A stretch of 64,000 nucleotides of DNA from Alphaproteobacteria bacterium. Lineage in GTDB: Bacteria; Pseudomonadota; Alphaproteobacteria; MPNO01. The notes below the pieces were generated by a model. It worked only from the letters and a program-made list of their open reading frames with translations, ran no database searches and was not told the origin of the DNA. Shown piece by piece: positions 1 through 64,000 of this stretch. Each line of letters opens with the position of its first letter. Position 1 is the stretch's first letter. The stretch spans positions 3,040,001-3,104,000 of the forward strand of contig OZ219866.1 in the NCBI GenBank assembly GCA_964291675.2, written 5' to 3'. The position numbers were made by a program, and so were the translations under genes.

Positions 1-383
1 AAGCGGATATCCGCCGGCAGCGTGCCCGCCGCGCGCAGCGCGCGGAACCGCTCATGGGACGCGATCGCCTCCGGCGCGTAGCCGGGATCGAATTCGACCG
101 CCGCCGGGTCGACGCCCGGGCGGAAGCGGAACAGCTCCCACTCGCGGATCAGCTTGCCGTCCCACTGGTGGATGCGCGCCTTGTCCTCGTCGGCCGCGAC
201 CTCCATCGCCGGATGGTTGGCCAGCTTGGCGCGCTGCCAGAAGATCCAGCGCGCCCGCTCGCCGGTCTCGCCGTCCGGGATGCGCTTCAGATGCCCGCCG
301 AGGCGCGCGGCGGTCTCGGCGAAGGCCGTGTCGGCGTCCGGGTAGGGCAGGCTGCCGACCAGATGGGCGCGGGTGAGCGGCAT
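1..383 (-). CDS. Conserved protein of the cobalamin-independent methionine synthase-like superfamily (5' part only; runs off the window)
   Basis: Read manually: ATG at 383 gives MPLTRAHLVGSLPYPDADTAFAE...LKRIPDGETGERARWI; HLVGS and DGE.R motifs typical of MetE-like proteins; not in the ORF track. Confidence 0.6.
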   Translation of the reverse strand, partial: MPLTRAHLVGSLPYPDADTAFAETAARLGGHLKRIPDGETGERARWIFWQRAKLANHPAMEVAADEDKARIHQWDGKLIREWELFRFRPGVDPAAVEFDPGYAPEAIASHERFRALRAAGTLPADIR

Positions 384-466
384 GGCGGCAGTCCTTCGGT
401 GGCGGTGGAACCGGGCGGAATGGAAGCAACGCGGGCGGGCCGTGGCAAGGGGCGGAACTTCATCGC

Positions 467-877
467 TCAGCTCCAGACCTCCAGGCGCAACCCTCGAAAG
501 CCCTCGAAATGCCGCTCATTTGTCGTGACCAGGAACAGGCCGTTGACATACGCGATGGCCGCGATCTGCCCGTCGACAATTGGCGGGGTCCTGCCCAGGG
601 CGCTCAACCGCGCCCGCTCCCGCGCGTGCCAGTCCGCCGCGTCCCGGTCGTATTCCAGGACCGGGAAGCTGGGCAGAACGACGGTGTCCATATAGTGCTC
701 GATCCTTTCACGACGCCGCGACGGAGGAAGGCGGGCGCAGCCGAAGCGCAATTCGTGCCAGACGGGGGCTCCGATCGCCGCTTCGTCCTCGATCTGGCGT
801 AGACGGCGGACCACGCCCAGACTCGGCTTCGGCCGCAGAGGTTCCGATACGACGTTCGTGTCCATTAAGTACGTCAA
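467..877 (-). CDS. vapC: VapC/PIN-domain toxin; codons before the DT motif are supplied by the integrated element (TTG 877 or ATG 865)
   Basis: YLMDTNVVSE, ELRFG, DGQIAAIA, LVTTNERHF PIN motifs. Confidence 0.9.
   Translation of the reverse strand: MTYLMDTNVVSEPLRPKPSLGVVRRLRQIEDEAAIGAPVWHELRFGCARLPPSRRRERIEHYMDTVVLPSFPVLEYDRDAADWHARERARLSALGRTPPIVDGQIAAIAYVNGLFLVTTNERHFEGFRGLRLEVWS
848..872. repeat. att junction (left) of the integrated element, inside vapC
   Basis: tacgacgttCGTGTCCAttaagtac; 21/25 identical to 22713-22737. Confidence 0.85.
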
Positions 878-958
878 ATTCTGACCCCGATTCGGCCCCG
901 TTTCACCCGTCGTCGCATGCCGCTCCCAGGGGGCGATGGCATGCGATAAGTGATTGTC

Positions 959-987
959 TTGACGGGACTATTCCCCATTGCTACATT
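959..987 (+). promoter_or_regulatory. Putative sigma70 promoter for the integrase
   Basis: TTGACG (959-964), 17-bp spacer, TACATT (982-987). Confidence 0.5.
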
Positions 988-1124
988 GCCCTCCAACTTG
1001 CCAAGCTGGCGATGAGGCCGTCAGACCACACGTCCACTGTTGCCGTCACCATGCTTTCTGTACGCTTACGGCTCTGCTACCGGAAGTCGCCGCGCAGAAG
1101 ACGCCCCGAAGGAGCCCCCGCACC

Positions 1125-1907
1125 ATGGCGGAACGCCAGTACCGCACCCTCACCAAGCGCACCGTGGACCGTCTCTCGGTCAACGGCAAGGACGCCGTCT
1201 TCTGGGACAACGAACTTCCCGGCTTCGGCGTTCGAGTGTACCCCTCCGGCAAGAAGGTCTTCGTCGTCCAGACGCGCGCCTTCGGCCGCTCCAGGCGCGT
1301 CAGCCTCGGCACCCATGGCGACACCGACTTCTCCGTCGACCACGCCCGCAGGAAGGCCACCGACGTCATCGCGCGCATCAAGGCCGGAGAGCCGCCCGTT
1401 GCTCCCGAGCCAGCGTCCGACCCGACCGTCGCCGATCTCGCCGAGCGTTACCAGCGCGAGTATGTCGCGATGCACTGCAAGCCGGCCACCATCTCGCATT
1501 ACCGCCTCATGCTCCGCAAGCATATCGTGCCGGCCCTCGGCAAGCGCCGCGTCGCGGACGTCGAGTACAAGGACATCCTCGCCTTCCACAACAGCCTGCA
1601 CCAGATGCCGACCGTCGCCAACCGGGCGGCCGACATCCTGGTCAAGATGTTCAACCTGGCAGACGGGTGGGGCTGGCGTCCCTCGGGCAGCAACCCGTGC
1701 CGGAGCGTGCCACGCTTCCGGGTCGAGAAGCACGAGCGGTTCCTCACCCGCGAGGAGCTGTTCCGGCTCGGCGAGGCGCTGCGGGCGGCCCCGGAAAGGC
1801 GCCTCGCCTCGGCCCACGCGGCGGCGGCCAAGGTCGCCGCCGTGCGGATATCCGACAGCCTCGAAGCCGACATGGACACGCCGCCGGACGGTTCCGCCAA
1901 CCTGTGA
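1125..1907 (+). pseudogene. Tyrosine integrase with arm-binding domain; catalytic domain removed by an in-frame deletion
   Basis: LTKRTVDRL...FWDNELPGFGVRVYPSGKKVFVVQ arm domain, core-binding domain, ERFLT..E; then AHAAAA joins directly to the C-terminal KVAAVRISDSL with no TGxR, HDLRH or catalytic Y. Confidence 0.85.
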
Positions 1908-2048
1908 TCTACGACTGCACACCGCTCTTGTTTATCGCTCGCTCTGATTGACAGTACTTGTCCCGATCCTGCCGCGGCTGTCGAGATTCCGCCGAATTCT
2001 CGTCAGGGATGATAGGGTCAAGATGCAGTTCAACTCCGAAGTCATCCA

Positions 2049-2696
2049 ATGATCCTTGAGTTTCAGCAATGCGTTGTGACCGTGTATGGCTGTTTGGCTC
2101 CCGGCCGGTACACGCCCATCCTCGGTACAGGGTTCAGGCTCGGACGTCCCGACGTTGTCGTAACGGCCAAGCATGTTGTAGATGGAGGCTACAGCCGGTA
2201 TGCCGTGGCTGCCAAGAAGGCCAATGAAGTTCAAATCCAACTCGCGAAACGTGTAGAGTTCCCGGACGCTCCGGCCGATCTCGCTGTGCTCCTATTGGAC
2301 GGCGTATCCGATTCCTGGCAATGCTTCCGGCTTCTTGAGCTCGGAGACGGAAAGGACGCTCTGGGAGAACCCGTAGCATCGTTCGGGTATCCGGTTCACG
2401 ACAGTGATGCCTTCACGGCCCGATACATGGTCGGGCACATCCAACGTCAGTACCAGCACCAAGACGACGAACGCGAGGAGTCCTACTTCGCCTACGAACT
2501 CGGCTTTCCAGCGTTTCCCGGTCAAAGTGGGTCGCCCGTAGTTCTCCACGGGAACACCGCCGCCGTGCACCTCAACGCCCTCGCTGTCGTCACCAACAGC
2601 GTCGGTTACTTTGACCATCCATCTGCGGCCTCGTGGGCAATCGGACTGTCGCTCGCACCTTTCAGAGACTGGTTATCGTCGTTCGTTCCCTCGTAA
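2049..2696 (+). CDS. Trypsin-like serine protease
   Basis: Triad motifs TAKHV, ADLAVL, GQSGSPV; no signal peptide visible. Confidence 0.8.
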   Translation: MILEFQQCVVTVYGCLAPGRYTPILGTGFRLGRPDVVVTAKHVVDGGYSRYAVAAKKANEVQIQLAKRVEFPDAPADLAVLLLDGVSDSWQCFRLLELGDGKDALGEPVASFGYPVHDSDAFTARYMVGHIQRQYQHQDDEREESYFAYELGFPAFPGQSGSPVVLHGNTAAVHLNALAVVTNSVGYFDHPSAASWAIGLSLAPFRDWLSSFVPS

Positions 2697-2780
2697 CAGC
2701 CGAATACCGTTTGGCAATTGGCGCGAGGGCGAGGACCGGCGGCACGCAACCATCCGCCCAAGACCGCAGAGTACTTGGGA

Positions 2781-2978
2781 CAAACCTTCGCCTCGCGATT
2801 GCTCGCCCTCGGGGAGAGTCTCCCGATGATCGGGAAGCTGCTCGGTCACACGAAGGTGCAGACGACCGCGCGCTATGCACACCTTGGCCAGCACTCGGTC
2901 AAGGTCGCCGCCGCGAGAATCGCGGACAGCCTCGAAGCCGACACAGACACCCCGCCTGAAGTTTCCGCCGCCCCGTGA
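2781..2978 (+). pseudogene. Tyrosine integrase C-terminal fragment (copy 2)
   Basis: TFASRLLALGESLPMIGKLLGHTKVQTTARYAHL...KVAAARIADSLEAD. Confidence 0.8.
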
Positions 2979-3153
2979 TCTACGTCACACCTTCGCCTCC
3001 ACGGCTCTCGCGCTTGGTGAAAGCCTACCGATAATCGGAAAGCTCCTCAGTCACCGCGGTGTGGAGCCCGCTACGCGCACCTCCCGCGACTTGGTCGCCC
3101 CGACCTCCAGCGCACTCGGTGACCGGCCCCCCATCCATTCGGACGCGTCGTGA
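2977..3153 (+). pseudogene. Tyrosine integrase C-terminal fragment (copy 3, degenerate)
   Basis: DLRHTFASTALALGESLPIIGKLLSHR begins overlapping the stop codon of copy 2. Confidence 0.7.
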
Positions 3154-3324
3154 GCGCCACTAGGCGCGCCATTGACCGGTGCCCTTCGACATCATGGGCG
3201 CAAGGAGGCTGAGCAGAGCCACGAATGCCCTCGACGGAGGCCGCTCCCGGAACGTAGAGCGGACCCGACGCGCGCTGAACTTCGCCTACTCGTCGGAGAA
3301 CTGGGAGCTTCACCCTTACCAGAC

Positions 3325-3828
3325 TTAGTCGTGTCCGATGCCTTCAAGTTCTAGTGCCCGGACCAAAGCAGTGCTGGCGTTGCTTAAGTTTTCGCGCTGA
3401 CCCCGAATGGCATAAGCCCACTTCAGGCCGTGGAACAGGTTGTTGCGGAGGCGATAGACGACAATGAGTAGGCCGGCCGCATCTTCCCACGCGTGCAGAC
3501 ATTCCTGCTTCAGAAACCTCCGGACGAGTTCTTCGTAATCAGGTCGCCGGAAGTTGAGATGATCGAAGTGGTAGCTGAACTGTCCGCCCGGGCAGTAGCG
3601 GTTACGAAAATACGTCTGTTCGATCTGAAAACTATCCTGCGCCAGAACACCCCGCTCGGACCAGCGTGTCGTGACCTCTACGATAGCTCGCGCGCTCCCG
3701 CGCCGGTCGAGAACCCTCGCCTCGAACAGGCTCCAGAGAAGCACGAAATCTCCAATTGCGTCGCGATCATCCCGGCAGAGCTCCGCAAAGCCAGGTTCGT
3801 TGCGTCCAAGCCATTCCAGCGGGTTCAT
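3325..3828 (-). CDS. HEPN-like protein
   Basis: RNNLFH Rx4H motif; W..FE motif upstream; helical protein. Confidence 0.6.
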   Translation of the reverse strand: MNPLEWLGRNEPGFAELCRDDRDAIGDFVLLWSLFEARVLDRRGSARAIVEVTTRWSERGVLAQDSFQIEQTYFRNRYCPGGQFSYHFDHLNFRRPDYEELVRRFLKQECLHAWEDAAGLLIVVYRLRNNLFHGLKWAYAIRGQRENLSNASTALVRALELEGIGHD

Positions 3829-3904
3829 GAGTCAGTTATGCCTCGCCGTGACGGGTCGCTGCCGCAATAGGCAGGTGGCAGAACCTCGAATGTGTAGAAT
3901 TCCT

Positions 3905-4702
3905 TCAATCGTCCGCATCGCATCGTCGTGCAAGGAAGGTGCATACGCCGCATGCGAGCGTCACAACGAGCTCGGCCTCGTCTGTGGATACCGGCTGGCC
4001 TTCGCGAATATGACGTCCGCGTTCTGAAGCGTAGCCCCAAAGCTTTTCGACAGCCGTGTCGAGAGGTGGAGTCAAATCCAGCTTCCGGACGAGGCGGCCA
4101 AGCGTGACGTTGCGCTCGCCTGTCACCTCGCGAGCGATGCATTCAAGGGCGGACATTGCATGCTGGATGGCGCCGGTCACGTCCGGTTCTGGCCTGCGCG
4201 AGATATCGTGCAATGCCTCCTGGATTTCCTTGGCGGCGGCGGTGTACCCGGTGTCAGCCAGCGTCTCGTCGGCCTGTCGGGTTGTTTCGGTAAAGGTGGC
4301 GGAGCCTCGATAAACGATATCCCCATCCGTCATCTGCCACCCAATACCCATTTCCAGAAAGACGTCATTAAGCTGTGCCTCGAACGCCTCTGCCTGGTCG
4401 GAAGAACGTTGTGCAAGGGCTACGTGCAGCGCTTCGGATATATCGTACACTCTGAACCAGGGGCATTCCGAAATGAGATCGTTCACCTCGTCGGCGACAT
4501 TTGGATACTCACTCCAGTTCGAGGGGTCTGGCCGCACACGCAGCGTGCGGCAGACGACACGCCGCATGGAAGCCGGCCTCATACCAAGGTCTTCAGCAAT
4601 CTGAGGAATGGCATCTCGCAGGCCTTCGGGCGCATCCTCGCGAACGTAGATCTCTCGTTCCGGGGCGCGATAGCCGTATCGGGCGGAAAAACGGGAACCC
4701 AT
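3905..4702 (-). CDS. AbiJ-NTD4-like protein with HEPN-like C-terminus
   Basis: RFSARYGY...REDAPEGLR, WFRVYD, ALEC, GRH motifs; GGAGGAG RBS before ATG 4702. Confidence 0.7.
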   Translation of the reverse strand: MGSRFSARYGYRAPEREIYVREDAPEGLRDAIPQIAEDLGMRPASMRRVVCRTLRVRPDPSNWSEYPNVADEVNDLISECPWFRVYDISEALHVALAQRSSDQAEAFEAQLNDVFLEMGIGWQMTDGDIVYRGSATFTETTRQADETLADTGYTAAAKEIQEALHDISRRPEPDVTGAIQHAMSALECIAREVTGERNVTLGRLVRKLDLTPPLDTAVEKLWGYASERGRHIREGQPVSTDEAELVVTLACGVCTFLARRCDADD

Positions 4703-4913
4703 TGTGCTCCTCCTAATCAATGTTTCGAGCCGGTTCCCTCGCCGCCTAGGGTACTATGCGTCCGTCACCACCCCCCTCGATCAACAACCGGAGAGAGGGA
4801 AGATCTTCACCGCTGCCCACGGCGCGCATCACTTGAGCCCTGGAGGCCAGCCTTCTGCTCGCTGTGAAGGCGCGCCCCTTCGCGAAGACCGATCCACTCC
4901 CAACGCCCAACTC

Positions 4914-7040
4914 TTAACAGCCATCTTCGACATCCTCGCTTGAAGCATCGTTGGGGTCGGTAGGCACGTTCTGCCAATCCCGAACTAATGGCTCCCAACC
5001 AGCACCTTCGACTTTACCTTTTCGCTCCTCGTTCAACCCCAACCAAACACCCCAAAAATCTGGGTCAGCAGAACGCGGCTGCTGATGTTCTGGCAAATCA
5101 TTCATCCTAACCATTACGGGCAGTTCCGATGCCCAACCAAGGAGAATCGCGGCCTGCGAGGGCAAAGATGGGAGTTCACGAAGCAATCCCCGTAGGCTAT
5201 CCGGTACCAAGCGGTGCACCAACTCTTGATCGCGGTCGTTGCTAATACGATGAAGAAGAAACGTATTACACTGTGACAGTACAGTTGGGGACAGTTCCGA
5301 TGGACGCTGAGACGAAAGCACAAGTCCCAGACCGAACTTCCTTCCTTCCCTAGCGATTCGTTCAAAAACCTGACAACAAATGGAAGATGCGTCTTGATTT
5401 TCAATATCTTCTCTGTACCGTTTAACAAACGTATGAGCCTCCTCCATTATCAAAACAGTGGGAAGTGTAGTTCCAAATACTCTTACATAACGCTGCAGTG
5501 CCTCAAAAATAATTCGCGCGATGACCGCCGTAACAACATGAATTACTTCGGTCGGTACTAGTGAAAGATCAATTATCGACACAGATGCCTGTTCACTACC
5601 TTCAGTACCCAAGTACTGATCCAGCCACGAATCCAAGGATACACCCTCAGAGTCGTCAATTACCGCTTTCATTTTCGGATCTGACAAGAGTGTTCTGATT
5701 CTTGCAACAAGGAAGTCCACAAACTGGGTGACATTCTCTTGCTGTGCAAGTATCTCAAGATGATCGGCCAGATCCGTTCCACGAAACGCCACTGGAACAT
5801 CTTCATCCGGTCCCTCTGGGTACGCAATTCCCCCTACTTGATTCAGGCAATCGTTCAAGGTTTCAATTATGGTTTCGACTTGATTCTCACTAAATGCTAC
5901 AAAATACTCAACTTTTTCTCCATCCTTTTCAAATCTCTTTATATTCGTTTTGCCGGCGTCAACTATCGCATCCAGCAATGACTCTAGGCCGTAGCCTGGA
6001 AACTGCTCCATTCTCGTCCGCAAGTCCGCAGCCATAGCTTTGAGTTGAAATCCAAACCTAGTACATTCGCTCGAAATTGCACCAGAGCGGAAGTCACGCC
6101 GGATAGTTATCAGCCTTGAAGAAAGGTATCTGCGCAACTCTAGATCTCTTTCCTCTTCTGTCTGTTCGCTGACACCCAGCCTTCCAGCCTTTACCTCACG
6201 CAATGCGCGCCGCAAAAGAGGCCTTTGTGTTCTTGCACTGGCTTGAGTAAATGAACTCCACTCGGCGCTATTCCAAAACCACAATGGCACCTTCAGGGGC
6301 AATTCACCATTACTCGCATCAACCCGAAATACTTTCGCACGGATTAGGGGATCCCGACGAAAGGCACGCGCATACTCACCGTTGGGGTCGAGAATGACGA
6401 ACCGAGCGTTCATCCCGCGGTCACACCGCGAATTTGTTGCTTGTTCTAAGCACCAACGCACGACGCCAGCGACCGAACACGACTTTCCACTTCCAGTATT
6501 CCCGAGAACAGCGAAGTGACGTCCGAACAGCCTATTCGGGTCTACCGCTACTTCAGCATCACCAGCCAACGGACTCGTACCGATTTTTACCCTGCGAAAT
6601 GCTCCAGACTCTACAATAGACCGGAGTTGCTTCTCGGTAGGCAGGATGACGGGCGAGCCAACCGACGGCAACGCGTCCGCACCACGCCGAAATTGATATT
6701 CTGCGTCTCCCTTGCACGCCCTCAACGTACCAAGTGGATTAAGTCGAAGTCGTCGAAGTGGATATGGCAAGTCCACCAAGCCAAAATCCTGCATTCCTCG
6801 CCGCTTAGGAAACGGAGAACGTTCGACCGCTAGCCATTCCACTTGGCCGACCAAAAAAGCCTCATCTACAGACACAAGAAGATAGCTGTTTACTCTAGGA
6901 AATGACCTAGGTGTCCCGGAGTTCAGTGCCACTGAATCCGGAGCTTCCACATCAAGCGCAACCTTGATTTCGTCAGGCGAGACAAAGTCTACTGTTCCAA
7001 CGCGGAAACTGCCAGCGTACTCAAAGGGAGGCTGCGTCAC
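4914..7040 (-). CDS. herA: HerA/DUF87 ATPase of a Sir2-HerA anti-phage system
   Basis: HFAVLGNTGSGKS Walker A, ILDPNGEY, MEEAH Walker B, IAREGRKFG, SSQRPSELS. Confidence 0.9.
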   Translation of the reverse strand: MTQPPFEYAGSFRVGTVDFVSPDEIKVALDVEAPDSVALNSGTPRSFPRVNSYLLVSVDEAFLVGQVEWLAVERSPFPKRRGMQDFGLVDLPYPLRRLRLNPLGTLRACKGDAEYQFRRGADALPSVGSPVILPTEKQLRSIVESGAFRRVKIGTSPLAGDAEVAVDPNRLFGRHFAVLGNTGSGKSCSVAGVVRWCLEQATNSRCDRGMNARFVILDPNGEYARAFRRDPLIRAKVFRVDASNGELPLKVPLWFWNSAEWSSFTQASARTQRPLLRRALREVKAGRLGVSEQTEEERDLELRRYLSSRLITIRRDFRSGAISSECTRFGFQLKAMAADLRTRMEQFPGYGLESLLDAIVDAGKTNIKRFEKDGEKVEYFVAFSENQVETIIETLNDCLNQVGGIAYPEGPDEDVPVAFRGTDLADHLEILAQQENVTQFVDFLVARIRTLLSDPKMKAVIDDSEGVSLDSWLDQYLGTEGSEQASVSIIDLSLVPTEVIHVVTAVIARIIFEALQRYVRVFGTTLPTVLIMEEAHTFVKRYREDIENQDASSICCQVFERIAREGRKFGLGLVLSSQRPSELSPTVLSQCNTFLLHRISNDRDQELVHRLVPDSLRGLLRELPSLPSQAAILLGWASELPVMVRMNDLPEHQQPRSADPDFWGVWLGLNEERKGKVEGAGWEPLVRDWQNVPTDPNDASSEDVEDGC

Positions 7041-8078
7041 GTTGTGCCCCCATCATCGTCGACGGCGGAGACGTTGCCCTGTTGACGTTCGGAGCTGTCA
7101 GCAGTGCCCCACCGCCCTCTCAGCAGCTCCGCCATTCGGAACGTGGTGCGATCAATTGCAGGTTTTGGAAGGAAGTGGTCTACCAAACTCTCTAGGTCAC
7201 CTAGATGGTCCCCTAGAAGAAGAGAAATTTGAGCATGCCTCCCCAATCTCTCGTAAGTCCGCATTATCCTTCCTAGAGGATCACTGAAAGCAATGATTAC
7301 CAGATGTGTCGAGGGTATTGTCAACATATCCTCAATCACCCGATTTATATGCTCATCTCCAAAACTATAGCCGTAGCAGAAAACCGTGCTGTTCGGGCGG
7401 CAAATGGATGCTGCAAAGTCACGGAACAACTCTACGTAGGGATATGCTGCTGTTTCTCGGTCCTTTGCAGCATTGGGATAGATCATGAACTGGCGCGCAT
7501 CCACTCCATATCTTGTGTACATAGACAAAAAGGGAGCCGTACTCTTAGCACCGAATGGCAATCCAATTCGGCGAATTGCGTCACCGAAATCCAGCCAGTC
7601 CACCGATCCATGTAGTTTAGTGAATCTGGCTACACCCTCCAGGTATCGGGGCTCGCCTCTGATGCCAGGTGGGTTGTAGTGTAAATCTACATCCAGGCGC
7701 GATGCGCGAAATACGGGTGCAAGCGTTCCCACAAATCGGTCAATCAGTCTAAGTCCGGCAACATCCGCTCCTGCCTCAAGGTATCGATCATAGTTTGTCG
7801 TGAATATATTCAATCTTTCCCGTGTCCCCGAGCGACTGGCAAAACTCATCAAGAAGCTCACAAGATAATTGAATGCAAGATCACGTTTCTCCAATGCACA
7901 TCCAATTAAGTTATTCTCTCCCTCTAATATGGAGGCAGTAAAGGTCTGAAGCAAATTAGACAAATCCTTGTTCAAATTGGCTAGGGTCTCTTGTTCCGAA
8001 GATTCTTCTGTACCGCTTGACGAAAGTATCTCCAAGCCACGGATAAGTTCATTTGCCACGCGGATTTGATCTTCTATG

Positions 8079-9528
8079 GGTCGTGTCCCCAGACGTGGTG
8101 TAGGAGCTCTGGCCTTGGTTTGTAGCTGTGGGTAAGCAGCGCGCCGCCGCGACCGCCGCGAGTCTGGCGGCGGCGGGCTGCTTATCCACAGCGGAGGCCA
8201 TCGCGGTTCCGGTTTAGGGTTGGGTCGTGCAACGCCAACCCGAACCTGAGGAGGAACCGCGATGACCGACGACATGATGGCCCTGCGCGGGCTTTTGGAG
8301 AAGAGTTCCGACGCCGATCTGCTGCGCGAGATGATCGGCTTCTCGGCCGAGCGTCTGATGGCGCTGGAGGTGGAAGGGCTGACCGGCGCCGCCCATGGCG
8401 AGCGCACGCCGGAGCGGATCACGCAGCGCAACGGCTACCGCGAGCGGGCCTGGGAGACCCGCGCCGGCACGGTGGCGCTGAGGATCCCGAAGCTCAGGAC
8501 GGGGAGCTACTTCCCCGGCTTCCTGGAACCGCGCCGGATGGCCGAGAAGGCACTCACGGCGGTGATCCAGGAGGCCTACATCCAGGGCGTGTCGACGCGC
8601 TCGGTCGACGACCTGGTGCAGGCGATGGGGATGTCGGGCATCTCCAAGAGCCAGGTGTCCAGGCTGTGCGCCGAGATCGACGACAAGATCGAGAGCTTCC
8701 TCGACCGGCCGCTGGAGGGCGAGTGGCCCTATCTGTGGCTGGATGCGACCTATATCAAGATGCGCGAGATCGGGCGCATCGTCCCGGTCGCGGTGACCGT
8801 CGCGGTGGCGGTCAACGACCAGGGCCGGCGCGAGGTGCTCGGCATGGCGATCGGCCACTCCGAGGCCGAGACCTTCTGGACCGCCTTCCTGCGCGCGCTG
8901 ACCGGCCGCGGGCTCAAGGGCGTCAAGCTGGTGATCTCCGACGACCACAAGGGGTTGAAGGCCGCCGCGACCCGCATCCTCGGCGCCACCTGGCAGCGCT
9001 GCCGCATCCACTTCATGCGCAACCTGCTGGCCCATGCCGGCCGTCAGGGAAGGCGCGTCGTGTCTGCCTTCGTCGCCACCGCCTTCGCCCAGGACGACGC
9101 CCAGGCCGCGAGCGCCCAGTGGCGCCTGGTCGCCGACCAGCTCAGGCCCAAGGCGCCCAAGCTCGCCACCCTCATGGACGACGCCGAGCACGACGTCCTC
9201 GCCTACATGACCTTCCCCAGGGAGCACCGAACCAAGCTCCACTCGACCAACCCCATCGAGCGGGTCCATGCCGAGATCAAGCGCCGAACCAACGTCGTCG
9301 GCATCTTCCCCAACGAAGACGCCGTCACCCGCCTGGTCGGCGCCATCCTGCTCGAGCAGAACGACGAGTGGGCCGTCGCAAGGAGATACATGACACTGGA
9401 ATCCATCGCTCAGACCAGCGACAATCTCACCGTCAAGCCGCCCGCCGTGGCAGCCTGACCCTACCGGCCCAACACGCCGGATACCGCGATCGGCGCCGGG
9501 CTCTTACACCACGTGGCGGGACACGATC
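8079..9528 (+). mobile_element. IS256-family insertion sequence
   Basis: Terminal inverted repeats GGTCGTGTCCC...GGGACACGATC; 8-bp target duplication CTTCTATG at 8071-8078 and 9529-9536. Confidence 0.95.
8262..9458 (+). CDS. IS256-family (mutator-type) transposase
   Basis: RNGYRER, PKLR.GSYFP, WLDATY, SDDHKGL, QRC.IHF.RN, STNPIER motifs. Confidence 0.95.
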
Positions 9529-10447
9529 CTTCTATGTTTCCATCATTGCGTCCGGAATGGCTAGCGACACGTTTGGCCTCTGTCGTGATTTCTTCGTCCA
9601 GTGATGCAAAGGTCACACGGTTCATCCCGGGCAATCCTCTGCCTGTCGCCAATTGATGGACGGCGTGTGTTAGTCCGGAACCGACTAGCAAAGACAGGTG
9701 CTCCGACTGCACCAGAGCGGTTAGCCAGGGTTCGATTCGTCCACGCAAAACGTTGGATTCGAACTCTTGGCCTGCCTTCACCCAAGTACATGTGGAAGAG
9801 CCATCGAGTACGAACCTACGGTGTTCGCTAGAGTCCGTAGGCGAAGTCGCCAAGCTGACTGGCGCAGTGTCATCCCTACACTTTATTGTTTGCATATCCG
9901 ACACCTGTTCACGTCCGTTTCACCTCGTCCCAATGCAAGACTGGCCATGCGAATTGTATCAGCAAGGAGCGATCTATAGAAAAGGTGCGACATCCCAGTA
10001 TGCATCGGTAGCTGTAGTCAAGTTCTGCTTCAGTGCGACTACATGAAAAAGATGAGAGCATTGGTTCGGCTAGCTCTAAACTCGGTCCTCGCTGGATCGC
10101 GGAAGTTGAATTGCGTGCACCACGCACGTTACGGGCTGCTGGGCCACAGAAAATACCTCCCGCTGTACGTCGTTTCCCCAACCGTGATCTACATGGGCAG
10201 TCGGCTAACTTCCGCACTCCGCTTGCAGTTGATAGACCTTGCGCCCCTTGCGGGCGACGACCGGATACGGGAGTCGACAACGATCTGAAACCGCTCCGTT
10301 TCAAATGGTTGAACGTCAACGTATGTGGGAACCGGACACGGGGTGCGTCGGAGAAGAAGGCTAACCGATGCCGGGACGACGGCTGCAAGAGCGATGGGAC
10401 GTAGGCGCCTGTTCCGGTTCCCCACTCATGTGACGCGGCCCACATTC

Positions 10448-10897
10448 TCAGTCTCCTTCCTCCGCACGTCGGCGGCTCGACGCGATAGCGGACAGGATTA
10501 TCCCATCGAGCTCGGGCTCGTCCCATCTCCCGGCCTCGGCCAGCGCCCGGTCCATCATGCGGACGAAGTGCGGGTCGCCCGCTTTCGCCTGGAACGTGTA
10601 GAGGCGATTGACCACTTGGCGCATCAGACGACCCATCTCGTCGGTGCCGATGCGCGACACCTCCGGCCAGGGGAGCCTTCGACCGTCCGCGTCGATCACC
10701 ACGACATCGGTGAAATCGCCAGTACGGGTGACCGGCTCAATCCCCGCGTGAATGTCCTCGAGCATCGTGTTGCGAACGCACATCACCGCCATCGACTTCG
10801 AGATGCTGGCGGTCAATTGCCGCTCGTGCTCATCCACCGTCCACCTCCGTCCTCCGCGCTCGCCACCGACAAGTTTCCGCCTTGTGAGACGCGCCAT
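10448..10897 (-). CDS. Hypothetical protein of mobile elements (start uncertain, possibly ~10840)
   Basis: MAVMCVRNTMLEDIHAG...DADGRRLPWPEVSRI looks protein-like, with coding codon usage. Confidence 0.55.
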   Translation of the reverse strand: MARLTRRKLVGGERGGRRWTVDEHERQLTASISKSMAVMCVRNTMLEDIHAGIEPVTRTGDFTDVVVIDADGRRLPWPEVSRIGTDEMGRLMRQVVNRLYTFQAKAGDPHFVRMMDRALAEAGRWDEPELDGIILSAIASSRRRAEEGD

Positions 10898-11214
10898 CCG
10901 GTCGGATTTTCGGCCCGGCCCGGCTCACGGATCGCTTGTGACGACTCAACCTTATTCGCGGTTCCGCACCTCGTATAGATAAACCCGGCGCGCCCTTCAC
11001 GTCTGGAAATCACGCCGGCCCCCTTCGCCCGTTGTCGACATGGCGATCTCCATCGCCCGGACGCCGCCACGCGTCCCTCAGGCGACAGGAATCTGGCCAC
11101 CTTCATCCGCTGAGCCGCAAGGAGGCGGAGCCCGGCGGGGGCCGGTCGAGACGCGCCCGCCCGAGCGAGGCGTCTCGCCGCTCAACGTCATGAGCCGGCC
11201 GGTGTTCGACGAGG

Positions 11215-11600
11215 ACGGCACCGCGACGCCGAGACGCCCGCCCGAAGGCCCGGTGCCGGGCGCCGCCAGCCAGAGGGCCGACACGCGCCCGATGCCCGCA
11301 AGCGCCCCGATGGTCCCGGCGAGGCCCGCGTTGGCATCCCCATCCTCGCCTGCCCCGGACAACGATCCGGGGGATACCGGACGCGCGGCCTCGAAGACGA
11401 GCGCCGCGAGGCGCGGACCCCGCCAGGTCTCGATGAGCGTCAGGCCGGTCGGCGCCGTCCTTCCGCCCGCATGGATTGCGTAGCCGGGCAGCACGTCCCG
11501 CCGGGCCACCGCGCGCACCAGCTTGACCAGCGCCGCCACATGCGGCTCGCCCGCGAGCGCCGGCATTGCCGGTCCGGAGCCCGCCGCGATGCCGCCGTTG
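11215..11600 (-). pseudogene. traK: TraK-like C-terminal remnant (inverted relative to the other tra genes; boundaries approximate)
   Basis: LVKLVRAVARRDVLPGY...IETWRGPRLAALVFE resembles the F-type TraK C-domain. Confidence 0.45.
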
Positions 11601-12008
11601 CGGATCGGCGCATGGACTCGTTCCATCCTCGACCGCGCGCTGGAACGCGCCGGCGAGACCGCGCGGCAAACCCTGCCCGGCTCGACCGCGCCCCTTCCGG
11701 CCGAACGGCATGCCGCAGGAATGGCGGGACCGCGTTCCGGCACGGCCGAAGTCCTGATCTTCAGCAGCCTGTCGGTGCTCCGGCACCGCGGCACGCCGCC
11801 CGGCACGACGATCACGGCGGGCACCCTCTCGATGCCCAACAGCCGGAACAGGCGCGGGTCGATGGCGACCCCCGCGTCATGGCCGCCGAGGCGCGCACCG
11901 ATCCGCTTCGCGGTCGCGGGCAGGCCGTCCTCCATGACGCCGCGCAGCACCAGCGGCGCACCGGCCCGGGCCGCCTCGCGCGCCCATTGCCGCCAGCTCG
12001 CGGCCGGC
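11600..12008. pseudogene. trbC: F-type TrbC split by an internal inversion
   Basis: + strand ...AEVLIFSSLSV ends at 11778; its continuation PAASWRQWAREAARAGAPLVLRG...IDPRLFRLLGIERVPAV is on the - strand from 12008 to 11779. Confidence 0.75.
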
Positions 12009-12299
12009 GCCGCCTGCAAGGTCTTCGGCCCGCTGCTCCGCGCCTTCAGCCTCCGCCACGGCCTCGACGTGCTCGCCGTCTCGCTCACCGGCGAGGCGCT
12101 GGAGGGCTGGCCGGAGGCGGTGGCCGACCGGGGGCGCGCCGCCCGGCTCGGCCTCGGCGACGCTCCCGTCCCCGCCCTCGTGCTGTTCGACACGGCCACG
12201 AAGCGGATCGTCCCCGTCGGCTTCGGCGTCATGGCCGAGGACGAGATGGCCGAACGCATCTACGCCCTCACCGCACTGGAGCCGGGCAATGACTATTGA
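12009..12299 (+). pseudogene. traF: TraF (thioredoxin-like) C-terminal remnant
   Basis: CKVFGPLL...VLAVSLTG...VPALVL...PVGFGVMAEDEMAERI; directly precedes traH. Confidence 0.7.
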
Positions 12300-13413
12300 T
12301 CTGAAGAAGGGCGCGGTCTGTGCCGCCCTGCTGCTGGCGCTGGCCGCGCCCGCCTCCGCCGACGTGCTCTCGGAGATCGCCGAGACCATGGCCAAGCTCC
12401 GGGCGCTGGCGCAGTGGGTCAACAGCCAGAACCTCAACTCCTGCGAGACCGCCCAGGCGCTGGTCGGCGCGGCGTGGTCGAAGAACGACCGGGCGAGCGC
12501 GTCGATCTGCGCCGCCATCGGGACTTCCCAGGGTATCTTCTCGGACTATGCTGCCGCCAAGCACGGCTGCGGCGCCGACGGCAAGCGCCACTCGACGCTC
12601 GCCGCCGCCTCGGGGCCGATGGCCGACCAGGTGCCGGTCAACGTCAACTACGCCTGGAAGGCGGTCCGGGCGTCCTCCTTCCTCGCCGGCGACACCCAGC
12701 TTGCCGAGTTCGCCATGGCGGTCACCGGCACGGTGATCGTCACCGCGCCCACCTCGGACGGCGATACCTCCGGCCCCCGCGTGCGGATTCTCGAACCGCT
12801 GGCGCTCGACCGCCGCGTCACCGAGACGCTGATGGAGGGCGGCGGGGCGCTCCCGGTCTACCGCTGCGACGAGAGCACGCGCTGCCTCAACCCGGCGCTG
12901 GGCACGGCGACGGTGCCGCCCAACCGGGGCTTCCGGGCGCGGGTGGCGGCGCTGCTGCGCGACATGGTCGACGCGGTGCGCACCGACACCGCCGTGCCCG
13001 CCCCCGCGCTCGGGCTGGTGAACCTCACCACGCTGCCGGTCTACCGGGTCGCCAACGCGGCGGCGGCCTACCGGGGCGCCGTCATCGACCAGGAGATGGA
13101 CGCGCTGGCCGAGGCCGTGGCGCTCGACGTGATGCAGGTGTGGCTCACGGACCTGCACCGCACGGTCGAGGAGCGCGCCGGGACGCTCGACATCGCCGAC
13201 GGCGAGCAATTGCGGCGCTGGCGCGAGGGCCTGCGCGCCAACCGCGTCGCGCTCGCCCGGCACCGGAACGAGGGGCTGGCGCGCTTCAACACGGCGTTGG
13301 CGGTGGTCGAGAAGCTGCGGCTGATCGAGACCGAGCTCGCGGGCGCGCTCTCGGCCGATCTGCGCGCGGCATTGGCCTTCGCGCGCGGCGGCGCCGGGGC
13401 GGGGTCGCGGTAG
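12289..13413 (+). pseudogene. traH: TraH with an internal in-frame deletion after the signal peptide
   Basis: Signal peptide, then NSQNLNSCETAQALV and NYAWKA; lacks the N-terminal GCGGID region; shorter than typical TraH. Confidence 0.7.
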
Positions 13414-14636
13414 ACCGTCCGGCCCTCGCCAACGAGGCCGGCAACTACAACGTCGCCGTCACGGGCAAGTCGGGCTCGGGCAAGTCGGTGCTGATGCAGG
13501 AGCTGGTCACCGGGCTGATCGGCGCCGGCGGCGAGGCCGTGGTGATCGACGACGGGCGGTCCTTTCAGCACACCGCCGAAGCCCTGGAGGGCGCGTTCAT
13601 CGCCTTCGGCAAGGACCCGGCCTGCCTCAACCCCTTCGCCATGATCGACGCCGGAACCGCCAATCACGACGGCGACTACCGCGAGGAGTGTTTCGCCATG
13701 CTGGCCGGCGTCATCGGGCGCATGGCCCGGCGCCGGGGCTCGATCGACGACATCGAGGCGGCGCTGATCGCCGAGGCGATCGCGGCGGCCTGGGACGAGG
13801 CCGGCAACGACGCCGATCTCGGCACGGTCAGGAAGAACCTCGAAGCAAGGGACGACCGCCGCGCCGCCGACATGGCGACCTCCCTCGGCCCCTGGTGCCC
13901 GGGCGGCGCGATGGGGAGGCTGTTCGCAGAAAGCAACGTCCCCGATCTGGAGAACGCGCTCACGGTGTTCGAGCTCGCCGAGCTCAAGGGCCGGGGCGAC
14001 GTCCAGGCGGTGGTGCTGATGCTGGTGGTCTTCCTCGCCACCCAGCGCATGTATCACGGGCCGCGCACGCGGGCGAAGGCCATCGTCATCGACGAGGCCT
14101 GGGACCTGCTCTCCGGCGAGGACAGCAAGGCGTTCCTCGAGGGCGCCGCGCGGCGCGCCCGCAAGTACCGCGGCGCGCTGATTACCGGCACCCAGTCGGT
14201 CAACGACTATTACGCCAACCCCGCCGCAAGGGCGGCCTGGGAGAACTCGGACTGGACGATCTTCCTCGCCCAGAAGGACGAGTCGGTCGAGCTGCTGAAG
14301 TCCGAGAAGCGCATCCACTGCGATCCCGGCATGGAGCGCGCGCTGAAATCTCTCACCACCGCGGACGGCCGCTATGCCGAGCTGGTGCTGCACGGCCCGG
14401 ACGGCTGGCGCGTCGCGCGCCTGGTGCTCGACGCCTGGTCGGTGGCGCTGTTCTCGTCGCGCGGCCCGGCATTCGCGGCGGTGGAAAACCTGAAGGCGCA
14501 GGGGCTGAGCACTGTCGAGGCCATCGACCGGATTGCCGGGGGCGCGCGCCCCGCAGGGGTCGTTCGCCCCGGGGACGCGGCCGGTCCTGCCTCTGCCGGA
14601 CATTCCGAAACGACCGACACGGGAGAGCGCCCATGA
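13414..14636 (+). pseudogene. traC: TraC (VirB4 ATPase) C-terminal half, 5' truncated
   Basis: NYNVAVTGKSGSGKS, IDDGRS, LNPF, IDEAWDLL, ARKYRG..TGTQS; no start codon or N-terminal domain. Confidence 0.85.
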
Positions 14637-15265
14637 CATCCAAACGAAACCCCGGAAGAGAGCAAGGCGCCCTTCGCTGGCCGGACGACCCGGAGACGGT
14701 GACGGCCGCCGACATCGACTTCACCGCGCTCGCCCATGTGCTGGCTAATACCTGCCGCCGGGGCGGGTGCATGCGCGGCTACCACTCGGTCGCGGCGCAC
14801 GCGGTCATCGTCTCGGAAGAGATCGAGGCGCTCGATGGGCTCGGCGACGAGGACCGGCGGCGGCTGGCCCTGCACGCGCTGGTCGCCAGCGCGCCGTCCG
14901 CCTGGCTCCGGGGGCACCTGCCGGACTCGCAGCGCGCCGCCGAGCGGGCCGGCAAGCTCGCAACGGCGATCGAGACGGCGGTACGAGAGGCGGCGGGGCT
15001 GGATGCCGTGCTCGACGAGGAACACGCGGAACTGCTCCGTTTCGTGACCCGCATGGCGGCGGCGGCCGAGAGGCGCGACCTGCTCGATGGAAGCCTGTCC
15101 GCCGGCGCCGGCGTCGCCTTCCCGCCGCTCAAGCGGCGCCTCCGCCCGGTGGCGCCCGACAAGGCCGCCGAGGCCTGGCTCGCCCGGTTCCGCGCGCTTG
15201 CGGGCGACCGGGCAGCGTTGCGGCGGGCAGGCGGCGAGGGAGCGGACGATGCGCCCGCGTCCTGA
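14633..15265 (+). CDS. HD-domain-like (YfdR/5'-deoxynucleotidase-like) protein, degenerate motif
   Basis: DIDFTALAHVLANTCR.GG...YHSVAAH...ALHA. Confidence 0.55.
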   Translation: MTSKRNPGREQGALRWPDDPETVTAADIDFTALAHVLANTCRRGGCMRGYHSVAAHAVIVSEEIEALDGLGDEDRRRLALHALVASAPSAWLRGHLPDSQRAAERAGKLATAIETAVREAAGLDAVLDEEHAELLRFVTRMAAAAERRDLLDGSLSAGAGVAFPPLKRRLRPVAPDKAAEAWLARFRALAGDRAALRRAGGEGADDAPAS

Positions 15266-15491
15266 CCGGCGCCGGCCCGCGGCGAACGGCATCGCCGTGG
15301 AGCGGGACGCGGAGACGGTGTTCCGCGCCGCCATCCTGGCGGGCGTTCTGTCGGCCGAACCGGGCGCGCGCAACTGGGCGGGCCACTACCTCTACATGTT
15401 CCACGACGAGGACGGCACCGCCTGGTTCAAGCACCGGGACACCCGCGCCCATGTGAGGATGACCGCGCGGCGGGCGGGGAACGCGGCATGA
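15249..15491 (+). CDS. Small hypothetical protein in the tra cluster
   Basis: Coupled to its neighbours; YLYMFHDEDGTAWFKHRDTR. Confidence 0.5.
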   Translation: MRPRPDRRRPAANGIAVERDAETVFRAAILAGVLSAEPGARNWAGHYLYMFHDEDGTAWFKHRDTRAHVRMTARRAGNAA

Positions 15492-15865
15492 GCGAGCTTC
15501 GCCTGCTGGCCTGCGCCGTGCTGCTCTCGGGCGGCGTGGCGGCGGCGGTGGCCGCGGCGACGGTGCGGCTTGCCGCGCCCGAGGCGCCGCGCATCGCGTC
15601 GGTCCGTCTCGGGGAGATGACCGCGGCCTGGACGACGCGCGCCGCGGCGGATGGCCGGACCGCCGAGGACGCGCGCGCCTGGGGCGGGGCGCTGGAGGCC
15701 GCGCTCGGCCGGGTGGCTGAAACGCATCGCGTCGTTCTCCTCCCGGCCCGGGCGGTCGCCGCCGGGGCGCCGGACCTGACGCACGAGGTCGAGGCGGCGC
15801 TCGCGGCGGTGCTCGCGCGCGGCCGGACGGACGGCGGCGTGCCGGTCCCGGGAGGCGGGGAATGA
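15488..15865 (+). CDS. trbI: F-type TrbI-like protein
   Basis: N-terminal TM segment, IASVRL, VVLLPARAVAAGAPDLT; position after traC. Confidence 0.65.
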   Translation: MSELRLLACAVLLSGGVAAAVAAATVRLAAPEAPRIASVRLGEMTAAWTTRAAADGRTAEDARAWGGALEAALGRVAETHRVVLLPARAVAAGAPDLTHEVEAALAAVLARGRTDGGVPVPGGGE

Positions 15866-16116
15866 CCGCGCGGCGCCGGAAGATCGGCCTCGCGGTCATG
15901 ATCGCGCTGGCGGCGCTGTGGCTGGGCGCGGCCTCGCGCGTCCACGTCAATGCGAGCTGGTCGGACGAAGCCTGGGGCTACGCCGCCTTCCCGCTGTTCG
16001 GCGAAGAGCCGGCGGTCGGCGACCGGGTGCTGTTCGAGCCGCCCGATGCGGTCGAATCCCCGGTGCCGTATCTCAAGACGGTGCGCGGCGTGCCGGGGAT
16101 GCGCGTGACGGTCGGA
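15862..16116 (+). pseudogene. S26 conjugal transfer peptidase (TrhF-like), 3' truncated
   Basis: VNASWS...GDRVLF..P...YLKTVRGVPG then an abrupt junction with opposite-strand FN3 DNA. Confidence 0.65.
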
Positions 16117-17490
16117 GAGCCGGACCGAGGTGCCGGCGGACCAGCCCGGATCGGAACTACCGATAATTGCAGCACCCCCAATCGAATACTCTGTCGTGCC
16201 GACGCAGAACTTCAGGGCACGAAGTGCAGTATTTGCTGGAATAGGAGTAAACGCGGCTTGCAGCGGGTTGCTCGCAGGGGGATTGAAGTCAGCCACGACA
16301 GTGAAACTATAAGTCGTGCCGCCGACCGTGAACTCGTTGTCAGATAACAGTGAGTTGCATTGAGCTTGAGTTACGCAGCCAACGCCTCCGCTGCCTGAGG
16401 TAAACGCCTGCGGCGTCAGCGTCGCGCACCAGATTTCGCCGGTCGCCAGGGTGCAGGCGGCGGCCGGCATGCCCGTGTCGACGACCCAGTCGCTGTTGCC
16501 GTTGGCGTTCACCGCGCGCACCCGCACCCGGTAGGGCGTGCCGTTGGTCAGGCTCGAAATCCGATGCGAGGCCGCCGTGCCGCTGTGGCTGGCGTCCACC
16601 CAGCCCGCGGATGCCGCGCCCGTGGTCACCGCCGCGTCGTTGGCGACCGTGCCCGAGTCCGCCGAGGTGTAGTGCACGTCGTAGCCCGTCACCGTCCCCG
16701 ACGGCGCCGTCCACGACAGGTCCAGCTTCGTGTCGCCCGCCGAGACGTTCAGCCCCGTCGGCGCGGCGGGCGGGTCGGAGGATCCGGACTGCGCCGCCGA
16801 GCCGTTGACGCGGATTCTGTAGGACTCGCCCGACAACAAGGTCCTGGCGGGGTTGCCATAGTAGCTGCTGTTCCCGACGCTCCAGCCTGTGGCGGCTCCC
16901 GAATCCTCATTGCCCGAAGTCGTCGTCACCAGACTCAGACTCGAGCCTGCGCTAAAGAAGGGAAAGTACAGGAAATACGTGGTGTCCGCGGCAAGCGTGG
17001 TGCCCGAAGGCGCCGCGAACGCGACGTTGACGGTGCCGGCGGCGCTGCCGAGGGTCGACGGGACCGTCAGGTCCGCGATTTTCTCGTTCGGCTTCCCGAT
17101 GTTCGTTCCACTGTCGAAAGCGGACCAGAGCTGCGCCTTCACGTTATTGCGCTGTCCGGTGGTCAGGGCGGTGTATGTCCGAATCCTCGCCTCGATGCTC
17201 TCGAGGGTATAACCGTCGGCGTTGCTTCCGGTCGTGAAGCCCTGCGCGCGCGCGATAGTGAATCGCCAGTTGGAATCTAGGCCCGCCGTCTGCCCGATGT
17301 TGCTCACCAGCACGTCGGCGGCGGCCGGCGCGGCGGCGAAGGGGGAGAGCGCGCCGAGCAGCAGCGCGAGGGCGGGGAGGAGTAGGGAGAGGCGGGCGCA
17401 GCGGCGCCCGGGACGCGGGTCAGGCCTGCGCGGAGACTCTGACGGGGAAGCCGGCTTGCGCGCGCCGGCCGGGCGCCGGGCGCAGGTCAT
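16115..17490 (-). pseudogene. Secreted fibronectin type III/adhesin-like protein, 3' truncated (upstream in-frame ATG at 17727)
   Basis: Signal peptide ending AAA|DVLVSNIGQ, AQGFTTGSN.DGYTL domain, FN3 (PAAPTGL...LSWTAP...GYDVHY...YRVRVRAVN). Confidence 0.7.
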
Positions 17491-17725
17491 GCCGCTGGGC
17501 CGCTGGGCCGCTGGGCCGCTGGGCCGCTGGGCCGCTGGGCCGCTGGGCCGCTGGGCCGCTGGGCCGCTGGGCCGCTGGGCCGCTGGGCCGCTGGGCCGCT
17601 GGGCCGCTGGGCCGCTGGGCCGCTGGGCCGCTGGGCCGCTGGGCCGCTGGGCCGCTGGGCCGCTGGGCCGCTGGGCCGCTGGGCCGCTGGGCCGCTGGGC
17701 CGCTGGGCCGCTGGGCCGCTGGGCC
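17491..17725. repeat. Perfect 8-bp tandem repeat (GCCGCTGG)x29 plus GCC
   Basis: Read directly from the sequence. Confidence 0.95.
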
Positions 17726-17727
17726 AT

Positions 17728-17785
17728 TATACCCGCCCGAGGCGGGGGCCGGTGTCTATACCCGCCCGAGGCGGGGGCCGGTGTC
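17728..17785. repeat. Exact 29-bp tandem duplication
   Basis: TATACCCGCCCGAGGCGGGGGCCGGTGTC at 17728-17756 and 17757-17785. Confidence 0.9.
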
Positions 17786-18140
17786 AAGCCCCGGGCCGCA
17801 TCCTCGCGGCTCTCGTCGATGGTCCCGCCTTCACGCGCAACCGCGAACACGGCGGCGCGCGCCCGCGCCACATCGGGCCTCTCAAGCCGCATCGATTAGC
17901 TCCATACTCAGTAAACGCCGATCGGACGGGCAGCCATGCCCGCAAGGCTTTCTATCACAACGACCGCGTGGTAATTGTACGGTTATCGAGGAATTTCATT
18001 TGGATTTCGTTGATGTCGGAAAAAAATTATCTGCCGCATCCGCCGCCCGGGCCGGCGGCCCGGTGCGGGCGCCGCCGGGCATCGCGGCCTGCGGCTTGCC
18101 TGGCCCGCCCGCGCCGTCGTCCGCCACCGGGGAGAAACGC

Positions 18141-18685
18141 GTGAAGAGCCGCGAAGAACTCGAACGCGCGAACGAAGAGCTCGAACGCGGGAACGAGGTT
18201 CTGGAGGAGCGCATCTCGATGCTGAGCGCGGCCGTGCTGCGCCTCGGATCGAGCCTCGACCTCGCCACCGTGCTGCAGGAGGCCGCCGACAGCGCCCGCG
18301 CGCTCTGGTCAAGCCCTTCTCGGCGACCGAGCTGACGGCGCGCATCCAGGCGGCCTTGCGCAAGCACGCCGGCCCGGAGACCTTCGTCCTCGGCGACCTC
18401 GCCGTCCACTACGACGAACGGCGGGTCACGGTGGGCGGCCGCCCGGTGCCGCTCACCGCCACCGAGTTCGACCTCCTGCGCCTGCTGACGCTGAACGCGG
18501 GCCGGGTCTCGACCTACGAATCGCTGATCCGGCAGCTCTGGAACGGGCCGGACGCCGCCGAGCCGGCCCGGGTGCGCACCTTCGTCAAGCAGATGCGGGA
18601 CAAGCTCGGCGATGACCCGAAACGGCCGGCCTGGATCCTCAACGTGCGCGGCGTCGGCTACCGCGTGCCGAAGCCGGACGAGTAG
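18141..18685 (+). pseudogene. Hybrid sensor/response regulator remnant: GAF-lead helix joined out of frame to the end of a REC domain and an OmpR/KdpE-type wHTH
   Basis: SSLDLATVLQEAADSARAL, then in another frame LVKPFSATELTARI...LTATEFDLL...NVRGVGYR. Confidence 0.75.
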
Positions 18686-19303
18686 CGCGGGTCCGGCGAG
18701 GCCGGACATGCAGTGCCGGAGGGAACGCGCCATTGAAAGCAGCGCGCACCACGAACCGGGCGCAATCCTCAGACCGGGGAGCCCGTCGCCATCGCGGCGT
18801 CGAGGGCGCCGTCGTTCAAGCCCGCGAAGGCGCTGCGCGACGCGGTCAACGGCTAACAGGGCGGAACGGGTTCGGCGCCCCGCACGTCATCCCGCCAGCG
18901 TAGCCGCAGCCGTGCACACGAGCGTCGGGTCGTGCTCCGTGAGTTCCGCAACATTTGGGGCAGGGAGGAGTTGGGGGGAAACGTTGAAATTCGCCAGACG
19001 CGCGAACGCCTGCGCAGACCAGCGGCCGACATCGGCTCCCTCGCGCGCGGGAATCCTTATATGGCGAGCCGCAGGATTGCTCCGACGACTGCGCTGCGGG
19101 CCAGTGCGCGCGGCTGATGCACCACCTGGAACCCTGCCGCTTACGGTGCCGGACAGCTCACCGCTCACGGATCCGGGGATCAACAGCCATCACGGATATC
19201 GGGGCCAAGCGCATCTGGTGCCCACGGCCTTGGGGAGTGCTTACCAGTGGCCCTTGCTCTGTGAGTGGCGTAGCGACCAAATCGACAAACTGAGGAACCT
19301 GGA

Positions 19304-20353
19304 ATGTACGAGGACGACCTGACGACAGTGACAAGGGCAATTGAGCAGTCAAATGACTACAGAAAATGTCCAGTCTGGCCGATGGAAGAAGTACGCTGCT
19401 ATCCGTCTGCGGCCCGTGGCGAGCTCCGGATATACTTCAATTCGCCTCGGGCTGGGGGAATATTCTCCGTTCCTTCTTTCGACGCTAACGAGAATTTCCG
19501 TATTGATTGCGCGGAGGAGCAAAGAAGGAAGATTTCCCGTTGGGTTTACGACCAAAACAAACACGCGAGGATACCCCATCTAGATCCTGATGAGATAGAG
19601 AGCATTTCTCGGCAGCCCTTCCTGCCAGTTGAACAACGGCTGGACAGGTTTCTTCGTGCTCTTCGGGACAAACTTCCCGGGTATCCATCGGATCCAATTG
19701 AGTTGCCGTTCGATTCGGACATCATGAACACTATTCGAGCATCCACGGAAAGTGGTTCCGACTACTACGATCTTGACTGGTTAGCATCAGAAGCTGCAAA
19801 GGCGGGACTGGTAAGGGAGCCAAAGGACAAAGCCTACGCACTCACTCTCGAAGGAATGAAACGACTGGAGGGCCAAGGATACGGTCAGTTGTCCAATCAA
19901 GCGTTTGTTGCCATGTGGTTTGATGATGAGGTCAAAGCTGCATATGACGACGGAATCGAGCCAGCCGTAAAAGATGCTGGCTATAGAGCGGTTCGGATAG
20001 ATAGGAGGGATTTTCTCACAAAGATTGATGACGAGATAATTGCAGAAATTAGAAGGTCACGATTTGTTGTTTGTGACTTTACATGCCGTTTGATAAGAGA
20101 CAAGTCACAACACATAGATAACGCACGCGGCAGTGTCTACTACGAGGCTGGATTCGCCCATGGACTGAATATCCCCGTGATTTTCACTTGTCGCGATGAT
20201 CTGCTCAAGTATGTACATTTCGACGTAAATCACTATCCGACCATTACATGGAAGTTTCCGCAGGACATTCGTAAACCATTGCGAGACCGAATCACCGCTG
20301 TTATCGGAGATGGGCCTGCCTTTGAGGACGGATCAGCGCATACTGAGAGATAG
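19304..20353 (+). CDS. Protein with C-terminal nucleoside 2-deoxyribosyltransferase/TIR-like domain
   Basis: AFVAMWF, IDDEIIAEIRRSRFVVCDFT, GSVYYEAGFAHGLNIPVI, HFDV. Confidence 0.7.
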   Translation: MYEDDLTTVTRAIEQSNDYRKCPVWPMEEVRCYPSAARGELRIYFNSPRAGGIFSVPSFDANENFRIDCAEEQRRKISRWVYDQNKHARIPHLDPDEIESISRQPFLPVEQRLDRFLRALRDKLPGYPSDPIELPFDSDIMNTIRASTESGSDYYDLDWLASEAAKAGLVREPKDKAYALTLEGMKRLEGQGYGQLSNQAFVAMWFDDEVKAAYDDGIEPAVKDAGYRAVRIDRRDFLTKIDDEIIAEIRRSRFVVCDFTCRLIRDKSQHIDNARGSVYYEAGFAHGLNIPVIFTCRDDLLKYVHFDVNHYPTITWKFPQDIRKPLRDRITAVIGDGPAFEDGSAHTER

Positions 20354-20874
20354 AATTCGCCAATGCCGTCAGCCACCCGCCCTCTAGATCGGTCGGCTGC
20401 TGGTGCTCATGCGGCATGCGGAGACCGTCGCCGGGGCGGTCGAGATGACCCTGTACCTGCCGACCCTGCCGTCGTGGTTGTTCGCCGCTTCACCGCCCAT
20501 GCGTCCAAATCCAGCCTGCGATAGGCCACACGGTTGCCGAGGCGGTAGAAGGCAGGGCCGTCACCACTCACGCGGTAGCCGCCCAGCGTGCGATGCGAGA
20601 GTCCAAGGCGATTCGAGCAAGAACGACCAATCCCCAGGCCGAAAGGCGGACCAAATCCTCCTCCAACTTACGGACGCGCGGGCTACCCTTGGCGCAGGAC
20701 AACAGACCGCTGACCTGTGGAGTAGAGTGCAAAGACCCTGGCAACGCCGTACATTTCGCATCCACCGGCGGTATCGTCTATTGCACCTACAGAGGCCATT
20801 CTCCAACGTCGGCAGAACCATCTCTACACCGCTTGGCAAGCGCACCGAACAGTGTTTACTGGAGACATCAGGAC

Positions 20875-21723
20875 ATGGCAGACAGACCATTCGACGCCGT
20901 GCCGGAAGGCGTGGAATTCCTCCGCTTTTCAGAACGCAACCATAGAAACTGCGCTGTTGAGACTATGCGCAACGTCGCAGTACTTCCAAGTTCGGTGCGG
21001 AAAACACTCGACGACGTCGGCACTTTGCTTTCGCTCCTTGACCAAATGGCTTCATGCCTCTGGGGGTGTCGTGGGGGAAGCCACGCGATAGAGCATCTGG
21101 TCGGTCGCTCCGTGAGTTCCGCCCTCGCTTCATTTCGTCTAATCGAAATGGGACACTATGACGAGGCATGGGCGATAACACGCAATGTCGCGGAAGTCGG
21201 TAACCTTATGTGGCTATTCTTCGTCGATCCGGACGAGCTTCATTCCTGGCTACGATTGTCCGCACGAGAGCGTCGCTCCAAATTCCGCCCGGTCGTAGTT
21301 CGAGAAAGGATCGAAGCGGCCAACAGCGTTGTGCCACATGACCGCGACTCGTACTCGCTCATGAGTGAAGTTGGAGTTCACCCGAGTCCAGAAAACACAC
21401 CTCATGCAAGGCACAACGCATACGGTATTCCCACACTCGGCGGATACTATCAGGAACGCGGCTTTGTCGAGTCCCTCGCTCAGCTCGCATGGGCGATTGC
21501 TTCCGTAGGCGGTCCAGCCGCAAGAATGGCGAATATTGACGACAAGTATGAAACGAGGATTGTCGATCTTGCAACCAACCTTGTGCGGGAATTGCCGAAT
21601 TTGCCGGGAAGTGATGAAACAACCGACACATCAGAGGCTCTTCTCGCGAGGAGTAACTTCATCGATAGCCGATTTCGGAAAGTGCACAGCGCTGCGCGTA
21701 AGCCGGATGACGCAACAAAGTAG
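20875..21723 (+). CDS. Hypothetical protein, DUF5677/HEPN-like
   Basis: GHYDEAWAITRNVAE and YSLMSEVGVHP; AGGA RBS before ATG 20875. Confidence 0.5.
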   Translation: MADRPFDAVPEGVEFLRFSERNHRNCAVETMRNVAVLPSSVRKTLDDVGTLLSLLDQMASCLWGCRGGSHAIEHLVGRSVSSALASFRLIEMGHYDEAWAITRNVAEVGNLMWLFFVDPDELHSWLRLSARERRSKFRPVVVRERIEAANSVVPHDRDSYSLMSEVGVHPSPENTPHARHNAYGIPTLGGYYQERGFVESLAQLAWAIASVGGPAARMANIDDKYETRIVDLATNLVRELPNLPGSDETTDTSEALLARSNFIDSRFRKVHSAARKPDDATK

Positions 21724-22009
21724 CAATGCGAGAACTTGCTTTCCCATTCCCATGGTGATGTTCGGGGCGGGTGGAAGAAGCCGGCGTAGGCGCCCCCGGG
21801 GATAGCGCGGCCCCTCCCGCGTCGGCTCAGTCAATACAGCACCGTCGCATGTTGGGCACGCGTACGTAAGGCACCATATCTCGGATCACCGCCCGTTATG
21901 GATAGAGGTGCGCACCGGCGGGCAGTAGGGGCTGCTCAATCACACCGCGCGCGAATCCTCGTTCACTGGTGAGCGGGACGGCAAGCTGTCTCCGCGCTTG
22001 CTTCCGCGC

Positions 22010-22231
22010 TCACGTTTTGCCGAGCCTGTCCGCCTCCGCCGTCGTGGTCGCCCGGCGCCGAGTCGCCCACGCGTCCAGATCCGGCCGGCGATACCGCACC
22101 CGGTTGCCGAAGCGGTGGAAGGCCGGCCCGTCGCCGCTCACGCGGTAGCCATCCAGCGTGCGGGGCGAGAGGCCGAGCCAGGCCGCCGCGCGCCGGGTGT
22201 CGAAGAAGCCGCCCGTGTCGTCGTCGTTCAT
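22010..22231 (-). CDS. Helix-turn-helix excisionase/AlpA-like protein
   Basis: DTRRAAAWLGLSPRTL...GPAFHRFGNRVRYRRPDLDAW. Confidence 0.8.
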   Translation of the reverse strand: MNDDDTGGFFDTRRAAAWLGLSPRTLDGYRVSGDGPAFHRFGNRVRYRRPDLDAWATRRRATTTAEADRLGKT

Positions 22232-22697
22232 GGTGCCCCCCGTTCGATTGCCGGATGTTCCGGACCCGCTGCGCCGCCGGCCCGGTGCCGGCCGCCTGCG
22301 GCCATGCCAGGAGATGCCGCTCCTGCCGGCCGCAACGCGCGCCAGCGCAGCGAAGGTAGGCGGAGCCGCCGGGGTTTTCAAAGCGCGCGGTTAGGGGCCT
22401 TCCGGCAAGGTCACGCCGTGTGGATCAGTGCGCGCGCTCACGCGCGACGGCGCCGACTCCGGCCGCCGGAACGTCCTCGTCAGCGTGCCCGGCACCCTTC
22501 GGCCGCATCCGGGAAGGCCCGGCCCAGGATCAGGGCGCCGGCAAACGGCAAGCTTTGGGGCATCCTACATCCAGGGGGCATGCGCGTTCGCTGCGGCGGG
22601 CGGTTTCGGAGTCCGATCGCTCTCTGGATGCTTACGGGGCTCGATTCGTTTCGGAGGGAATGTCGAAAAAGGTTCAGTATTACGGTAGGTTACGGAG

Positions 22698-22742
22698 CTA
22701 TTGAGAGTTTTCTACAACGTGCGTGTCCAGCAAGTACCGCAC
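22698..22742 (-). pseudogene. vapC: Stranded original 5' end of vapC
   Basis: GTG CGG TAC TTG CTG GAC ACG (MRYLLDT) 3 bp after the antitoxin stop, then element sequence HVVENSQ and stop. Confidence 0.8.
22713..22737. repeat. att junction (right) of the integrated element
   Basis: tacaacgtgCGTGTCCAgcaagtac; matches 848-872. Confidence 0.85.
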
Positions 22743-22745
22743 GGC

Positions 22746-23027
22746 TCACAGCGACACGTCGCGGCCCGGGCTCCTGTCCCGCACGTCCCCGAACAGCTCG
22801 TCCGGGTCGAGATCGAGTTCGGCGAGGTCGGTCGTCTCCAGGAATTCCCGATACGCCGCCGCGAAGCCGCGCCGCTTCCCGGCAAGCCGCTTGAACTGCC
22901 GGTGGCCGACCAGCACGGCGACCGGTTCTCCGCGCCGCGTGAGCTCCACCGTCTTGCCGTTCTCCGCCTCCCGGATCAGTCGCGGCAGGTTGCGGCGCGC
23001 ATCGGCGATGGAATGCTTCTCGGTCAT
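22746..23027 (-). CDS. Phd/YefM-family antitoxin
   Basis: SIADARRNLPRLIREAE.GKTVELTRRGEPVAVLV. Confidence 0.9.
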   Translation of the reverse strand: MTEKHSIADARRNLPRLIREAENGKTVELTRRGEPVAVLVGHRQFKRLAGKRRGFAAAYREFLETTDLAELDLDPDELFGDVRDRSPGRDVSL

Positions 23028-23038
23028 GTTGCATCCCT

Positions 23039-23058
23039 CATGTACATGTGGATGTACG
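23039..23058. promoter_or_regulatory. Putative antitoxin operator
   Basis: Palindrome CATGTACATG, with TGTACA/TGTACG cores 12 bp apart, like the yefM-yoeB operator. Confidence 0.5.
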
Positions 23059-23086
23059 TTATGTCGGCGACGAAGGCCGCGCAACC

Positions 23087-25429
23087 TCAATCCGACCCCG
23101 CCGCCGCCGCGATCGCCGCCAGCACCCGCCTCGGCGTGAGCGGGGTCTCGTTGAACTGCGCGCCGGAGGCGGCGAAGGCGTCGGCGAGCGCGTTGGCGAT
23201 GGCCGCCGGCGGGGCGATGGCGCCGCCTTCTCCCATCCCCTTCATGCCGAACTTGGTGGAGGTCGCGGGCGTCGCCATGTGGCCGATGGCGAAAGACGGG
23301 ATCTCGGCCGCGCCGGGCAGCAGGTAGTCGGCGAAGGTGGTGGCGAGCGGCTGGCCGTCGCCGTCGAACGCCACCTCCTCGTAGAGCGCGGTGCCGATGC
23401 CCTGGGCGGTGCCGCCGGCGATCTGCCCGTCGACGATCATCGGGTTGACCACGGTGCCGCAATCCTCGACGACCGCGTAGTCGAGGATCTCGACCGCGCC
23501 GGTCGCCGGGTCGACCGCGACCGCGGCGGCGTGGGTGGAATAGGAGAAGACGCCGGAGGATTCGGTGGGCTCCCAGGTCTCCGTCACGTCGAGCACCGGG
23601 TCCATGCCGTCCGGCAGCTGCTCCTGGCGCAGATGGGCGATGCGGCCGATCTCGGCGAACGAGACCGAGCCCGAGGGTCCCGCCGCCTCGCCGTCGGCGA
23701 AGCGGATCGCGGCGGCGTCGCATTGCAGGAGGTGGGCGGCGATCCCGGCCATCCTGGCCCGGAGCGCGATACAGGCGTTGGATACCGCGCCGCCGCCCAT
23801 GACGATCGAGCGCGAGGCGAAGGTGCCCATGCCGAAGGGCGAGATTGCGGTGTCGCCGAAGCGGACCGAGACGTCGTCCGGGTGGATGCCGAGCTCCTCG
23901 CAGGCGATCTGCGCGAGCGTGGTCTCCATGCCCTGGCCGTGGCTGTGGATCGCCACCAGCAAATGCAGCGTGCCGTCGGCATGCATGCGCGCGGTGGCGG
24001 TCTCGTAGCCCGCGACGATCGGGGTGCGGCGGCGCACCCACTCCTCGGCGCCGTGCGCCGACTGCTCGGTGAAGCTGCCGAGCCCGACGCCCAGCAGGCG
24101 CCCGTCCGGCAGCCTGGCCGCCTGGCGCGCCCTGATCCCGTCATAGCCGACCAGCGCCGCCGCCCGGCGCACCGCCTCCGGATAGTCGCCGTTGTCGAAC
24201 TTCATGTCGCAGACCGTGCGGTAGGGCATCTCGTCGGGCCCGACCATGTTGTCGATGCGCACGTCGCGCGGGTCGCGCCCGACTTCGCGCGCGACCTCGT
24301 CGATGCTGCGCTCGATGGCGAAGCAGGCGCCCGGCCGCGCCACCCCGCGATAGACGCCGAGCGGCGGCTTGTTGGTGGCGACCGTCCAGGTCTCGGCGCG
24401 GAAGTGCTCGATCCGGTAGGGGCCCGGCAGGTTGCGCGCCGCCATGCCGGTCTCCATGAACGGGCCGGTATGCCAGAGCGCGTAGGCGCCGCCGTCGATG
24501 GTGATCTCGGCGTCGATCCCGGCGACGATGCCGCGTTCGTCGGCATAGGCGGTCACCCGGTAGACATGCTCGCGCGCCTGGCAGGCGGCGCTCAGATGTT
24601 CGGCCAGATCCTCCACCCAGCGCACCGGCCGGCCGGTCTCCAGCGCGATGGCGCAGACCGCGAGGTCCTCCGGCATCATCCGCGCCTTGCCGCCGAACCC
24701 GCCGCCGACATCGGGCGAGACGACCCGCACCTGGCGCATCTGGAGGCCCAGCATCTCGGCCAGCCCGACCCGCATGATGTGCGGGATCTGCGAGGTCAGG
24801 TGGACCACCAGCTCGTCTTCGCGCTCGTCCCACCGGGCGAGCACCGCGCGCCCCTCCAGCGGCATCGTCGATTGCCGGTTCATGCGGTAGTTGCGGGTCA
24901 CGCTGACCGGCGCGTCGCGCACCGAATCGATGTCCCCGCCGGCGATGGGCAGCGCGACATAGACGTTGTCGCCCCATTCCTCGTGCAGCAAAGCCGGCGG
25001 GTCGCCGCGCGCCGCGAGGGGCTCGACGATCGCCGGGAGAGGGTCGAGGTCGGCGATTGTCGCGGCCGCGATGTCCTCGGCTTCGGCCCGGGTGGCCGCT
25101 CCGCAGGCGGCGATCGGCTCGCCCGCGTAGCGCGCCTTGCCGCGCGCCAGCGGCCAGTGGTCGGCCGGCTTGAAGCCCGGGATGTCGGGCACCACCCGGA
25201 CCGGGCGCAAGGCGGGAAGGTCGTCGGCGAGCCAGACCGTGCCGCTCGCGGGCTTCGCCACGTCGCGGATCCGCGCGTGCCCCAGCGGGCTGCGCAGAAA
25301 CGCGACCTCCAGCGTGCCGGGTATCGCGATGTCCGCCACATAGCGCCCGCGCCCGCGCAGGAACCGCGCATCCTCCTTGCGCGGCACGCTGGCGCCGACG
25401 CCCAGCCCGGCGGTGGTTCGCTTGGGCAT
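23087..25429 (-). CDS. Xanthine dehydrogenase/CoxL-family molybdopterin-binding subunit
   Basis: RKEDARFLRG, VGGGFGGK, YRGVARP, HGQG, KGMGE. Confidence 0.9.
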   Translation of the reverse strand: MPKRTTAGLGVGASVPRKEDARFLRGRGRYVADIAIPGTLEVAFLRSPLGHARIRDVAKPASGTVWLADDLPALRPVRVVPDIPGFKPADHWPLARGKARYAGEPIAACGAATRAEAEDIAAATIADLDPLPAIVEPLAARGDPPALLHEEWGDNVYVALPIAGGDIDSVRDAPVSVTRNYRMNRQSTMPLEGRAVLARWDEREDELVVHLTSQIPHIMRVGLAEMLGLQMRQVRVVSPDVGGGFGGKARMMPEDLAVCAIALETGRPVRWVEDLAEHLSAACQAREHVYRVTAYADERGIVAGIDAEITIDGGAYALWHTGPFMETGMAARNLPGPYRIEHFRAETWTVATNKPPLGVYRGVARPGACFAIERSIDEVAREVGRDPRDVRIDNMVGPDEMPYRTVCDMKFDNGDYPEAVRRAAALVGYDGIRARQAARLPDGRLLGVGLGSFTEQSAHGAEEWVRRRTPIVAGYETATARMHADGTLHLLVAIHSHGQGMETTLAQIACEELGIHPDDVSVRFGDTAISPFGMGTFASRSIVMGGGAVSNACIALRARMAGIAAHLLQCDAAAIRFADGEAAGPSGSVSFAEIGRIAHLRQEQLPDGMDPVLDVTETWEPTESSGVFSYSTHAAAVAVDPATGAVEILDYAVVEDCGTVVNPMIVDGQIAGGTAQGIGTALYEEVAFDGDGQPLATTFADYLLPGAAEIPSFAIGHMATPATSTKFGMKGMGEGGAIAPPAAIANALADAFAASGAQFNETPLTPRRVLAAIAAAAGSD

Positions 25430-25453
25430 GCCGTCACTCCCCCGCTGCGCCGC

Positions 25454-25885
25454 TCAAGCCGACCCCGCCCGGAGCCAATCGAAAGGATTCAGCACGGAAG
25501 CGCCCAGACCGTCGACACCGGATATATCGCGCGTCACGAGCGTCAGGTCGAACCGTCGGGCCGTCGCGGCCAGCAAGCCGTCCACCTCCGGGATCGGCCG
25601 GACGGCGCTCATTATGCCCCATATGTCAGCCACGAGGGCATCGACCGGCAGGATGCGGTCACCGAACGCCCGCTCGACCTCCCACAACCAGCGCTCCAGC
25701 GCGGCTGCCTGCCGGCCATCGCGCGGCCTGACGAGCTCGATGCCCTTTCGGAGCTCGCCCGTTACCAGAACGCTCAGAAAGACATCCGAATGTTCGATTC
25801 CGGCATACCATGCAGCGACCCGGGCGTCGCAGCGGTCGCCCTTGCGCAGCTCCGAGATGACATTCGTGTCGATGAGGTATGTCAG
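25454..25885 (-). CDS. vapC: VapC/PIN toxin (apparent CTG start overlapping the upstream TGA)
   Basis: Manual translation TYLIDTNVISELRK...GELRKG...DGLLAATA...LVTRD...NPF. Confidence 0.8.
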   Translation of the reverse strand: MTYLIDTNVISELRKGDRCDARVAAWYAGIEHSDVFLSVLVTGELRKGIELVRPRDGRQAAALERWLWEVERAFGDRILPVDALVADIWGIMSAVRPIPEVDGLLAATARRFDLTLVTRDISGVDGLGASVLNPFDWLRAGSA

Positions 25886-26496
25886 AAGTCGACCTCACGA
25901 CCCGGGTTGCGCGACCGCTCGATGTCGATCCCCTCAAGCGGTGCGGCGGCGAGCAAATCCTTCAGACCACGCGTGGGGGCCTCACCGTCGGGAAAATCCA
26001 GAATCAGGTCGCCATCGGCGCCGCCGAATTGGAGGCCCGCGACCTCACACGCCATCCGCAATCGCTGCTCGCATTGCGGCCGATTCAGGTTGGTGTCCAC
26101 CCACCACCGGCCGGTCAGGCGCACCGCATGTTTCTCGGCCAGCTCGGGTTTCTTCAGGTACAGATCGGTCGGCTTCCTCGCAACGACCCTGCGAGACCTC
26201 GTGGTCAGGAGCGACAGCCGTTCGAAGAACTGTGGATCGAGTTCTCCAAGCTTACGGAGACAGGTCATGTACGCCAGCTTGAGACTACCCGCTTCAACCC
26301 TGTCGCCGAGCAGCAGGAACGCGTAAGTCCCGGTTCGACGGGGCCTGGGGTCCGAGGGCGGGATCGCCGCCGAGGCGGGAGGGAGATCGAGTATGTCGCG
26401 AAGGATCGCGTTGGGGCTCTGATCGAAGCTCGTTCGCCGGTGCTCGATGGCGCGATGCACGTCGAGATCGATCGCGATCTTCGTTGTCTGCACCAT
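25882..26496 (-). CDS. SeqA-like protein with antitoxin-like C-terminal tail, putative partner of vapC
   Basis: RHH-like KIAIDLDVHRAI...SPNAILRDIL; WWVDTNLN; tail LKDLLAAAPLEGIDIERSRNPGREVDF. Confidence 0.55.
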   Translation of the reverse strand: MVQTTKIAIDLDVHRAIEHRRTSFDQSPNAILRDILDLPPASAAIPPSDPRPRRTGTYAFLLLGDRVEAGSLKLAYMTCLRKLGELDPQFFERLSLLTTRSRRVVARKPTDLYLKKPELAEKHAVRLTGRWWVDTNLNRPQCEQRLRMACEVAGLQFGGADGDLILDFPDGEAPTRGLKDLLAAAPLEGIDIERSRNPGREVDF

Positions 26497-26529
26497 GATT
26501 TTCGCTCCGATTGTTATAGGTCAGTGAAG

Positions 26530-26551
26530 CCTTATTCCTTATAAGGTAAGG
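26530..26551. promoter_or_regulatory. Palindromic putative operator upstream of the SeqA-like/vapC pair
   Basis: CCTTATtCCTTATAAGGTAAGG. Confidence 0.45.
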
Positions 26552-26595
26552 AATGCCATTTGTCGATATCGTTTGGCGGGCACGGCCGGCGCCCC

Positions 26596-28914
26596 CTAAA
26601 CCTTCCGCGCCGCCCGCAAGATCGCCCTCAACCGTTCCGGGGTCACAGGGAGGCGGTCGATGGCGCCGGGGATGCCGATGGCGGCGTCGATGGCCGACGC
26701 GATGGCGGCGCCGACCGGGTTGATGCCGCCTTCGCCGGCGCCCTTGACGCCGAGGCCGTTATAGGGGCTCGGCGCGTCCTCGCAGACCAGAAGGTCGATG
26801 GGCGGGGTCTCGGCCAGCGTCGGCATCAGATAGTCGGCGAAGGTGACCGAGAGCGGCGCGCCGGTCGCGTCGTAGCGGAACTCTTCCAGCAGCGCCCCGC
26901 CGAGCCCCTGGACGCAGCCGCCCATGAGCTGGCCGTCGACCAGCATCGGGTTGACCGCGCGGCCGACATCGTAGGCGATCGAATAGCGCTCCACCGCGAC
27001 GCCGCCGGTCCCCGCGTCGACGCACGCTTGCGCGATGTGGACGCCGTAGGGATAGGCCATCAGGTCGCTGCGGTGCCAGCCCTCGGCCGAGAGGCCGGGC
27101 GCGCGCCCGGCGAGGATCGGCGAGCCGGGCGCCAGCCGGCGGGCGATCTCGCCGAGGCCGATCTCGGCGCCGCTCTCCGTATCCGTCCGCGCCACCCGCC
27201 CGTCGGCGACCTCCAGCGCGTCCGCCGGCGCCTGCAACAGCTCCGCCGCCGCCTCGATCGCTCTCGCGCGCAGGTTCTCGCTGGCGATCCGGACCGCCTC
27301 GCCGGTCATCACCGTCGCCCGCGAGGAGTGCGCGCCAAAGCCGTAATCGATCAGATCGGTGCGGCCGTGCACGACCCGCACCCGGCGGTAGTCGACCCCG
27401 AGCGTGTCTGCGCAGATCTGCGCCATCGCGGTCGCGAAACCCTGGCCGAGCGCGGCGCCGCCGGTGAGCAGCTCGACCGCGCCGGTCGCGTCCACCCGGA
27501 TGCGGACCCCGTCGGCCGGGCCCGGCCCGCTCTTCTCGACGAACAGCGCGAGCCCGGCGCCGGCCAGCTCGCCGGCTTCCCGGCGCCGCTCCATCTCGGC
27601 CTGGATCCCGTCCCAGCCGGCGCGGGCGAGCGCCTTGTCCAGCAGCTTCGCGTAGTCGCCCGAATCGTAGACCACCTCGTGGTCGATGGTGTCGATCCCG
27701 CCGGCGAACGGCATCTGCTCCCGCCCGATCAGGTTGCGCCGCCTGATCTCGACCGGGTCGGCGCCGAGCCTTGCGGCGACGGCGTCGAACAGGCGCTCGC
27801 GGGCGAAGGTCGCCTCGAAGCGGCCGGGCGAGCGGTAGGTCGCGGCCGGCGTCTTGTTGGTCAGGCGGACATGGCCGCGGGCGCGAAAGGCGGGGACCCG
27901 GTAGGGGCCCGGCATCATGCCGGCGGTCATGTCGGGGACGCGCACGCCGTGGGTGCGGATATAGGCGCCCTGGTCGTGGAAGAAAATGCTGTCGATGGCG
28001 CGCACGGTGCCGTCCGCGTCCACCGCCGCGCGGACCCGGTGGCGCTGCTCGCGCGAATGATTGGCCGCCTGCAAATGCTCCCAGCGGTCCTCGATCCACT
28101 TGACCGGCCGTGCGAGGCGGAGCGCGGCGGCGCAGACCAGGTACTCGTCCGGGTAGAGCTCGCCGCGCACCCCGAACCCGCCGCCGATCTGGCCCTCGTA
28201 GAGCTGGACCGAGGCGGGCGCCCGCCCGAGCGCGGCGGCCAGCTGGTCGCGGTTGAAATGCGGCCGCTTGGTGGCGCCGTGGAGCTCGAGCATGTCGCGC
28301 CCGGCGTCGTAGACCGCGACCGCGCCGCGGGTCTCCATCGGCACCGCGGAATGCCGCCCCACCGAGACCTCGATCTCGACCACCGCATGCGCGCCGTCGA
28401 ACGCCGCGGCGATGTCGCCGCGCGACTTCTCCAGCACATGCGCCTCGGTCGAATGCGCCGCGTCGAACCGGCCCGGCTCGTCCTCGGCCGCCAGGATCGG
28501 CGGCAGGTCGCGATACCTCGCTTCGACCAGCTCCGCCGCGTCCTCGGCGCGATAGGGGCTGTCGGCGAACACGGCTGCGACGGGCTCGCCGACATAGCGC
28601 ACCCTGCCGCGCGCGAGGACCGGCTGGCGGTAGGGCTCGAGCCCCTTCACCCTTGTGGCGCGAAACGCGATCGGGCCGATATCGGCGACGTCCTCGGCGG
28701 TCCACACGGCGGCGACGCCGGGCGCCGCGCGGGCGCTCTCCACATCGAGCGCGAGGATTTCCGCATGCGCCCGGTCCGAGCGCAGGACGCGCATGTGGAG
28801 CTGGTTGGGAAACGAGATGTCGGCGGCGAAGCGGCCGGCGCCGCGCACCAGCGGCGGGTCCTCGATGCGCGCGACCCGCTTGCCGATCCAGGTCTCGCGC
28901 CGGGGCGGCGTCAT
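26596..28914 (-). CDS. Xanthine dehydrogenase/CoxL-family molybdopterin-binding subunit
   Basis: RIEDPPLVRG, IGGGFGVRG, YRSPGRFE, LGQG, KGAGEGG. Confidence 0.9.
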   Translation of the reverse strand: MTPPRRETWIGKRVARIEDPPLVRGAGRFAADISFPNQLHMRVLRSDRAHAEILALDVESARAAPGVAAVWTAEDVADIGPIAFRATRVKGLEPYRQPVLARGRVRYVGEPVAAVFADSPYRAEDAAELVEARYRDLPPILAAEDEPGRFDAAHSTEAHVLEKSRGDIAAAFDGAHAVVEIEVSVGRHSAVPMETRGAVAVYDAGRDMLELHGATKRPHFNRDQLAAALGRAPASVQLYEGQIGGGFGVRGELYPDEYLVCAAALRLARPVKWIEDRWEHLQAANHSREQRHRVRAAVDADGTVRAIDSIFFHDQGAYIRTHGVRVPDMTAGMMPGPYRVPAFRARGHVRLTNKTPAATYRSPGRFEATFARERLFDAVAARLGADPVEIRRRNLIGREQMPFAGGIDTIDHEVVYDSGDYAKLLDKALARAGWDGIQAEMERRREAGELAGAGLALFVEKSGPGPADGVRIRVDATGAVELLTGGAALGQGFATAMAQICADTLGVDYRRVRVVHGRTDLIDYGFGAHSSRATVMTGEAVRIASENLRARAIEAAAELLQAPADALEVADGRVARTDTESGAEIGLGEIARRLAPGSPILAGRAPGLSAEGWHRSDLMAYPYGVHIAQACVDAGTGGVAVERYSIAYDVGRAVNPMLVDGQLMGGCVQGLGGALLEEFRYDATGAPLSVTFADYLMPTLAETPPIDLLVCEDAPSPYNGLGVKGAGEGGINPVGAAIASAIDAAIGIPGAIDRLPVTPERLRAILRAARKV

Positions 28915-29396
28915 CCGGGCCCGGCCTTCATCGCGGCCGCCGCGGCCTTCACCGCATCCAGAATGTTGAGATAGCCCGTGCAGCGGCAGAGATTGGAGGC
29001 GAGCGCCTCGCGCAAGCCCTCCTCGTCGATATCGGGCTCGCGCTCCAGCACGCCGACGGCGAGCATCAGGAAGCCAGGCGTGCAGAACCCGCATTGCAGC
29101 GCGTGATGGTCGATGAAGGCCTGTTGCAGGGGGTGCAGCGCCTCGCCCTCCGCGAGCCCCTCGACGGTGCGGATCTCGGCGCCCTCGGCCTGGGCGGCGA
29201 ACATCAGGCAGCTCCTCACCGGCGCGCCGTCGAGCAGGAGCGTGCAGGCGCCGCACACCCCGTGCTCGCAGCCGAGATGGGTGCCGGTCAGCCCGCAATC
29301 CTCGCGGATCGCGTCCGCCAGCGTCTTGCGCGGCTCGACCCGGACGGCGCGGGCTTCGCCGTTGACGGTGAACGAGATTTCGCGCGGCTCGGTCAT
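28911..29396 (-). CDS. (2Fe-2S)-binding small subunit (CoxS-like)
   Basis: GCEHGVCGACT, QCGFCTPG, NLCRCTGY. Confidence 0.92.
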   Translation of the reverse strand: MTEPREISFTVNGEARAVRVEPRKTLADAIREDCGLTGTHLGCEHGVCGACTLLLDGAPVRSCLMFAAQAEGAEIRTVEGLAEGEALHPLQQAFIDHHALQCGFCTPGFLMLAVGVLEREPDIDEEGLREALASNLCRCTGYLNILDAVKAAAAAMKAGPG

Positions 29397-30250
29397 CCGG
29401 CGGCGTCCGCCAGTGCGCGCTCGACCATGACGCCGGCAAGCTCGCCGCGATATTCGGCGCTCGCATGGACATCGGAGACCGCATCCACCGCATCGGCGAC
29501 GGCGGCACCGGCTTCGCGGAACAGCGCCGGGCCGGGCGCGCGGCCCGCCAGCACGGCTTCGCCTTCCGGGATGCGCCGGGGACAGGCCTCGACCCCGCCG
29601 ACGCCGATTCGCGGCTCGACGATCGCGCCCTCCTCCACCCGGTAGACCGCGAGCGCCATCGCCAGCGCGAAATCGCCGGCGCGGCGGGCGAACTCGCAGA
29701 ACCCCCAGCGCGCATCGGGCGCGAGCCGGGGGAGGTCGGCGCGCAGCAAGAGCTCGTCGTCGGCCAGCGCCGTTACCATCGCCCATTCGAAGAACGACCG
29801 CGCGGCGATCTCGCGCTCGCCCCGCGCGCTGCGCGCGGTCAGCCGGGCATCCAGCGTCGCCGCGACGAGGCACCATTCGGATGCCGGGTCGGCATGGGCG
29901 AGGCTGCCGCAGAATGTGCCCCGCATGCGGATCGGGTAATGGCCGATATGGCGTACCACGGCGGCGAGCAGCGCGCCGAGCGGCCCGTCCTCCACCGGGC
30001 GATGGAAATCGGCGTGGCGCGCCAGCGCGCCGATCCCGAGCGCATCCTCCCCGACGGCGACGCTGCCGAGGCCGGAGACCCGGTTGATGTCGATCAGGTG
30101 GGCCGGCCGGGCGAGGCGGAACGCCATCGTCGGCACCAGGCTCTGCCCGCCGGCGAGAATCCGCGCGTCTTCGCTCGCATGGGCGGCGAGCAGGGATGCG
30201 GCCTCGTCAACCGTCCCCGGCAGGTGATGGGTGAACGGGGCCGGTTTCAT
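29393..30250 (-). CDS. FAD-binding medium subunit (CoxM-like)
   Basis: MKPAPF, LAGGQSLVP, GTFCGSLAHADP. Confidence 0.92.
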   Translation of the reverse strand: MKPAPFTHHLPGTVDEAASLLAAHASEDARILAGGQSLVPTMAFRLARPAHLIDINRVSGLGSVAVGEDALGIGALARHADFHRPVEDGPLGALLAAVVRHIGHYPIRMRGTFCGSLAHADPASEWCLVAATLDARLTARSARGEREIAARSFFEWAMVTALADDELLLRADLPRLAPDARWGFCEFARRAGDFALAMALAVYRVEEGAIVEPRIGVGGVEACPRRIPEGEAVLAGRAPGPALFREAGAAVADAVDAVSDVHASAEYRGELAGVMVERALADAAG

Positions 30251-30365
30251 CGGGCTTCCGGCATCTCGAAATTCGCCGCCACAGGTCCGGCGACCCTTAC
30301 AGCCGGCGAACCGGGGCCGTCAAGCGGCGCGGGGTCATCGGGACCGGCGGTGCGGATGGCGAATT

Positions 30366-30439
30366 TGGCTGGGGGACCTGGATTCGAACCAGGACTGCTC
30401 GGGTCAGAGCCGAGAGTTCTACCGTTAAACTATCCCCCA
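30366..30439 (-). tRNA. tRNA-Gln (CTG)
   Basis: TGGGGGATAGTTTAACGGTAGAACTCTCGGCT-CTG-ACCCGAG...GGTTCGAATCC...CCCCCAGCCA. Confidence 0.95.
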
Positions 30440-30559
30440 GCATGTCGGGGCGGGCAGAGAATAGCGCTATTCGAGGGACGATCAAGTTCGCGCTCCGGCG
30501 GCCGGGATTTGTGACATCGGAGCCAGGCGGTAAAATTCGCCGGGAGGGGCTCAGGGACG

Positions 30560-31612
30560 ATGGACGTGGCGTACGGGTCGAAACAGGGATTTAGGAGTTC
30601 CCGGTCGGGGACGGGGCGGCGCCGGCGCGGCGGCGGGCGCAAGATCGCCGCGCTCGACCTCGGCACCAACAATTGCCGGCTCTTGATCGCCCGCCCCACG
30701 CCGGACGGATTCGCCGTGATCGACGGGTTCTCGCGCATCGTGCGGCTCGGCCAGGGGCTGGAGGCGACCGGCGTGCTCGGCGAGACCGCGATGCGGCGCA
30801 CCGTCGACGCGCTCGCCGTCTGCGCCGCGAAGATCCGCCGCCACCGGGTCGCGCGCGCCCGCTACGTGGCCACCGAGGCGGCGCGCCGGGCGGCCAATTG
30901 CTCCGGCTTCCTCGACCGCGTGGCCGCCGAGACCGGGATCGAGCTCGACATCATCTCGTCGCGCGAGGAGGCGACGCTCACCCTGATGGGCTGCCTGCCG
31001 CTGTTCGACCCCGAGCTTCCCTACGGGCTGATCTTCGATGTCGGCGGCGGCAGCGCCGAGCTCGTCTGGCTCAGGGTTTCCGGCCGGGACGGGCCCGACA
31101 TAATCGGCTGGATCTCGCTCCCGCTCGGCGTGGTCACGGTGACCGAGCGCCACGGACCCGAGGACTTCACGGTCGAGGAATACGAGGCGATCGTGGCCGA
31201 GGTCGAAGCCATGCTCGCGCCGTTCGACGCCGAGCACGGCATCCGGCGGGAGATCGAGCGGGGCCGCATGCAGATGCTGGGGACCGCCGGAACGGTGACC
31301 ACCATCGCCGGGGTCAATCTCGGCCTCAGGCGCTACAACCGCGCTCTCGTCGACGGCTCCTACCTCACCTTCGACCAGATCAGCAGGATCAGCCGCCAGC
31401 TGTCCCGCTCGACCTATGCGGAACGCGCCGCCCACCCCTCGATCGGCCGCGGCCGGGCCGACCTCGTGGTCGCCGGCTGCGCGATCCTGGAGGCGGTCTG
31501 CCGCACCTGGCCGGCGGGGCGGCTCCGGGTCGCCGACCGCGGCGTGCGCGAGGGCATCCTGCTCCAGCTCGCCGCCGAGTTCGGCGCAGGCCCAGCGCAT
31601 GGCCGGGCGTGA
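30560..31612 (+). CDS. ppx: Ppx/GppA phosphatase family protein
   Basis: ALDLGTNNCRL, ATEAAR, DVGGGSAE, GVREG. Confidence 0.9.
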   Translation: MDVAYGSKQGFRSSRSGTGRRRRGGGRKIAALDLGTNNCRLLIARPTPDGFAVIDGFSRIVRLGQGLEATGVLGETAMRRTVDALAVCAAKIRRHRVARARYVATEAARRAANCSGFLDRVAAETGIELDIISSREEATLTLMGCLPLFDPELPYGLIFDVGGGSAELVWLRVSGRDGPDIIGWISLPLGVVTVTERHGPEDFTVEEYEAIVAEVEAMLAPFDAEHGIRREIERGRMQMLGTAGTVTTIAGVNLGLRRYNRALVDGSYLTFDQISRISRQLSRSTYAERAAHPSIGRGRADLVVAGCAILEAVCRTWPAGRLRVADRGVREGILLQLAAEFGAGPAHGRA

Positions 31613-32333
31613 CCGCAAGCCTGGGCGCGGCGCGGGGAGCGGGAGCGTCGGCAGGCGGGGCGCCACCGTCCGGGTCAGGACCGCCAAGGGGCGCAAGCCC
31701 TCATCGACGCGCTGGCTGCAACGCCAGCTCAACGACCCCTATGTCGCCGCCGCGGCGAAGCACGGCTACCGGTCGCGCGCCGCCTGGAAGCTGATCGAGA
31801 TCGACGACAGGTTCGACCTGCTCGGGCGCGGCGCCGTGGTGCTCGATCTCGGCGCCGCGCCGGGCGGCTGGACCCAGGTCGCCGTCGAGCGTGCGCCGGG
31901 CGGGCGAATCGTCGCCGTCGACCGCGCCGGGATGGAGCCGGTCGCTGGCGCCGAGGCGCGCCTGCTCGACCTCGACGACGGGGCGGCGGCCGAGGCGCTG
32001 ATCGGCGAGCTGGCGGGCGCGGTCGACCTCGTGCTCTCCGATATGGCGATCGCCGCCACCGGCCACCGCGGCACCGACCAGATCCGCAACCAGCGCCTCG
32101 CCGAGCTCGCCTGCGAGCTCGCGCTCGGCGTGCTCCGCCCGGGCGGCGGGTTCGTGGTCAAGGCGTTCCACGGCGGCGGCGCGGCGGCGTTCACGGCGGC
32201 GCTCAAGCGCGCCTTCGCCGGGGTGCGGAGCTTCAAGCCCGCCGCCTCGCGCGCCGAATCCGCCGAGCTCTACTTCGTCGCCCGCGGATTCCGGGGCTCA
32301 GGGCAGCGCCGATCTCGCCGGCCCCTTCGTTGA
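31599..32333 (+). CDS. rlmE: 23S rRNA Um2552 methyltransferase
   Basis: RWLQRQLNDPYV, YRSRAAWKL, DLGAAPGGW, KPAASR.ES.E. Confidence 0.92.
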   Translation: MAGRDRKPGRGAGSGSVGRRGATVRVRTAKGRKPSSTRWLQRQLNDPYVAAAAKHGYRSRAAWKLIEIDDRFDLLGRGAVVLDLGAAPGGWTQVAVERAPGGRIVAVDRAGMEPVAGAEARLLDLDDGAAAEALIGELAGAVDLVLSDMAIAATGHRGTDQIRNQRLAELACELALGVLRPGGGFVVKAFHGGGAAAFTAALKRAFAGVRSFKPAASRAESAELYFVARGFRGSGQRRSRRPLR

Positions 32334-32392
32334 CATCTCCGGGGGGCGCACCCATTGTCCCCGTCGATGCCACCGAAGCCGCCGGCCCGACG

Positions 32393-34985
<2,593 letters not shown>

Positions 34986-34992
34986 GCCGGCG

Positions 34993-35532
34993 GTGACCGC
35001 GACCCTCCGACCGGCCCGGCCCGACGATGCCCCGGCGATCGCCAGGATCTACGTCGCCGGCTGGCAGGACGCCTATCCCGGGCTGCTGCCCGACCGGCTG
35101 CTGGTCGGCATGCGCCGCGGCGAAGGGCGGGCGGAGCGCTGGGCGCGGACCATCCGCTACCCGGGGCGGGGCGAGCGGGTGATGGTCGCCGAGGCCGCGG
35201 ACGGGGCGGTGATCGGTTTCGCCGGCGGCGGTCCGGCGCGGCCGCGCGGCTTCGCCTATGACAGCGAGGTCTACACGCTCTATATCGACGGCGACCACCA
35301 GCAGGGCGGCGTCGGCCGGCGCCTGTTCTGCGCGCTCGCGGTCGAGCTCGCTTCGGCGCTCGGCCCCTCGCTGATCGTCTGGGTGCTGGCCGGCAACCCG
35401 GCGCGCTATTTCTACGAGGCGCTGGGCGGGCGCCATGTCGGGCGGCGCGCGGGCTCGCTCGGCGGCGCGGCGATCGAGGAGCTCGCCTATGGCTGGCCCG
35501 ACGCGGCGGTGCTCGCCGCCTCCCAGGGCTAG
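34993..35532 (+). CDS. GNAT acetyltransferase
   Basis: LRPARPDDAPAI, QQGGVGRRL, FYEALG. Confidence 0.8.
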   Translation: MTATLRPARPDDAPAIARIYVAGWQDAYPGLLPDRLLVGMRRGEGRAERWARTIRYPGRGERVMVAEAADGAVIGFAGGGPARPRGFAYDSEVYTLYIDGDHQQGGVGRRLFCALAVELASALGPSLIVWVLAGNPARYFYEALGGRHVGRRAGSLGGAAIEELAYGWPDAAVLAASQG

Positions 35533-35547
35533 GCGCTGCCTCCGCCC

Positions 35548-37105
35548 ATGCAGCGCTCGGACGAGGCCGTCCTGATCCTGGATTTCGGCTCCCAGGTCAC
35601 CCAGCTCATCGCGCGCCGCATCCGCGAGAGCGGCGTCTATTGCGAGATCCATCCCTGGTTCGTCGGCGACGAGGCGATCCGCGGGTTCGCGCCGCGCGCG
35701 GTGGTGCTGTCCGGCGGGCCCGACTCGACGACCCGGGCGGAGGCGCCGCAGGTTCCCGAAGCCGTGTTCGGGCTCGGCGTTCCGGTGCTCGGCATCTGCT
35801 ACGGGCAGCAGGCGATGTGCGCCGCGCTCGGCGGCGCGGTCGACAGCGCCGAGGCGCGCGAGTTCGGCCGCGCCGAGCTCACCGTGACCGAGTCCTGCGG
35901 GTTGTTCGACGGCGTCTGGAAGCCCGGCGACCGGGCGCAGGTCTGGATGAGCCACGGCGACCGGGTGACCAGCCTGCCCGACGGGTTCGCCCCCGCCGCG
36001 GTGAGCGAGGGCGCGCCGTTTGCGGCGATCGCCGACGAGGCGCGCGGCTATTACGGCGTCCAGTTCCACCCCGAGGTCGTCCACACGCCGGACGGGACGG
36101 CGCTGCTGAAAAGCTTCACCCACAACATCGCCGGCTGCGGCGGCGACTGGACCATGGCGTCCTATCGCGACCGCACGGTCGAGCGGGTGCGCGCCCAGGT
36201 GGGCGACGGGCGGGTCGTCTGCGGCCTGTCGGGCGGCGTCGACAGCGCGGTGACCGCGGTTCTGCTGCACGAGGCGGTGGGCGAGCGGTTCTTCTGCGTC
36301 TATGTCGACACCGGGCTGATGCGCGCCGGCGAGACCGAACAGGTGGTCGAGCTGTTCCGCGGCCACTACAACATCCCGCTGCGCGCCGTCGATGCCGGCG
36401 AGCGCTTCCTCCGCGAGCTGGCCGGCGTGACCGACCCGGAGGAGAAGCGCAAGCGCATCGGCGCCGCCTTCGTCGACGTGTTCGCGGCCGAGGCCGAGGC
36501 CGCCGGCGGCGCGGAATTCCTCGCCCAGGGCACGCTCTACCCCGACGTGATCGAGTCGGTCTCGGTGACCGGCGGGCCGAGCGCGGTCATCAAGTCGCAC
36601 CACAATGTCGGCGGCCTGCCCGAGCGCATGGACATGGCGCTGGTCGAGCCGCTGCGCGACCTGTTCAAGGACGAGGTGCGCGCGCTCGGGCGCACGCTCG
36701 GCCTGCCCGAGACCATGATCGGCCGCCACCCTTTCCCGGGGCCCGGGCTCGCCATCCGCATCCCCGGCGAGGTGACGGCAGAGAGCCTGGAGATCCTGCG
36801 CCGCGCCGATGCGATTCTACCTCGAGGAGCTGCGCTCGGCCGGGCTCTATGACGAGATCTGGCAGGCCTTCGCGGTGCTGCTGCCGGTCCGCACGGTCGG
36901 CGTGATGGGCGACGAGCGCAGCTACGACAGGGTGTGCGCGCTGCGCGCCGTGGTCTCGACCGACGGCATGACGGCCGAGAGCTACCCCTTCGACCACGCC
37001 ACGATCGCGCGGATCGGCACCAGGATCGTCAACGAGGTGCGCGGCATCAACCGGGTGGTCTACGACGTCACCTCCAAGCCCCCCGGCACCATCGAGTGGG
37101 AGTGA
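35548..37105 (+). CDS. guaA: GMP synthase, with a +1 frameshift near 36815 (probably a sequencing error)
   Basis: ILDFGSQ, GICYG, QFHPE, SGGVDS, HPFPGPG; C-terminus [10 protein letters not shown] in a shifted frame; span is 3n+1. Confidence 0.92.
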
Positions 37106-37157
37106 AGGGGGCCGCGGCATGCTATAGTCCGGGCTTCCGGATACGGAGGCCCGAAAG

Positions 37158-37967
37158 ATGATCGTGCAGAGCGCACCCCCCGAAGAGCCGCGTTTCGTCA
37201 TCACGATGGCCCAGCACACGAGCTTCGCCGGGCGCATCGCGCGCGCCTTCGGCAACGACGGGTTCGAGCCGGTCGAGCCGCGCGATGTCGTTCTCTACAT
37301 CGTCGACCACCACGACGCCGGCTGGGCGGAGCTCGACGCCGAGGGGCGGATCGATCCCGGCACCGGGCTGCCCTACAACCTGGTGCAGACGCCGTTCCCG
37401 GAGATCGTCAAGACATCCGCCGCCTCGCCCGAGTTCAACAGCCGCCGCCACGCCTATTGCGGGCTGTTGTCGAGCATGCACAGCTGGGGCCTCTATAACG
37501 GCCGCTACGGCATGTCCGACCACGTCCTGCTCGACAGCCTCGCCGCCGAGAACCGCTCGACCGCCGAGGGCATGCTCAGCGGCGAGCTGGAACGCCAGGC
37601 CCGCCTCAAGCACGCGCTGGCCGAGAACCCCGACACCGCTGCATGGGTGGACGAGGCGCAGGTGATGCAGAACTACAAGCAGCTCCAGTTCTTCGACACC
37701 ATGGCGCTCTACTTCAATTGCAACGGCGCCGCCGACCGCAAGCCCCAGAGCTTCACCCATGTGCCGAAGTCGCGCGACGAGGACGCGACCATCGCGCTCA
37801 CCCCGCGCGATGCCGCGACCTACGCGCTCGATCCCTACCCCTTCGCCGATGACCGGCTGGAGGTCTCGTTCGCCGGGCGCTACATGGCGCCCGCGCGCGA
37901 TGCGGCGAATGTCGATCTCGGCGCCATCGACGAGGAGTGGCAGACGGTCACGCTGATCGCCGGCTGA
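37158..37967 (+). CDS. DUF3891-like protein
   Basis: QH..FAG..A..FGN, HHDAGW, DPYPF. Confidence 0.6.
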   Translation: MIVQSAPPEEPRFVITMAQHTSFAGRIARAFGNDGFEPVEPRDVVLYIVDHHDAGWAELDAEGRIDPGTGLPYNLVQTPFPEIVKTSAASPEFNSRRHAYCGLLSSMHSWGLYNGRYGMSDHVLLDSLAAENRSTAEGMLSGELERQARLKHALAENPDTAAWVDEAQVMQNYKQLQFFDTMALYFNCNGAADRKPQSFTHVPKSRDEDATIALTPRDAATYALDPYPFADDRLEVSFAGRYMAPARDAANVDLGAIDEEWQTVTLIAG

Positions 37968-37973
37968 GCCGCG

Positions 37974-39074
37974 ATGAGCGGCGATATCGAGGCCCGCAAG
38001 AGGGAGCACATCGATACCGTCCTCGGGGCGGACGTCTCCGCCAAGGGGGTGTCGGCGGGTTTCGAACGGTTCTTCTTCGAGCACGCGGCGCTGCCCGAGC
38101 TCGACCTCGACGCGGTCGATCTCTCGACCCGCCTGTTCGGGCGCGCGCTGAAGGCGCCGCTGCTGATCGGCAGCATGACGGGGGGCACGCCGCGCGCGCG
38201 GGACATCAACCGGAATCTCGCCGCCGCGGCGCAGTCGCTCGGTATCGCGATGGGAATCGGCTCGCAGCGCGCGATGATCGAGCGGCCGGCGCTCGGCGAG
38301 ACCTACCGGGTGCGCGACGTCGCCCCCGACATCCTGCTGTTCGCCAATTTCGGCGCCGTCCAGCTCAACGACGGCTATGGCGCGGACGAGGCGCGGCGCG
38401 CGGTGGACAGCATCGGCGCGGACGCGCTGTTCCTGCATTTCAACCCTTTGCAGGAGGCGGTGCAGCCGGGCGGGGACCGCAACTGGGCCGGTCTCTACCG
38501 CAAGATCGAACGTCTCGCCTCGTCGCTCGACGTTCCGGTCGTCGGCAAGGAGGTGGGTAACGGGATCTCGGGCGAGGTGGCGCTGCGGCTGGTCGAATGC
38601 GGCCTCGCCGGGGTGGATGTCTCGGGGGCCGGCGGGACAAGCTGGAGCGAGGTCGAGGCGCATCGCCAGCCCGACCCGGAGGTCCGCGCCGTGGCGCATG
38701 TCTTCGCCGGCTGGGGCATTCCGACCGCCGCCGCTCTCATCGACACCGTGCGGGCGATTCCCGACCGGCCGGTCTTCGCGAGCGGCGGCATCCGCGACGG
38801 GGTCGACGCGGCCAAGGCGATCCGGCTGGGCGCCTCGCTGGCGGGCACCGCAGCGCCGATGCTGGAGCCCGGCGCGGATGCGGCGGCGGCGGCGGCGAGA
38901 CGCATGGCGCGGATGCTCGAAGAGCTGAGGATAGCCGCCTTCTGCGCCGGCGCCGGCGACATCGCGGCGCTGCGCCGGGCGGTCCTGCGGCGGGTGGCGG
39001 ATTGGCAACCCGTGCCCCCCATCCGCGACGCTCGCCCGGAAACCGCCTTACCCCGCCGCGCGCTCCGCCGATGA
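37974..39074 (+). CDS. fni: Type 2 isopentenyl-diphosphate delta-isomerase
   Basis: RKREHI, MTGG, GSQR, NPLQE, KEVG.G, GAGGTSW. Confidence 0.93.
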
Positions 39075-39780
39075 GCGCCCGCCCCGCCCCGCCGCCGCTG
39101 CGCGCGCCCGGCGAGCCTCTCGCGCGGCCGCGCGACGCGGCGACGCTGATCGTCTACCGCGAGAATGCGGGCGCCTCGAAGTGCTGATGGGCGAGCGCCA
39201 CGCCCGCCACCGCTTCATGCCCAACCGCTACGTGTTTCCCGGCGGGCGCATCGATCCGCGCGACTCCAGGGTGCGCTGCGCCTCGCCGCTCGCCCCCGCG
39301 GCGGCGGCGCGGCTCGGACGCAAGCTCGGCCCGGCGCGGGCGCGGGCGATGGCGGTGGCGGCGATCCGCGAGACCTTCGAGGAGACCGGGCTGATCGTCG
39401 GCGGTCCGGACCCGGAACCGGAGCGCCCGCCGCCGCGCGGCTGGGAGGGGTTCTTCGGCACCGGATTCGCGCCGGCGCCGGGTGCGCTGTCCTATATTGC
39501 CCGCGCGGTGACCCCGCCGATCCGCCCGATCCGGTTCAACGCCCGGTTCTTCGTCGTCGCGCATGCCCATGTGACCGGCGAGGCGCGCGAATCGGACGAG
39601 CTTCTCGGCCTCCAATGGTTCACCGTGGAGCAGGCGCTGACCCTCGATCTCGCCCTGATCACGCGGCGCGTGCTGACCCATTTCGGGACTTCGTTCGCGA
39701 CCGCCGCAAGGGGCGAGGGGCACGGCCCGGTGCCCTATTTCAAGTGGACCCCGGGCGGGCACGTGCTGATCGACGAATGA
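39071..39780 (+). CDS. NUDIX hydrolase, with a -1 frameshift near 39175
   Basis: PRDAATLI then, in a shifted frame, VLMGER...VFPGGRID...AIRETFEETG. Confidence 0.75.
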
Positions 39781-39810
39781 GCCGGGGACCGGCGCTCCCC
39801 GCGCCGCGGG

Positions 39811-40143
39811 TCAGACCAGCCTGAGCCGGGGCTCGAACAGGTCGAGGACGGCGTTGAGCGAGGTGCCGCGGCGCAGCCGCCGGCAGCCGTCGTAGATCAT
39901 GTATTCCACCTCGCCGCCGTCGCCCGCCGCCATCTTGACGACGGTATAGGCGGGCCGGTCGCAAGCACGGCGGAACACCGAGAACACGGCCATCCCGTCG
40001 CGCGGCGCCATCGCATAGTCCTTCCACTCGCCGGTGGCGACGCGGCGGCTGTACAGCGTGAGGAGACGGCTGAGGTCGTTGCGGTCGAAGAACACGGATC
40101 GGGGCTTTTGCCGGTAGGCGCGAAGGTCGAATACCGTCGCCAT
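39811..40143 (-). CDS. DUF2794 family protein
   Basis: VFFDR..L...Y...VATGEWKDY...AVFSVFRR. Confidence 0.75.
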   Translation of the reverse strand: MATVFDLRAYRQKPRSVFFDRNDLSRLLTLYSRRVATGEWKDYAMAPRDGMAVFSVFRRACDRPAYTVVKMAAGDGGEVEYMIYDGCRRLRRGTSLNAVLDLFEPRLRLV

Positions 40144-40353
40144 TCTCGTGCCGTACGCCCCCGTTCGATGACAGTTTCGTGACACCCGATATATCGCGTA
40201 TTTCGCGCCCGGCGTCCAGAGTACCATTGCGGGTATCCACGGTCCGGCCGGCCGGCATGTTGCGGATTGCCGCGCAAGGTTGTAATCCCATGGCCGGACC
40301 GGAGGCGGGCGCCGCGTGGCGCCATGCCGGTCGGACTTGGCGGAGGGCCGCGC

Positions 40354-41007
40354 GTGGCCGACATTTTTCGCGAGATCGACGAGGAGCTGCGCCAGGAGCG
40401 GGCGGAAAAGCTCTGGCGGCGCTACGGCAAGTACGTCATCGGCGGCGCGGTCGCGGTGGTGCTGGCCATCGCCGCCTATACCGGCTGGCAGGAATACAGG
40501 ACCGACCGGCAGCTCGAAGCGGGCGCGAAGTTCGCGGTCGCCAAGGCGCTCGCCGAGGAGGGAAAGACCGGCGACGCCGAGGCGCTGTTCGTCGCGCTCG
40601 GCGCCGAATCGGGGACCACCTACGGGGTGCTCGCGCGCTTCCACGCGGCCGCGCTGCGGGCTTCCTCGGGCGATCCCGCGGGCGCGGCCGAAGCGTTCCG
40701 CGCGCTCGCCGCCGACGGCGCCCTCGACCGTCCGATGCGCGATCTCGCGACTTTGCTCGCCGCGCAGAACGCGCTCGACGCGCCCGGCGCGGACATGCAG
40801 CGCATCGCCTCCGACCTCGCCCCGCTGACCGGCCAGGACGGGGCCTGGCGCCACCTCGCTTTGGAGACCCTCGCTTTGGCCGAACTCAACACCGGCAACG
40901 GGGATCGGGCGAAGACCCATCTGCAGCGTATCGTCGACGACGCCCAGGCGCCCGCGAATGTGCGGCTGCGGGCGACGCAGATGCTCAGGATGGTCGCCGA
41001 CCGATGA
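40354..41007 (+). CDS. YfgM-like TPR membrane protein
   Basis: DIFREIDEELRQE..LW..YG plus TM segment; upstream of bamB and der. Confidence 0.8.
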   Translation: MADIFREIDEELRQERAEKLWRRYGKYVIGGAVAVVLAIAAYTGWQEYRTDRQLEAGAKFAVAKALAEEGKTGDAEALFVALGAESGTTYGVLARFHAAALRASSGDPAGAAEAFRALAADGALDRPMRDLATLLAAQNALDAPGADMQRIASDLAPLTGQDGAWRHLALETLALAELNTGNGDRAKTHLQRIVDDAQAPANVRLRATQMLRMVADR

Positions 41008-42350
41008 TCGGCCTCGCCGCGCGACCGGGAAGGATGGCGATTCGCGGCGCGATGCTGGCGGTATCGCTGCTCGCCGCCGGCTGCGAAGGAGCCTTCTTCG
41101 GCGAACCGGAAGAACCGAAGCTTGCCGGCGAGCGGCTGCCGGTTCTCGGCCTCCGGCAGGCGCTCGTCCCCCACCCGGGCATCGCCAGGCTGGAGGTGCG
41201 CCTGCCGCCGCCATCGGCCAACGCGAACTGGCCCCAGGCCGGCGGGCTGCCCAACCACGCGATGCATCACCTGGCCGCGAACGGGACGCTCGACGAGCGC
41301 TGGAGCGTCGACATCGGCCGCGGCTCCGACGACGAGGGACAGCTCCTCGCCCAGCCGGTGGTCGCCGGAGAGCGGATCTACACCCTCGACGTCGACGCCG
41401 AAGTCCGGGCTCACGATCTGGAGGACGGGTCGCTGTCGTGGACCCGCGCGCTGGACCGCGAAACCGAGGATACCGGCACCCTCGGCGGCGGGCTCGCGGT
41501 CGGCGAGGGGAGGCTTTACGTCACCACCGGCTTCGCCCAGGTGTTCGCCCTCGAGGCCGCCACCGGCGAGGAGCTGTGGCGGCGCAAGCTTTCGAGCCCG
41601 CTGCGCGCCGCCCCCACGTCCCGCGACGGAAGGGTGTTCGCGATCACGCTGTCGAACGAGCTGTTCGCGCTCGATGCCGCCACCGGGCGGGTCCTCTGGT
41701 CGCATGCCGAGATCGCCGAGCCCGCCGGGCTGGTCGGCGCGGCCGCCCCCGCCGTCGCCGGAGACATCGTCGTGGCGGCGTTCTCCTCCGGCGAGATCGT
41801 CGCCCTCAGGGCCGCCAACGGACGCGTGCTGTGGTCGGACCGGCTGACGGCGCTGCGCCGCACCGATCCGGTGTCCAGCCTCGCCCACATCCGCGGACTG
41901 CCGGTGATCGATCGCGGCCTGGTCGTCGCGGTCAGCAATAGCGGGCGGACGATGGCGATCGACCTGCGCACCGGCAGCAGGGTGTGGGAGCAGCAGATCG
42001 GCGGCACCCACACGCCCTGGGTCGCCGGCGATTTCGTCTACCTGGTCTCCGGCGACAGCCACGTCGTGTGCCTCTCGCGCCGCGACGGAAGGGTGCGGTG
42101 GGTCCGCACGCTGCCCCAGTTCGAGGACCAGGAAGACCGCACCGGCCCGATCTACTGGGCGGGTCCGGTGCTGGTCGGCGACCGGCTCCTGATCGCCGCC
42201 AGCACGGGCGAAGTCTGGTCGGTCTCGCCCTATACCGGCGAGCCGCTGGGCCGCATCGAGGCGCCCGATTCGATATTCGTGGCGCCAGCGATCGCCCGCG
42301 AGACCGTGTTCCTGCTCACCGAAGGCGCGGATCTGATCGCGCTCAAGTGA
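41004..42350 (+). CDS. bamB: BamB-like PQQ-type beta-propeller lipoprotein
   Basis: Lipobox LAAGC, repeated AL.A.TG..LW; synteny. Confidence 0.75.
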
Positions 42351-43687
42351 TGCCCCTCACCGTGGCCATCGTCGGGCGGCCCAATGTCGGCAAGTCGACC
42401 CTGTTCAACCGCCTGGTCGGCCGGCGCCAGGCGCTGGTCCACCCGACCCCCGGGGTGACCCGCGACCGGCGCGAAGGCGAGGCCGCGCTGCTCGGCCTGT
42501 CCTTCAGGGCGATCGACACCGCCGGGCTGGAGGACGAGGCGGGCGAGACGCTGGCCGGGCGCATGCAGGCGCAGACCGGGCTGGCGATCGACGAGGCCGA
42601 CCTGCTGCTCATGCTGGTCGATGCGCGCGCCGGGGTGACGCCGCTCGATGCGCATTTCGCCGACGCGCTCAGGCGCTCGGCCAAGCCGGTGGTGCTCGCC
42701 GCCAACAAGTGCGAGGGCGGCGCCGGCGCGGCCGGGCTGATCGAGGCCTGGCGGCTCGGCCTCGGCGAGCCGGTGCCGATCTCGGCCGAGCACGGGGAGG
42801 GGCTTTCCGCCCTGTTCGACGCGCTGGCGCCGCATGCCGGCGCGCGGCACGGGGACGAGGCGGGCGCTGCGGAAACCGGGGAGGGCGCGCTCAACCTCGC
42901 CATCGTCGGGCGGCCCAATGTCGGCAAGTCCACGCTGGTCAACCGGCTGCTGGGCGAGGAGCGGGTGCTGACCGGTCCCGAGCCCGGGGTGACCCGCGAC
43001 GCCGTCTGGGTGGCGTGGTCCTGGCGCGGCCGCGGGATCCGGCTGATCGACACCGCCGGGCTGCGCCGCAAGGCGCGGGTCACCGAACGGCTGGAGCGGC
43101 TGACCGCGGCCGACACCAGAAACGCGATCCGCTTCGCCCATGTCGCGGTGCTGCTGGTCGACGGGGTCGAGGGCCTGGAGAAGTCCGACCTGACGATCGC
43201 CCGGCAGATCGCCGAAGAGGGCCGCGCGATGGTGCTGGCGGTGAACAAGTGGGACGCGGTCGCCGACCGAGACGCGCGCATCGGCGAGATCCGCGACCGC
43301 CTCGAACGTTCGCTGCCCCAGATCCGCGGCATCCCGGTGCGCACGCTCTCGGCCCTCACCGGGCGCGGCGTCGCGCGGCTGCTGCCGACGGTGTTCGAGA
43401 TCTACGAGATCTGGAACGGCCGGGTCGATACCGGGCCGCTGAACCGCTGGCTCGCCGGGACCGTCGACCGCCACCCGCCGCCGATCGTCGACGGGCGCAG
43501 GCTGAGGCTGCGCTACATGACCCAGATCAAGACCCGTCCGCCGACCTTCGCGCTGTTCGCCTCGCGCCCCGCTTCGGTGCCGGAGTCCTATCTCCGCTAC
43601 CTGACCAACGGGCTCAGGGAGGATTTCGGGCTGACCGGCGTGCCGATCCGCATCGCCCTGCGCAAGGGCAGGAATCCCTATGTCTGA
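42350..43687 (+). CDS. der: Ribosome biogenesis GTPase Der
   Basis: Two [14 protein letters not shown] GTPase domains. Confidence 0.95.
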
Positions 43688-44469
43688 CCCGGATTTCCCG
43701 CCGCGGGGTCAGTAGCACCGCACCACCTCGCATGCGCGCGGTGGGGCCGCATGGGTGGCCGGATCAAGTCCGGCCCGTGGCGGCCGCAATCGGCGGCGGC
43801 CAGGTCGACGAAGACGTCGCCCAGCGCGTCGGGCGGCTTGAGGCTCGCCGGGTCTTCGCCCGGAAACGCCTGGGCGCGCATCCCGGTTCGCGTGCCGCCG
43901 GGGTCCACGACATTGACGCGGAGCCGGGTCCTGGCGGTCTCCGCCGCCCAGGCGAGGGCCATCGTCTCCAGCCCCGCCTTGGAGACCGCATAGCTGCCCC
44001 AATAGGGCAGCGCGAGACGGCCCGCGCCGCTGCCGACGAAGATGGCGCGGCCCGCCTCGACCGCGCGCAGCACCGGATCGAGGGCGCGGATCAGGCGGAA
44101 ATTGGCGCCGAGATTGACCGCCAGCACCCGGTCCCACTCGCGCGGGTCGATCTGGTGCATCGGCGCCAGCGTGCCGAGCTGCGCGGCGTTGGCCACCAGG
44201 ATGTCGAGCCGCCCGAAACGCTCGGCGATCGCGGCCGCCAGCCTGTCGGCGGCGCTCGCCTCGGCGAGGTCGACCTCCACCAGCGTGGCCGACCTCGTGC
44301 CGCCCGAGGCGGCCCTGATCGCGTCGTCGACCTCCTCCAGCCCGCCCACGCTGCGCGCCGCCAGCACCGGAAGCGCGCCTTCGCTCGCGAAACGCCGGGC
44401 GATCGCCGCGCCGATGCCGCGCGAGGCGCCGGTGATCAGCGCGACCCGCCCGTCGAGCCTCGCCGCCAC
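43678..44469 (-). CDS. SDR family oxidoreductase
   Basis: [13 protein letters not shown]. Confidence 0.85.
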
Positions 44470-45930
44470 TCAGCGGGTCTCCGCGAGCAGCGAGAGCTGG
44501 GTGTCGGTGTCGCCTTCGCTGCGGTCGACCAGCGGGATCGGGTAGCGGCCGGAAAAACAGGCGTCGCAGAACCGGGGCGCGCCCGCGTCGCGGCCCTCTT
44601 CGCCGAGCGCCCGGTAGAGCCCGTCGAGCGAGAGATAGGCGAGGCTGTCGACGCCGATCACCCGCATCATCTCCTCCACGCCGTGGCGCGCCGCCAGCAG
44701 CTCGCCGCGTTCCGGCGTGTCGACGCCGTAGAAGCAGGAATGCGTGGTCGGCGGCGAGGCGATGCGCATATGGACCTCGGACGCGCCGGCATTGCGCACC
44801 ATCTCGACGATCTTGGTCGACGTGGTGCCGCGGACGATGCTGTCGTCGACCAGGATCACCCGCTTGCCGCGGATCAGGTTGCGGTTGGCGTTGTGCTTGA
44901 GCTTGACGCCGAGATGGCGGATGCGGTCGGTCGGCTCGATGAAGGTGCGTCCGACATAGTGATTGCGGATGATGCCGATCTCGTAGGGGATGCCGGCCTC
45001 CCGCGCGTAGCCCAGCGCGGCCGGCACGCCGGAATCGGGGATCGGAACCACCACATCGGCCGCGGCCGGCTGCTCGCGCGCGAGCTGTTCGCCGATGCGG
45101 CAGCGCGCCTCGTAGACATTGACCGACTCCACGCTCGAATCGGGGCGCGCGAAGTAGATGTATTCGAAGACGCAGAAGCGCTTCGGCCGGGGCGGGAAGG
45201 GCGCGAGGCTCCGCACCCCTTCGGCGCCGATCAGCACGATCTCGCCCGGCTCCACGTCGCGCACGTATTCGGCGCCGATGATGTCGAGCGCGCAGGTCTC
45301 CGAGGCGAGTATCCAGCCGTCGCCGATACGCCCCAGCACCAGCGGCCTGACCCCCAGCGGATCGCGCACGCCGATCATCGCGGTGTTGGTCATCGCCACC
45401 AGGGAATAGGCGCCGACGACCTGTTCCAGCGCGTCGACCAGCCGTTCCTCCACCGAGTCCTTGGCCGAGGTGGCGATCAGGTGGACGATGACCTCGGTGT
45501 CCGTGGTCGAGTGGAACAGGCATCCGCGCTCGACCAGGGCGCGGCGGATGCGCCTGGCGTTGGTCAGGTTGCCGTTATGGCCGATCGCGAACCCGCCCGA
45601 GGCGAAATCGGCGAAGAGAGGCTGGACGTTGCGCAGCACCGCATCGCCGGTGGTCGAGTACCGGTTGTGACCGATCGCACGGTCCCCGGGCAGGCTGCGG
45701 ATCACCGCCTCGTCGCTGAAATTCTCGCCCACCTCGCCCAGCGCGTGGTGGCTGTGAAAGCGCTCGCCGTCGAACGAGACGATCCCCGCCGCTTCCTGCC
45801 CGCGATGCTGCAGCGCGTGCAGGCCGAGCACGGTCAGCGCCGCGGCATCGGCGTGGTCCCACACGCCGAACACGCCGCATTCCTCGCGCGGCTTGTCGCT
45901 GTCCCGGCCGGGGGCTTCGCTCGTCCGCAT
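44470..45930 (-). CDS. purF: Amidophosphoribosyltransferase
   Basis: EECGVFG, LQHRGQE, VDDSIVRGTT. Confidence 0.95.
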   Translation of the reverse strand: MRTSEAPGRDSDKPREECGVFGVWDHADAAALTVLGLHALQHRGQEAAGIVSFDGERFHSHHALGEVGENFSDEAVIRSLPGDRAIGHNRYSTTGDAVLRNVQPLFADFASGGFAIGHNGNLTNARRIRRALVERGCLFHSTTDTEVIVHLIATSAKDSVEERLVDALEQVVGAYSLVAMTNTAMIGVRDPLGVRPLVLGRIGDGWILASETCALDIIGAEYVRDVEPGEIVLIGAEGVRSLAPFPPRPKRFCVFEYIYFARPDSSVESVNVYEARCRIGEQLAREQPAAADVVVPIPDSGVPAALGYAREAGIPYEIGIIRNHYVGRTFIEPTDRIRHLGVKLKHNANRNLIRGKRVILVDDSIVRGTTSTKIVEMVRNAGASEVHMRIASPPTTHSCFYGVDTPERGELLAARHGVEEMMRVIGVDSLAYLSLDGLYRALGEEGRDAGAPRFCDACFSGRYPIPLVDRSEGDTDTQLSLLAETR

Positions 45931-45935
45931 TTCGC

Positions 45936-46589
45936 TCACTGGTTGGCGTTGAACAGGCGATCCATCTCGCGCCGCTCGTCCTTGCTGTACCCCGACTTGT
46001 CCTTCGTCGCCGGGTCTTCCGGAACCGGCGTCATCAGCCTCTCCGCCTCGGCGCCGGGATCCGGCGGCGGCGCGGCGGCGCTGTCCGCCACACCTGCCGG
46101 GCGCCATTCCGGCGGCAGCAGCGAGACCATGAAGCGCGCCGAGAAGGCGAGCAACGGGGCGGTCCGGGAGTCGCGCAGCCATTCCGGCCGCTCGCTCCCC
46201 TGATGCGGAGGGACGAGCAGACGCTCGACCACCAGATAGCTCCCGGACGCCACCACGATCCCGAGCGCCAGCCCGACCAGGAGGCCGAGCGAACGGTCGA
46301 CCGCGCCGAGGGCGCTGCCCCGGATCCGCTCGGCGATCAGATGGGTCAGGACGGTCAATGCGATCAGCCCCGCCGCGAAGACGGCGGCGCCCGCCGCAAG
46401 ATCGGCGAGGAAGGGGCTTTCGATCCAGCCCCGCGCGGTGGGGCGCAGCAGCGGCATGCCGTACACGGTGAGCAGCGCCGCCCCGATCCAGCTACCGATG
46501 CCGAGCAGGACGCGGACCACGCCGAGCCACAGCCCGAGCAGCCCGGCGATGACCAGGGTGGCGATGACCGCGAGGTCGAGCGGCGACAC
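45936..46589 (-). CDS. cvpA: CvpA family protein
   Basis: Multiple TM segments, DRSLG; upstream of purF. Confidence 0.85.
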   Translation of the reverse strand: MSPLDLAVIATLVIAGLLGLWLGVVRVLLGIGSWIGAALLTVYGMPLLRPTARGWIESPFLADLAAGAAVFAAGLIALTVLTHLIAERIRGSALGAVDRSLGLLVGLALGIVVASGSYLVVERLLVPPHQGSERPEWLRDSRTAPLLAFSARFMVSLLPPEWRPAGVADSAAAPPPDPGAEAERLMTPVPEDPATKDKSGYSKDERREMDRLFNANQ

Positions 46590-46590
46590 G

Positions 46591-47988
46591 CTAGACGCCT
46601 CCGGCTTGCGGCCAGGGCGCGGCGCGCGGCGGGCCGAACATCGCGACGAGATCGCTCAGATGGCCGATTTCGGTGACCTCGATGCCGGCCTGCGGGATCG
46701 CCTCTCCGCCGCCCCGCGCCGGCGCGATGGCGCGGGCGAATCCGAGCTTCGCGGCCTCGCGCAGCCGGAGCGCCGGCCGGGCGATGCCGCGCACCTCGCC
46801 GCCGAGGCCGATCTCGCCGAACATGACCGCGTCCGAAGGCGCCGCCCGGTCCGAGGCGGCCGACAGCACCGCGCCGGCGACGGCGAGATCGGCGGCGGGT
46901 TCGGCGATCCGCATCCCGCCGGCGACGTTGAGATAGACATCGCGCCCGGCGAGCCCGATGCCGCAGCGCGCCTCGATCACGGCGAGCACCATCGCCAGCC
47001 TCGCCGAATCCCAGCCCACCACGGCGCGCCGCGGCGTGGCCAGCGGCGAGGGCGCCACCAGCGCCTGGATCTCCACCAGCACCGGGCGGGTTCCCTCCAT
47101 GCCGGCGAAGACCGCCGCGCCGGGCACGTCGCTGCGGCGCTCGGCGAGGAACAGCGCCGAGGGGTTGGAGACCTCGATCAGGCCACGCCCGGTCATCTCG
47201 AACACGCCGATCTCGTCGGTCGGCCCGAAACGGTTCTTGAGCGCGCGCAGCACGCGGAATTCGTGGCCGCTCCGGCCTTCGAAATAGAATACCCCATCGA
47301 CCATGTGTTCGAGCACGCGCGGACCGGCGATGGACCCGTCCTTGGTCACATGTCCGACCAGCAGCAGACAGAAACCGCGACGCTTGGCGAGATGGATCAA
47401 CTCCTGTGCGCTGGCGCGAACCTGGGCGACCGTACCGGGCGCGGATTCCAACGTGTCGACATACATCGTCTGGATCGAATCGACCACCACCGCCCGCGGC
47501 GCCTCGCCGCCATCGAGCGTCGCGGCGATGTCGCGGACGCCGGTCGCCGTCGCCAGCCGCACCGGGGAGTCGGCGAGGCCGAGCCGCCGGGCGCGCAGGC
47601 GGATCTGGTCGACCGCTTCCTCGCCCGAGATATAGGCCACCGGCACCGCGCCGGCCAGCGCGCCCGCCACCTGCAGCAGCATGGTCGACTTGCCGATACC
47701 CGGGTCTCCGCCCACCAGCAGCGCCGAGCCGGCGACCAGCCCGCCCCCGGTCACCCGGTCGAACTCAGCGATTCCGCTGGCCAGCCGGGGCGCGTCGGCC
47801 TCGCTTCCGGCGAGCGGAACGAACTCGATCGCGGCGCCCTGTCCGGCGCCCGGCCCGCGCGGCGCCGCGGGGCGGGGCCGCTCCTCGACGATCGCGTTCC
47901 ATTCGCCGCAGGAATCGCATCTGCCGCTCCACTTGGCGAAGGCGGCGCCGCATTCCTGGCAGACATACCGGCTGGCCTGACGGGCCAT
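46591..47988 (-). CDS. radA: DNA repair protein RadA
   Basis: C4 zinc finger, GDPGIGKST, KNRFG. Confidence 0.95.
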   Translation of the reverse strand: MARQASRYVCQECGAAFAKWSGRCDSCGEWNAIVEERPRPAAPRGPGAGQGAAIEFVPLAGSEADAPRLASGIAEFDRVTGGGLVAGSALLVGGDPGIGKSTMLLQVAGALAGAVPVAYISGEEAVDQIRLRARRLGLADSPVRLATATGVRDIAATLDGGEAPRAVVVDSIQTMYVDTLESAPGTVAQVRASAQELIHLAKRRGFCLLLVGHVTKDGSIAGPRVLEHMVDGVFYFEGRSGHEFRVLRALKNRFGPTDEIGVFEMTGRGLIEVSNPSALFLAERRSDVPGAAVFAGMEGTRPVLVEIQALVAPSPLATPRRAVVGWDSARLAMVLAVIEARCGIGLAGRDVYLNVAGGMRIAEPAADLAVAGAVLSAASDRAAPSDAVMFGEIGLGGEVRGIARPALRLREAAKLGFARAIAPARGGGEAIPQAGIEVTEIGHLSDLVAMFGPPRAAPWPQAGGV

Positions 47989-48021
47989 TCTCGACGTCTC
48001 CCGCGACCGTTGCCGGGCGGT

Positions 48022-48825
48022 TCAGGCCGCGTGGGCGGCCGTGCGGATGGGACCTTCCGTACGGCCGTGGATGAACTGGTCTACCGCCGGATCGCCGCTG
48101 TCGTCGACCGCGTCGGCCGGACCCGCCCAGATGATCCTGCCGGCGTGGATCATCGCGATCCGGTCGGCGATCCGGCGCGCGCTCGCCATGTCGTGGGTGA
48201 TGGTGAGCGCGGTCGCGCCGAGCCCGCGCACGCATTCCACGATCAGCTCGTTGATCGCATCGCCCACGATCGGGTCGAGCCCGGTGGTGGGCTCGTCGAA
48301 GAACAGGATCTCGGGCTCGACGGCGATGGCGCGGGCGAGAGCGACGCGCTTCTGCATGCCGCTCGACAGCTCGGACGGGTAGCGGTCGGCCTGGCCGCCG
48401 CCGAGACCGACATGGGCGAGCTTCCCGATGGCCGCCTCGCGCGCCGCGCCGCGTTCCATGCCGCGGCTGTGGATCAGCCCGAAGGCGACGTTCTCCCAGA
48501 CCGGCATGGAGTCGAACAGGGCCGCGCCCTGGAACAGCACGCCGAACCTCGCGAGCACCGCGTTCCGCGCCCCGCCGCAGAGCCCCACCGTCTCCGCGCC
48601 GTCTATCGCGATGCTGCCCGAATCCGGCCGCATCAGGCCGATGATGTTCTTGACCAGAACCGACTTGCCGGTTCCCGACCCGCCGATCACCGCCAGGGAT
48701 TCGCCGCGCATGATGTCGAGATCGAGCCCGTCGAGCACCCGGTTGGCGCCGAAGGACTTGCACAACCCCCGCACCCGGATCGTCGGGCGTTCGCCGGCCG
48801 CCGCCGTCCCGTGTCCGGACATCAC
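48022..48825 (-). CDS. mlaF: ABC ATPase, MlaF-like
   Basis: GGSGTGKS, DEPTTGLDP; next to mlaE. Confidence 0.85.
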   Translation of the reverse strand: MMSGHGTAAAGERPTIRVRGLCKSFGANRVLDGLDLDIMRGESLAVIGGSGTGKSVLVKNIIGLMRPDSGSIAIDGAETVGLCGGARNAVLARFGVLFQGAALFDSMPVWENVAFGLIHSRGMERGAAREAAIGKLAHVGLGGGQADRYPSELSSGMQKRVALARAIAVEPEILFFDEPTTGLDPIVGDAINELIVECVRGLGATALTITHDMASARRIADRIAMIHAGRIIWAGPADAVDDSGDPAVDQFIHGRTEGPIRTAAHAA

Positions 48826-49592
48826 GCGAAGAACGCTTCTGTGATCAGGTAGTTGGAGGCGAGGATGAGCACCGACGCCGAGACCACCGCGTTGGTCGTC
48901 GCCGCGCCGACGCCCTGCGCCCCGCCGCGCGAATAGTAGCCGTGGTAGCAGCCCATCAGGGCGATCAGGAAGCCGAACACGGCCGCCTTGACCAGCCCGG
49001 AGACGATGTCGATGACCTCGAGGTACTGAAACGTGCTCTTGAGGTAGACCGTCGTGTTGAAGCCGAGCTTGTTGACCGCCAGCAGATAGCCGCCGAAGAC
49101 GCCGATCGCGTCGGCGGCCAGCACGCAGAGCGGCAGGGTGAGCGTGCCGGCGATCAGCCGCGGCGCGACGAGGTACTTGAAGGGGTCGGTCGCAAGAGCG
49201 GTGAGGGCGTCGATCTGCTCGGTCACGCGCATGGTGCCGATCTCGGCCGCCATCGCCGCGCCGATGCGCCCGGCCACCATCAGCCCGGCGAGCACCGGGG
49301 CGAGCTCGCGGGTGATCGACAGCGCCACGATGGCGGCCACCGCGCTCTCGGCGTTGAACCGCGAGAACCCGGCATAGCTCTGCAACGCCAGCACCATCCC
49401 GGTGAACAGGGCCGTCAGCCCCACCACCGGCAGCGAGTAGTAGCCGACCTCGATCATCTGGCGGCCGATCAGGCGGAAATGGAACGGCGGACGGACGCAG
49501 TGCATGGCCCCGGTGCCGGCGAACAGGGTGAGCCGGCCGGCGGCGGCGAGGAAGTTGAGCGTCGCGCGCCCGACCGAGGCGACGGCGTTCAC
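48822..49592 (-). CDS. mlaE: ABC permease MlaE
   Basis: RELAPVL, AEIGTMRVTEQIDAL. Confidence 0.9.
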   Translation of the reverse strand: MNAVASVGRATLNFLAAAGRLTLFAGTGAMHCVRPPFHFRLIGRQMIEVGYYSLPVVGLTALFTGMVLALQSYAGFSRFNAESAVAAIVALSITRELAPVLAGLMVAGRIGAAMAAEIGTMRVTEQIDALTALATDPFKYLVAPRLIAGTLTLPLCVLAADAIGVFGGYLLAVNKLGFNTTVYLKSTFQYLEVIDIVSGLVKAAVFGFLIALMGCYHGYYSRGGAQGVGAATTNAVVSASVLILASNYLITEAFFA

Positions 49593-50671
49593 CCGCCCGC
49601 CCCGCCGCGATGGATCCGGCGCACCCGGCTGCCGATGCGGGCGAGAATCTCGTAGCCGATCGTGCCTGCCTCGGCCGCCAGCGCGTCGGCGTCGTGCGCG
49701 TCGTCGATCAGGTCGACGACGCAGCCCGGGCGGACCAGGCCGGGCTCAATCCCGGTTACGTCGAGTGTCGCGAGGTCCATCGATACCCGTCCGACGAGGG
49801 GCACCGGCGTGCCGCCGATGCGCCCGCTGCCGCGGTCTCCGAGGGCGCGTGGCAGCCCGTCGGCGTAGCCCATCGCGATGGTGGCGAGCGTCGATCCGGC
49901 GGCGATCAGGCGGTCGGCACCGTATCCAACGGGTGTTTCGCTGTCAACGATCCGCGCCTGGAGGATACGGGCCTGAAGCCGGACCGCCCGCTTCATCGGG
50001 TTGGGCCGGCCGGATACCACCGACAGCCCGTAGAGGGCGGCGCCCGGGCGCAGCAGGTCGTAGTGAAACCCCGGTCCGAGAAAGATCCCGGCCGAGTTGG
50101 CGAAGGAAGCGGGCGCGGCGGGGAGGCGCGCCCGCATCGCGTCGAACGCCGCCTTCTGGGCCGCGTTCAGGGGGTGGTGCGGCGTATCGGCGCAGGCGAG
50201 ATGGCTCATCACGAGGGCGAGCTCGATCCCGGCCAGCCGGTCGGGCTCGGCCGCGAGCGTCGCCGCTTCGGCCTCGCCGAGACCGAGCCGGGTCATGCCG
50301 GTATCCAGCATCAGCGCCGCCCGCCGCCCGCCCTGCGCCTGGGCGTGGCGCGACCACAGCGCCAGCGCGTCCAGGGTGCCGAGGACCGGGGTGAGAAGAT
50401 GGCCGTCGTAGCGCGCCGCATCGCCTTCGACATCGCCGTCGAAGACCAGGATCTCGGCCGGCGCCGCTTCCAGCGCCCGGCGCAGCGCGGCGCCCTCCGC
50501 CGGGGTGGCGACGAAGAACGTCCGGCACCCCGCGCGGCTCAGCGCCCGGCCGACCGCCGCCGCGCCGAGCCCGTAGGCATCGGCCTTCACCACCGCCCCG
50601 CATACCGCGCCCGGCGCGCGGCGGGCGAGCGCGCGCCAGTTTTCCGCGACCGCCGCGAGGTCGACGGTCAT
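49589..50671 (-). CDS. alr: Alanine racemase (start may extend to a CTG at 50701)
   Basis: VVKADAYG, DTGM.RLG, GYADG, GRVSMD. Confidence 0.93.
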   Translation of the reverse strand: MTVDLAAVAENWRALARRAPGAVCGAVVKADAYGLGAAAVGRALSRAGCRTFFVATPAEGAALRRALEAAPAEILVFDGDVEGDAARYDGHLLTPVLGTLDALALWSRHAQAQGGRRAALMLDTGMTRLGLGEAEAATLAAEPDRLAGIELALVMSHLACADTPHHPLNAAQKAAFDAMRARLPAAPASFANSAGIFLGPGFHYDLLRPGAALYGLSVVSGRPNPMKRAVRLQARILQARIVDSETPVGYGADRLIAAGSTLATIAMGYADGLPRALGDRGSGRIGGTPVPLVGRVSMDLATLDVTGIEPGLVRPGCVVDLIDDAHDADALAAEAGTIGYEILARIGSRVRRIHRGGAGG

Positions 50672-50697
50672 CCACGCGCGGTCGCTGCGCCCGGCGC

Positions 50698-52185
50698 TCA
50701 GTAGGGCGCTTCCCGAGTCTCGTTCAGGTTCTCGAACTTGGTCATCTCGGCGTGGAAGCGGAGCACGACCCTGCCGGTCGGGCCGTGCCTCTGCTTGGCG
50801 ACGATGATCTCGGCGCGGCCCTCGGCCTTGCTGCGGCGGTCTTCCCATTGCTCCTGCCGTTCGAGGAACTTGGCCGCGTCCTCGTCCGCCCGTTGGCTCG
50901 GCTCCTGGCGTTCGAGATAGTATTCCTCGCGGTAGATGAACATCACCACGTCGGCATCCTGCTCGATGGTGCCCGATTCGCGGAGGTCGGCGAGAAGCGG
51001 GCGCTTGTCCTCGCGGTTCTCCACCGCGCGCGAGAGCTGCGACAGCGCGAGCACCGGCACGTCGAGCTCCTTGGCCAGCGTCTTGAGGCCGCGGGTGATC
51101 TCGGAGATCTCCTGCACCCGACTGTCGTTGCGCGCGTTGCGGCTGCCGGAGACCAGCTGCAGGTAGTCGACCACCAGGAGGGCGAGCCCGTGCTGGCGCT
51201 TGAGGCGGCGCGCGCGCGTGCGCAGCGCGGACGTGGTGAGCGCCGGCGTGTCGTCGATGAAGAAGCCGAGCCCCTCCAGCTTGCGGCTGGCGACCACCAG
51301 CCGCTCGAACTGGCTCTCGTTGAGCTCGCCGCGGCGAATCTTGTCCGACGAGATCTTGGTCTGCTCGGCGACCAGCCGGTTGGCGAGCTGTTCGGCCGAC
51401 ATCTCCAGCGAGTAGAACCCGACGGCGGGCGGGGCCTTGCCCGTCTCCGCCCCGGCGACGGCCGCCTCGGCGACGTGGAAGGCGATATTGGTGGCCAGCG
51501 CCGTCTTGCCCATCGACGGCCGGCCGGCGAGCACGATCAGGTCGGATTTGTGCAGCCCCCCCAGCATCAGGTCGAGCTCGGTGAAGCCGCTGGGTGCGCC
51601 GACCGTCTTGCCGTCGCGCTTGAACGCCGCCTGGGCCATGTCCACCGCGTCGGCCACCGCCTCGGTGAGCGCGCGGAAGCCGCCCTCGTAGCTCCCCGTC
51701 GTCGCCAGGTCGTAGAGGTTCTGCTCCGCGCTCTCGATCTGGTCGACCGCGCTGACCTCCAGGTCGCCGGCATAGGCGTCGTTGACGATGTCGGTTCCGA
51801 GCTCGATCAGCTCGCGCCGCAGGAACAGGTCGTGGATCAGGCGGCCGTAATCGGCGGCGTTGATCACCGTCGTCGCGTTGGCGGCGAGCCGGGCGACATA
51901 GGCCGCGCCGCCGATCGCGCGGTAGACCTCGTCGGACTCGAAGAAATGCCTGAGCGTGGTGGGGTCGGCGCGCTGGCCGCGCTCGATCAGCGTCTTGCAG
52001 GCGCGCCAGATCCGGCGGTGGAACTCCTCGCTGAAATGCTCCTCGGAGAGGAATTCCGAGACCCGCTCGAAGGCCCGGTTGTTGAGCAGGACCGCGCCGA
52101 GCAGCCCCATCTCGGCCTCGACATTGGCCGGCGGGCTGCGCTGGCCTTCGCGTTCGCTCTCGATGACTGGGACCGTCTCGGCCAA
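50698..52185 (-). CDS. dnaB: Replicative DNA helicase
   Basis: GRPSMGKT, DYLQL, LSQLSR, LRESGTIEQDAD. Confidence 0.95.
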   Translation of the reverse strand: MAETVPVIESEREGQRSPPANVEAEMGLLGAVLLNNRAFERVSEFLSEEHFSEEFHRRIWRACKTLIERGQRADPTTLRHFFESDEVYRAIGGAAYVARLAANATTVINAADYGRLIHDLFLRRELIELGTDIVNDAYAGDLEVSAVDQIESAEQNLYDLATTGSYEGGFRALTEAVADAVDMAQAAFKRDGKTVGAPSGFTELDLMLGGLHKSDLIVLAGRPSMGKTALATNIAFHVAEAAVAGAETGKAPPAVGFYSLEMSAEQLANRLVAEQTKISSDKIRRGELNESQFERLVVASRKLEGLGFFIDDTPALTTSALRTRARRLKRQHGLALLVVDYLQLVSGSRNARNDSRVQEISEITRGLKTLAKELDVPVLALSQLSRAVENREDKRPLLADLRESGTIEQDADVVMFIYREEYYLERQEPSQRADEDAAKFLERQEQWEDRRSKAEGRAEIIVAKQRHGPTGRVVLRFHAEMTKFENLNETREAPY

Positions 52186-52369
52186 GCCTTACCTCCCCCG
52201 GGGCGAAGCAGGGACGGTAATCGAGCCCGGGGCGAATCGGTACGGCGTCGTCCGCCGGTCATGAGAAATAGCGGGGGCGAAAGTTATTTTCGCCGCTGAG
52301 TCGCGGGGAAATCGGAAGTAACCCGCGAGCCCGCAAGGCCGATCCGGACGAAGCGGCGTGTGGATAAGC

Positions 52370-53614
52370 TCAGGCGGCGATTTCCGCCCGCCGCGCTTCG
52401 GCGGCCGTCTGCGCGCGCTCCCAGTCGGTGATGTAGTCCCGCGTCAGCGGCACCGCGTCCTGGTTGCGGGCGATCTGCATCTGGAAGACCATCTGGTTCC
52501 AGTAGCGGAAGGCCATCTCGCAGCCTTTCAGATAGAACTCCCACATCCGGCAGAAGCGCTCGTCGTAGAGATCGCAGATCCGTGACCTGTTGTCTTGGAA
52601 GCGCTGGTGCCAGTGCGCCAGCGTCTTGGCGTAGTGCAGCCGCAGGATCTCGATGTCGGTGACGTAGAGCTTCTCCCGTTCGAGGGCCGCGAGCACCTCC
52701 GACATCGCCGGGGTGTAGCCGCCGGGGAAGATGTACTTGCGCAGCCAGGCGCTGGTGGTTCCCGGCGGCTCCATGCGGCCGATCGAGTGCAGCAGGGCGA
52801 CCCCGTCCTGCGGCAGCAGCTCGCGCAGCTTGCCGAAGAACTCGCGATAGTGCCGGGCGCCGACATGCTCGAACATGCCCACCGACACGATCCGGTCGTA
52901 TTGCCCCGTGCGATGCCGGTAGTCCTCCAGCATGAACCGCACGCGCCCGGAAAGCCCGGCTTCGGCGGCCCGGCGCTCGGCCACCCTGTGCTGCTCCTCC
53001 GACAGCGTCACGCCGGTCACGTCCACCTCTTCGAGCCCGGCGAGGTAGAGGGCGAGCCCGCCCCAGCCGGAGCCGATGTCGAGCACCCGGAGCCCCGGCC
53101 GCAGCCTGAGCTTGGCCGCGAGGTGGCGCTTCTTGTTCTCCTGAGCCTCGTCCAGGGTGTCGGCGTCGTCCGTGAAATAGGCGCAGGAATACTGCCGGTC
53201 GCGGTCGAGGAACAGGTCGTAGAGCGTGTCCGACAGGTCGTAGTGATGGGCGACGTTGCGCCGCGCGCGGCCGATCGGGTTGTGCTGCTGCAGCCAGCGC
53301 GTCCGGCGGCTCAGCCATTGCGACAGGCGGAACGCGGGGTTGTCCTCCGCTGCCTGCGAATTGACGCAGCAATATTCGATGAAGTCGCCAAGCGTTCCTT
53401 CCTCGATGGTAAGAGTTCCGTCCATATAGGCCTCGCCCACCCGAAGCCATGGGTTGGTGACCAGCTGGACGTGCAGCCGGCGGTCGTGCAGCCGGACCGC
53501 GCATTCCGGTCCCGGCGACCCCTCGATCCGGTGAGTGCGCCCGTTCGCGTCGATCAGGGTCAGACGACCGGTGGACGCAACCTTTCCCAACGCCCAGTCG
53601 AGCAACATCGACAC
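52370..53614 (-). CDS. cfa: Cyclopropane-fatty-acyl-phospholipid synthase family methyltransferase
   Basis: HHYDL, YSCAYF, LDIGSGWG, IFPGG. Confidence 0.88.
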   Translation of the reverse strand: MSMLLDWALGKVASTGRLTLIDANGRTHRIEGSPGPECAVRLHDRRLHVQLVTNPWLRVGEAYMDGTLTIEEGTLGDFIEYCCVNSQAAEDNPAFRLSQWLSRRTRWLQQHNPIGRARRNVAHHYDLSDTLYDLFLDRDRQYSCAYFTDDADTLDEAQENKKRHLAAKLRLRPGLRVLDIGSGWGGLALYLAGLEEVDVTGVTLSEEQHRVAERRAAEAGLSGRVRFMLEDYRHRTGQYDRIVSVGMFEHVGARHYREFFGKLRELLPQDGVALLHSIGRMEPPGTTSAWLRKYIFPGGYTPAMSEVLAALEREKLYVTDIEILRLHYAKTLAHWHQRFQDNRSRICDLYDERFCRMWEFYLKGCEMAFRYWNQMVFQMQIARNQDAVPLTRDYITDWERAQTAAEARRAEIAA

Positions 53615-53959
53615 ACCCCTCCCGTAGTTGCGCCGATTCCGGACCGCGACAGGCGAATTCGCGGCCTGGACCGAATTCTAGCTCCTGTCTGCTTCCGCTC
53701 CAATGGCTTGTGCGACGAATCGGGGCGGCGGCGGACCGGTTCGGCCCGGGCATGGCGGCGCGGCGCCGGTGGCGAGTTTTCCCCAGTCCGTGCGACAGTT
53801 CGCCGCAGGGAGCCGCCTTGTTGCTGGCGCCGAATCCCTCGATACGCTAGGTTGATGGCGACTCGGCGTCGTCGACGCCATCAGGTCTGCAGGATATCCG
53901 TGGTTTCGCCAGCTCATGTCGAACGGCGATCGCACCCGATCATCGAAGGAGATACGGTA

Positions 53960-54244
53960 ATGAAGGCTTTGAAAACTTGCGCGGTCGTTGCGCTGCCCTT
54001 GATGTTCGTCGCCGGCTGCGAAGTGGTGACGGTGGAACAATACCGGGCGACGGACGCGACCGCGAAGCAGGCCGCCGCCGCGGCGGCTGCCGCGGGCGCC
54101 AAGGCCGATGCCGCCGGCAAGCGCGCCGAAGACGCGGCCCGCGCCGCGGAACGTGCCGCCGCCGCGGCGGAGCGCGCCGCCAACGAGGCCAAGTCCGCCG
54201 CGATGAAGATGGACCGCATGATGCAGTCCAAGATGCGGAAATAG
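53960..54244 (+). CDS. Lpp/OprI-like alanine-zipper lipoprotein
   Basis: Lipobox VAGC, Ala-rich coiled coil, C-terminal RK; AAGGAG RBS. Confidence 0.7.
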   Translation: MKALKTCAVVALPLMFVAGCEVVTVEQYRATDATAKQAAAAAAAAGAKADAAGKRAEDAARAAERAAAAAERAANEAKSAAMKMDRMMQSKMRK

Positions 54245-54310
54245 GCGGGTTTGGACTGACTTGACGGCCGCGTCGGGCAACTCCGCTCGACGCGGCCCGT
54301 CGGCGGGACG

Positions 54311-55390
54311 CTACCCCGCGGCGCCCTCCCTCTTGAGGACGGCAATCGGCAGCCCCTCGCGCTTGCGCAGGGCCTGCCGGATACGGCTCCAGTCGAGCCT
54401 CCTCGCATTCCCCCGGACGGCGGCGACGAGCCTGTAGGCGATCTCGGGCGCGCCCTCGCGGGTCATCCGCTCGCCGGCTTCCACCTGGTCGGCCTGGGCC
54501 TGGGTCGGATGGACCTCGAGCATGAGATCGCCGCCCACCCAGGCGATCTTGATCGGCTGGTCGACCACGGTGACGGGCGTGCCGACGGGGATTTCGCGGA
54601 ACAGCCGGGCGATGTCTTCCGGGTAGAGCCGCACACAGCCATGCGAGGCGCGGCGGCCGATCCCGTAGGGCCGGTTGGTGCCGTGCAGCAGATAGGCCGC
54701 CCAGCCGAGATAGAGCGCGTGCAGGCCGAGCGGGTTGTCCGGCCCGGGCGGCACCACCGCCGGCAGATCCGGGCGTTCGGCGCGAATCGACTTCGGCACG
54801 TACCAGGTCGGCCTTGCGCGCTTGCGCACCACCCTGGTGCGCCCGGTCGGCGTCGACCATCCCTCCCGGCCGATCCCCACCGGATACGAGACCACCGTCT
54901 TGCCGTCCGGCTTGAAATGGTAGAGCCGCTGGTCGCCGAGGTTGAGAACCAGCCCGCGATGCGCCGCCTGCGGGACGATATGGGCGGTCGGGATCAGGAT
55001 CTCGGTGCCTTCGCCCGGCAGCCATGGATCGACATAGGGGTTGGCCGCGCGCAGCTCGGTGTAGCCGACGTTGAAGCGCCGCGGCAGGTGGATCAGCGTG
55101 TCCTCGTGGCGCGCGCGGTAGCGCAGCACGCGGCCGATCATCGCGGGATAGGCCGTCTCGCTCGAAACCGCAGTCCCGGCCGGCCCGGCGGCGTTCTCGG
55201 CGGCCTGCGCCGCGCCCAGCCAGAGGGCCGCGGCGCAGGCGCAGGCGATCCCGAGCGCCCGGTTTCGGATGGGCGGCAAGAGCCCGTCTCTCATGTTCCG
55301 CTGGTGCATGCCCCCGTCGCGCGCCGGCCGGCCCGGCCCGGCCCCGCCCGGCCTCCGGCCCGCCGCCCGGTCATGGCGTCCTTTCCGCAA
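54311..55390 (-). CDS. L,D-transpeptidase (ErfK/YbiS family; start probably ~55300)
   Basis: ANP.VDPWLP, YPVGIG, PGPDNPLG, HGT...SHGCVRL. Confidence 0.88.
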   Translation of the reverse strand: MRKGRHDRAAGRRPGGAGPGRPARDGGMHQRNMRDGLLPPIRNRALGIACACAAALWLGAAQAAENAAGPAGTAVSSETAYPAMIGRVLRYRARHEDTLIHLPRRFNVGYTELRAANPYVDPWLPGEGTEILIPTAHIVPQAAHRGLVLNLGDQRLYHFKPDGKTVVSYPVGIGREGWSTPTGRTRVVRKRARPTWYVPKSIRAERPDLPAVVPPGPDNPLGLHALYLGWAAYLLHGTNRPYGIGRRASHGCVRLYPEDIARLFREIPVGTPVTVVDQPIKIAWVGGDLMLEVHPTQAQADQVEAGERMTREGAPEIAYRLVAAVRGNARRLDWSRIRQALRKREGLPIAVLKREGAAG

Positions 55391-55452
55391 AGTCCCCGGT
55401 CCGTTAGATTGTCGTCCCGATTATACCAGATCGCGTCGCTGGAGGGCGGTTT

Positions 55453-56076
55453 ATGGAGCGCATCATTGTCGGCATCACCGGCGCCACCGGCACGATCTAC
55501 GGCGTGCGGCTGATGGAGATGCTGCGCCAGTCCGGCGCGTTCGAAGTCCATCTGGTGATGAGCCGGTCGGCCAAGCTGACCCTCAAGATGGAGCACGACG
55601 TCGACATCGCCGACATCAACGCGCTGGCCGACGAGGTGCACGAGGTCGGCAATATCGGGGCGTCCATCTCGTCGGGCTCTTTCCATTCCAAGGGTATGGT
55701 GATCGCGCCGTGCTCGATCAAGACCATGTCGAACGTGGCGATGGGCAATACCGGCGACCTGATCAGCCGCGCCGCGGACGTGGTGCTCAAGGAGCGCCGC
55801 ACGCTGCTGGTGGCGATCCGCGAGACGCCGCTGCATGCCGGCCATCTGGAGAACCTGATCCGCCTCGGCCGGCTCGGCGCGGTGATCTTCCCGCCGGTGC
55901 CGGCGTTCTACAACCGGCCGGTGACGTTGCAGGACGTGGTCGACCAGAGCTGCATGAGGATGCTCGACCAGTTCGGCATCCACATCGAATCGGCCCCCCG
56001 CTGGGGCGAGGAGGGCGGCGTGCCGGCGGTCGGCCAGAGGATCGTCGGCGGCAAGGCGGCCGCGGTCGACGACTAG
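55453..56076 (+). CDS. ubiX: Flavin prenyltransferase
   Basis: GITGATG, SSGS, PCS, RAADV.LKERR, RETP. Confidence 0.92.
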   Translation: MERIIVGITGATGTIYGVRLMEMLRQSGAFEVHLVMSRSAKLTLKMEHDVDIADINALADEVHEVGNIGASISSGSFHSKGMVIAPCSIKTMSNVAMGNTGDLISRAADVVLKERRTLLVAIRETPLHAGHLENLIRLGRLGAVIFPPVPAFYNRPVTLQDVVDQSCMRMLDQFGIHIESAPRWGEEGGVPAVGQRIVGGKAAAVDD

Positions 56077-56240
56077 CGCGCGCCCGGTTGGGCCGGAAGC
56101 GTTCCCCCCCATTCCCGCGCCGCCACCGTCGGCGAGGCCGGCCGTCAATGCGATCCATGGTTGTATGTCCGTCCGGGTTTGTTCTGGATCGCCAATGCGG
56201 CGTCCACTATATTCGCAAACGAGGATGGCGGAGTTCGACT

Positions 56241-56432
56241 ATGGCCACCCAGGCCGATACCCATGAAGCAGCCTTCGGCCAGCGTCTGGCAAGGATCGAA
56301 TCCTTCATGGAGCATGCCGCCACCCGCGAGGATCTGCTCAATCTCAAGGTGTGGATTCTGTTGTGTGCCATAGGCGCCATCGCGGGCGGGGCGACGCTCG
56401 CGATAGCCGTCGTCCAGCTGTTCATGGGGTAA
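56241..56432 (+). CDS. Small membrane-anchored coiled-coil protein
   Basis: RLARIE...ATREDL...W plus C-terminal TM segment; GGAG RBS. Confidence 0.5.
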   Translation: MATQADTHEAAFGQRLARIESFMEHAATREDLLNLKVWILLCAIGAIAGGATLAIAVVQLFMG

Positions 56433-57225
56433 TGCGGGCGTAGCCCAGCCTGACCTCCGCCGCACCGATCCCGTCGATCTCGACGCGCGCCGCGGCGGGA
56501 AAGCGCGCGAGCCACACCGTCTTCACCAGCGATCCCGTCATCACCAGCGAGCCCGCGCGCAGCACCGCGCCCCGCCGTCCGAGCGCGCGGGCGAGCCATG
56601 CAACGGCATCGAGCGGATGCCCGAGCACGTCCGTCCCCGCGCCCCGCCCGGTTTCCACGCCGTCGATCAGGGTCCGCCCGGACGCGCGGTCGAGCGCCAT
56701 CGGGTCGCAGTCCGCCGGCTTCCCCAGCACGCAGGCGGCCTGGAAGAAATCGTCGGCGATCAGCGTCGGCGTGCCGAGGGCGGACCAGTCGCCGTAGCGG
56801 TTGTCGACGATCTCGATCGCCGGCATCGCCGCGGCGACGGCACCGGCGATCCGGGCGCGGGGCGGGGCGCGGCGGCGGGCGTCGACATCGCGGCCGAGCC
56901 GGAGCGCGATCTCGCATTCGATGCCGGGCGCCCGGAACCCCGCCGCGGCCAGCACGGCGCCGGTGGGATGGACGTCGCCGGCGCGGATGCCGCCATAGAC
57001 CGGCGCGTCGAGGCCCAGCATCGCCTGCATGACGGGGGTGGTGCAGCCGAGCTTGTAGCCCGCCTGCGGCGGGTCGCCGTTGTCGGCGAACCAGGCGCGC
57101 AGCGCCTGCTGGACGCGATAGGCTTCCGCCTCGTCCGCCGGCCGCAGCGGCCCGGGAAGCGGCCCGACCGCCGCGACGTTTCGCCGCGCCCGGCCGAGCA
57201 GCGCCGCCGCGTCTTCCGCGGTCAA
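56422..57225 (-). CDS. 2-keto-4-pentenoate hydratase/FAH family protein
   Basis: AYRVQ, GYKLG.T, IECEI, IEIVD.R, LGHP, TGS. Confidence 0.8.
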   Translation of the reverse strand: MTAEDAAALLGRARRNVAAVGPLPGPLRPADEAEAYRVQQALRAWFADNGDPPQAGYKLGCTTPVMQAMLGLDAPVYGGIRAGDVHPTGAVLAAAGFRAPGIECEIALRLGRDVDARRRAPPRARIAGAVAAAMPAIEIVDNRYGDWSALGTPTLIADDFFQAACVLGKPADCDPMALDRASGRTLIDGVETGRGAGTDVLGHPLDAVAWLARALGRRGAVLRAGSLVMTGSLVKTVWLARFPAAARVEIDGIGAAEVRLGYARITP

Positions 57226-57941
57226 ACGACCGGCCGCTCGTCCTCGAAGCGGGCGGCCTCCCTCGCGGCGTTCTTCGCCCGTTCGGCGGCGCAGTCCTCG
57301 AACAGCGTGCCCGGGTAGAGGTCGCGGAAATCGCCGATCACCCGGTCGAAGTCGAAATCCGACCACACGCCGTGATCCCGGACATACTCCATGTGGCGCC
57401 GGCCCTGCCCGTCGAATTCCTGGAACAGCGCGTGGCCGGTGCCGTCGAACTCGGTCGGCAGCACGTCGAACTTCTCGCACAGCTCCAGATTGAAGGTCGC
57501 CGCCGCCTTGACCCAGCCCCCGTCGAGATGCAGCACCGCGTAGCCGTGGTGGATGAACAAATTGCTGCCGCCCATCAGATTGAGCAGGCGCTCGGTGCAG
57601 AGATGGTTGGTCACGTCCGACAGACCGAGCCCTGCGGGGATGCCGACGGCGCGCGCGCAGGCGACCAGGAGATTGGCCTTGGGCACGCAGAACGCGGCGC
57701 CGGATTCGAGCACGCGGCTCGCCCGGTAGCTCTCGCGGTCATCCGATATGGTGTAGGGGTCGTAGCGGATCTCGTCGCGGATCGCGTAGAACAGCGCCAC
57801 CGCCCTGGCGACCGGGGTATCCGCGCCGGCGGTCCTGGCCAGCGCGAACGCGCGGACCGACGGCGCGTCGTGGTCGAAATACCGGGTCGGCTCCAGATAC
57901 AGCCCTCCCGGCTCCGGATAGCCCGCCTCCACATGCTGCAT
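57222..57941 (-). CDS. Transglutaminase-like protein
   Basis: RDEIRYDPY, FCVPKA.LL.A..RAVGIPA, HGY. Confidence 0.8.
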   Translation of the reverse strand: MQHVEAGYPEPGGLYLEPTRYFDHDAPSVRAFALARTAGADTPVARAVALFYAIRDEIRYDPYTISDDRESYRASRVLESGAAFCVPKANLLVACARAVGIPAGLGLSDVTNHLCTERLLNLMGGSNLFIHHGYAVLHLDGGWVKAAATFNLELCEKFDVLPTEFDGTGHALFQEFDGQGRRHMEYVRDHGVWSDFDFDRVIGDFRDLYPGTLFEDCAAERAKNAAREAARFEDERPVV

Positions 57942-58068
57942 CGCCAGCCCTCCCGCCCTTCGCGGCGGGCCGCAACATAGGTGTCCGCCCTGTGCGCTGC
58001 AACGTCGGCGAATGCTGGTATGATGGGACGGTCACCCAGTGGCCGCGCCGGACGGGAGAGGGACCGCG

Positions 58069-59553
58069 ATGCCGAAGGACGGAGATCGACACCGGGAGAG
58101 CCTGCGGGACGGGCGCGAGGTCTATCTCGACGGCGTGCGCATCGGCGACGTGACCGTCCATCCCGCCTACCGGAACGCGGTCGCTTCGGCCTGCGCGCTC
58201 TACGACTTCCAGTGCCGGCCCGAGAACGTCGAGCTGATGACCTTCGAATCGCCGACCAGCGGCGAGCGGGTCAACCGCGCCTGGCAGCTCACCAAATCCT
58301 ATGAGGAGCTGGTCGCGCGCCGCAAGGCGATCGTCGCCTGGATGAGGCTTTCGGGCGGCTGGCTCGGGCGCTCGCCGGACCACATCGCGTCCTCGATGGC
58401 GGGCCAGGTGATGGGCATCCACCTGTTCCGGCGGCACAGCGAGGCGCGGGCGCAGGCGCTGCTCGACTACTACGCCTGGGCGCGGGACAACGACATCTAC
58501 ATGACCTACGTGATCATCAACCCGCAGGCCGACCGGTCGAAGGACACCGGCGAGCAGGACGAGGAGTTCTTGACCTGCGGCGTGGTCGACGAGGATCCGC
58601 AGGGGATCACCGTGCGCGGCGCCAAGATGCTCGGCACCGGCTCGATCATGGCGAACGAGGTGCTGTGCGCCAACATCCAGCCGCTCCGGCCGGGCGAGGA
58701 GAAATACGCCATCTCCTTCGCCGTGCCGATGGCGCACAAGGGCGTCAAGGTGCTGTCCCGGCGGTCCTACGAGGGCTCGGTCACCAGCGAGTACGACTAC
58801 CCGCTGTCGACCCATTTCGACGAGAACGACGCGCTGATCTATTTCGACGACGTGCACGTGCCGTGGGACCGGGTGTTCATCTACCGCGACACCGAGATGG
58901 CGCGGGCCCAGTTCTCCGACACCTACGCGCACTACATGCAGAACTACCAGGCGCAGATCCGCCTGATGGTGAAGATGCAGTTCCTGCTCGGCGTCGCCCA
59001 CAAGATCGCCGAGACCATCGGCACGGTCGGCATCCCCTCGGTGCGCGAGCAGCTCGGCCATCTCGCGGCGCAGACCGCGATGGTCAAGGGGCTGGTCTAC
59101 GGCATGGAAGCCGGCGGCGGCGAGTATCACGGCCATTACGTGCCCGACCGCAACCTGATGTACTCCTCCCAGGTGCTGACCCAGCAGCTCTACCCCGACT
59201 TCATCACCAAGCTGCGCGAGCTCGCCGGCGGGGCGCTGATCATGCTGCCGTCCTCGGCGCGCGACTTCGCCGTCCCGGCGCTCGCCGAGTATATCGAGCG
59301 CACCCAGCAATCGCCGGCGATGGACCCCGAGCCCAGGGTGAAATTCCTCAAGCTCGCCTGGGACGCGATCGGCTCGGAATTCGCCTCGCGCCACGCCCAG
59401 TACGAGATGTTCTACGCCGGCGCCCAGTTCGTCACCCGCGGCCACGCCTACCGCACCTATGACTGGCAGGCGGCGACCGGGCTGGTCGACGAGATGCTGT
59501 CCCGCTACGACCTCGCCGCCTCCATCGGCAGCGCGGAGGAGGCGGCGGAGTAG
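58069..59553 (+). CDS. 4-hydroxyphenylacetate 3-hydroxylase family (HpaB/PvcC-like) oxygenase
   Basis: SLRDGREVY, GRSPDH, GAKMLGT, FDENDA, SRHAQYEMFY. Confidence 0.85.
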   Translation: MPKDGDRHRESLRDGREVYLDGVRIGDVTVHPAYRNAVASACALYDFQCRPENVELMTFESPTSGERVNRAWQLTKSYEELVARRKAIVAWMRLSGGWLGRSPDHIASSMAGQVMGIHLFRRHSEARAQALLDYYAWARDNDIYMTYVIINPQADRSKDTGEQDEEFLTCGVVDEDPQGITVRGAKMLGTGSIMANEVLCANIQPLRPGEEKYAISFAVPMAHKGVKVLSRRSYEGSVTSEYDYPLSTHFDENDALIYFDDVHVPWDRVFIYRDTEMARAQFSDTYAHYMQNYQAQIRLMVKMQFLLGVAHKIAETIGTVGIPSVREQLGHLAAQTAMVKGLVYGMEAGGGEYHGHYVPDRNLMYSSQVLTQQLYPDFITKLRELAGGALIMLPSSARDFAVPALAEYIERTQQSPAMDPEPRVKFLKLAWDAIGSEFASRHAQYEMFYAGAQFVTRGHAYRTYDWQAATGLVDEMLSRYDLAASIGSAEEAAE

Positions 59554-59661
59554 GGGGGCGCCGCTCTGGTGCCGGTCCCGCGAATCCGCCTATAACCGGG
59601 GCTGACGGCCGCCCTCGATCGCCGCTCGCCTGTCCGGGGGGGCGCCGGGCAGGGGGGTCGC

Positions 59662-60918
59662 TTGGCCGCAGGACACGCATCCGACATCGACGCGCGCGCG
59701 GCCCGGAGGGGCTGGATCGTCGTCGCCGCGCTGTTCGCGATGCTCGGCATCGTGATCGCCGCGCGCAACGCGATCGGCCTGCTGATGCCGTTTCTCAAGG
59801 ACGATCTGGGCTGGAGCTACGGCCTGGTGTCCACCGCTGGCGCGGCGATGCTGACCACCATGGCGGCGGTCGCCCCGGTCGCCGGGATGCTGCTCGACCG
59901 GCACGGCCCGCGCGCGGTCTACGCCATCGGCATGGCGCTCGCCGCGCTGGCGCTCGGGTTGTGCGCGCTGATGTCGGAGCCCTGGCAGCTCGTGCTGTGC
60001 TACGGCCTGGTCGGCGGCATCGGCTTCGCGGCGATCTCCCCCTCGCTGGTGTCGACCACGGTGGCGGCGTATTTCGACCGCCGCCTCGGGCTTGCCACCG
60101 GCATCGCGACCTCGGGCAGCACCGCCGGGCAGGTCGCCCTGATGCCGCTGCTCGCGGTGCTGATCGCGGCGTTCGGCTGGCGCTCCAGCCTGTGGATCGC
60201 CGCCGCCGCAATCCTCGCCACCGCGGTCGCGGTCAACCTGCTGATCGGCCGGCGCGGGGCCGCCGCCGCCCGTCCGGTGCCGAATCGGGGGGCGCGAAGC
60301 GGCTTCGGCGCGGTGCTGCGCGAGCTCGCCCGCAAGCCGACCTTCTGGCTGCTCGCCGGCGGCTTCGCGATCTGCGGCTTCACCACCGCCGGGGTGGTCA
60401 AGATCCACCTGATCCCCTACGCCGTCGCCTGCGGCTTCCCGCCGCTGGAGGGCGCCACCGCCTATGGCGTGCTGTCGGCCTTCAGCCTCGCCGGGCTGAT
60501 CGGCTTCGGCCACCTGTCCGACCGCTTCCACCGTCCGACGCTGCTCGCCGCGATCTACTTCATGCGCGGGCTCACCTTCCTCGTCCTCATGCAGATCTCC
60601 GGCAGCACGCCGCTCCTGTTCGCCTTCGCGGTGCTGTTCGGCAGCTTCGACTACGCCACCTTCCCGATCGTCGCCGGCCTGGTGGCGAGCCATATGGGGC
60701 GGCATATCATGGGCGTCACGATGGGGCTGATCTTCGCCGCCCACTCGCTCGGCGGCGCGGCGGGATCGTTCCTCGGCGGCTATCTGTTCGAGCTCTTCGC
60801 GCGCTATGACTGGGTGTGGATCGTGTCGCTCGCGCTCGCCTTCCTGGCCGCCTTCCTGTCGATCCTGATCCGCGAGAGCCGCGGCCCCGGCCCGGCGCTC
60901 GCAACCGCCGGGGCCTGA
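59662..60918 (+). CDS. MFS transporter
   Basis: Multiple TM segments, DRHG, RRLGLATGI. Confidence 0.85.
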   Translation: MAAGHASDIDARAARRGWIVVAALFAMLGIVIAARNAIGLLMPFLKDDLGWSYGLVSTAGAAMLTTMAAVAPVAGMLLDRHGPRAVYAIGMALAALALGLCALMSEPWQLVLCYGLVGGIGFAAISPSLVSTTVAAYFDRRLGLATGIATSGSTAGQVALMPLLAVLIAAFGWRSSLWIAAAAILATAVAVNLLIGRRGAAAARPVPNRGARSGFGAVLRELARKPTFWLLAGGFAICGFTTAGVVKIHLIPYAVACGFPPLEGATAYGVLSAFSLAGLIGFGHLSDRFHRPTLLAAIYFMRGLTFLVLMQISGSTPLLFAFAVLFGSFDYATFPIVAGLVASHMGRHIMGVTMGLIFAAHSLGGAAGSFLGGYLFELFARYDWVWIVSLALAFLAAFLSILIRESRGPGPALATAGA

Positions 60919-62240
60919 TGACCGGTCGTTCGCTGGCCGCCCGCCTGCCGTTCTATTACGGCTGGGCGGTCGTCGGGATCGCCTTCGTGACCATGTCCGT
61001 CGGGGTCAGCGCGCGGACCTCGTTCTCGCTCCTGTTTCCGCCGATCCTCGACGAGTTCGGCTGGGAGCGCGGCGTGACCGCGGCGGCGTTCTCGGTCGGC
61101 TTCGCCGCCTCGGTGATGCTGGTGCCGACGCTCGGCTTCGTGATGACGCGTTTCGGCCCGCAGGTGATGATCCCGGCCGGCGCGACGATCGCCGCGGCCG
61201 GGCTGCTGCTCGCCACCCTGGCGACGACGCCGGGCGAGTTCTACCTCACCCTCGGCGTCATGACGGTGAGCTTCGCGGTCTCGATGAGCTATGCCGGGCA
61301 TTCGATGTTCCTGCCCAACTGGTTCGTGCGCCGCCGCGGGCTGGCGATCGGTATCGCCTTCTCCGGCGTCGGCGTGGGGGCGATCGTCATCCTGCCCTGG
61401 CTGCAATCGGTGATCGAAGCCGATGGCTGGCGGGTCGCCTGCCTGTCGCTCGCGGCCCTGCTGGTGGCGGTGATCGTCCCGCTCAACCTGCTCGCCCAGC
61501 GCCGGGACCCGGCCTCGGTGGGGCTCGATCCCGACGGCGACGACCGGCAGCCGGGCAGGGGGCGCGCCGCGCGGCCCGAGACGGTGGTCGACCGTCGCTG
61601 GGCGGAGACCGACTGGACGCTCGGCCGCGCCGTCGCCACCGCCCGCTTCTGGTGGGTGACCTGCGCCTACTTCACCGGGCTGTTCGCCTGGTACGCGGTC
61701 CAGGTGCACCAGACCAAATACCTGCTGGATATCGGCTTCGCCCCGGACTTCGCCGCGCTCGCTCTGGGCCTGGTCGGGTTCTGCGGCATCTTCGGCCAGA
61801 TCGGGGTGGGCGGGCTGTCGGACCGCATCGGCCGGGAATGGGCGTGGACGGTGGCGCTGTCGGGCTTCGCGGCCTGCTACCTGCTGCTGCTGGTCGTCGA
61901 GACCCTGCCGTCGCCGCTCCTGGTCTATGCGATCGTCGCCTGCCAGGGCCTGTTCGGCTACGGGCTCGGCGCGCTCTACGGCACGATTGCCGCCGACATC
62001 TATGCCGGGCCGCGCTTCGCCGTGGTGTTCGGCTTCCTCAGCGTCGGCGGCAATCTGGGCGCCGGGGCGGGTCCCTGGCTGACCGGGACGATCTTCGACC
62101 GCGCCGGCAGCTACGCGCCGGCCTTCACGCTCTGCGCCGCGCTCGCGCTGGTCTCGATCTTCTGCATCTGGATGGCGGCGCCGCGCAAGGTACGGCTCGC
62201 CGCCGGCGTCGCCCTCAGCCGTGCGCGGCGGCGGACCTGA
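60918..62240 (+). CDS. MFS transporter
   Basis: FYYGW, NWFVRRRGLA, SDRIGR. Confidence 0.85.
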   Translation: MTGRSLAARLPFYYGWAVVGIAFVTMSVGVSARTSFSLLFPPILDEFGWERGVTAAAFSVGFAASVMLVPTLGFVMTRFGPQVMIPAGATIAAAGLLLATLATTPGEFYLTLGVMTVSFAVSMSYAGHSMFLPNWFVRRRGLAIGIAFSGVGVGAIVILPWLQSVIEADGWRVACLSLAALLVAVIVPLNLLAQRRDPASVGLDPDGDDRQPGRGRAARPETVVDRRWAETDWTLGRAVATARFWWVTCAYFTGLFAWYAVQVHQTKYLLDIGFAPDFAALALGLVGFCGIFGQIGVGGLSDRIGREWAWTVALSGFAACYLLLLVVETLPSPLLVYAIVACQGLFGYGLGALYGTIAADIYAGPRFAVVFGFLSVGGNLGAGAGPWLTGTIFDRAGSYAPAFTLCAALALVSIFCIWMAAPRKVRLAAGVALSRARRRT

Positions 62241-63315
62241 GCCCCATCCGTTCCAGCCGCGGCAGCACCTCGTCGCGGAAATAGGGAAAATGCTTGAGGT
62301 AGTTGGGGAAGCCGAGGGCGAGCGCGCTCACCCCGCCGGCCGACATCAGGCGCATGGTCTCGGCCACCCCATCGGGATCGCCGACGATGGGGAAGCCGCT
62401 ATTGCCGCCGGCCGCGCGCAGCCGGAAGAGCTGCCGCCGGTCCTCCGGGATGCCCGGCCTGTCCCAGCCGCGCTCCACCACCATGGTCTCCACCGCCTCG
62501 GCGTCGCGGTGCTCGACGGCGTAGTGGTGGTGGTAGTCCTCCGCCTCCTTGCGGGTCGGCCGACAGACCACATAGGCGTTGGTGAAGATGCCGACGTCGC
62601 GGCCCAGCGCCCTGGCCTCCGAGCGGATCTCCGCCGACTGGGCGGGCAGGCGGTCGAGGTCCCACACCACGGTGAACAGCATGTCGGCGTTGCGCAGCGC
62701 AAACGCGCGCCCGGTCGGCGACATCGCCGCGCTGACCAGCATCGGGCGGCGCCGGTCCAGCGGCTTGGGCTCCAGCACGGTCGATCGCAGGGTGAAGAAC
62801 TCGCCGTCCAGATCGAACGGCCGGTCCTCGGTCCACACCCGGTTGACGATGTCGAGCCACTCCTGGCCGAGATCGTAGCGCCGGTCATGCGCGCCGAGAT
62901 CGACGCCCAGCATGTCGAACTCCTTCTGGTACCAGCCGCAGACGATGTTGAGCCCGAACCGGCCGCCGCCGATATGGTGGCAGGTAACCATCTGCTTGGC
63001 CGCGAAGACCGGGTTGATCAGCGTCACGTGCAGCGTGCCGAAGGCCATGATGCGCCGGGTCGATGCGAGGATGCCCGCGGCCCAGGTCAGGGTCTCGAAA
63101 TTGGAGCCGTTGTGGTTGGTCTCGCCGCCATAGCCGATCCAGCGTCCGAGCGGCAGCATGAAGTCCATGCCGGCGTCGTCGGCCATGCGGGCGAGCGCGA
63201 GGTTGTTCTCCCAGCTCGCTTCCCAGCGGTCCGGGAAGGTCGAGGTGGCGAGACCGCCCGAGCAATTGGCGCCGAACAGGCCGAGGCTTAGCGTGTTACG
63301 GTTGAGGCCGGTCAT
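62215..63315 (-). CDS. LLM-class flavin-dependent oxidoreductase
   Basis: GGRFGLNIVCGW, RW.GYGG, VGDP. Confidence 0.85.
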   Translation of the reverse strand: MTGLNRNTLSLGLFGANCSGGLATSTFPDRWEASWENNLALARMADDAGMDFMLPLGRWIGYGGETNHNGSNFETLTWAAGILASTRRIMAFGTLHVTLINPVFAAKQMVTCHHIGGGRFGLNIVCGWYQKEFDMLGVDLGAHDRRYDLGQEWLDIVNRVWTEDRPFDLDGEFFTLRSTVLEPKPLDRRRPMLVSAAMSPTGRAFALRNADMLFTVVWDLDRLPAQSAEIRSEARALGRDVGIFTNAYVVCRPTRKEAEDYHHHYAVEHRDAEAVETMVVERGWDRPGIPEDRRQLFRLRAAGGNSGFPIVGDPDGVAETMRLMSAGGVSALALGFPNYLKHFPYFRDEVLPRLERMGLRSAAAHG

Positions 63316-63421
63316 CCCGGCCGGAGCATAGGAACAATCGGCGAGGCTGACGAGGGGCGGCGTTTGTGCCGCGGCGCATCGCGGCGTATATGCCCCGTCG
63401 TCGAAGGGAAGGGAGCGTGAG

Positions 63422-64000
63422 TTGCGCTATGTGAGCACGCGTGGCGAGGCGCCGCCGCTCGGATTCGAGGACGTGCTGCTGAGCGGGCTCGCGCCCGATG
63501 GCGGGCTTTACGTGCCCGAATCCTGGCCCCGCTTCGACGCGCGCACGCTCGCCGGGTTCGCAGCGCTTCCCTATCACGAGGTCGCGGCCCGCCTCGTCGC
63601 CCCGTTCACCGAACCGGACATCGACGAGGCGACGCTGGCCGGGATCGCCGCCGCTTCCTATGCCGGGTTCGACCATCCCGCGGTCGCCCCGCTGGTCCAG
63701 CTCGATTCCGGCGACTGGCTGCTGGAGCTGTTTCACGGCCCGACGCTGGCCTTCAAGGACTACGCCCTGCAGCTTGTCGGCCGGCTGTTCGATCACGCGC
63801 TCGCCAGGCGCGGCGAGCGGGTGACGATCGTCGCCGCGACCTCCGGGGATACCGGGTCGGCGGCGATCGAGGCCTGCCGCGACCGCGCCGGGATCGAGAT
63901 CTTCGTGCTGCACCCGGAAGGGCGGGTGTCCGAGGTTCAGCGCCGCCAGATGACCACGGTCGATGCGGCGAACGTCCACAACATCGCCGTCGAGGGGACC
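63422..64000 (+). CDS. thrC: Threonine synthase (5' part)
   Basis: Manual translation RYVSTRG, GLAPDGGLYVP, LELFHGPTLAFKD, ATSGDTGSAA. Confidence 0.92.
   Translation, partial: MRYVSTRGEAPPLGFEDVLLSGLAPDGGLYVPESWPRFDARTLAGFAALPYHEVAARLVAPFTEPDIDEATLAGIAAASYAGFDHPAVAPLVQLDSGDWLLELFHGPTLAFKDYALQLVGRLFDHALARRGERVTIVAATSGDTGSAAIEACRDRAGIEIFVLHPEGRVSEVQRRQMTTVDAANVHNIAVEGT

Follow-up and report, generated by a model that had tools for sequence, protein, structure and literature searches.

A decayed integrative island in a split antitoxin–vapC operon, and its relatives at the 5' ends of vapC toxin genes

Site-specific islands are usually thought to have a single address per genome, for example a tRNA or a housekeeping gene. 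Integrases of the P4-like, Arm-DNA-bind_3 (DUF4102-type) kind belong to tRNA-targeting islands. The mycobacterial prophage-like element phiRv1 resides in the repeated REP13E12 family, with several sites per genome, of which more than one can be used; its integrase is a serine recombinase and REP13E12 is a repetitive element of one species. Islands that replace the 5' end of a protein-coding gene are also known, as in the dusA-specific integrases and islands described by Farrugia et al. 2015 (PMC4482086), and the account of the HE-PICI elements describes an integrase clade with recurrent insertion into the late genes of prophages (PMC10111431). The use of vapC as an attachment site was not described in the literature searched.

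Our study examined a window of 64,000 nucleotides (contig OZ219866.1, positions 3,040,001 to 3,104,000) in which positions 865-22721 are very probably a site-specific integrative island in decayed form. Along the minus strand, a 93 aa Phd/YefM-family antitoxin gene in the VapB position (23027-22746; Pfam PhdYeFM_antitox, 7e-12; TIGR01552 above cut-off) is followed by a 14-codon vapC stub, approximately 21.9 kb of foreign DNA and a 136-codon PIN/VapC ORF (877-467). The operon is thus physically split, with antitoxin and vapC now 21.9 kb apart in the window. The stub (22742-22698) is the displaced original vapC 5' end. It starts 3 bp after the antitoxin gene with seven host codons (GTG CGG TAC TTG CTG GAC ACG), followed by seven element codons and a stop (CAC GTT GTA GAA AAC TCT CAA TAG), and its translation, MRYLLDT then HVVENSQ, places the host/element border after Asp-Thr.

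On the other side of the island, vapC opens with TTG ACG TAC TTA ATG GAC ACG AAC GTC GTA TCG GAA (877 downward, minus strand). Its first five codons (877-863) are element-derived and include in-frame starts at TTG 877-875 and ATG 865-863; the Asp-Thr codons occupy 862-857 and host DNA runs from Asn-8 onward (856 downward). The ORF at 467-877 is whole by itself because the element end provides in-frame start codons. Its product matched PF01850 (9.4e-9; 36.4 bits against a cut-off of 23.6) and, below their cut-offs, the NCBIfam VapC equivalog models. Residues D6, E42 and D102, nearly invariant in the alignment, are all present.

Each junction carries one copy of a 25-bp imperfect direct repeat, the integrase-side, attR-like copy at 848-872 and the xis-side, attL-like copy at 22713-22737. 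The two match at 21/25 positions and have the identical core CGTGTCCA, at 857-864 and 22722-22729 respectively. The junction-spanning motif occurred once in the window where none was expected, and with this count and the predicted empty allele found in four relatives, the split-locus arrangement exceeds chance. No tRNA or tmRNA genes were found at or near either junction.

The integration genes lie just inside the two ends. The element end between junction and integrase (878-1124) is 89% identical to a second copy in the same genome (276 nt, 89.5%, C1:15212-15486) and contains one promoter-like site (959-987), directed at the integrase; no sigma-70-like promoter toward vapC was found in it. 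The integrase gene (Int1; 1125-1907, plus strand, 260 aa) encodes an arm-DNA-binding domain (PF13356, 6e-11, residues 9-92) and a SAM-like core-binding domain (PF14659, 3e-7, residues 101-158) only. No PF00589 catalytic domain was matched by Pfam in this ORF, which ends at 260 aa, and no NCBIfam integrase model scored above cut-off. Full-length relatives have 389-400 aa with PF00589 at residues ~205-370, and the domain is present in full-length L023, L042 and L064 and in the second integrase (Int2) of L021, L035 and L047. Homology of the window Int1 to its relatives stops at about residue 235 (nt ~1829), and its last ~25 codons come from an unrelated 89-nt repeat starting at 1825. This repeat and a second copy (1825-1913 and 2896-2984, direct, 82% identical) surround a trypsin-like peptidase gene (2049-2696; Trypsin_2, 6.7e-12; PDC-M35A and LmuA-like N-terminus match in PADLOC) in a small plus-strand cassette (1825-2984), which sits at the point of truncation. 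At the opposite end is an excisionase-like HTH_17 gene (22231-22010, minus strand; 73 aa from the ATG at 22231; 1.7e-7), with copies 84-89% identical in the second own-genome element and in the element of genome G001. The integrase and this HTH_17 gene are the only island genes common to relatives. Intact relatives carry Int1 and Int2 in tandem, whereas Int2 is absent from the window copy. With Int1 a truncated pseudogene, the island appears to be a fossil; the window copy is probably no longer self-mobile, since Int1 is truncated and Int2 is missing.

Much of this layout had been proposed in an earlier note on the same DNA, and on re-reading we recovered its antitoxin, 3-bp gap, GTG-start MRYLLDT stub and toxin body resuming ~21.9 kb away, its two junctions with 21/25 identity and an identical 8-bp core, and its placement of the integrase start (1125) ~250 bp inside one junction and of the HTH_17 ORF (22231-22010) ~480 bp inside the other. 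Two of its points needed amendment. The description of an arm-type tyrosine integrase is correct as to the arm-binding and core-binding domains, but the catalytic domain is missing from what is a 260-aa truncated pseudogene. The proposal that joining the junctions yields an intact vapC agrees with the contiguous locus of four relatives, although the 136-codon ORF is already complete without joining.

In kind, this is a known phenomenon, a site-specific island replacing a gene's 5' end, with vapC as the target. As in the dusA islands, on the features described for them, a tyrosine integrase gene lies at the island end beside the target, the 5' end of a protein-coding gene is targeted and given an element-supplied replacement that leaves the ORF whole, the original 5' remnant stands at the far boundary, and imperfect direct repeats form the flanks. 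The window shows this behaviour itself: a substitute 5' end from the element preserves the ORF, and the original one has been displaced to the far boundary. However, dusA is described as a housekeeping gene in single copy, giving one site in each genome, whereas vapC presents a multi-copy toxin-family motif with many paralogues and several copies per genome; vapC islands also split a two-gene operon and, when intact, carry two tandem integrases, and the likeness drawn here is one of behaviour. The P4-like systems have the same Pfam domain order (arm-binding, SAM-like core-binding, catalytic) and a small HTH excisionase-like partner, but no tRNA or tmRNA lies at or near the junctions described above. 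The HE-PICI account provides a precedent for an integrase clade that shares a class of protein-coding target rather than one locus, in other target genes, element types and hosts; there, interruption is described as delaying host-phage gene expression, whereas vapC islands keep the ORF whole (PMC10111431). Paralogous tyrosine recombinase genes lying side by side, like Int1 and Int2, are described for XerC/XerD at dif and for TnpA/TnpB of Tn554, and a heteromeric enzyme would be consistent with a vapC core whose left and right half-sites differ; Xer enzymes, unlike the vapC-island integrases, are without arm-binding domains. Like phiRv1, vapC islands use an attachment site present in several copies per genome, although their target is, unlike REP13E12, a coding motif conserved in a protein family that occurs across phyla.

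Orthologues of the window VapC were found in 4 of the 100 relatives searched, and in all four only 6-12 nt separate the end of the antitoxin orthologue (75-88% identical) from the vapC that follows (72-87% identical). The uninterrupted junction in these relatives reads ...TGAGCCGTGCGGTAYYTGCTGGATACGAACGTCGTG..., which equals the left of attL joined to the right of attR. This adjacency settles cognacy, and on such comparison the antitoxin at 22746-23027 is taken to be the cognate partner in the split vapC operon. A second copy exists in the same genome. At C1:15.5 kb an Int1 N-terminus 94% identical to that of the window, with a flank 89% identical, adjoins a different vapC gene (40% identical to the window vapC), and a xis-side end 75% identical follows a FitA-like antitoxin and the stub MIVVDT at C2:3,622,6xx. 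Of the six best loci in relatives, five have the FitA-like antitoxin adjacent to this vapC; in the remaining one the same vapC codon is taken by an element from a different integrase subfamily. Both own-genome integrase copies are truncated. The two contig ends expected to bridge the second element do not join cleanly, and C2 ends inside a multi-copy gene. The window-type stub architecture was present at six further xis-side junctions, the second own-genome copy included. In three other genomes, 5/5 xis-side ends have a vapC stub ending in Asp-Thr and continuing (H/D)-(V/I)-V-G, with a recognizable antitoxin at four (two Phd/YefM, one MazE/AbrB and one Rv0623-like, just below cut-off).

An integrase-only query returned 54 loci, 51 of them testable; L036 lacks upstream DNA, and the matches of L072 and L073 are confined to the false tail. 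In 33/51 relatives, a PIN protein (PF01850 or PF13470) is encoded by a divergent ORF starting 230-539 nt upstream of the integrase. The other 18 have no Pfam-recognized PIN neighbour; their flanks include an SDR, an ABC ATPase, an MFS transporter, an FAA hydrolase, a CheW/REC protein and a transposase. Most of these non-PIN junctions still open with GAY-like cores and would fit secondary sites or later rearrangement. In an alignment of 34 junctions, each subfamily has its own conserved element side and the host side varies from case to case, with the break at the Asp-Thr codons (GAYAC) throughout and host divergence from about GAYAC or GAYACN AAYGT. An in-frame ATG, GTG or TTG lies one to five codons before the Asp in 34/34 junctions, as read by eye from the table. 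In the tree, a clade of 42 integrases (support 100/100) spans Pseudomonadota, Binatota, Thermodesulfobacteriota and Acidobacteriota and contains 29 PIN-adjacent members, which are present in every subclade. As a control, none of 13 paralogous arm-type integrases of the own genome had a PIN ORF within 1.5 kb upstream, and none of their flanks held a tRNA or tmRNA; neither of two plasmid integrases looked at (41-46% identical) had a PIN neighbour. One same-genus genome holds at least five copies with 100% identical integrase regions beside different PIN genes, which suggests recent activity elsewhere. The relatives are metagenome-assembled genomes, many of them kin or from similar material, and the counts represent non-independent events. 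These results bear out the earlier note's predictions of an empty vapBC allele (four relatives), of adjacent antitoxin and VapC genes (4/4 orthologous loci, 6-12 nt apart) and of integrase homologues beside vapC (33/51), and its proposal that the element family targets the L-x-D-T-N-V codons at the vapC 5' end is upheld by the empty sites, the second copy, the PIN neighbours and the 5/5 stubs.

We hold with high confidence that a decayed island, from a clade of elements with two integrases and an HTH_17 gene, recombined into the first codons of vapC at Asp-Thr. The element plan places two arm-type tyrosine integrases, Int1 and Int2, in tandem at one end and the small excisionase-like HTH_17 gene at the other, with an attP core that mimics the start of a vapC gene. 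Recombination with a GAYACNAAYGT-type sequence, present in most vapC genes as the coding sequence for the first catalytic Asp of the PIN fold, would leave the original 5' stub behind the antitoxin. The toxin gene would gain an element-encoded start codon and four to five N-terminal residues, and its ORF would therefore remain whole. In the window, insertion at or beside the Asp-Thr codons (GAC ACG) parted the Phd/YefM antitoxin gene from the toxin gene by 21.9 kb. Because its target is a multi-copy gene-family motif, one element type is able to use many vapC paralogues and is present in several phyla. The sequences show the insertion, the empty sites, the association across the family and where the break falls. 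Int1, Int2 or both are the putative catalysts and the HTH protein a candidate directionality factor, and toxin or antitoxin expression may change. For no member was an excised circle, an attP or an integration event seen, and the public runs, whose unitigs break near the core (858-872), held no reads of a circle junction.

The same distribution could reflect loose specificity for a short word (approximately GAYACNAAYGT), with vapC hit for the abundance of that word and with no adaptation to toxin–antitoxin loci. The non-PIN flanks at 18/51 loci, several of them opening with partial cores (GACGCA AAC, GATGCG TAC and CATGCA AAT), and the few conserved host-side letters agree with this. However, every diverged type of element end has an in-frame start one to five codons before the Asp plus two hydrophobic codons, the ends imitate, by eye, a natural VapC N-terminus despite differing nucleotide sequences, and non-PIN members are scattered singletons whereas PIN-adjacent ones occur in every subclade. 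We consider loose specificity improbable; it departs from targeting of vapC starts only on adaptive targeting, not on where the elements land.

Two further explanations concern the window itself. That its antitoxin and vapC are addiction genes located at the island's ends, or unrelated orphans, with a junction likeness due to recombination between vapBC paralogues, might be suggested by the description of toxin–antitoxin genes as common island cargo and by the nine PIN matches to the window VapC in its own genome. The sequence comparisons already contradict it, and its probability is minute: orthologous antitoxin–vapC pairs are contiguous and island-free in 4/4 relatives, the same element end abuts >30 unrelated PIN genes, and the element encodes both the stub and the new 5' end, which are conserved within each integrase subfamily. 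An assembly artefact at one or both junctions of a repeat-rich metagenome-assembled genome receives next to no credence from us, even though the assembly comprises two contigs and has an estimated contamination of 6.7%, one of the contigs stops within a multi-copy gene and short-read unitigs of public runs break near the core (858-872). Such breaks are expected at sequence common to many loci, island-interior pieces of 1-5 kb were 100% identical in two runs, and the same architecture recurs in independently assembled genomes, complete chromosomes included.

With vapC starts as the target, the elements' address is the catalytic-site motif of the most abundant toxin–antitoxin family. In many phyla, a single genome thereby offers dozens of places to land, chromosomal and probably also plasmid-borne. 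Such an address would explain multi-copy islands, such as the at least five identical copies in one relative, and closely related integrases in distant lineages, and vapC insertion would explain some annotated 'orphan' vapC and vapB genes. The locus is a concrete and testable case of a mobile element physically rewiring a toxin–antitoxin operon with the toxin ORF left intact, and it points to an integrase pair whose natural target is short, well defined and very common. A more speculative and rather unlikely extension is that the elements take the toxin over, turning a host VapC into an element-controlled effector. On integration the toxin gene would lose its link to the antitoxin and to its autoregulated promoter and, with an element-encoded start codon, come to lie beside the element's integrase control region, while the antitoxin would remain host-controlled tens of kilobases away. 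VapC might then serve, for example, as an abortive-infection arm for the islands' defence cargo or as an excision sensor. Orphan vapC genes have been described next to restriction-modification systems, their vapB lying in another part of the genome (PMC9296519), and these could be traces that such insertions leave. A family motif as target might also allow hops onto vapBC-bearing plasmids, which would explain spread across phyla.

None of the window island's cargo was common to the relatives' DNA compared, which covered ~6 kb beside each integrase, the G001 element in full and the second element of the own genome. The earlier note had called the island an ICE, a designation we do not retain, as its tra genes are fragments, the conjugation module is not common to relatives (window tra proteins matched in 0/57 relatives' loci) and no relaxase was detected among the 26 island ORFs scanned, which were of at least 100 aa and judged genuine; in relative L035, a TrwC relaxase follows Int2. 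The F-type fragments together span 11523-16347 (plus strand) and comprise a TraF C-terminal end (11523-12299; profile 143-224 of 224), TraH without its first ~95 profile positions (12289-13413; 95-357 of 358), a TraG/TraC-type P-loop part (13401-14636; partial match), TrbI of the F-type conjugation set (15488-15865) and a weakly matched S26-like peptidase (15862-16347). Defence-related genes on the minus strand include an AbiJ-N-terminal-domain protein, PADLOC candidate PDC-S32 (3905-4720; AbiJ_NTD4, 3e-24; PADLOC, 2e-27), and a SIR2-HerA pair (4914-9904) with HerA at 4914-7040 (PDLC04098, 8e-254). The SIR2 gene (PDLC04079) is split by a plus-strand IS256/Mutator-family transposase gene (8262-9458; Transposase_mut, 1e-119) into a C-terminal part within 7037-8431 (profile 96-425) and an N-terminal fragment at 9461-9904 (profile 28-108). 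Further plus-strand cargo comprises, at 18356-18685, the C-terminal fragment of an OmpR-type winged-helix protein, at 19304-20353 an ORF matching a TIR-like effector and at 20593-21723 an ORF that weakly matches DUF5677. Positions 20460-20607 hold a 148-nt remnant with 78% identity to a portion of the xis-like gene.

The antitoxin followed by a broken-off vapC 5′ end, with the toxin body some 21.9 kb away, was found in the sequence as the earlier note had described it. The antitoxin, a Phd/YefM protein of 93 aa (23027..22746, minus strand; Pfam 7e-12, TIGR01552 above cut-off), is followed after three bases by GTG CGG TAC TTG CTG GAC ACG, continued by CAC GTT GTA GAA AAC TCT CAA TAG. Approximately 21.9 kb on, on the same strand, a vapC ORF of 136 codons (877..467, minus strand; PIN match 9e-9) opens with TTG ACG TAC TTA ATG GAC ACG AAC GTC GTA TCG GAA. 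The 25-mers at the integrase-side junction (848-872) and at the junction beside the HTH_17 gene, the xis side (22713-22737), are equal at 21 of 25 positions and share the identical run CGTGTCCA (857-864 = 22722-22729). A motif spanning the junction has a single occurrence in the 64 kb, where 0 are expected, and no tRNA or tmRNA gene was present in window positions 1-26000. The observation is thus correct, with an amendment on the toxin ORF, which is whole in its present state because the element end provides in-frame starts (TTG 877-875 and ATG 865-863).

The empty vapBC allele that had been predicted for related genomes exists. Of 100 relatives searched, four have a VapC orthologue; three of these belong to the same genus and the fourth to the same family. 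In all four, the orthologue of the antitoxin (75-88 % identical) stops 6-12 nt ahead of vapC (72-87 % identical). The DNA of the empty site, for example ...TGA GCC GTG CGG TAT CTG CTG GAT ACG AAC GTC GTG TCG GAA CCG..., combines the left half of the xis-side junction with the right half of the integrase-side junction, both as they stand in the window. These alleles rule out that the antitoxin and vapC are cargo of the island or unrelated orphans. Insertion took place at the Asp-Thr codons of vapC, replacing the first four to five codons and displacing the original start, and it leaves antitoxin and toxin physically separated.

The genome carries a second copy of this arrangement, an element that spans both of its assembly contigs, C1 and C2. 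The integrase N-terminus recurs at C1:14675-15214 (94 % identical, cut at residue 180) with an upstream flank 89 % identical to that of the window, and approximately 250 bp past it begins another vapC, which is FitB-like and 40 % identical to the window vapC. The DNA common to the two copies stops at ...CTAATGGACAC, after which the loci are unrelated. The window's xis-side end recurs at C2:3,622,643-993 (75 % identical), preceded there by a FitA-like antitoxin (Pfam 1e-21) and by the stub GTG ATC GTC GTG GAC ACG, continuing as CAA ATC GTA GAA AAC. This antitoxin and the second-copy vapC adjoin in five of the six relatives' loci that match best, where the junction is again left half plus right half; in the sixth (genome G011) the same vapC codon holds an element of a different integrase subfamily. 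An ORF crosses a trial join of the C2 end to the C1 start, and its homology to a protein of the relative G001 ends at the contig end. Simple abutment of the contigs was rejected on this break in homology and because the gene there has eight other matches in the genome. That gene (C2:3656056-3656457) belongs to a family of approximately 305-aa proteins, function not assigned, with nine tblastn matches in the genome, six of them near full length, and a member in the G001 element. C2 ends inside one copy of this family, which probably explains why the assembly breaks there.

Relatives of the integrase were surveyed using its N-terminus alone as the query, with no vapC sequence and one genome per species. 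This returned 54 loci, all in metagenome-assembled genomes, from Alpha- and Gammaproteobacteria, Binatia, Thermodesulfobacteriota, Bryobacterales and Spirochaetia. Three were left out of the PIN count: L036, which has 84 nt upstream, and L072 and L073, which match only the false tail of the window ORF. In 33 of the remaining 51, a PIN protein is encoded by an ORF divergent from the integrase and starting 230-539 nt upstream of it. Among 36 aligned ORFs (two from the window's own genome), 32 match PF01850 and 13 match PF13470; three of the four PF01850-negative ORFs (L024, L033, L065) match PF13470, and the fourth (L026) matches nothing. When 34 junctions were aligned on the Asp codon, members of one integrase subfamily had the same kind of element side as far as GAYAC, the Asp-Thr codons, and the letters common to the host side were AAYGT only, with unrelated PIN subfamilies beyond. 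Identical element copies bear GAC or GAT and ACC or ACG, which places the exchange at or within these two codons. As read by eye from the alignment table, an ATG, GTG or TTG lies in frame one to five codons before the Asp in each of the 34 element ends, and two hydrophobic codons come next, a pattern shared with natural VapC N-termini. A genome of the same genus (G011/G106; L060-L065) has at least five element copies with 100 % identical integrase regions next to different PIN genes, and in G011 the antitoxin half and the vapC half of this multi-copy element lie on different contigs. An insertion sequence of approximately 2.4 kb is likewise present in this genome in >15 copies, of which one lies within the element.

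A maximum-likelihood tree of 43 integrases of at least 300 aa and six paralogues placed 42 of the integrases in one clade (support 100/100). Its 29 PIN-adjacent members are distributed over all subclades, 12 with other flanks are scattered singletons and one is untestable; L066 groups with the paralogues outside the clade. Of the 13 further arm-type integrases encoded in this genome (33-48 % identical), none has a PIN ORF within 1.5 kb upstream, nor was a PIN gene found adjoining the nearest plasmid integrases (41-47 % identical, the best 47 %) in the two examined. No cultured model emerged from the plasmid collection, and no relative from the viral contigs. The pattern of insertion recurs across many vapC genes and lineages. 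The empty sites, the second copy and the 33 of 51 survey loci bear out the core reading of the earlier note, an element family that attaches at the 5′ codons of vapC, and we hold that vapC is targeted with high confidence.

The 18 of 51 loci not counted as PIN-adjacent are of several kinds. L026 has a PIN-like N-terminus (LIDANV) with no Pfam match, and L034 and L053 retain short D-T-N ORF remnants. Ten have non-PIN flanks by Pfam (CheW/REC, SDR, ABC ATPase, FAA hydrolase, MFS transporter and a weak transposase match, with four lacking any match). The other five (L058, L066, L068, L069, L071) gave no match to an ad hoc PIN profile, the sole profile applied to them, and three have truncated integrases. 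Where the element end of these loci could be aligned, a partial core usually opens the host side (GACGCA AAC, GATGCG TAC and CATGCA AAT are examples), which would fit secondary sites. At the opposite boundary, all five xis-side ends from three other genomes show a short ORF running to Asp-Thr and then (H/D)-(V/I)-V-G. A recognizable antitoxin precedes four of these stubs (Phd/YefM twice, MazE/AbrB once and Rv0623-like once, the last at 27.6 bits vs a cut-off of 28.3), and none was recognized ahead of the fifth. Adding the two ends in the genome of the window brings the stub architecture to 7/7 xis-side ends.

In 40 of the 49 loci that were long enough, a second arm-type integrase gene, Int2, lies within a few dozen bases behind the first (Int1, the window type); it is approximately 43 % identical and has the full domain set. 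The window island has lost Int2. The tandem pair was considered as a 'bipartite module' (BIM) and rejected, as passages describing BIMs give them one recombinase and an SMC-like protein. As a matter of speculation, the two different half-sites flanking GAYAC would fit a heteromeric enzyme. Int1 and/or Int2 would catalyse insertion, which would be reversible, with the HTH protein as the putative directionality factor. Elsewhere in the genome, tandem arm-type pairs occur at C1:185479/186682, C1:1120073/1121250 and C2:28291 (43-48 % identical to the window's). One pair lies approximately 390 nt beyond an ORF whose end resembles, by eye, the N-terminal zinc finger of ClpX, and an unpaired integrase lies approximately 430 nt from an ORF that, likewise by eye, is Xre/DUF2384-like and of antitoxin type. 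These other integrases may have other protein-coding targets.

The closest behaviour in the literature passages retrieved is that of the dusA-specific islands, which, according to PMC4482086, enter dusA at its 5′ end and substitute a 5′ end of their own, the original being left at the opposite boundary. The target is what differs here: a multi-copy toxin family, entered at catalytic-site codons within a two-gene operon. That site-specific islands replace the 5′ end of a gene is known, and the target class found here is both unusual and well supported. A full-text literature search returned no vapC or toxin–antitoxin locus as an attachment site, although large target-gene tables may list PIN or vapC genes unremarked; the retrieved passages on vapBC present it only as cargo or neighbour, never as an integration site. 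Our confidence in a functional consequence for the toxin–antitoxin pair is low. A promoter scan of the element end gave no outward promoter-like site toward vapC, which is weak evidence either way.

The proposed arm-type tyrosine integrase at the junction was confirmed in its arm- and core-binding domains, but the ORF (1125-1907) is a stump without the catalytic domain, which full-length relatives carry as PF00589 at about residues 205-370. Its homology to relatives ends at residue 235, where an 89-nt direct repeat begins (nt 1825) that forms a false C-terminal tail. The two repeat copies (1825-1913 and 2896-2984; 82 % identical) bracket a trypsin-like peptidase gene and both terminate in GTGATCTACG. 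Recurrence of the repeat at C2:3638002-3638100 and in L072 and L073 suggests the terminus of a further small mobile cassette, or else a second attachment site. Beyond the integrase, the island is a mosaic whose GC content ranges over 47-77 %, against approximately 70 % for the genome. On these findings the window copy is a fossil, presumably immobile. Cargo includes an AbiJ-like gene, a SIR2-HerA pair, a TIR-like ORF, an OmpR fragment and fragments of F-type transfer genes. In the pair (7037-9904), an IS256/Mutator-family transposase gene (8262-9458) interrupts SIR2 and divides it into an N-terminal fragment (9461-9904; profile 28-108) and a remainder within 7037-8431 (profile 96-425). The label 'ICE' given to the family was not sustained, as the island's tra genes are fragments and only the integrase and HTH_17 genes are common to the relatives' DNA compared. 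A TrwC relaxase directly follows the integrases in one relative, and an S24 repressor occupies this place in another subfamily.

Public reads were compared over window positions 1-17000. Two runs contained pieces of the island interior at 100 % identity (e.g. 2879-8106), none of the matches listed crossed either junction, and in a third run unitigs break at 858-872. A Hi-C run yielded no matching piece, and small shares were the rule among the other runs listed. In three public metagenome runs, summed contig depth over 1135-1701 and 11900-14700 was 10- to 100-fold above that of unique cargo, indicating that close relatives of both modules, the integrase and the tra fragments, are abundant in those communities.

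A tandem array at 17419-17770 (listed spacing 8 nt; unit 24 nt by eye) encodes approximately ten copies of PSGPAAQR close to the N-terminal end of a minus-strand fibronectin-type-III protein. Its ORF is long (15427-17892) and overlaps opposite-strand TrbI and S26 genes, so that the 3′ part is probably not real. Finally, 148 nt at 20460-20607 match a portion of the xis-like gene (22030-22177) at 78 % identity; they may be what is left of a second element end, which would hint at tandem accretion of two islands.
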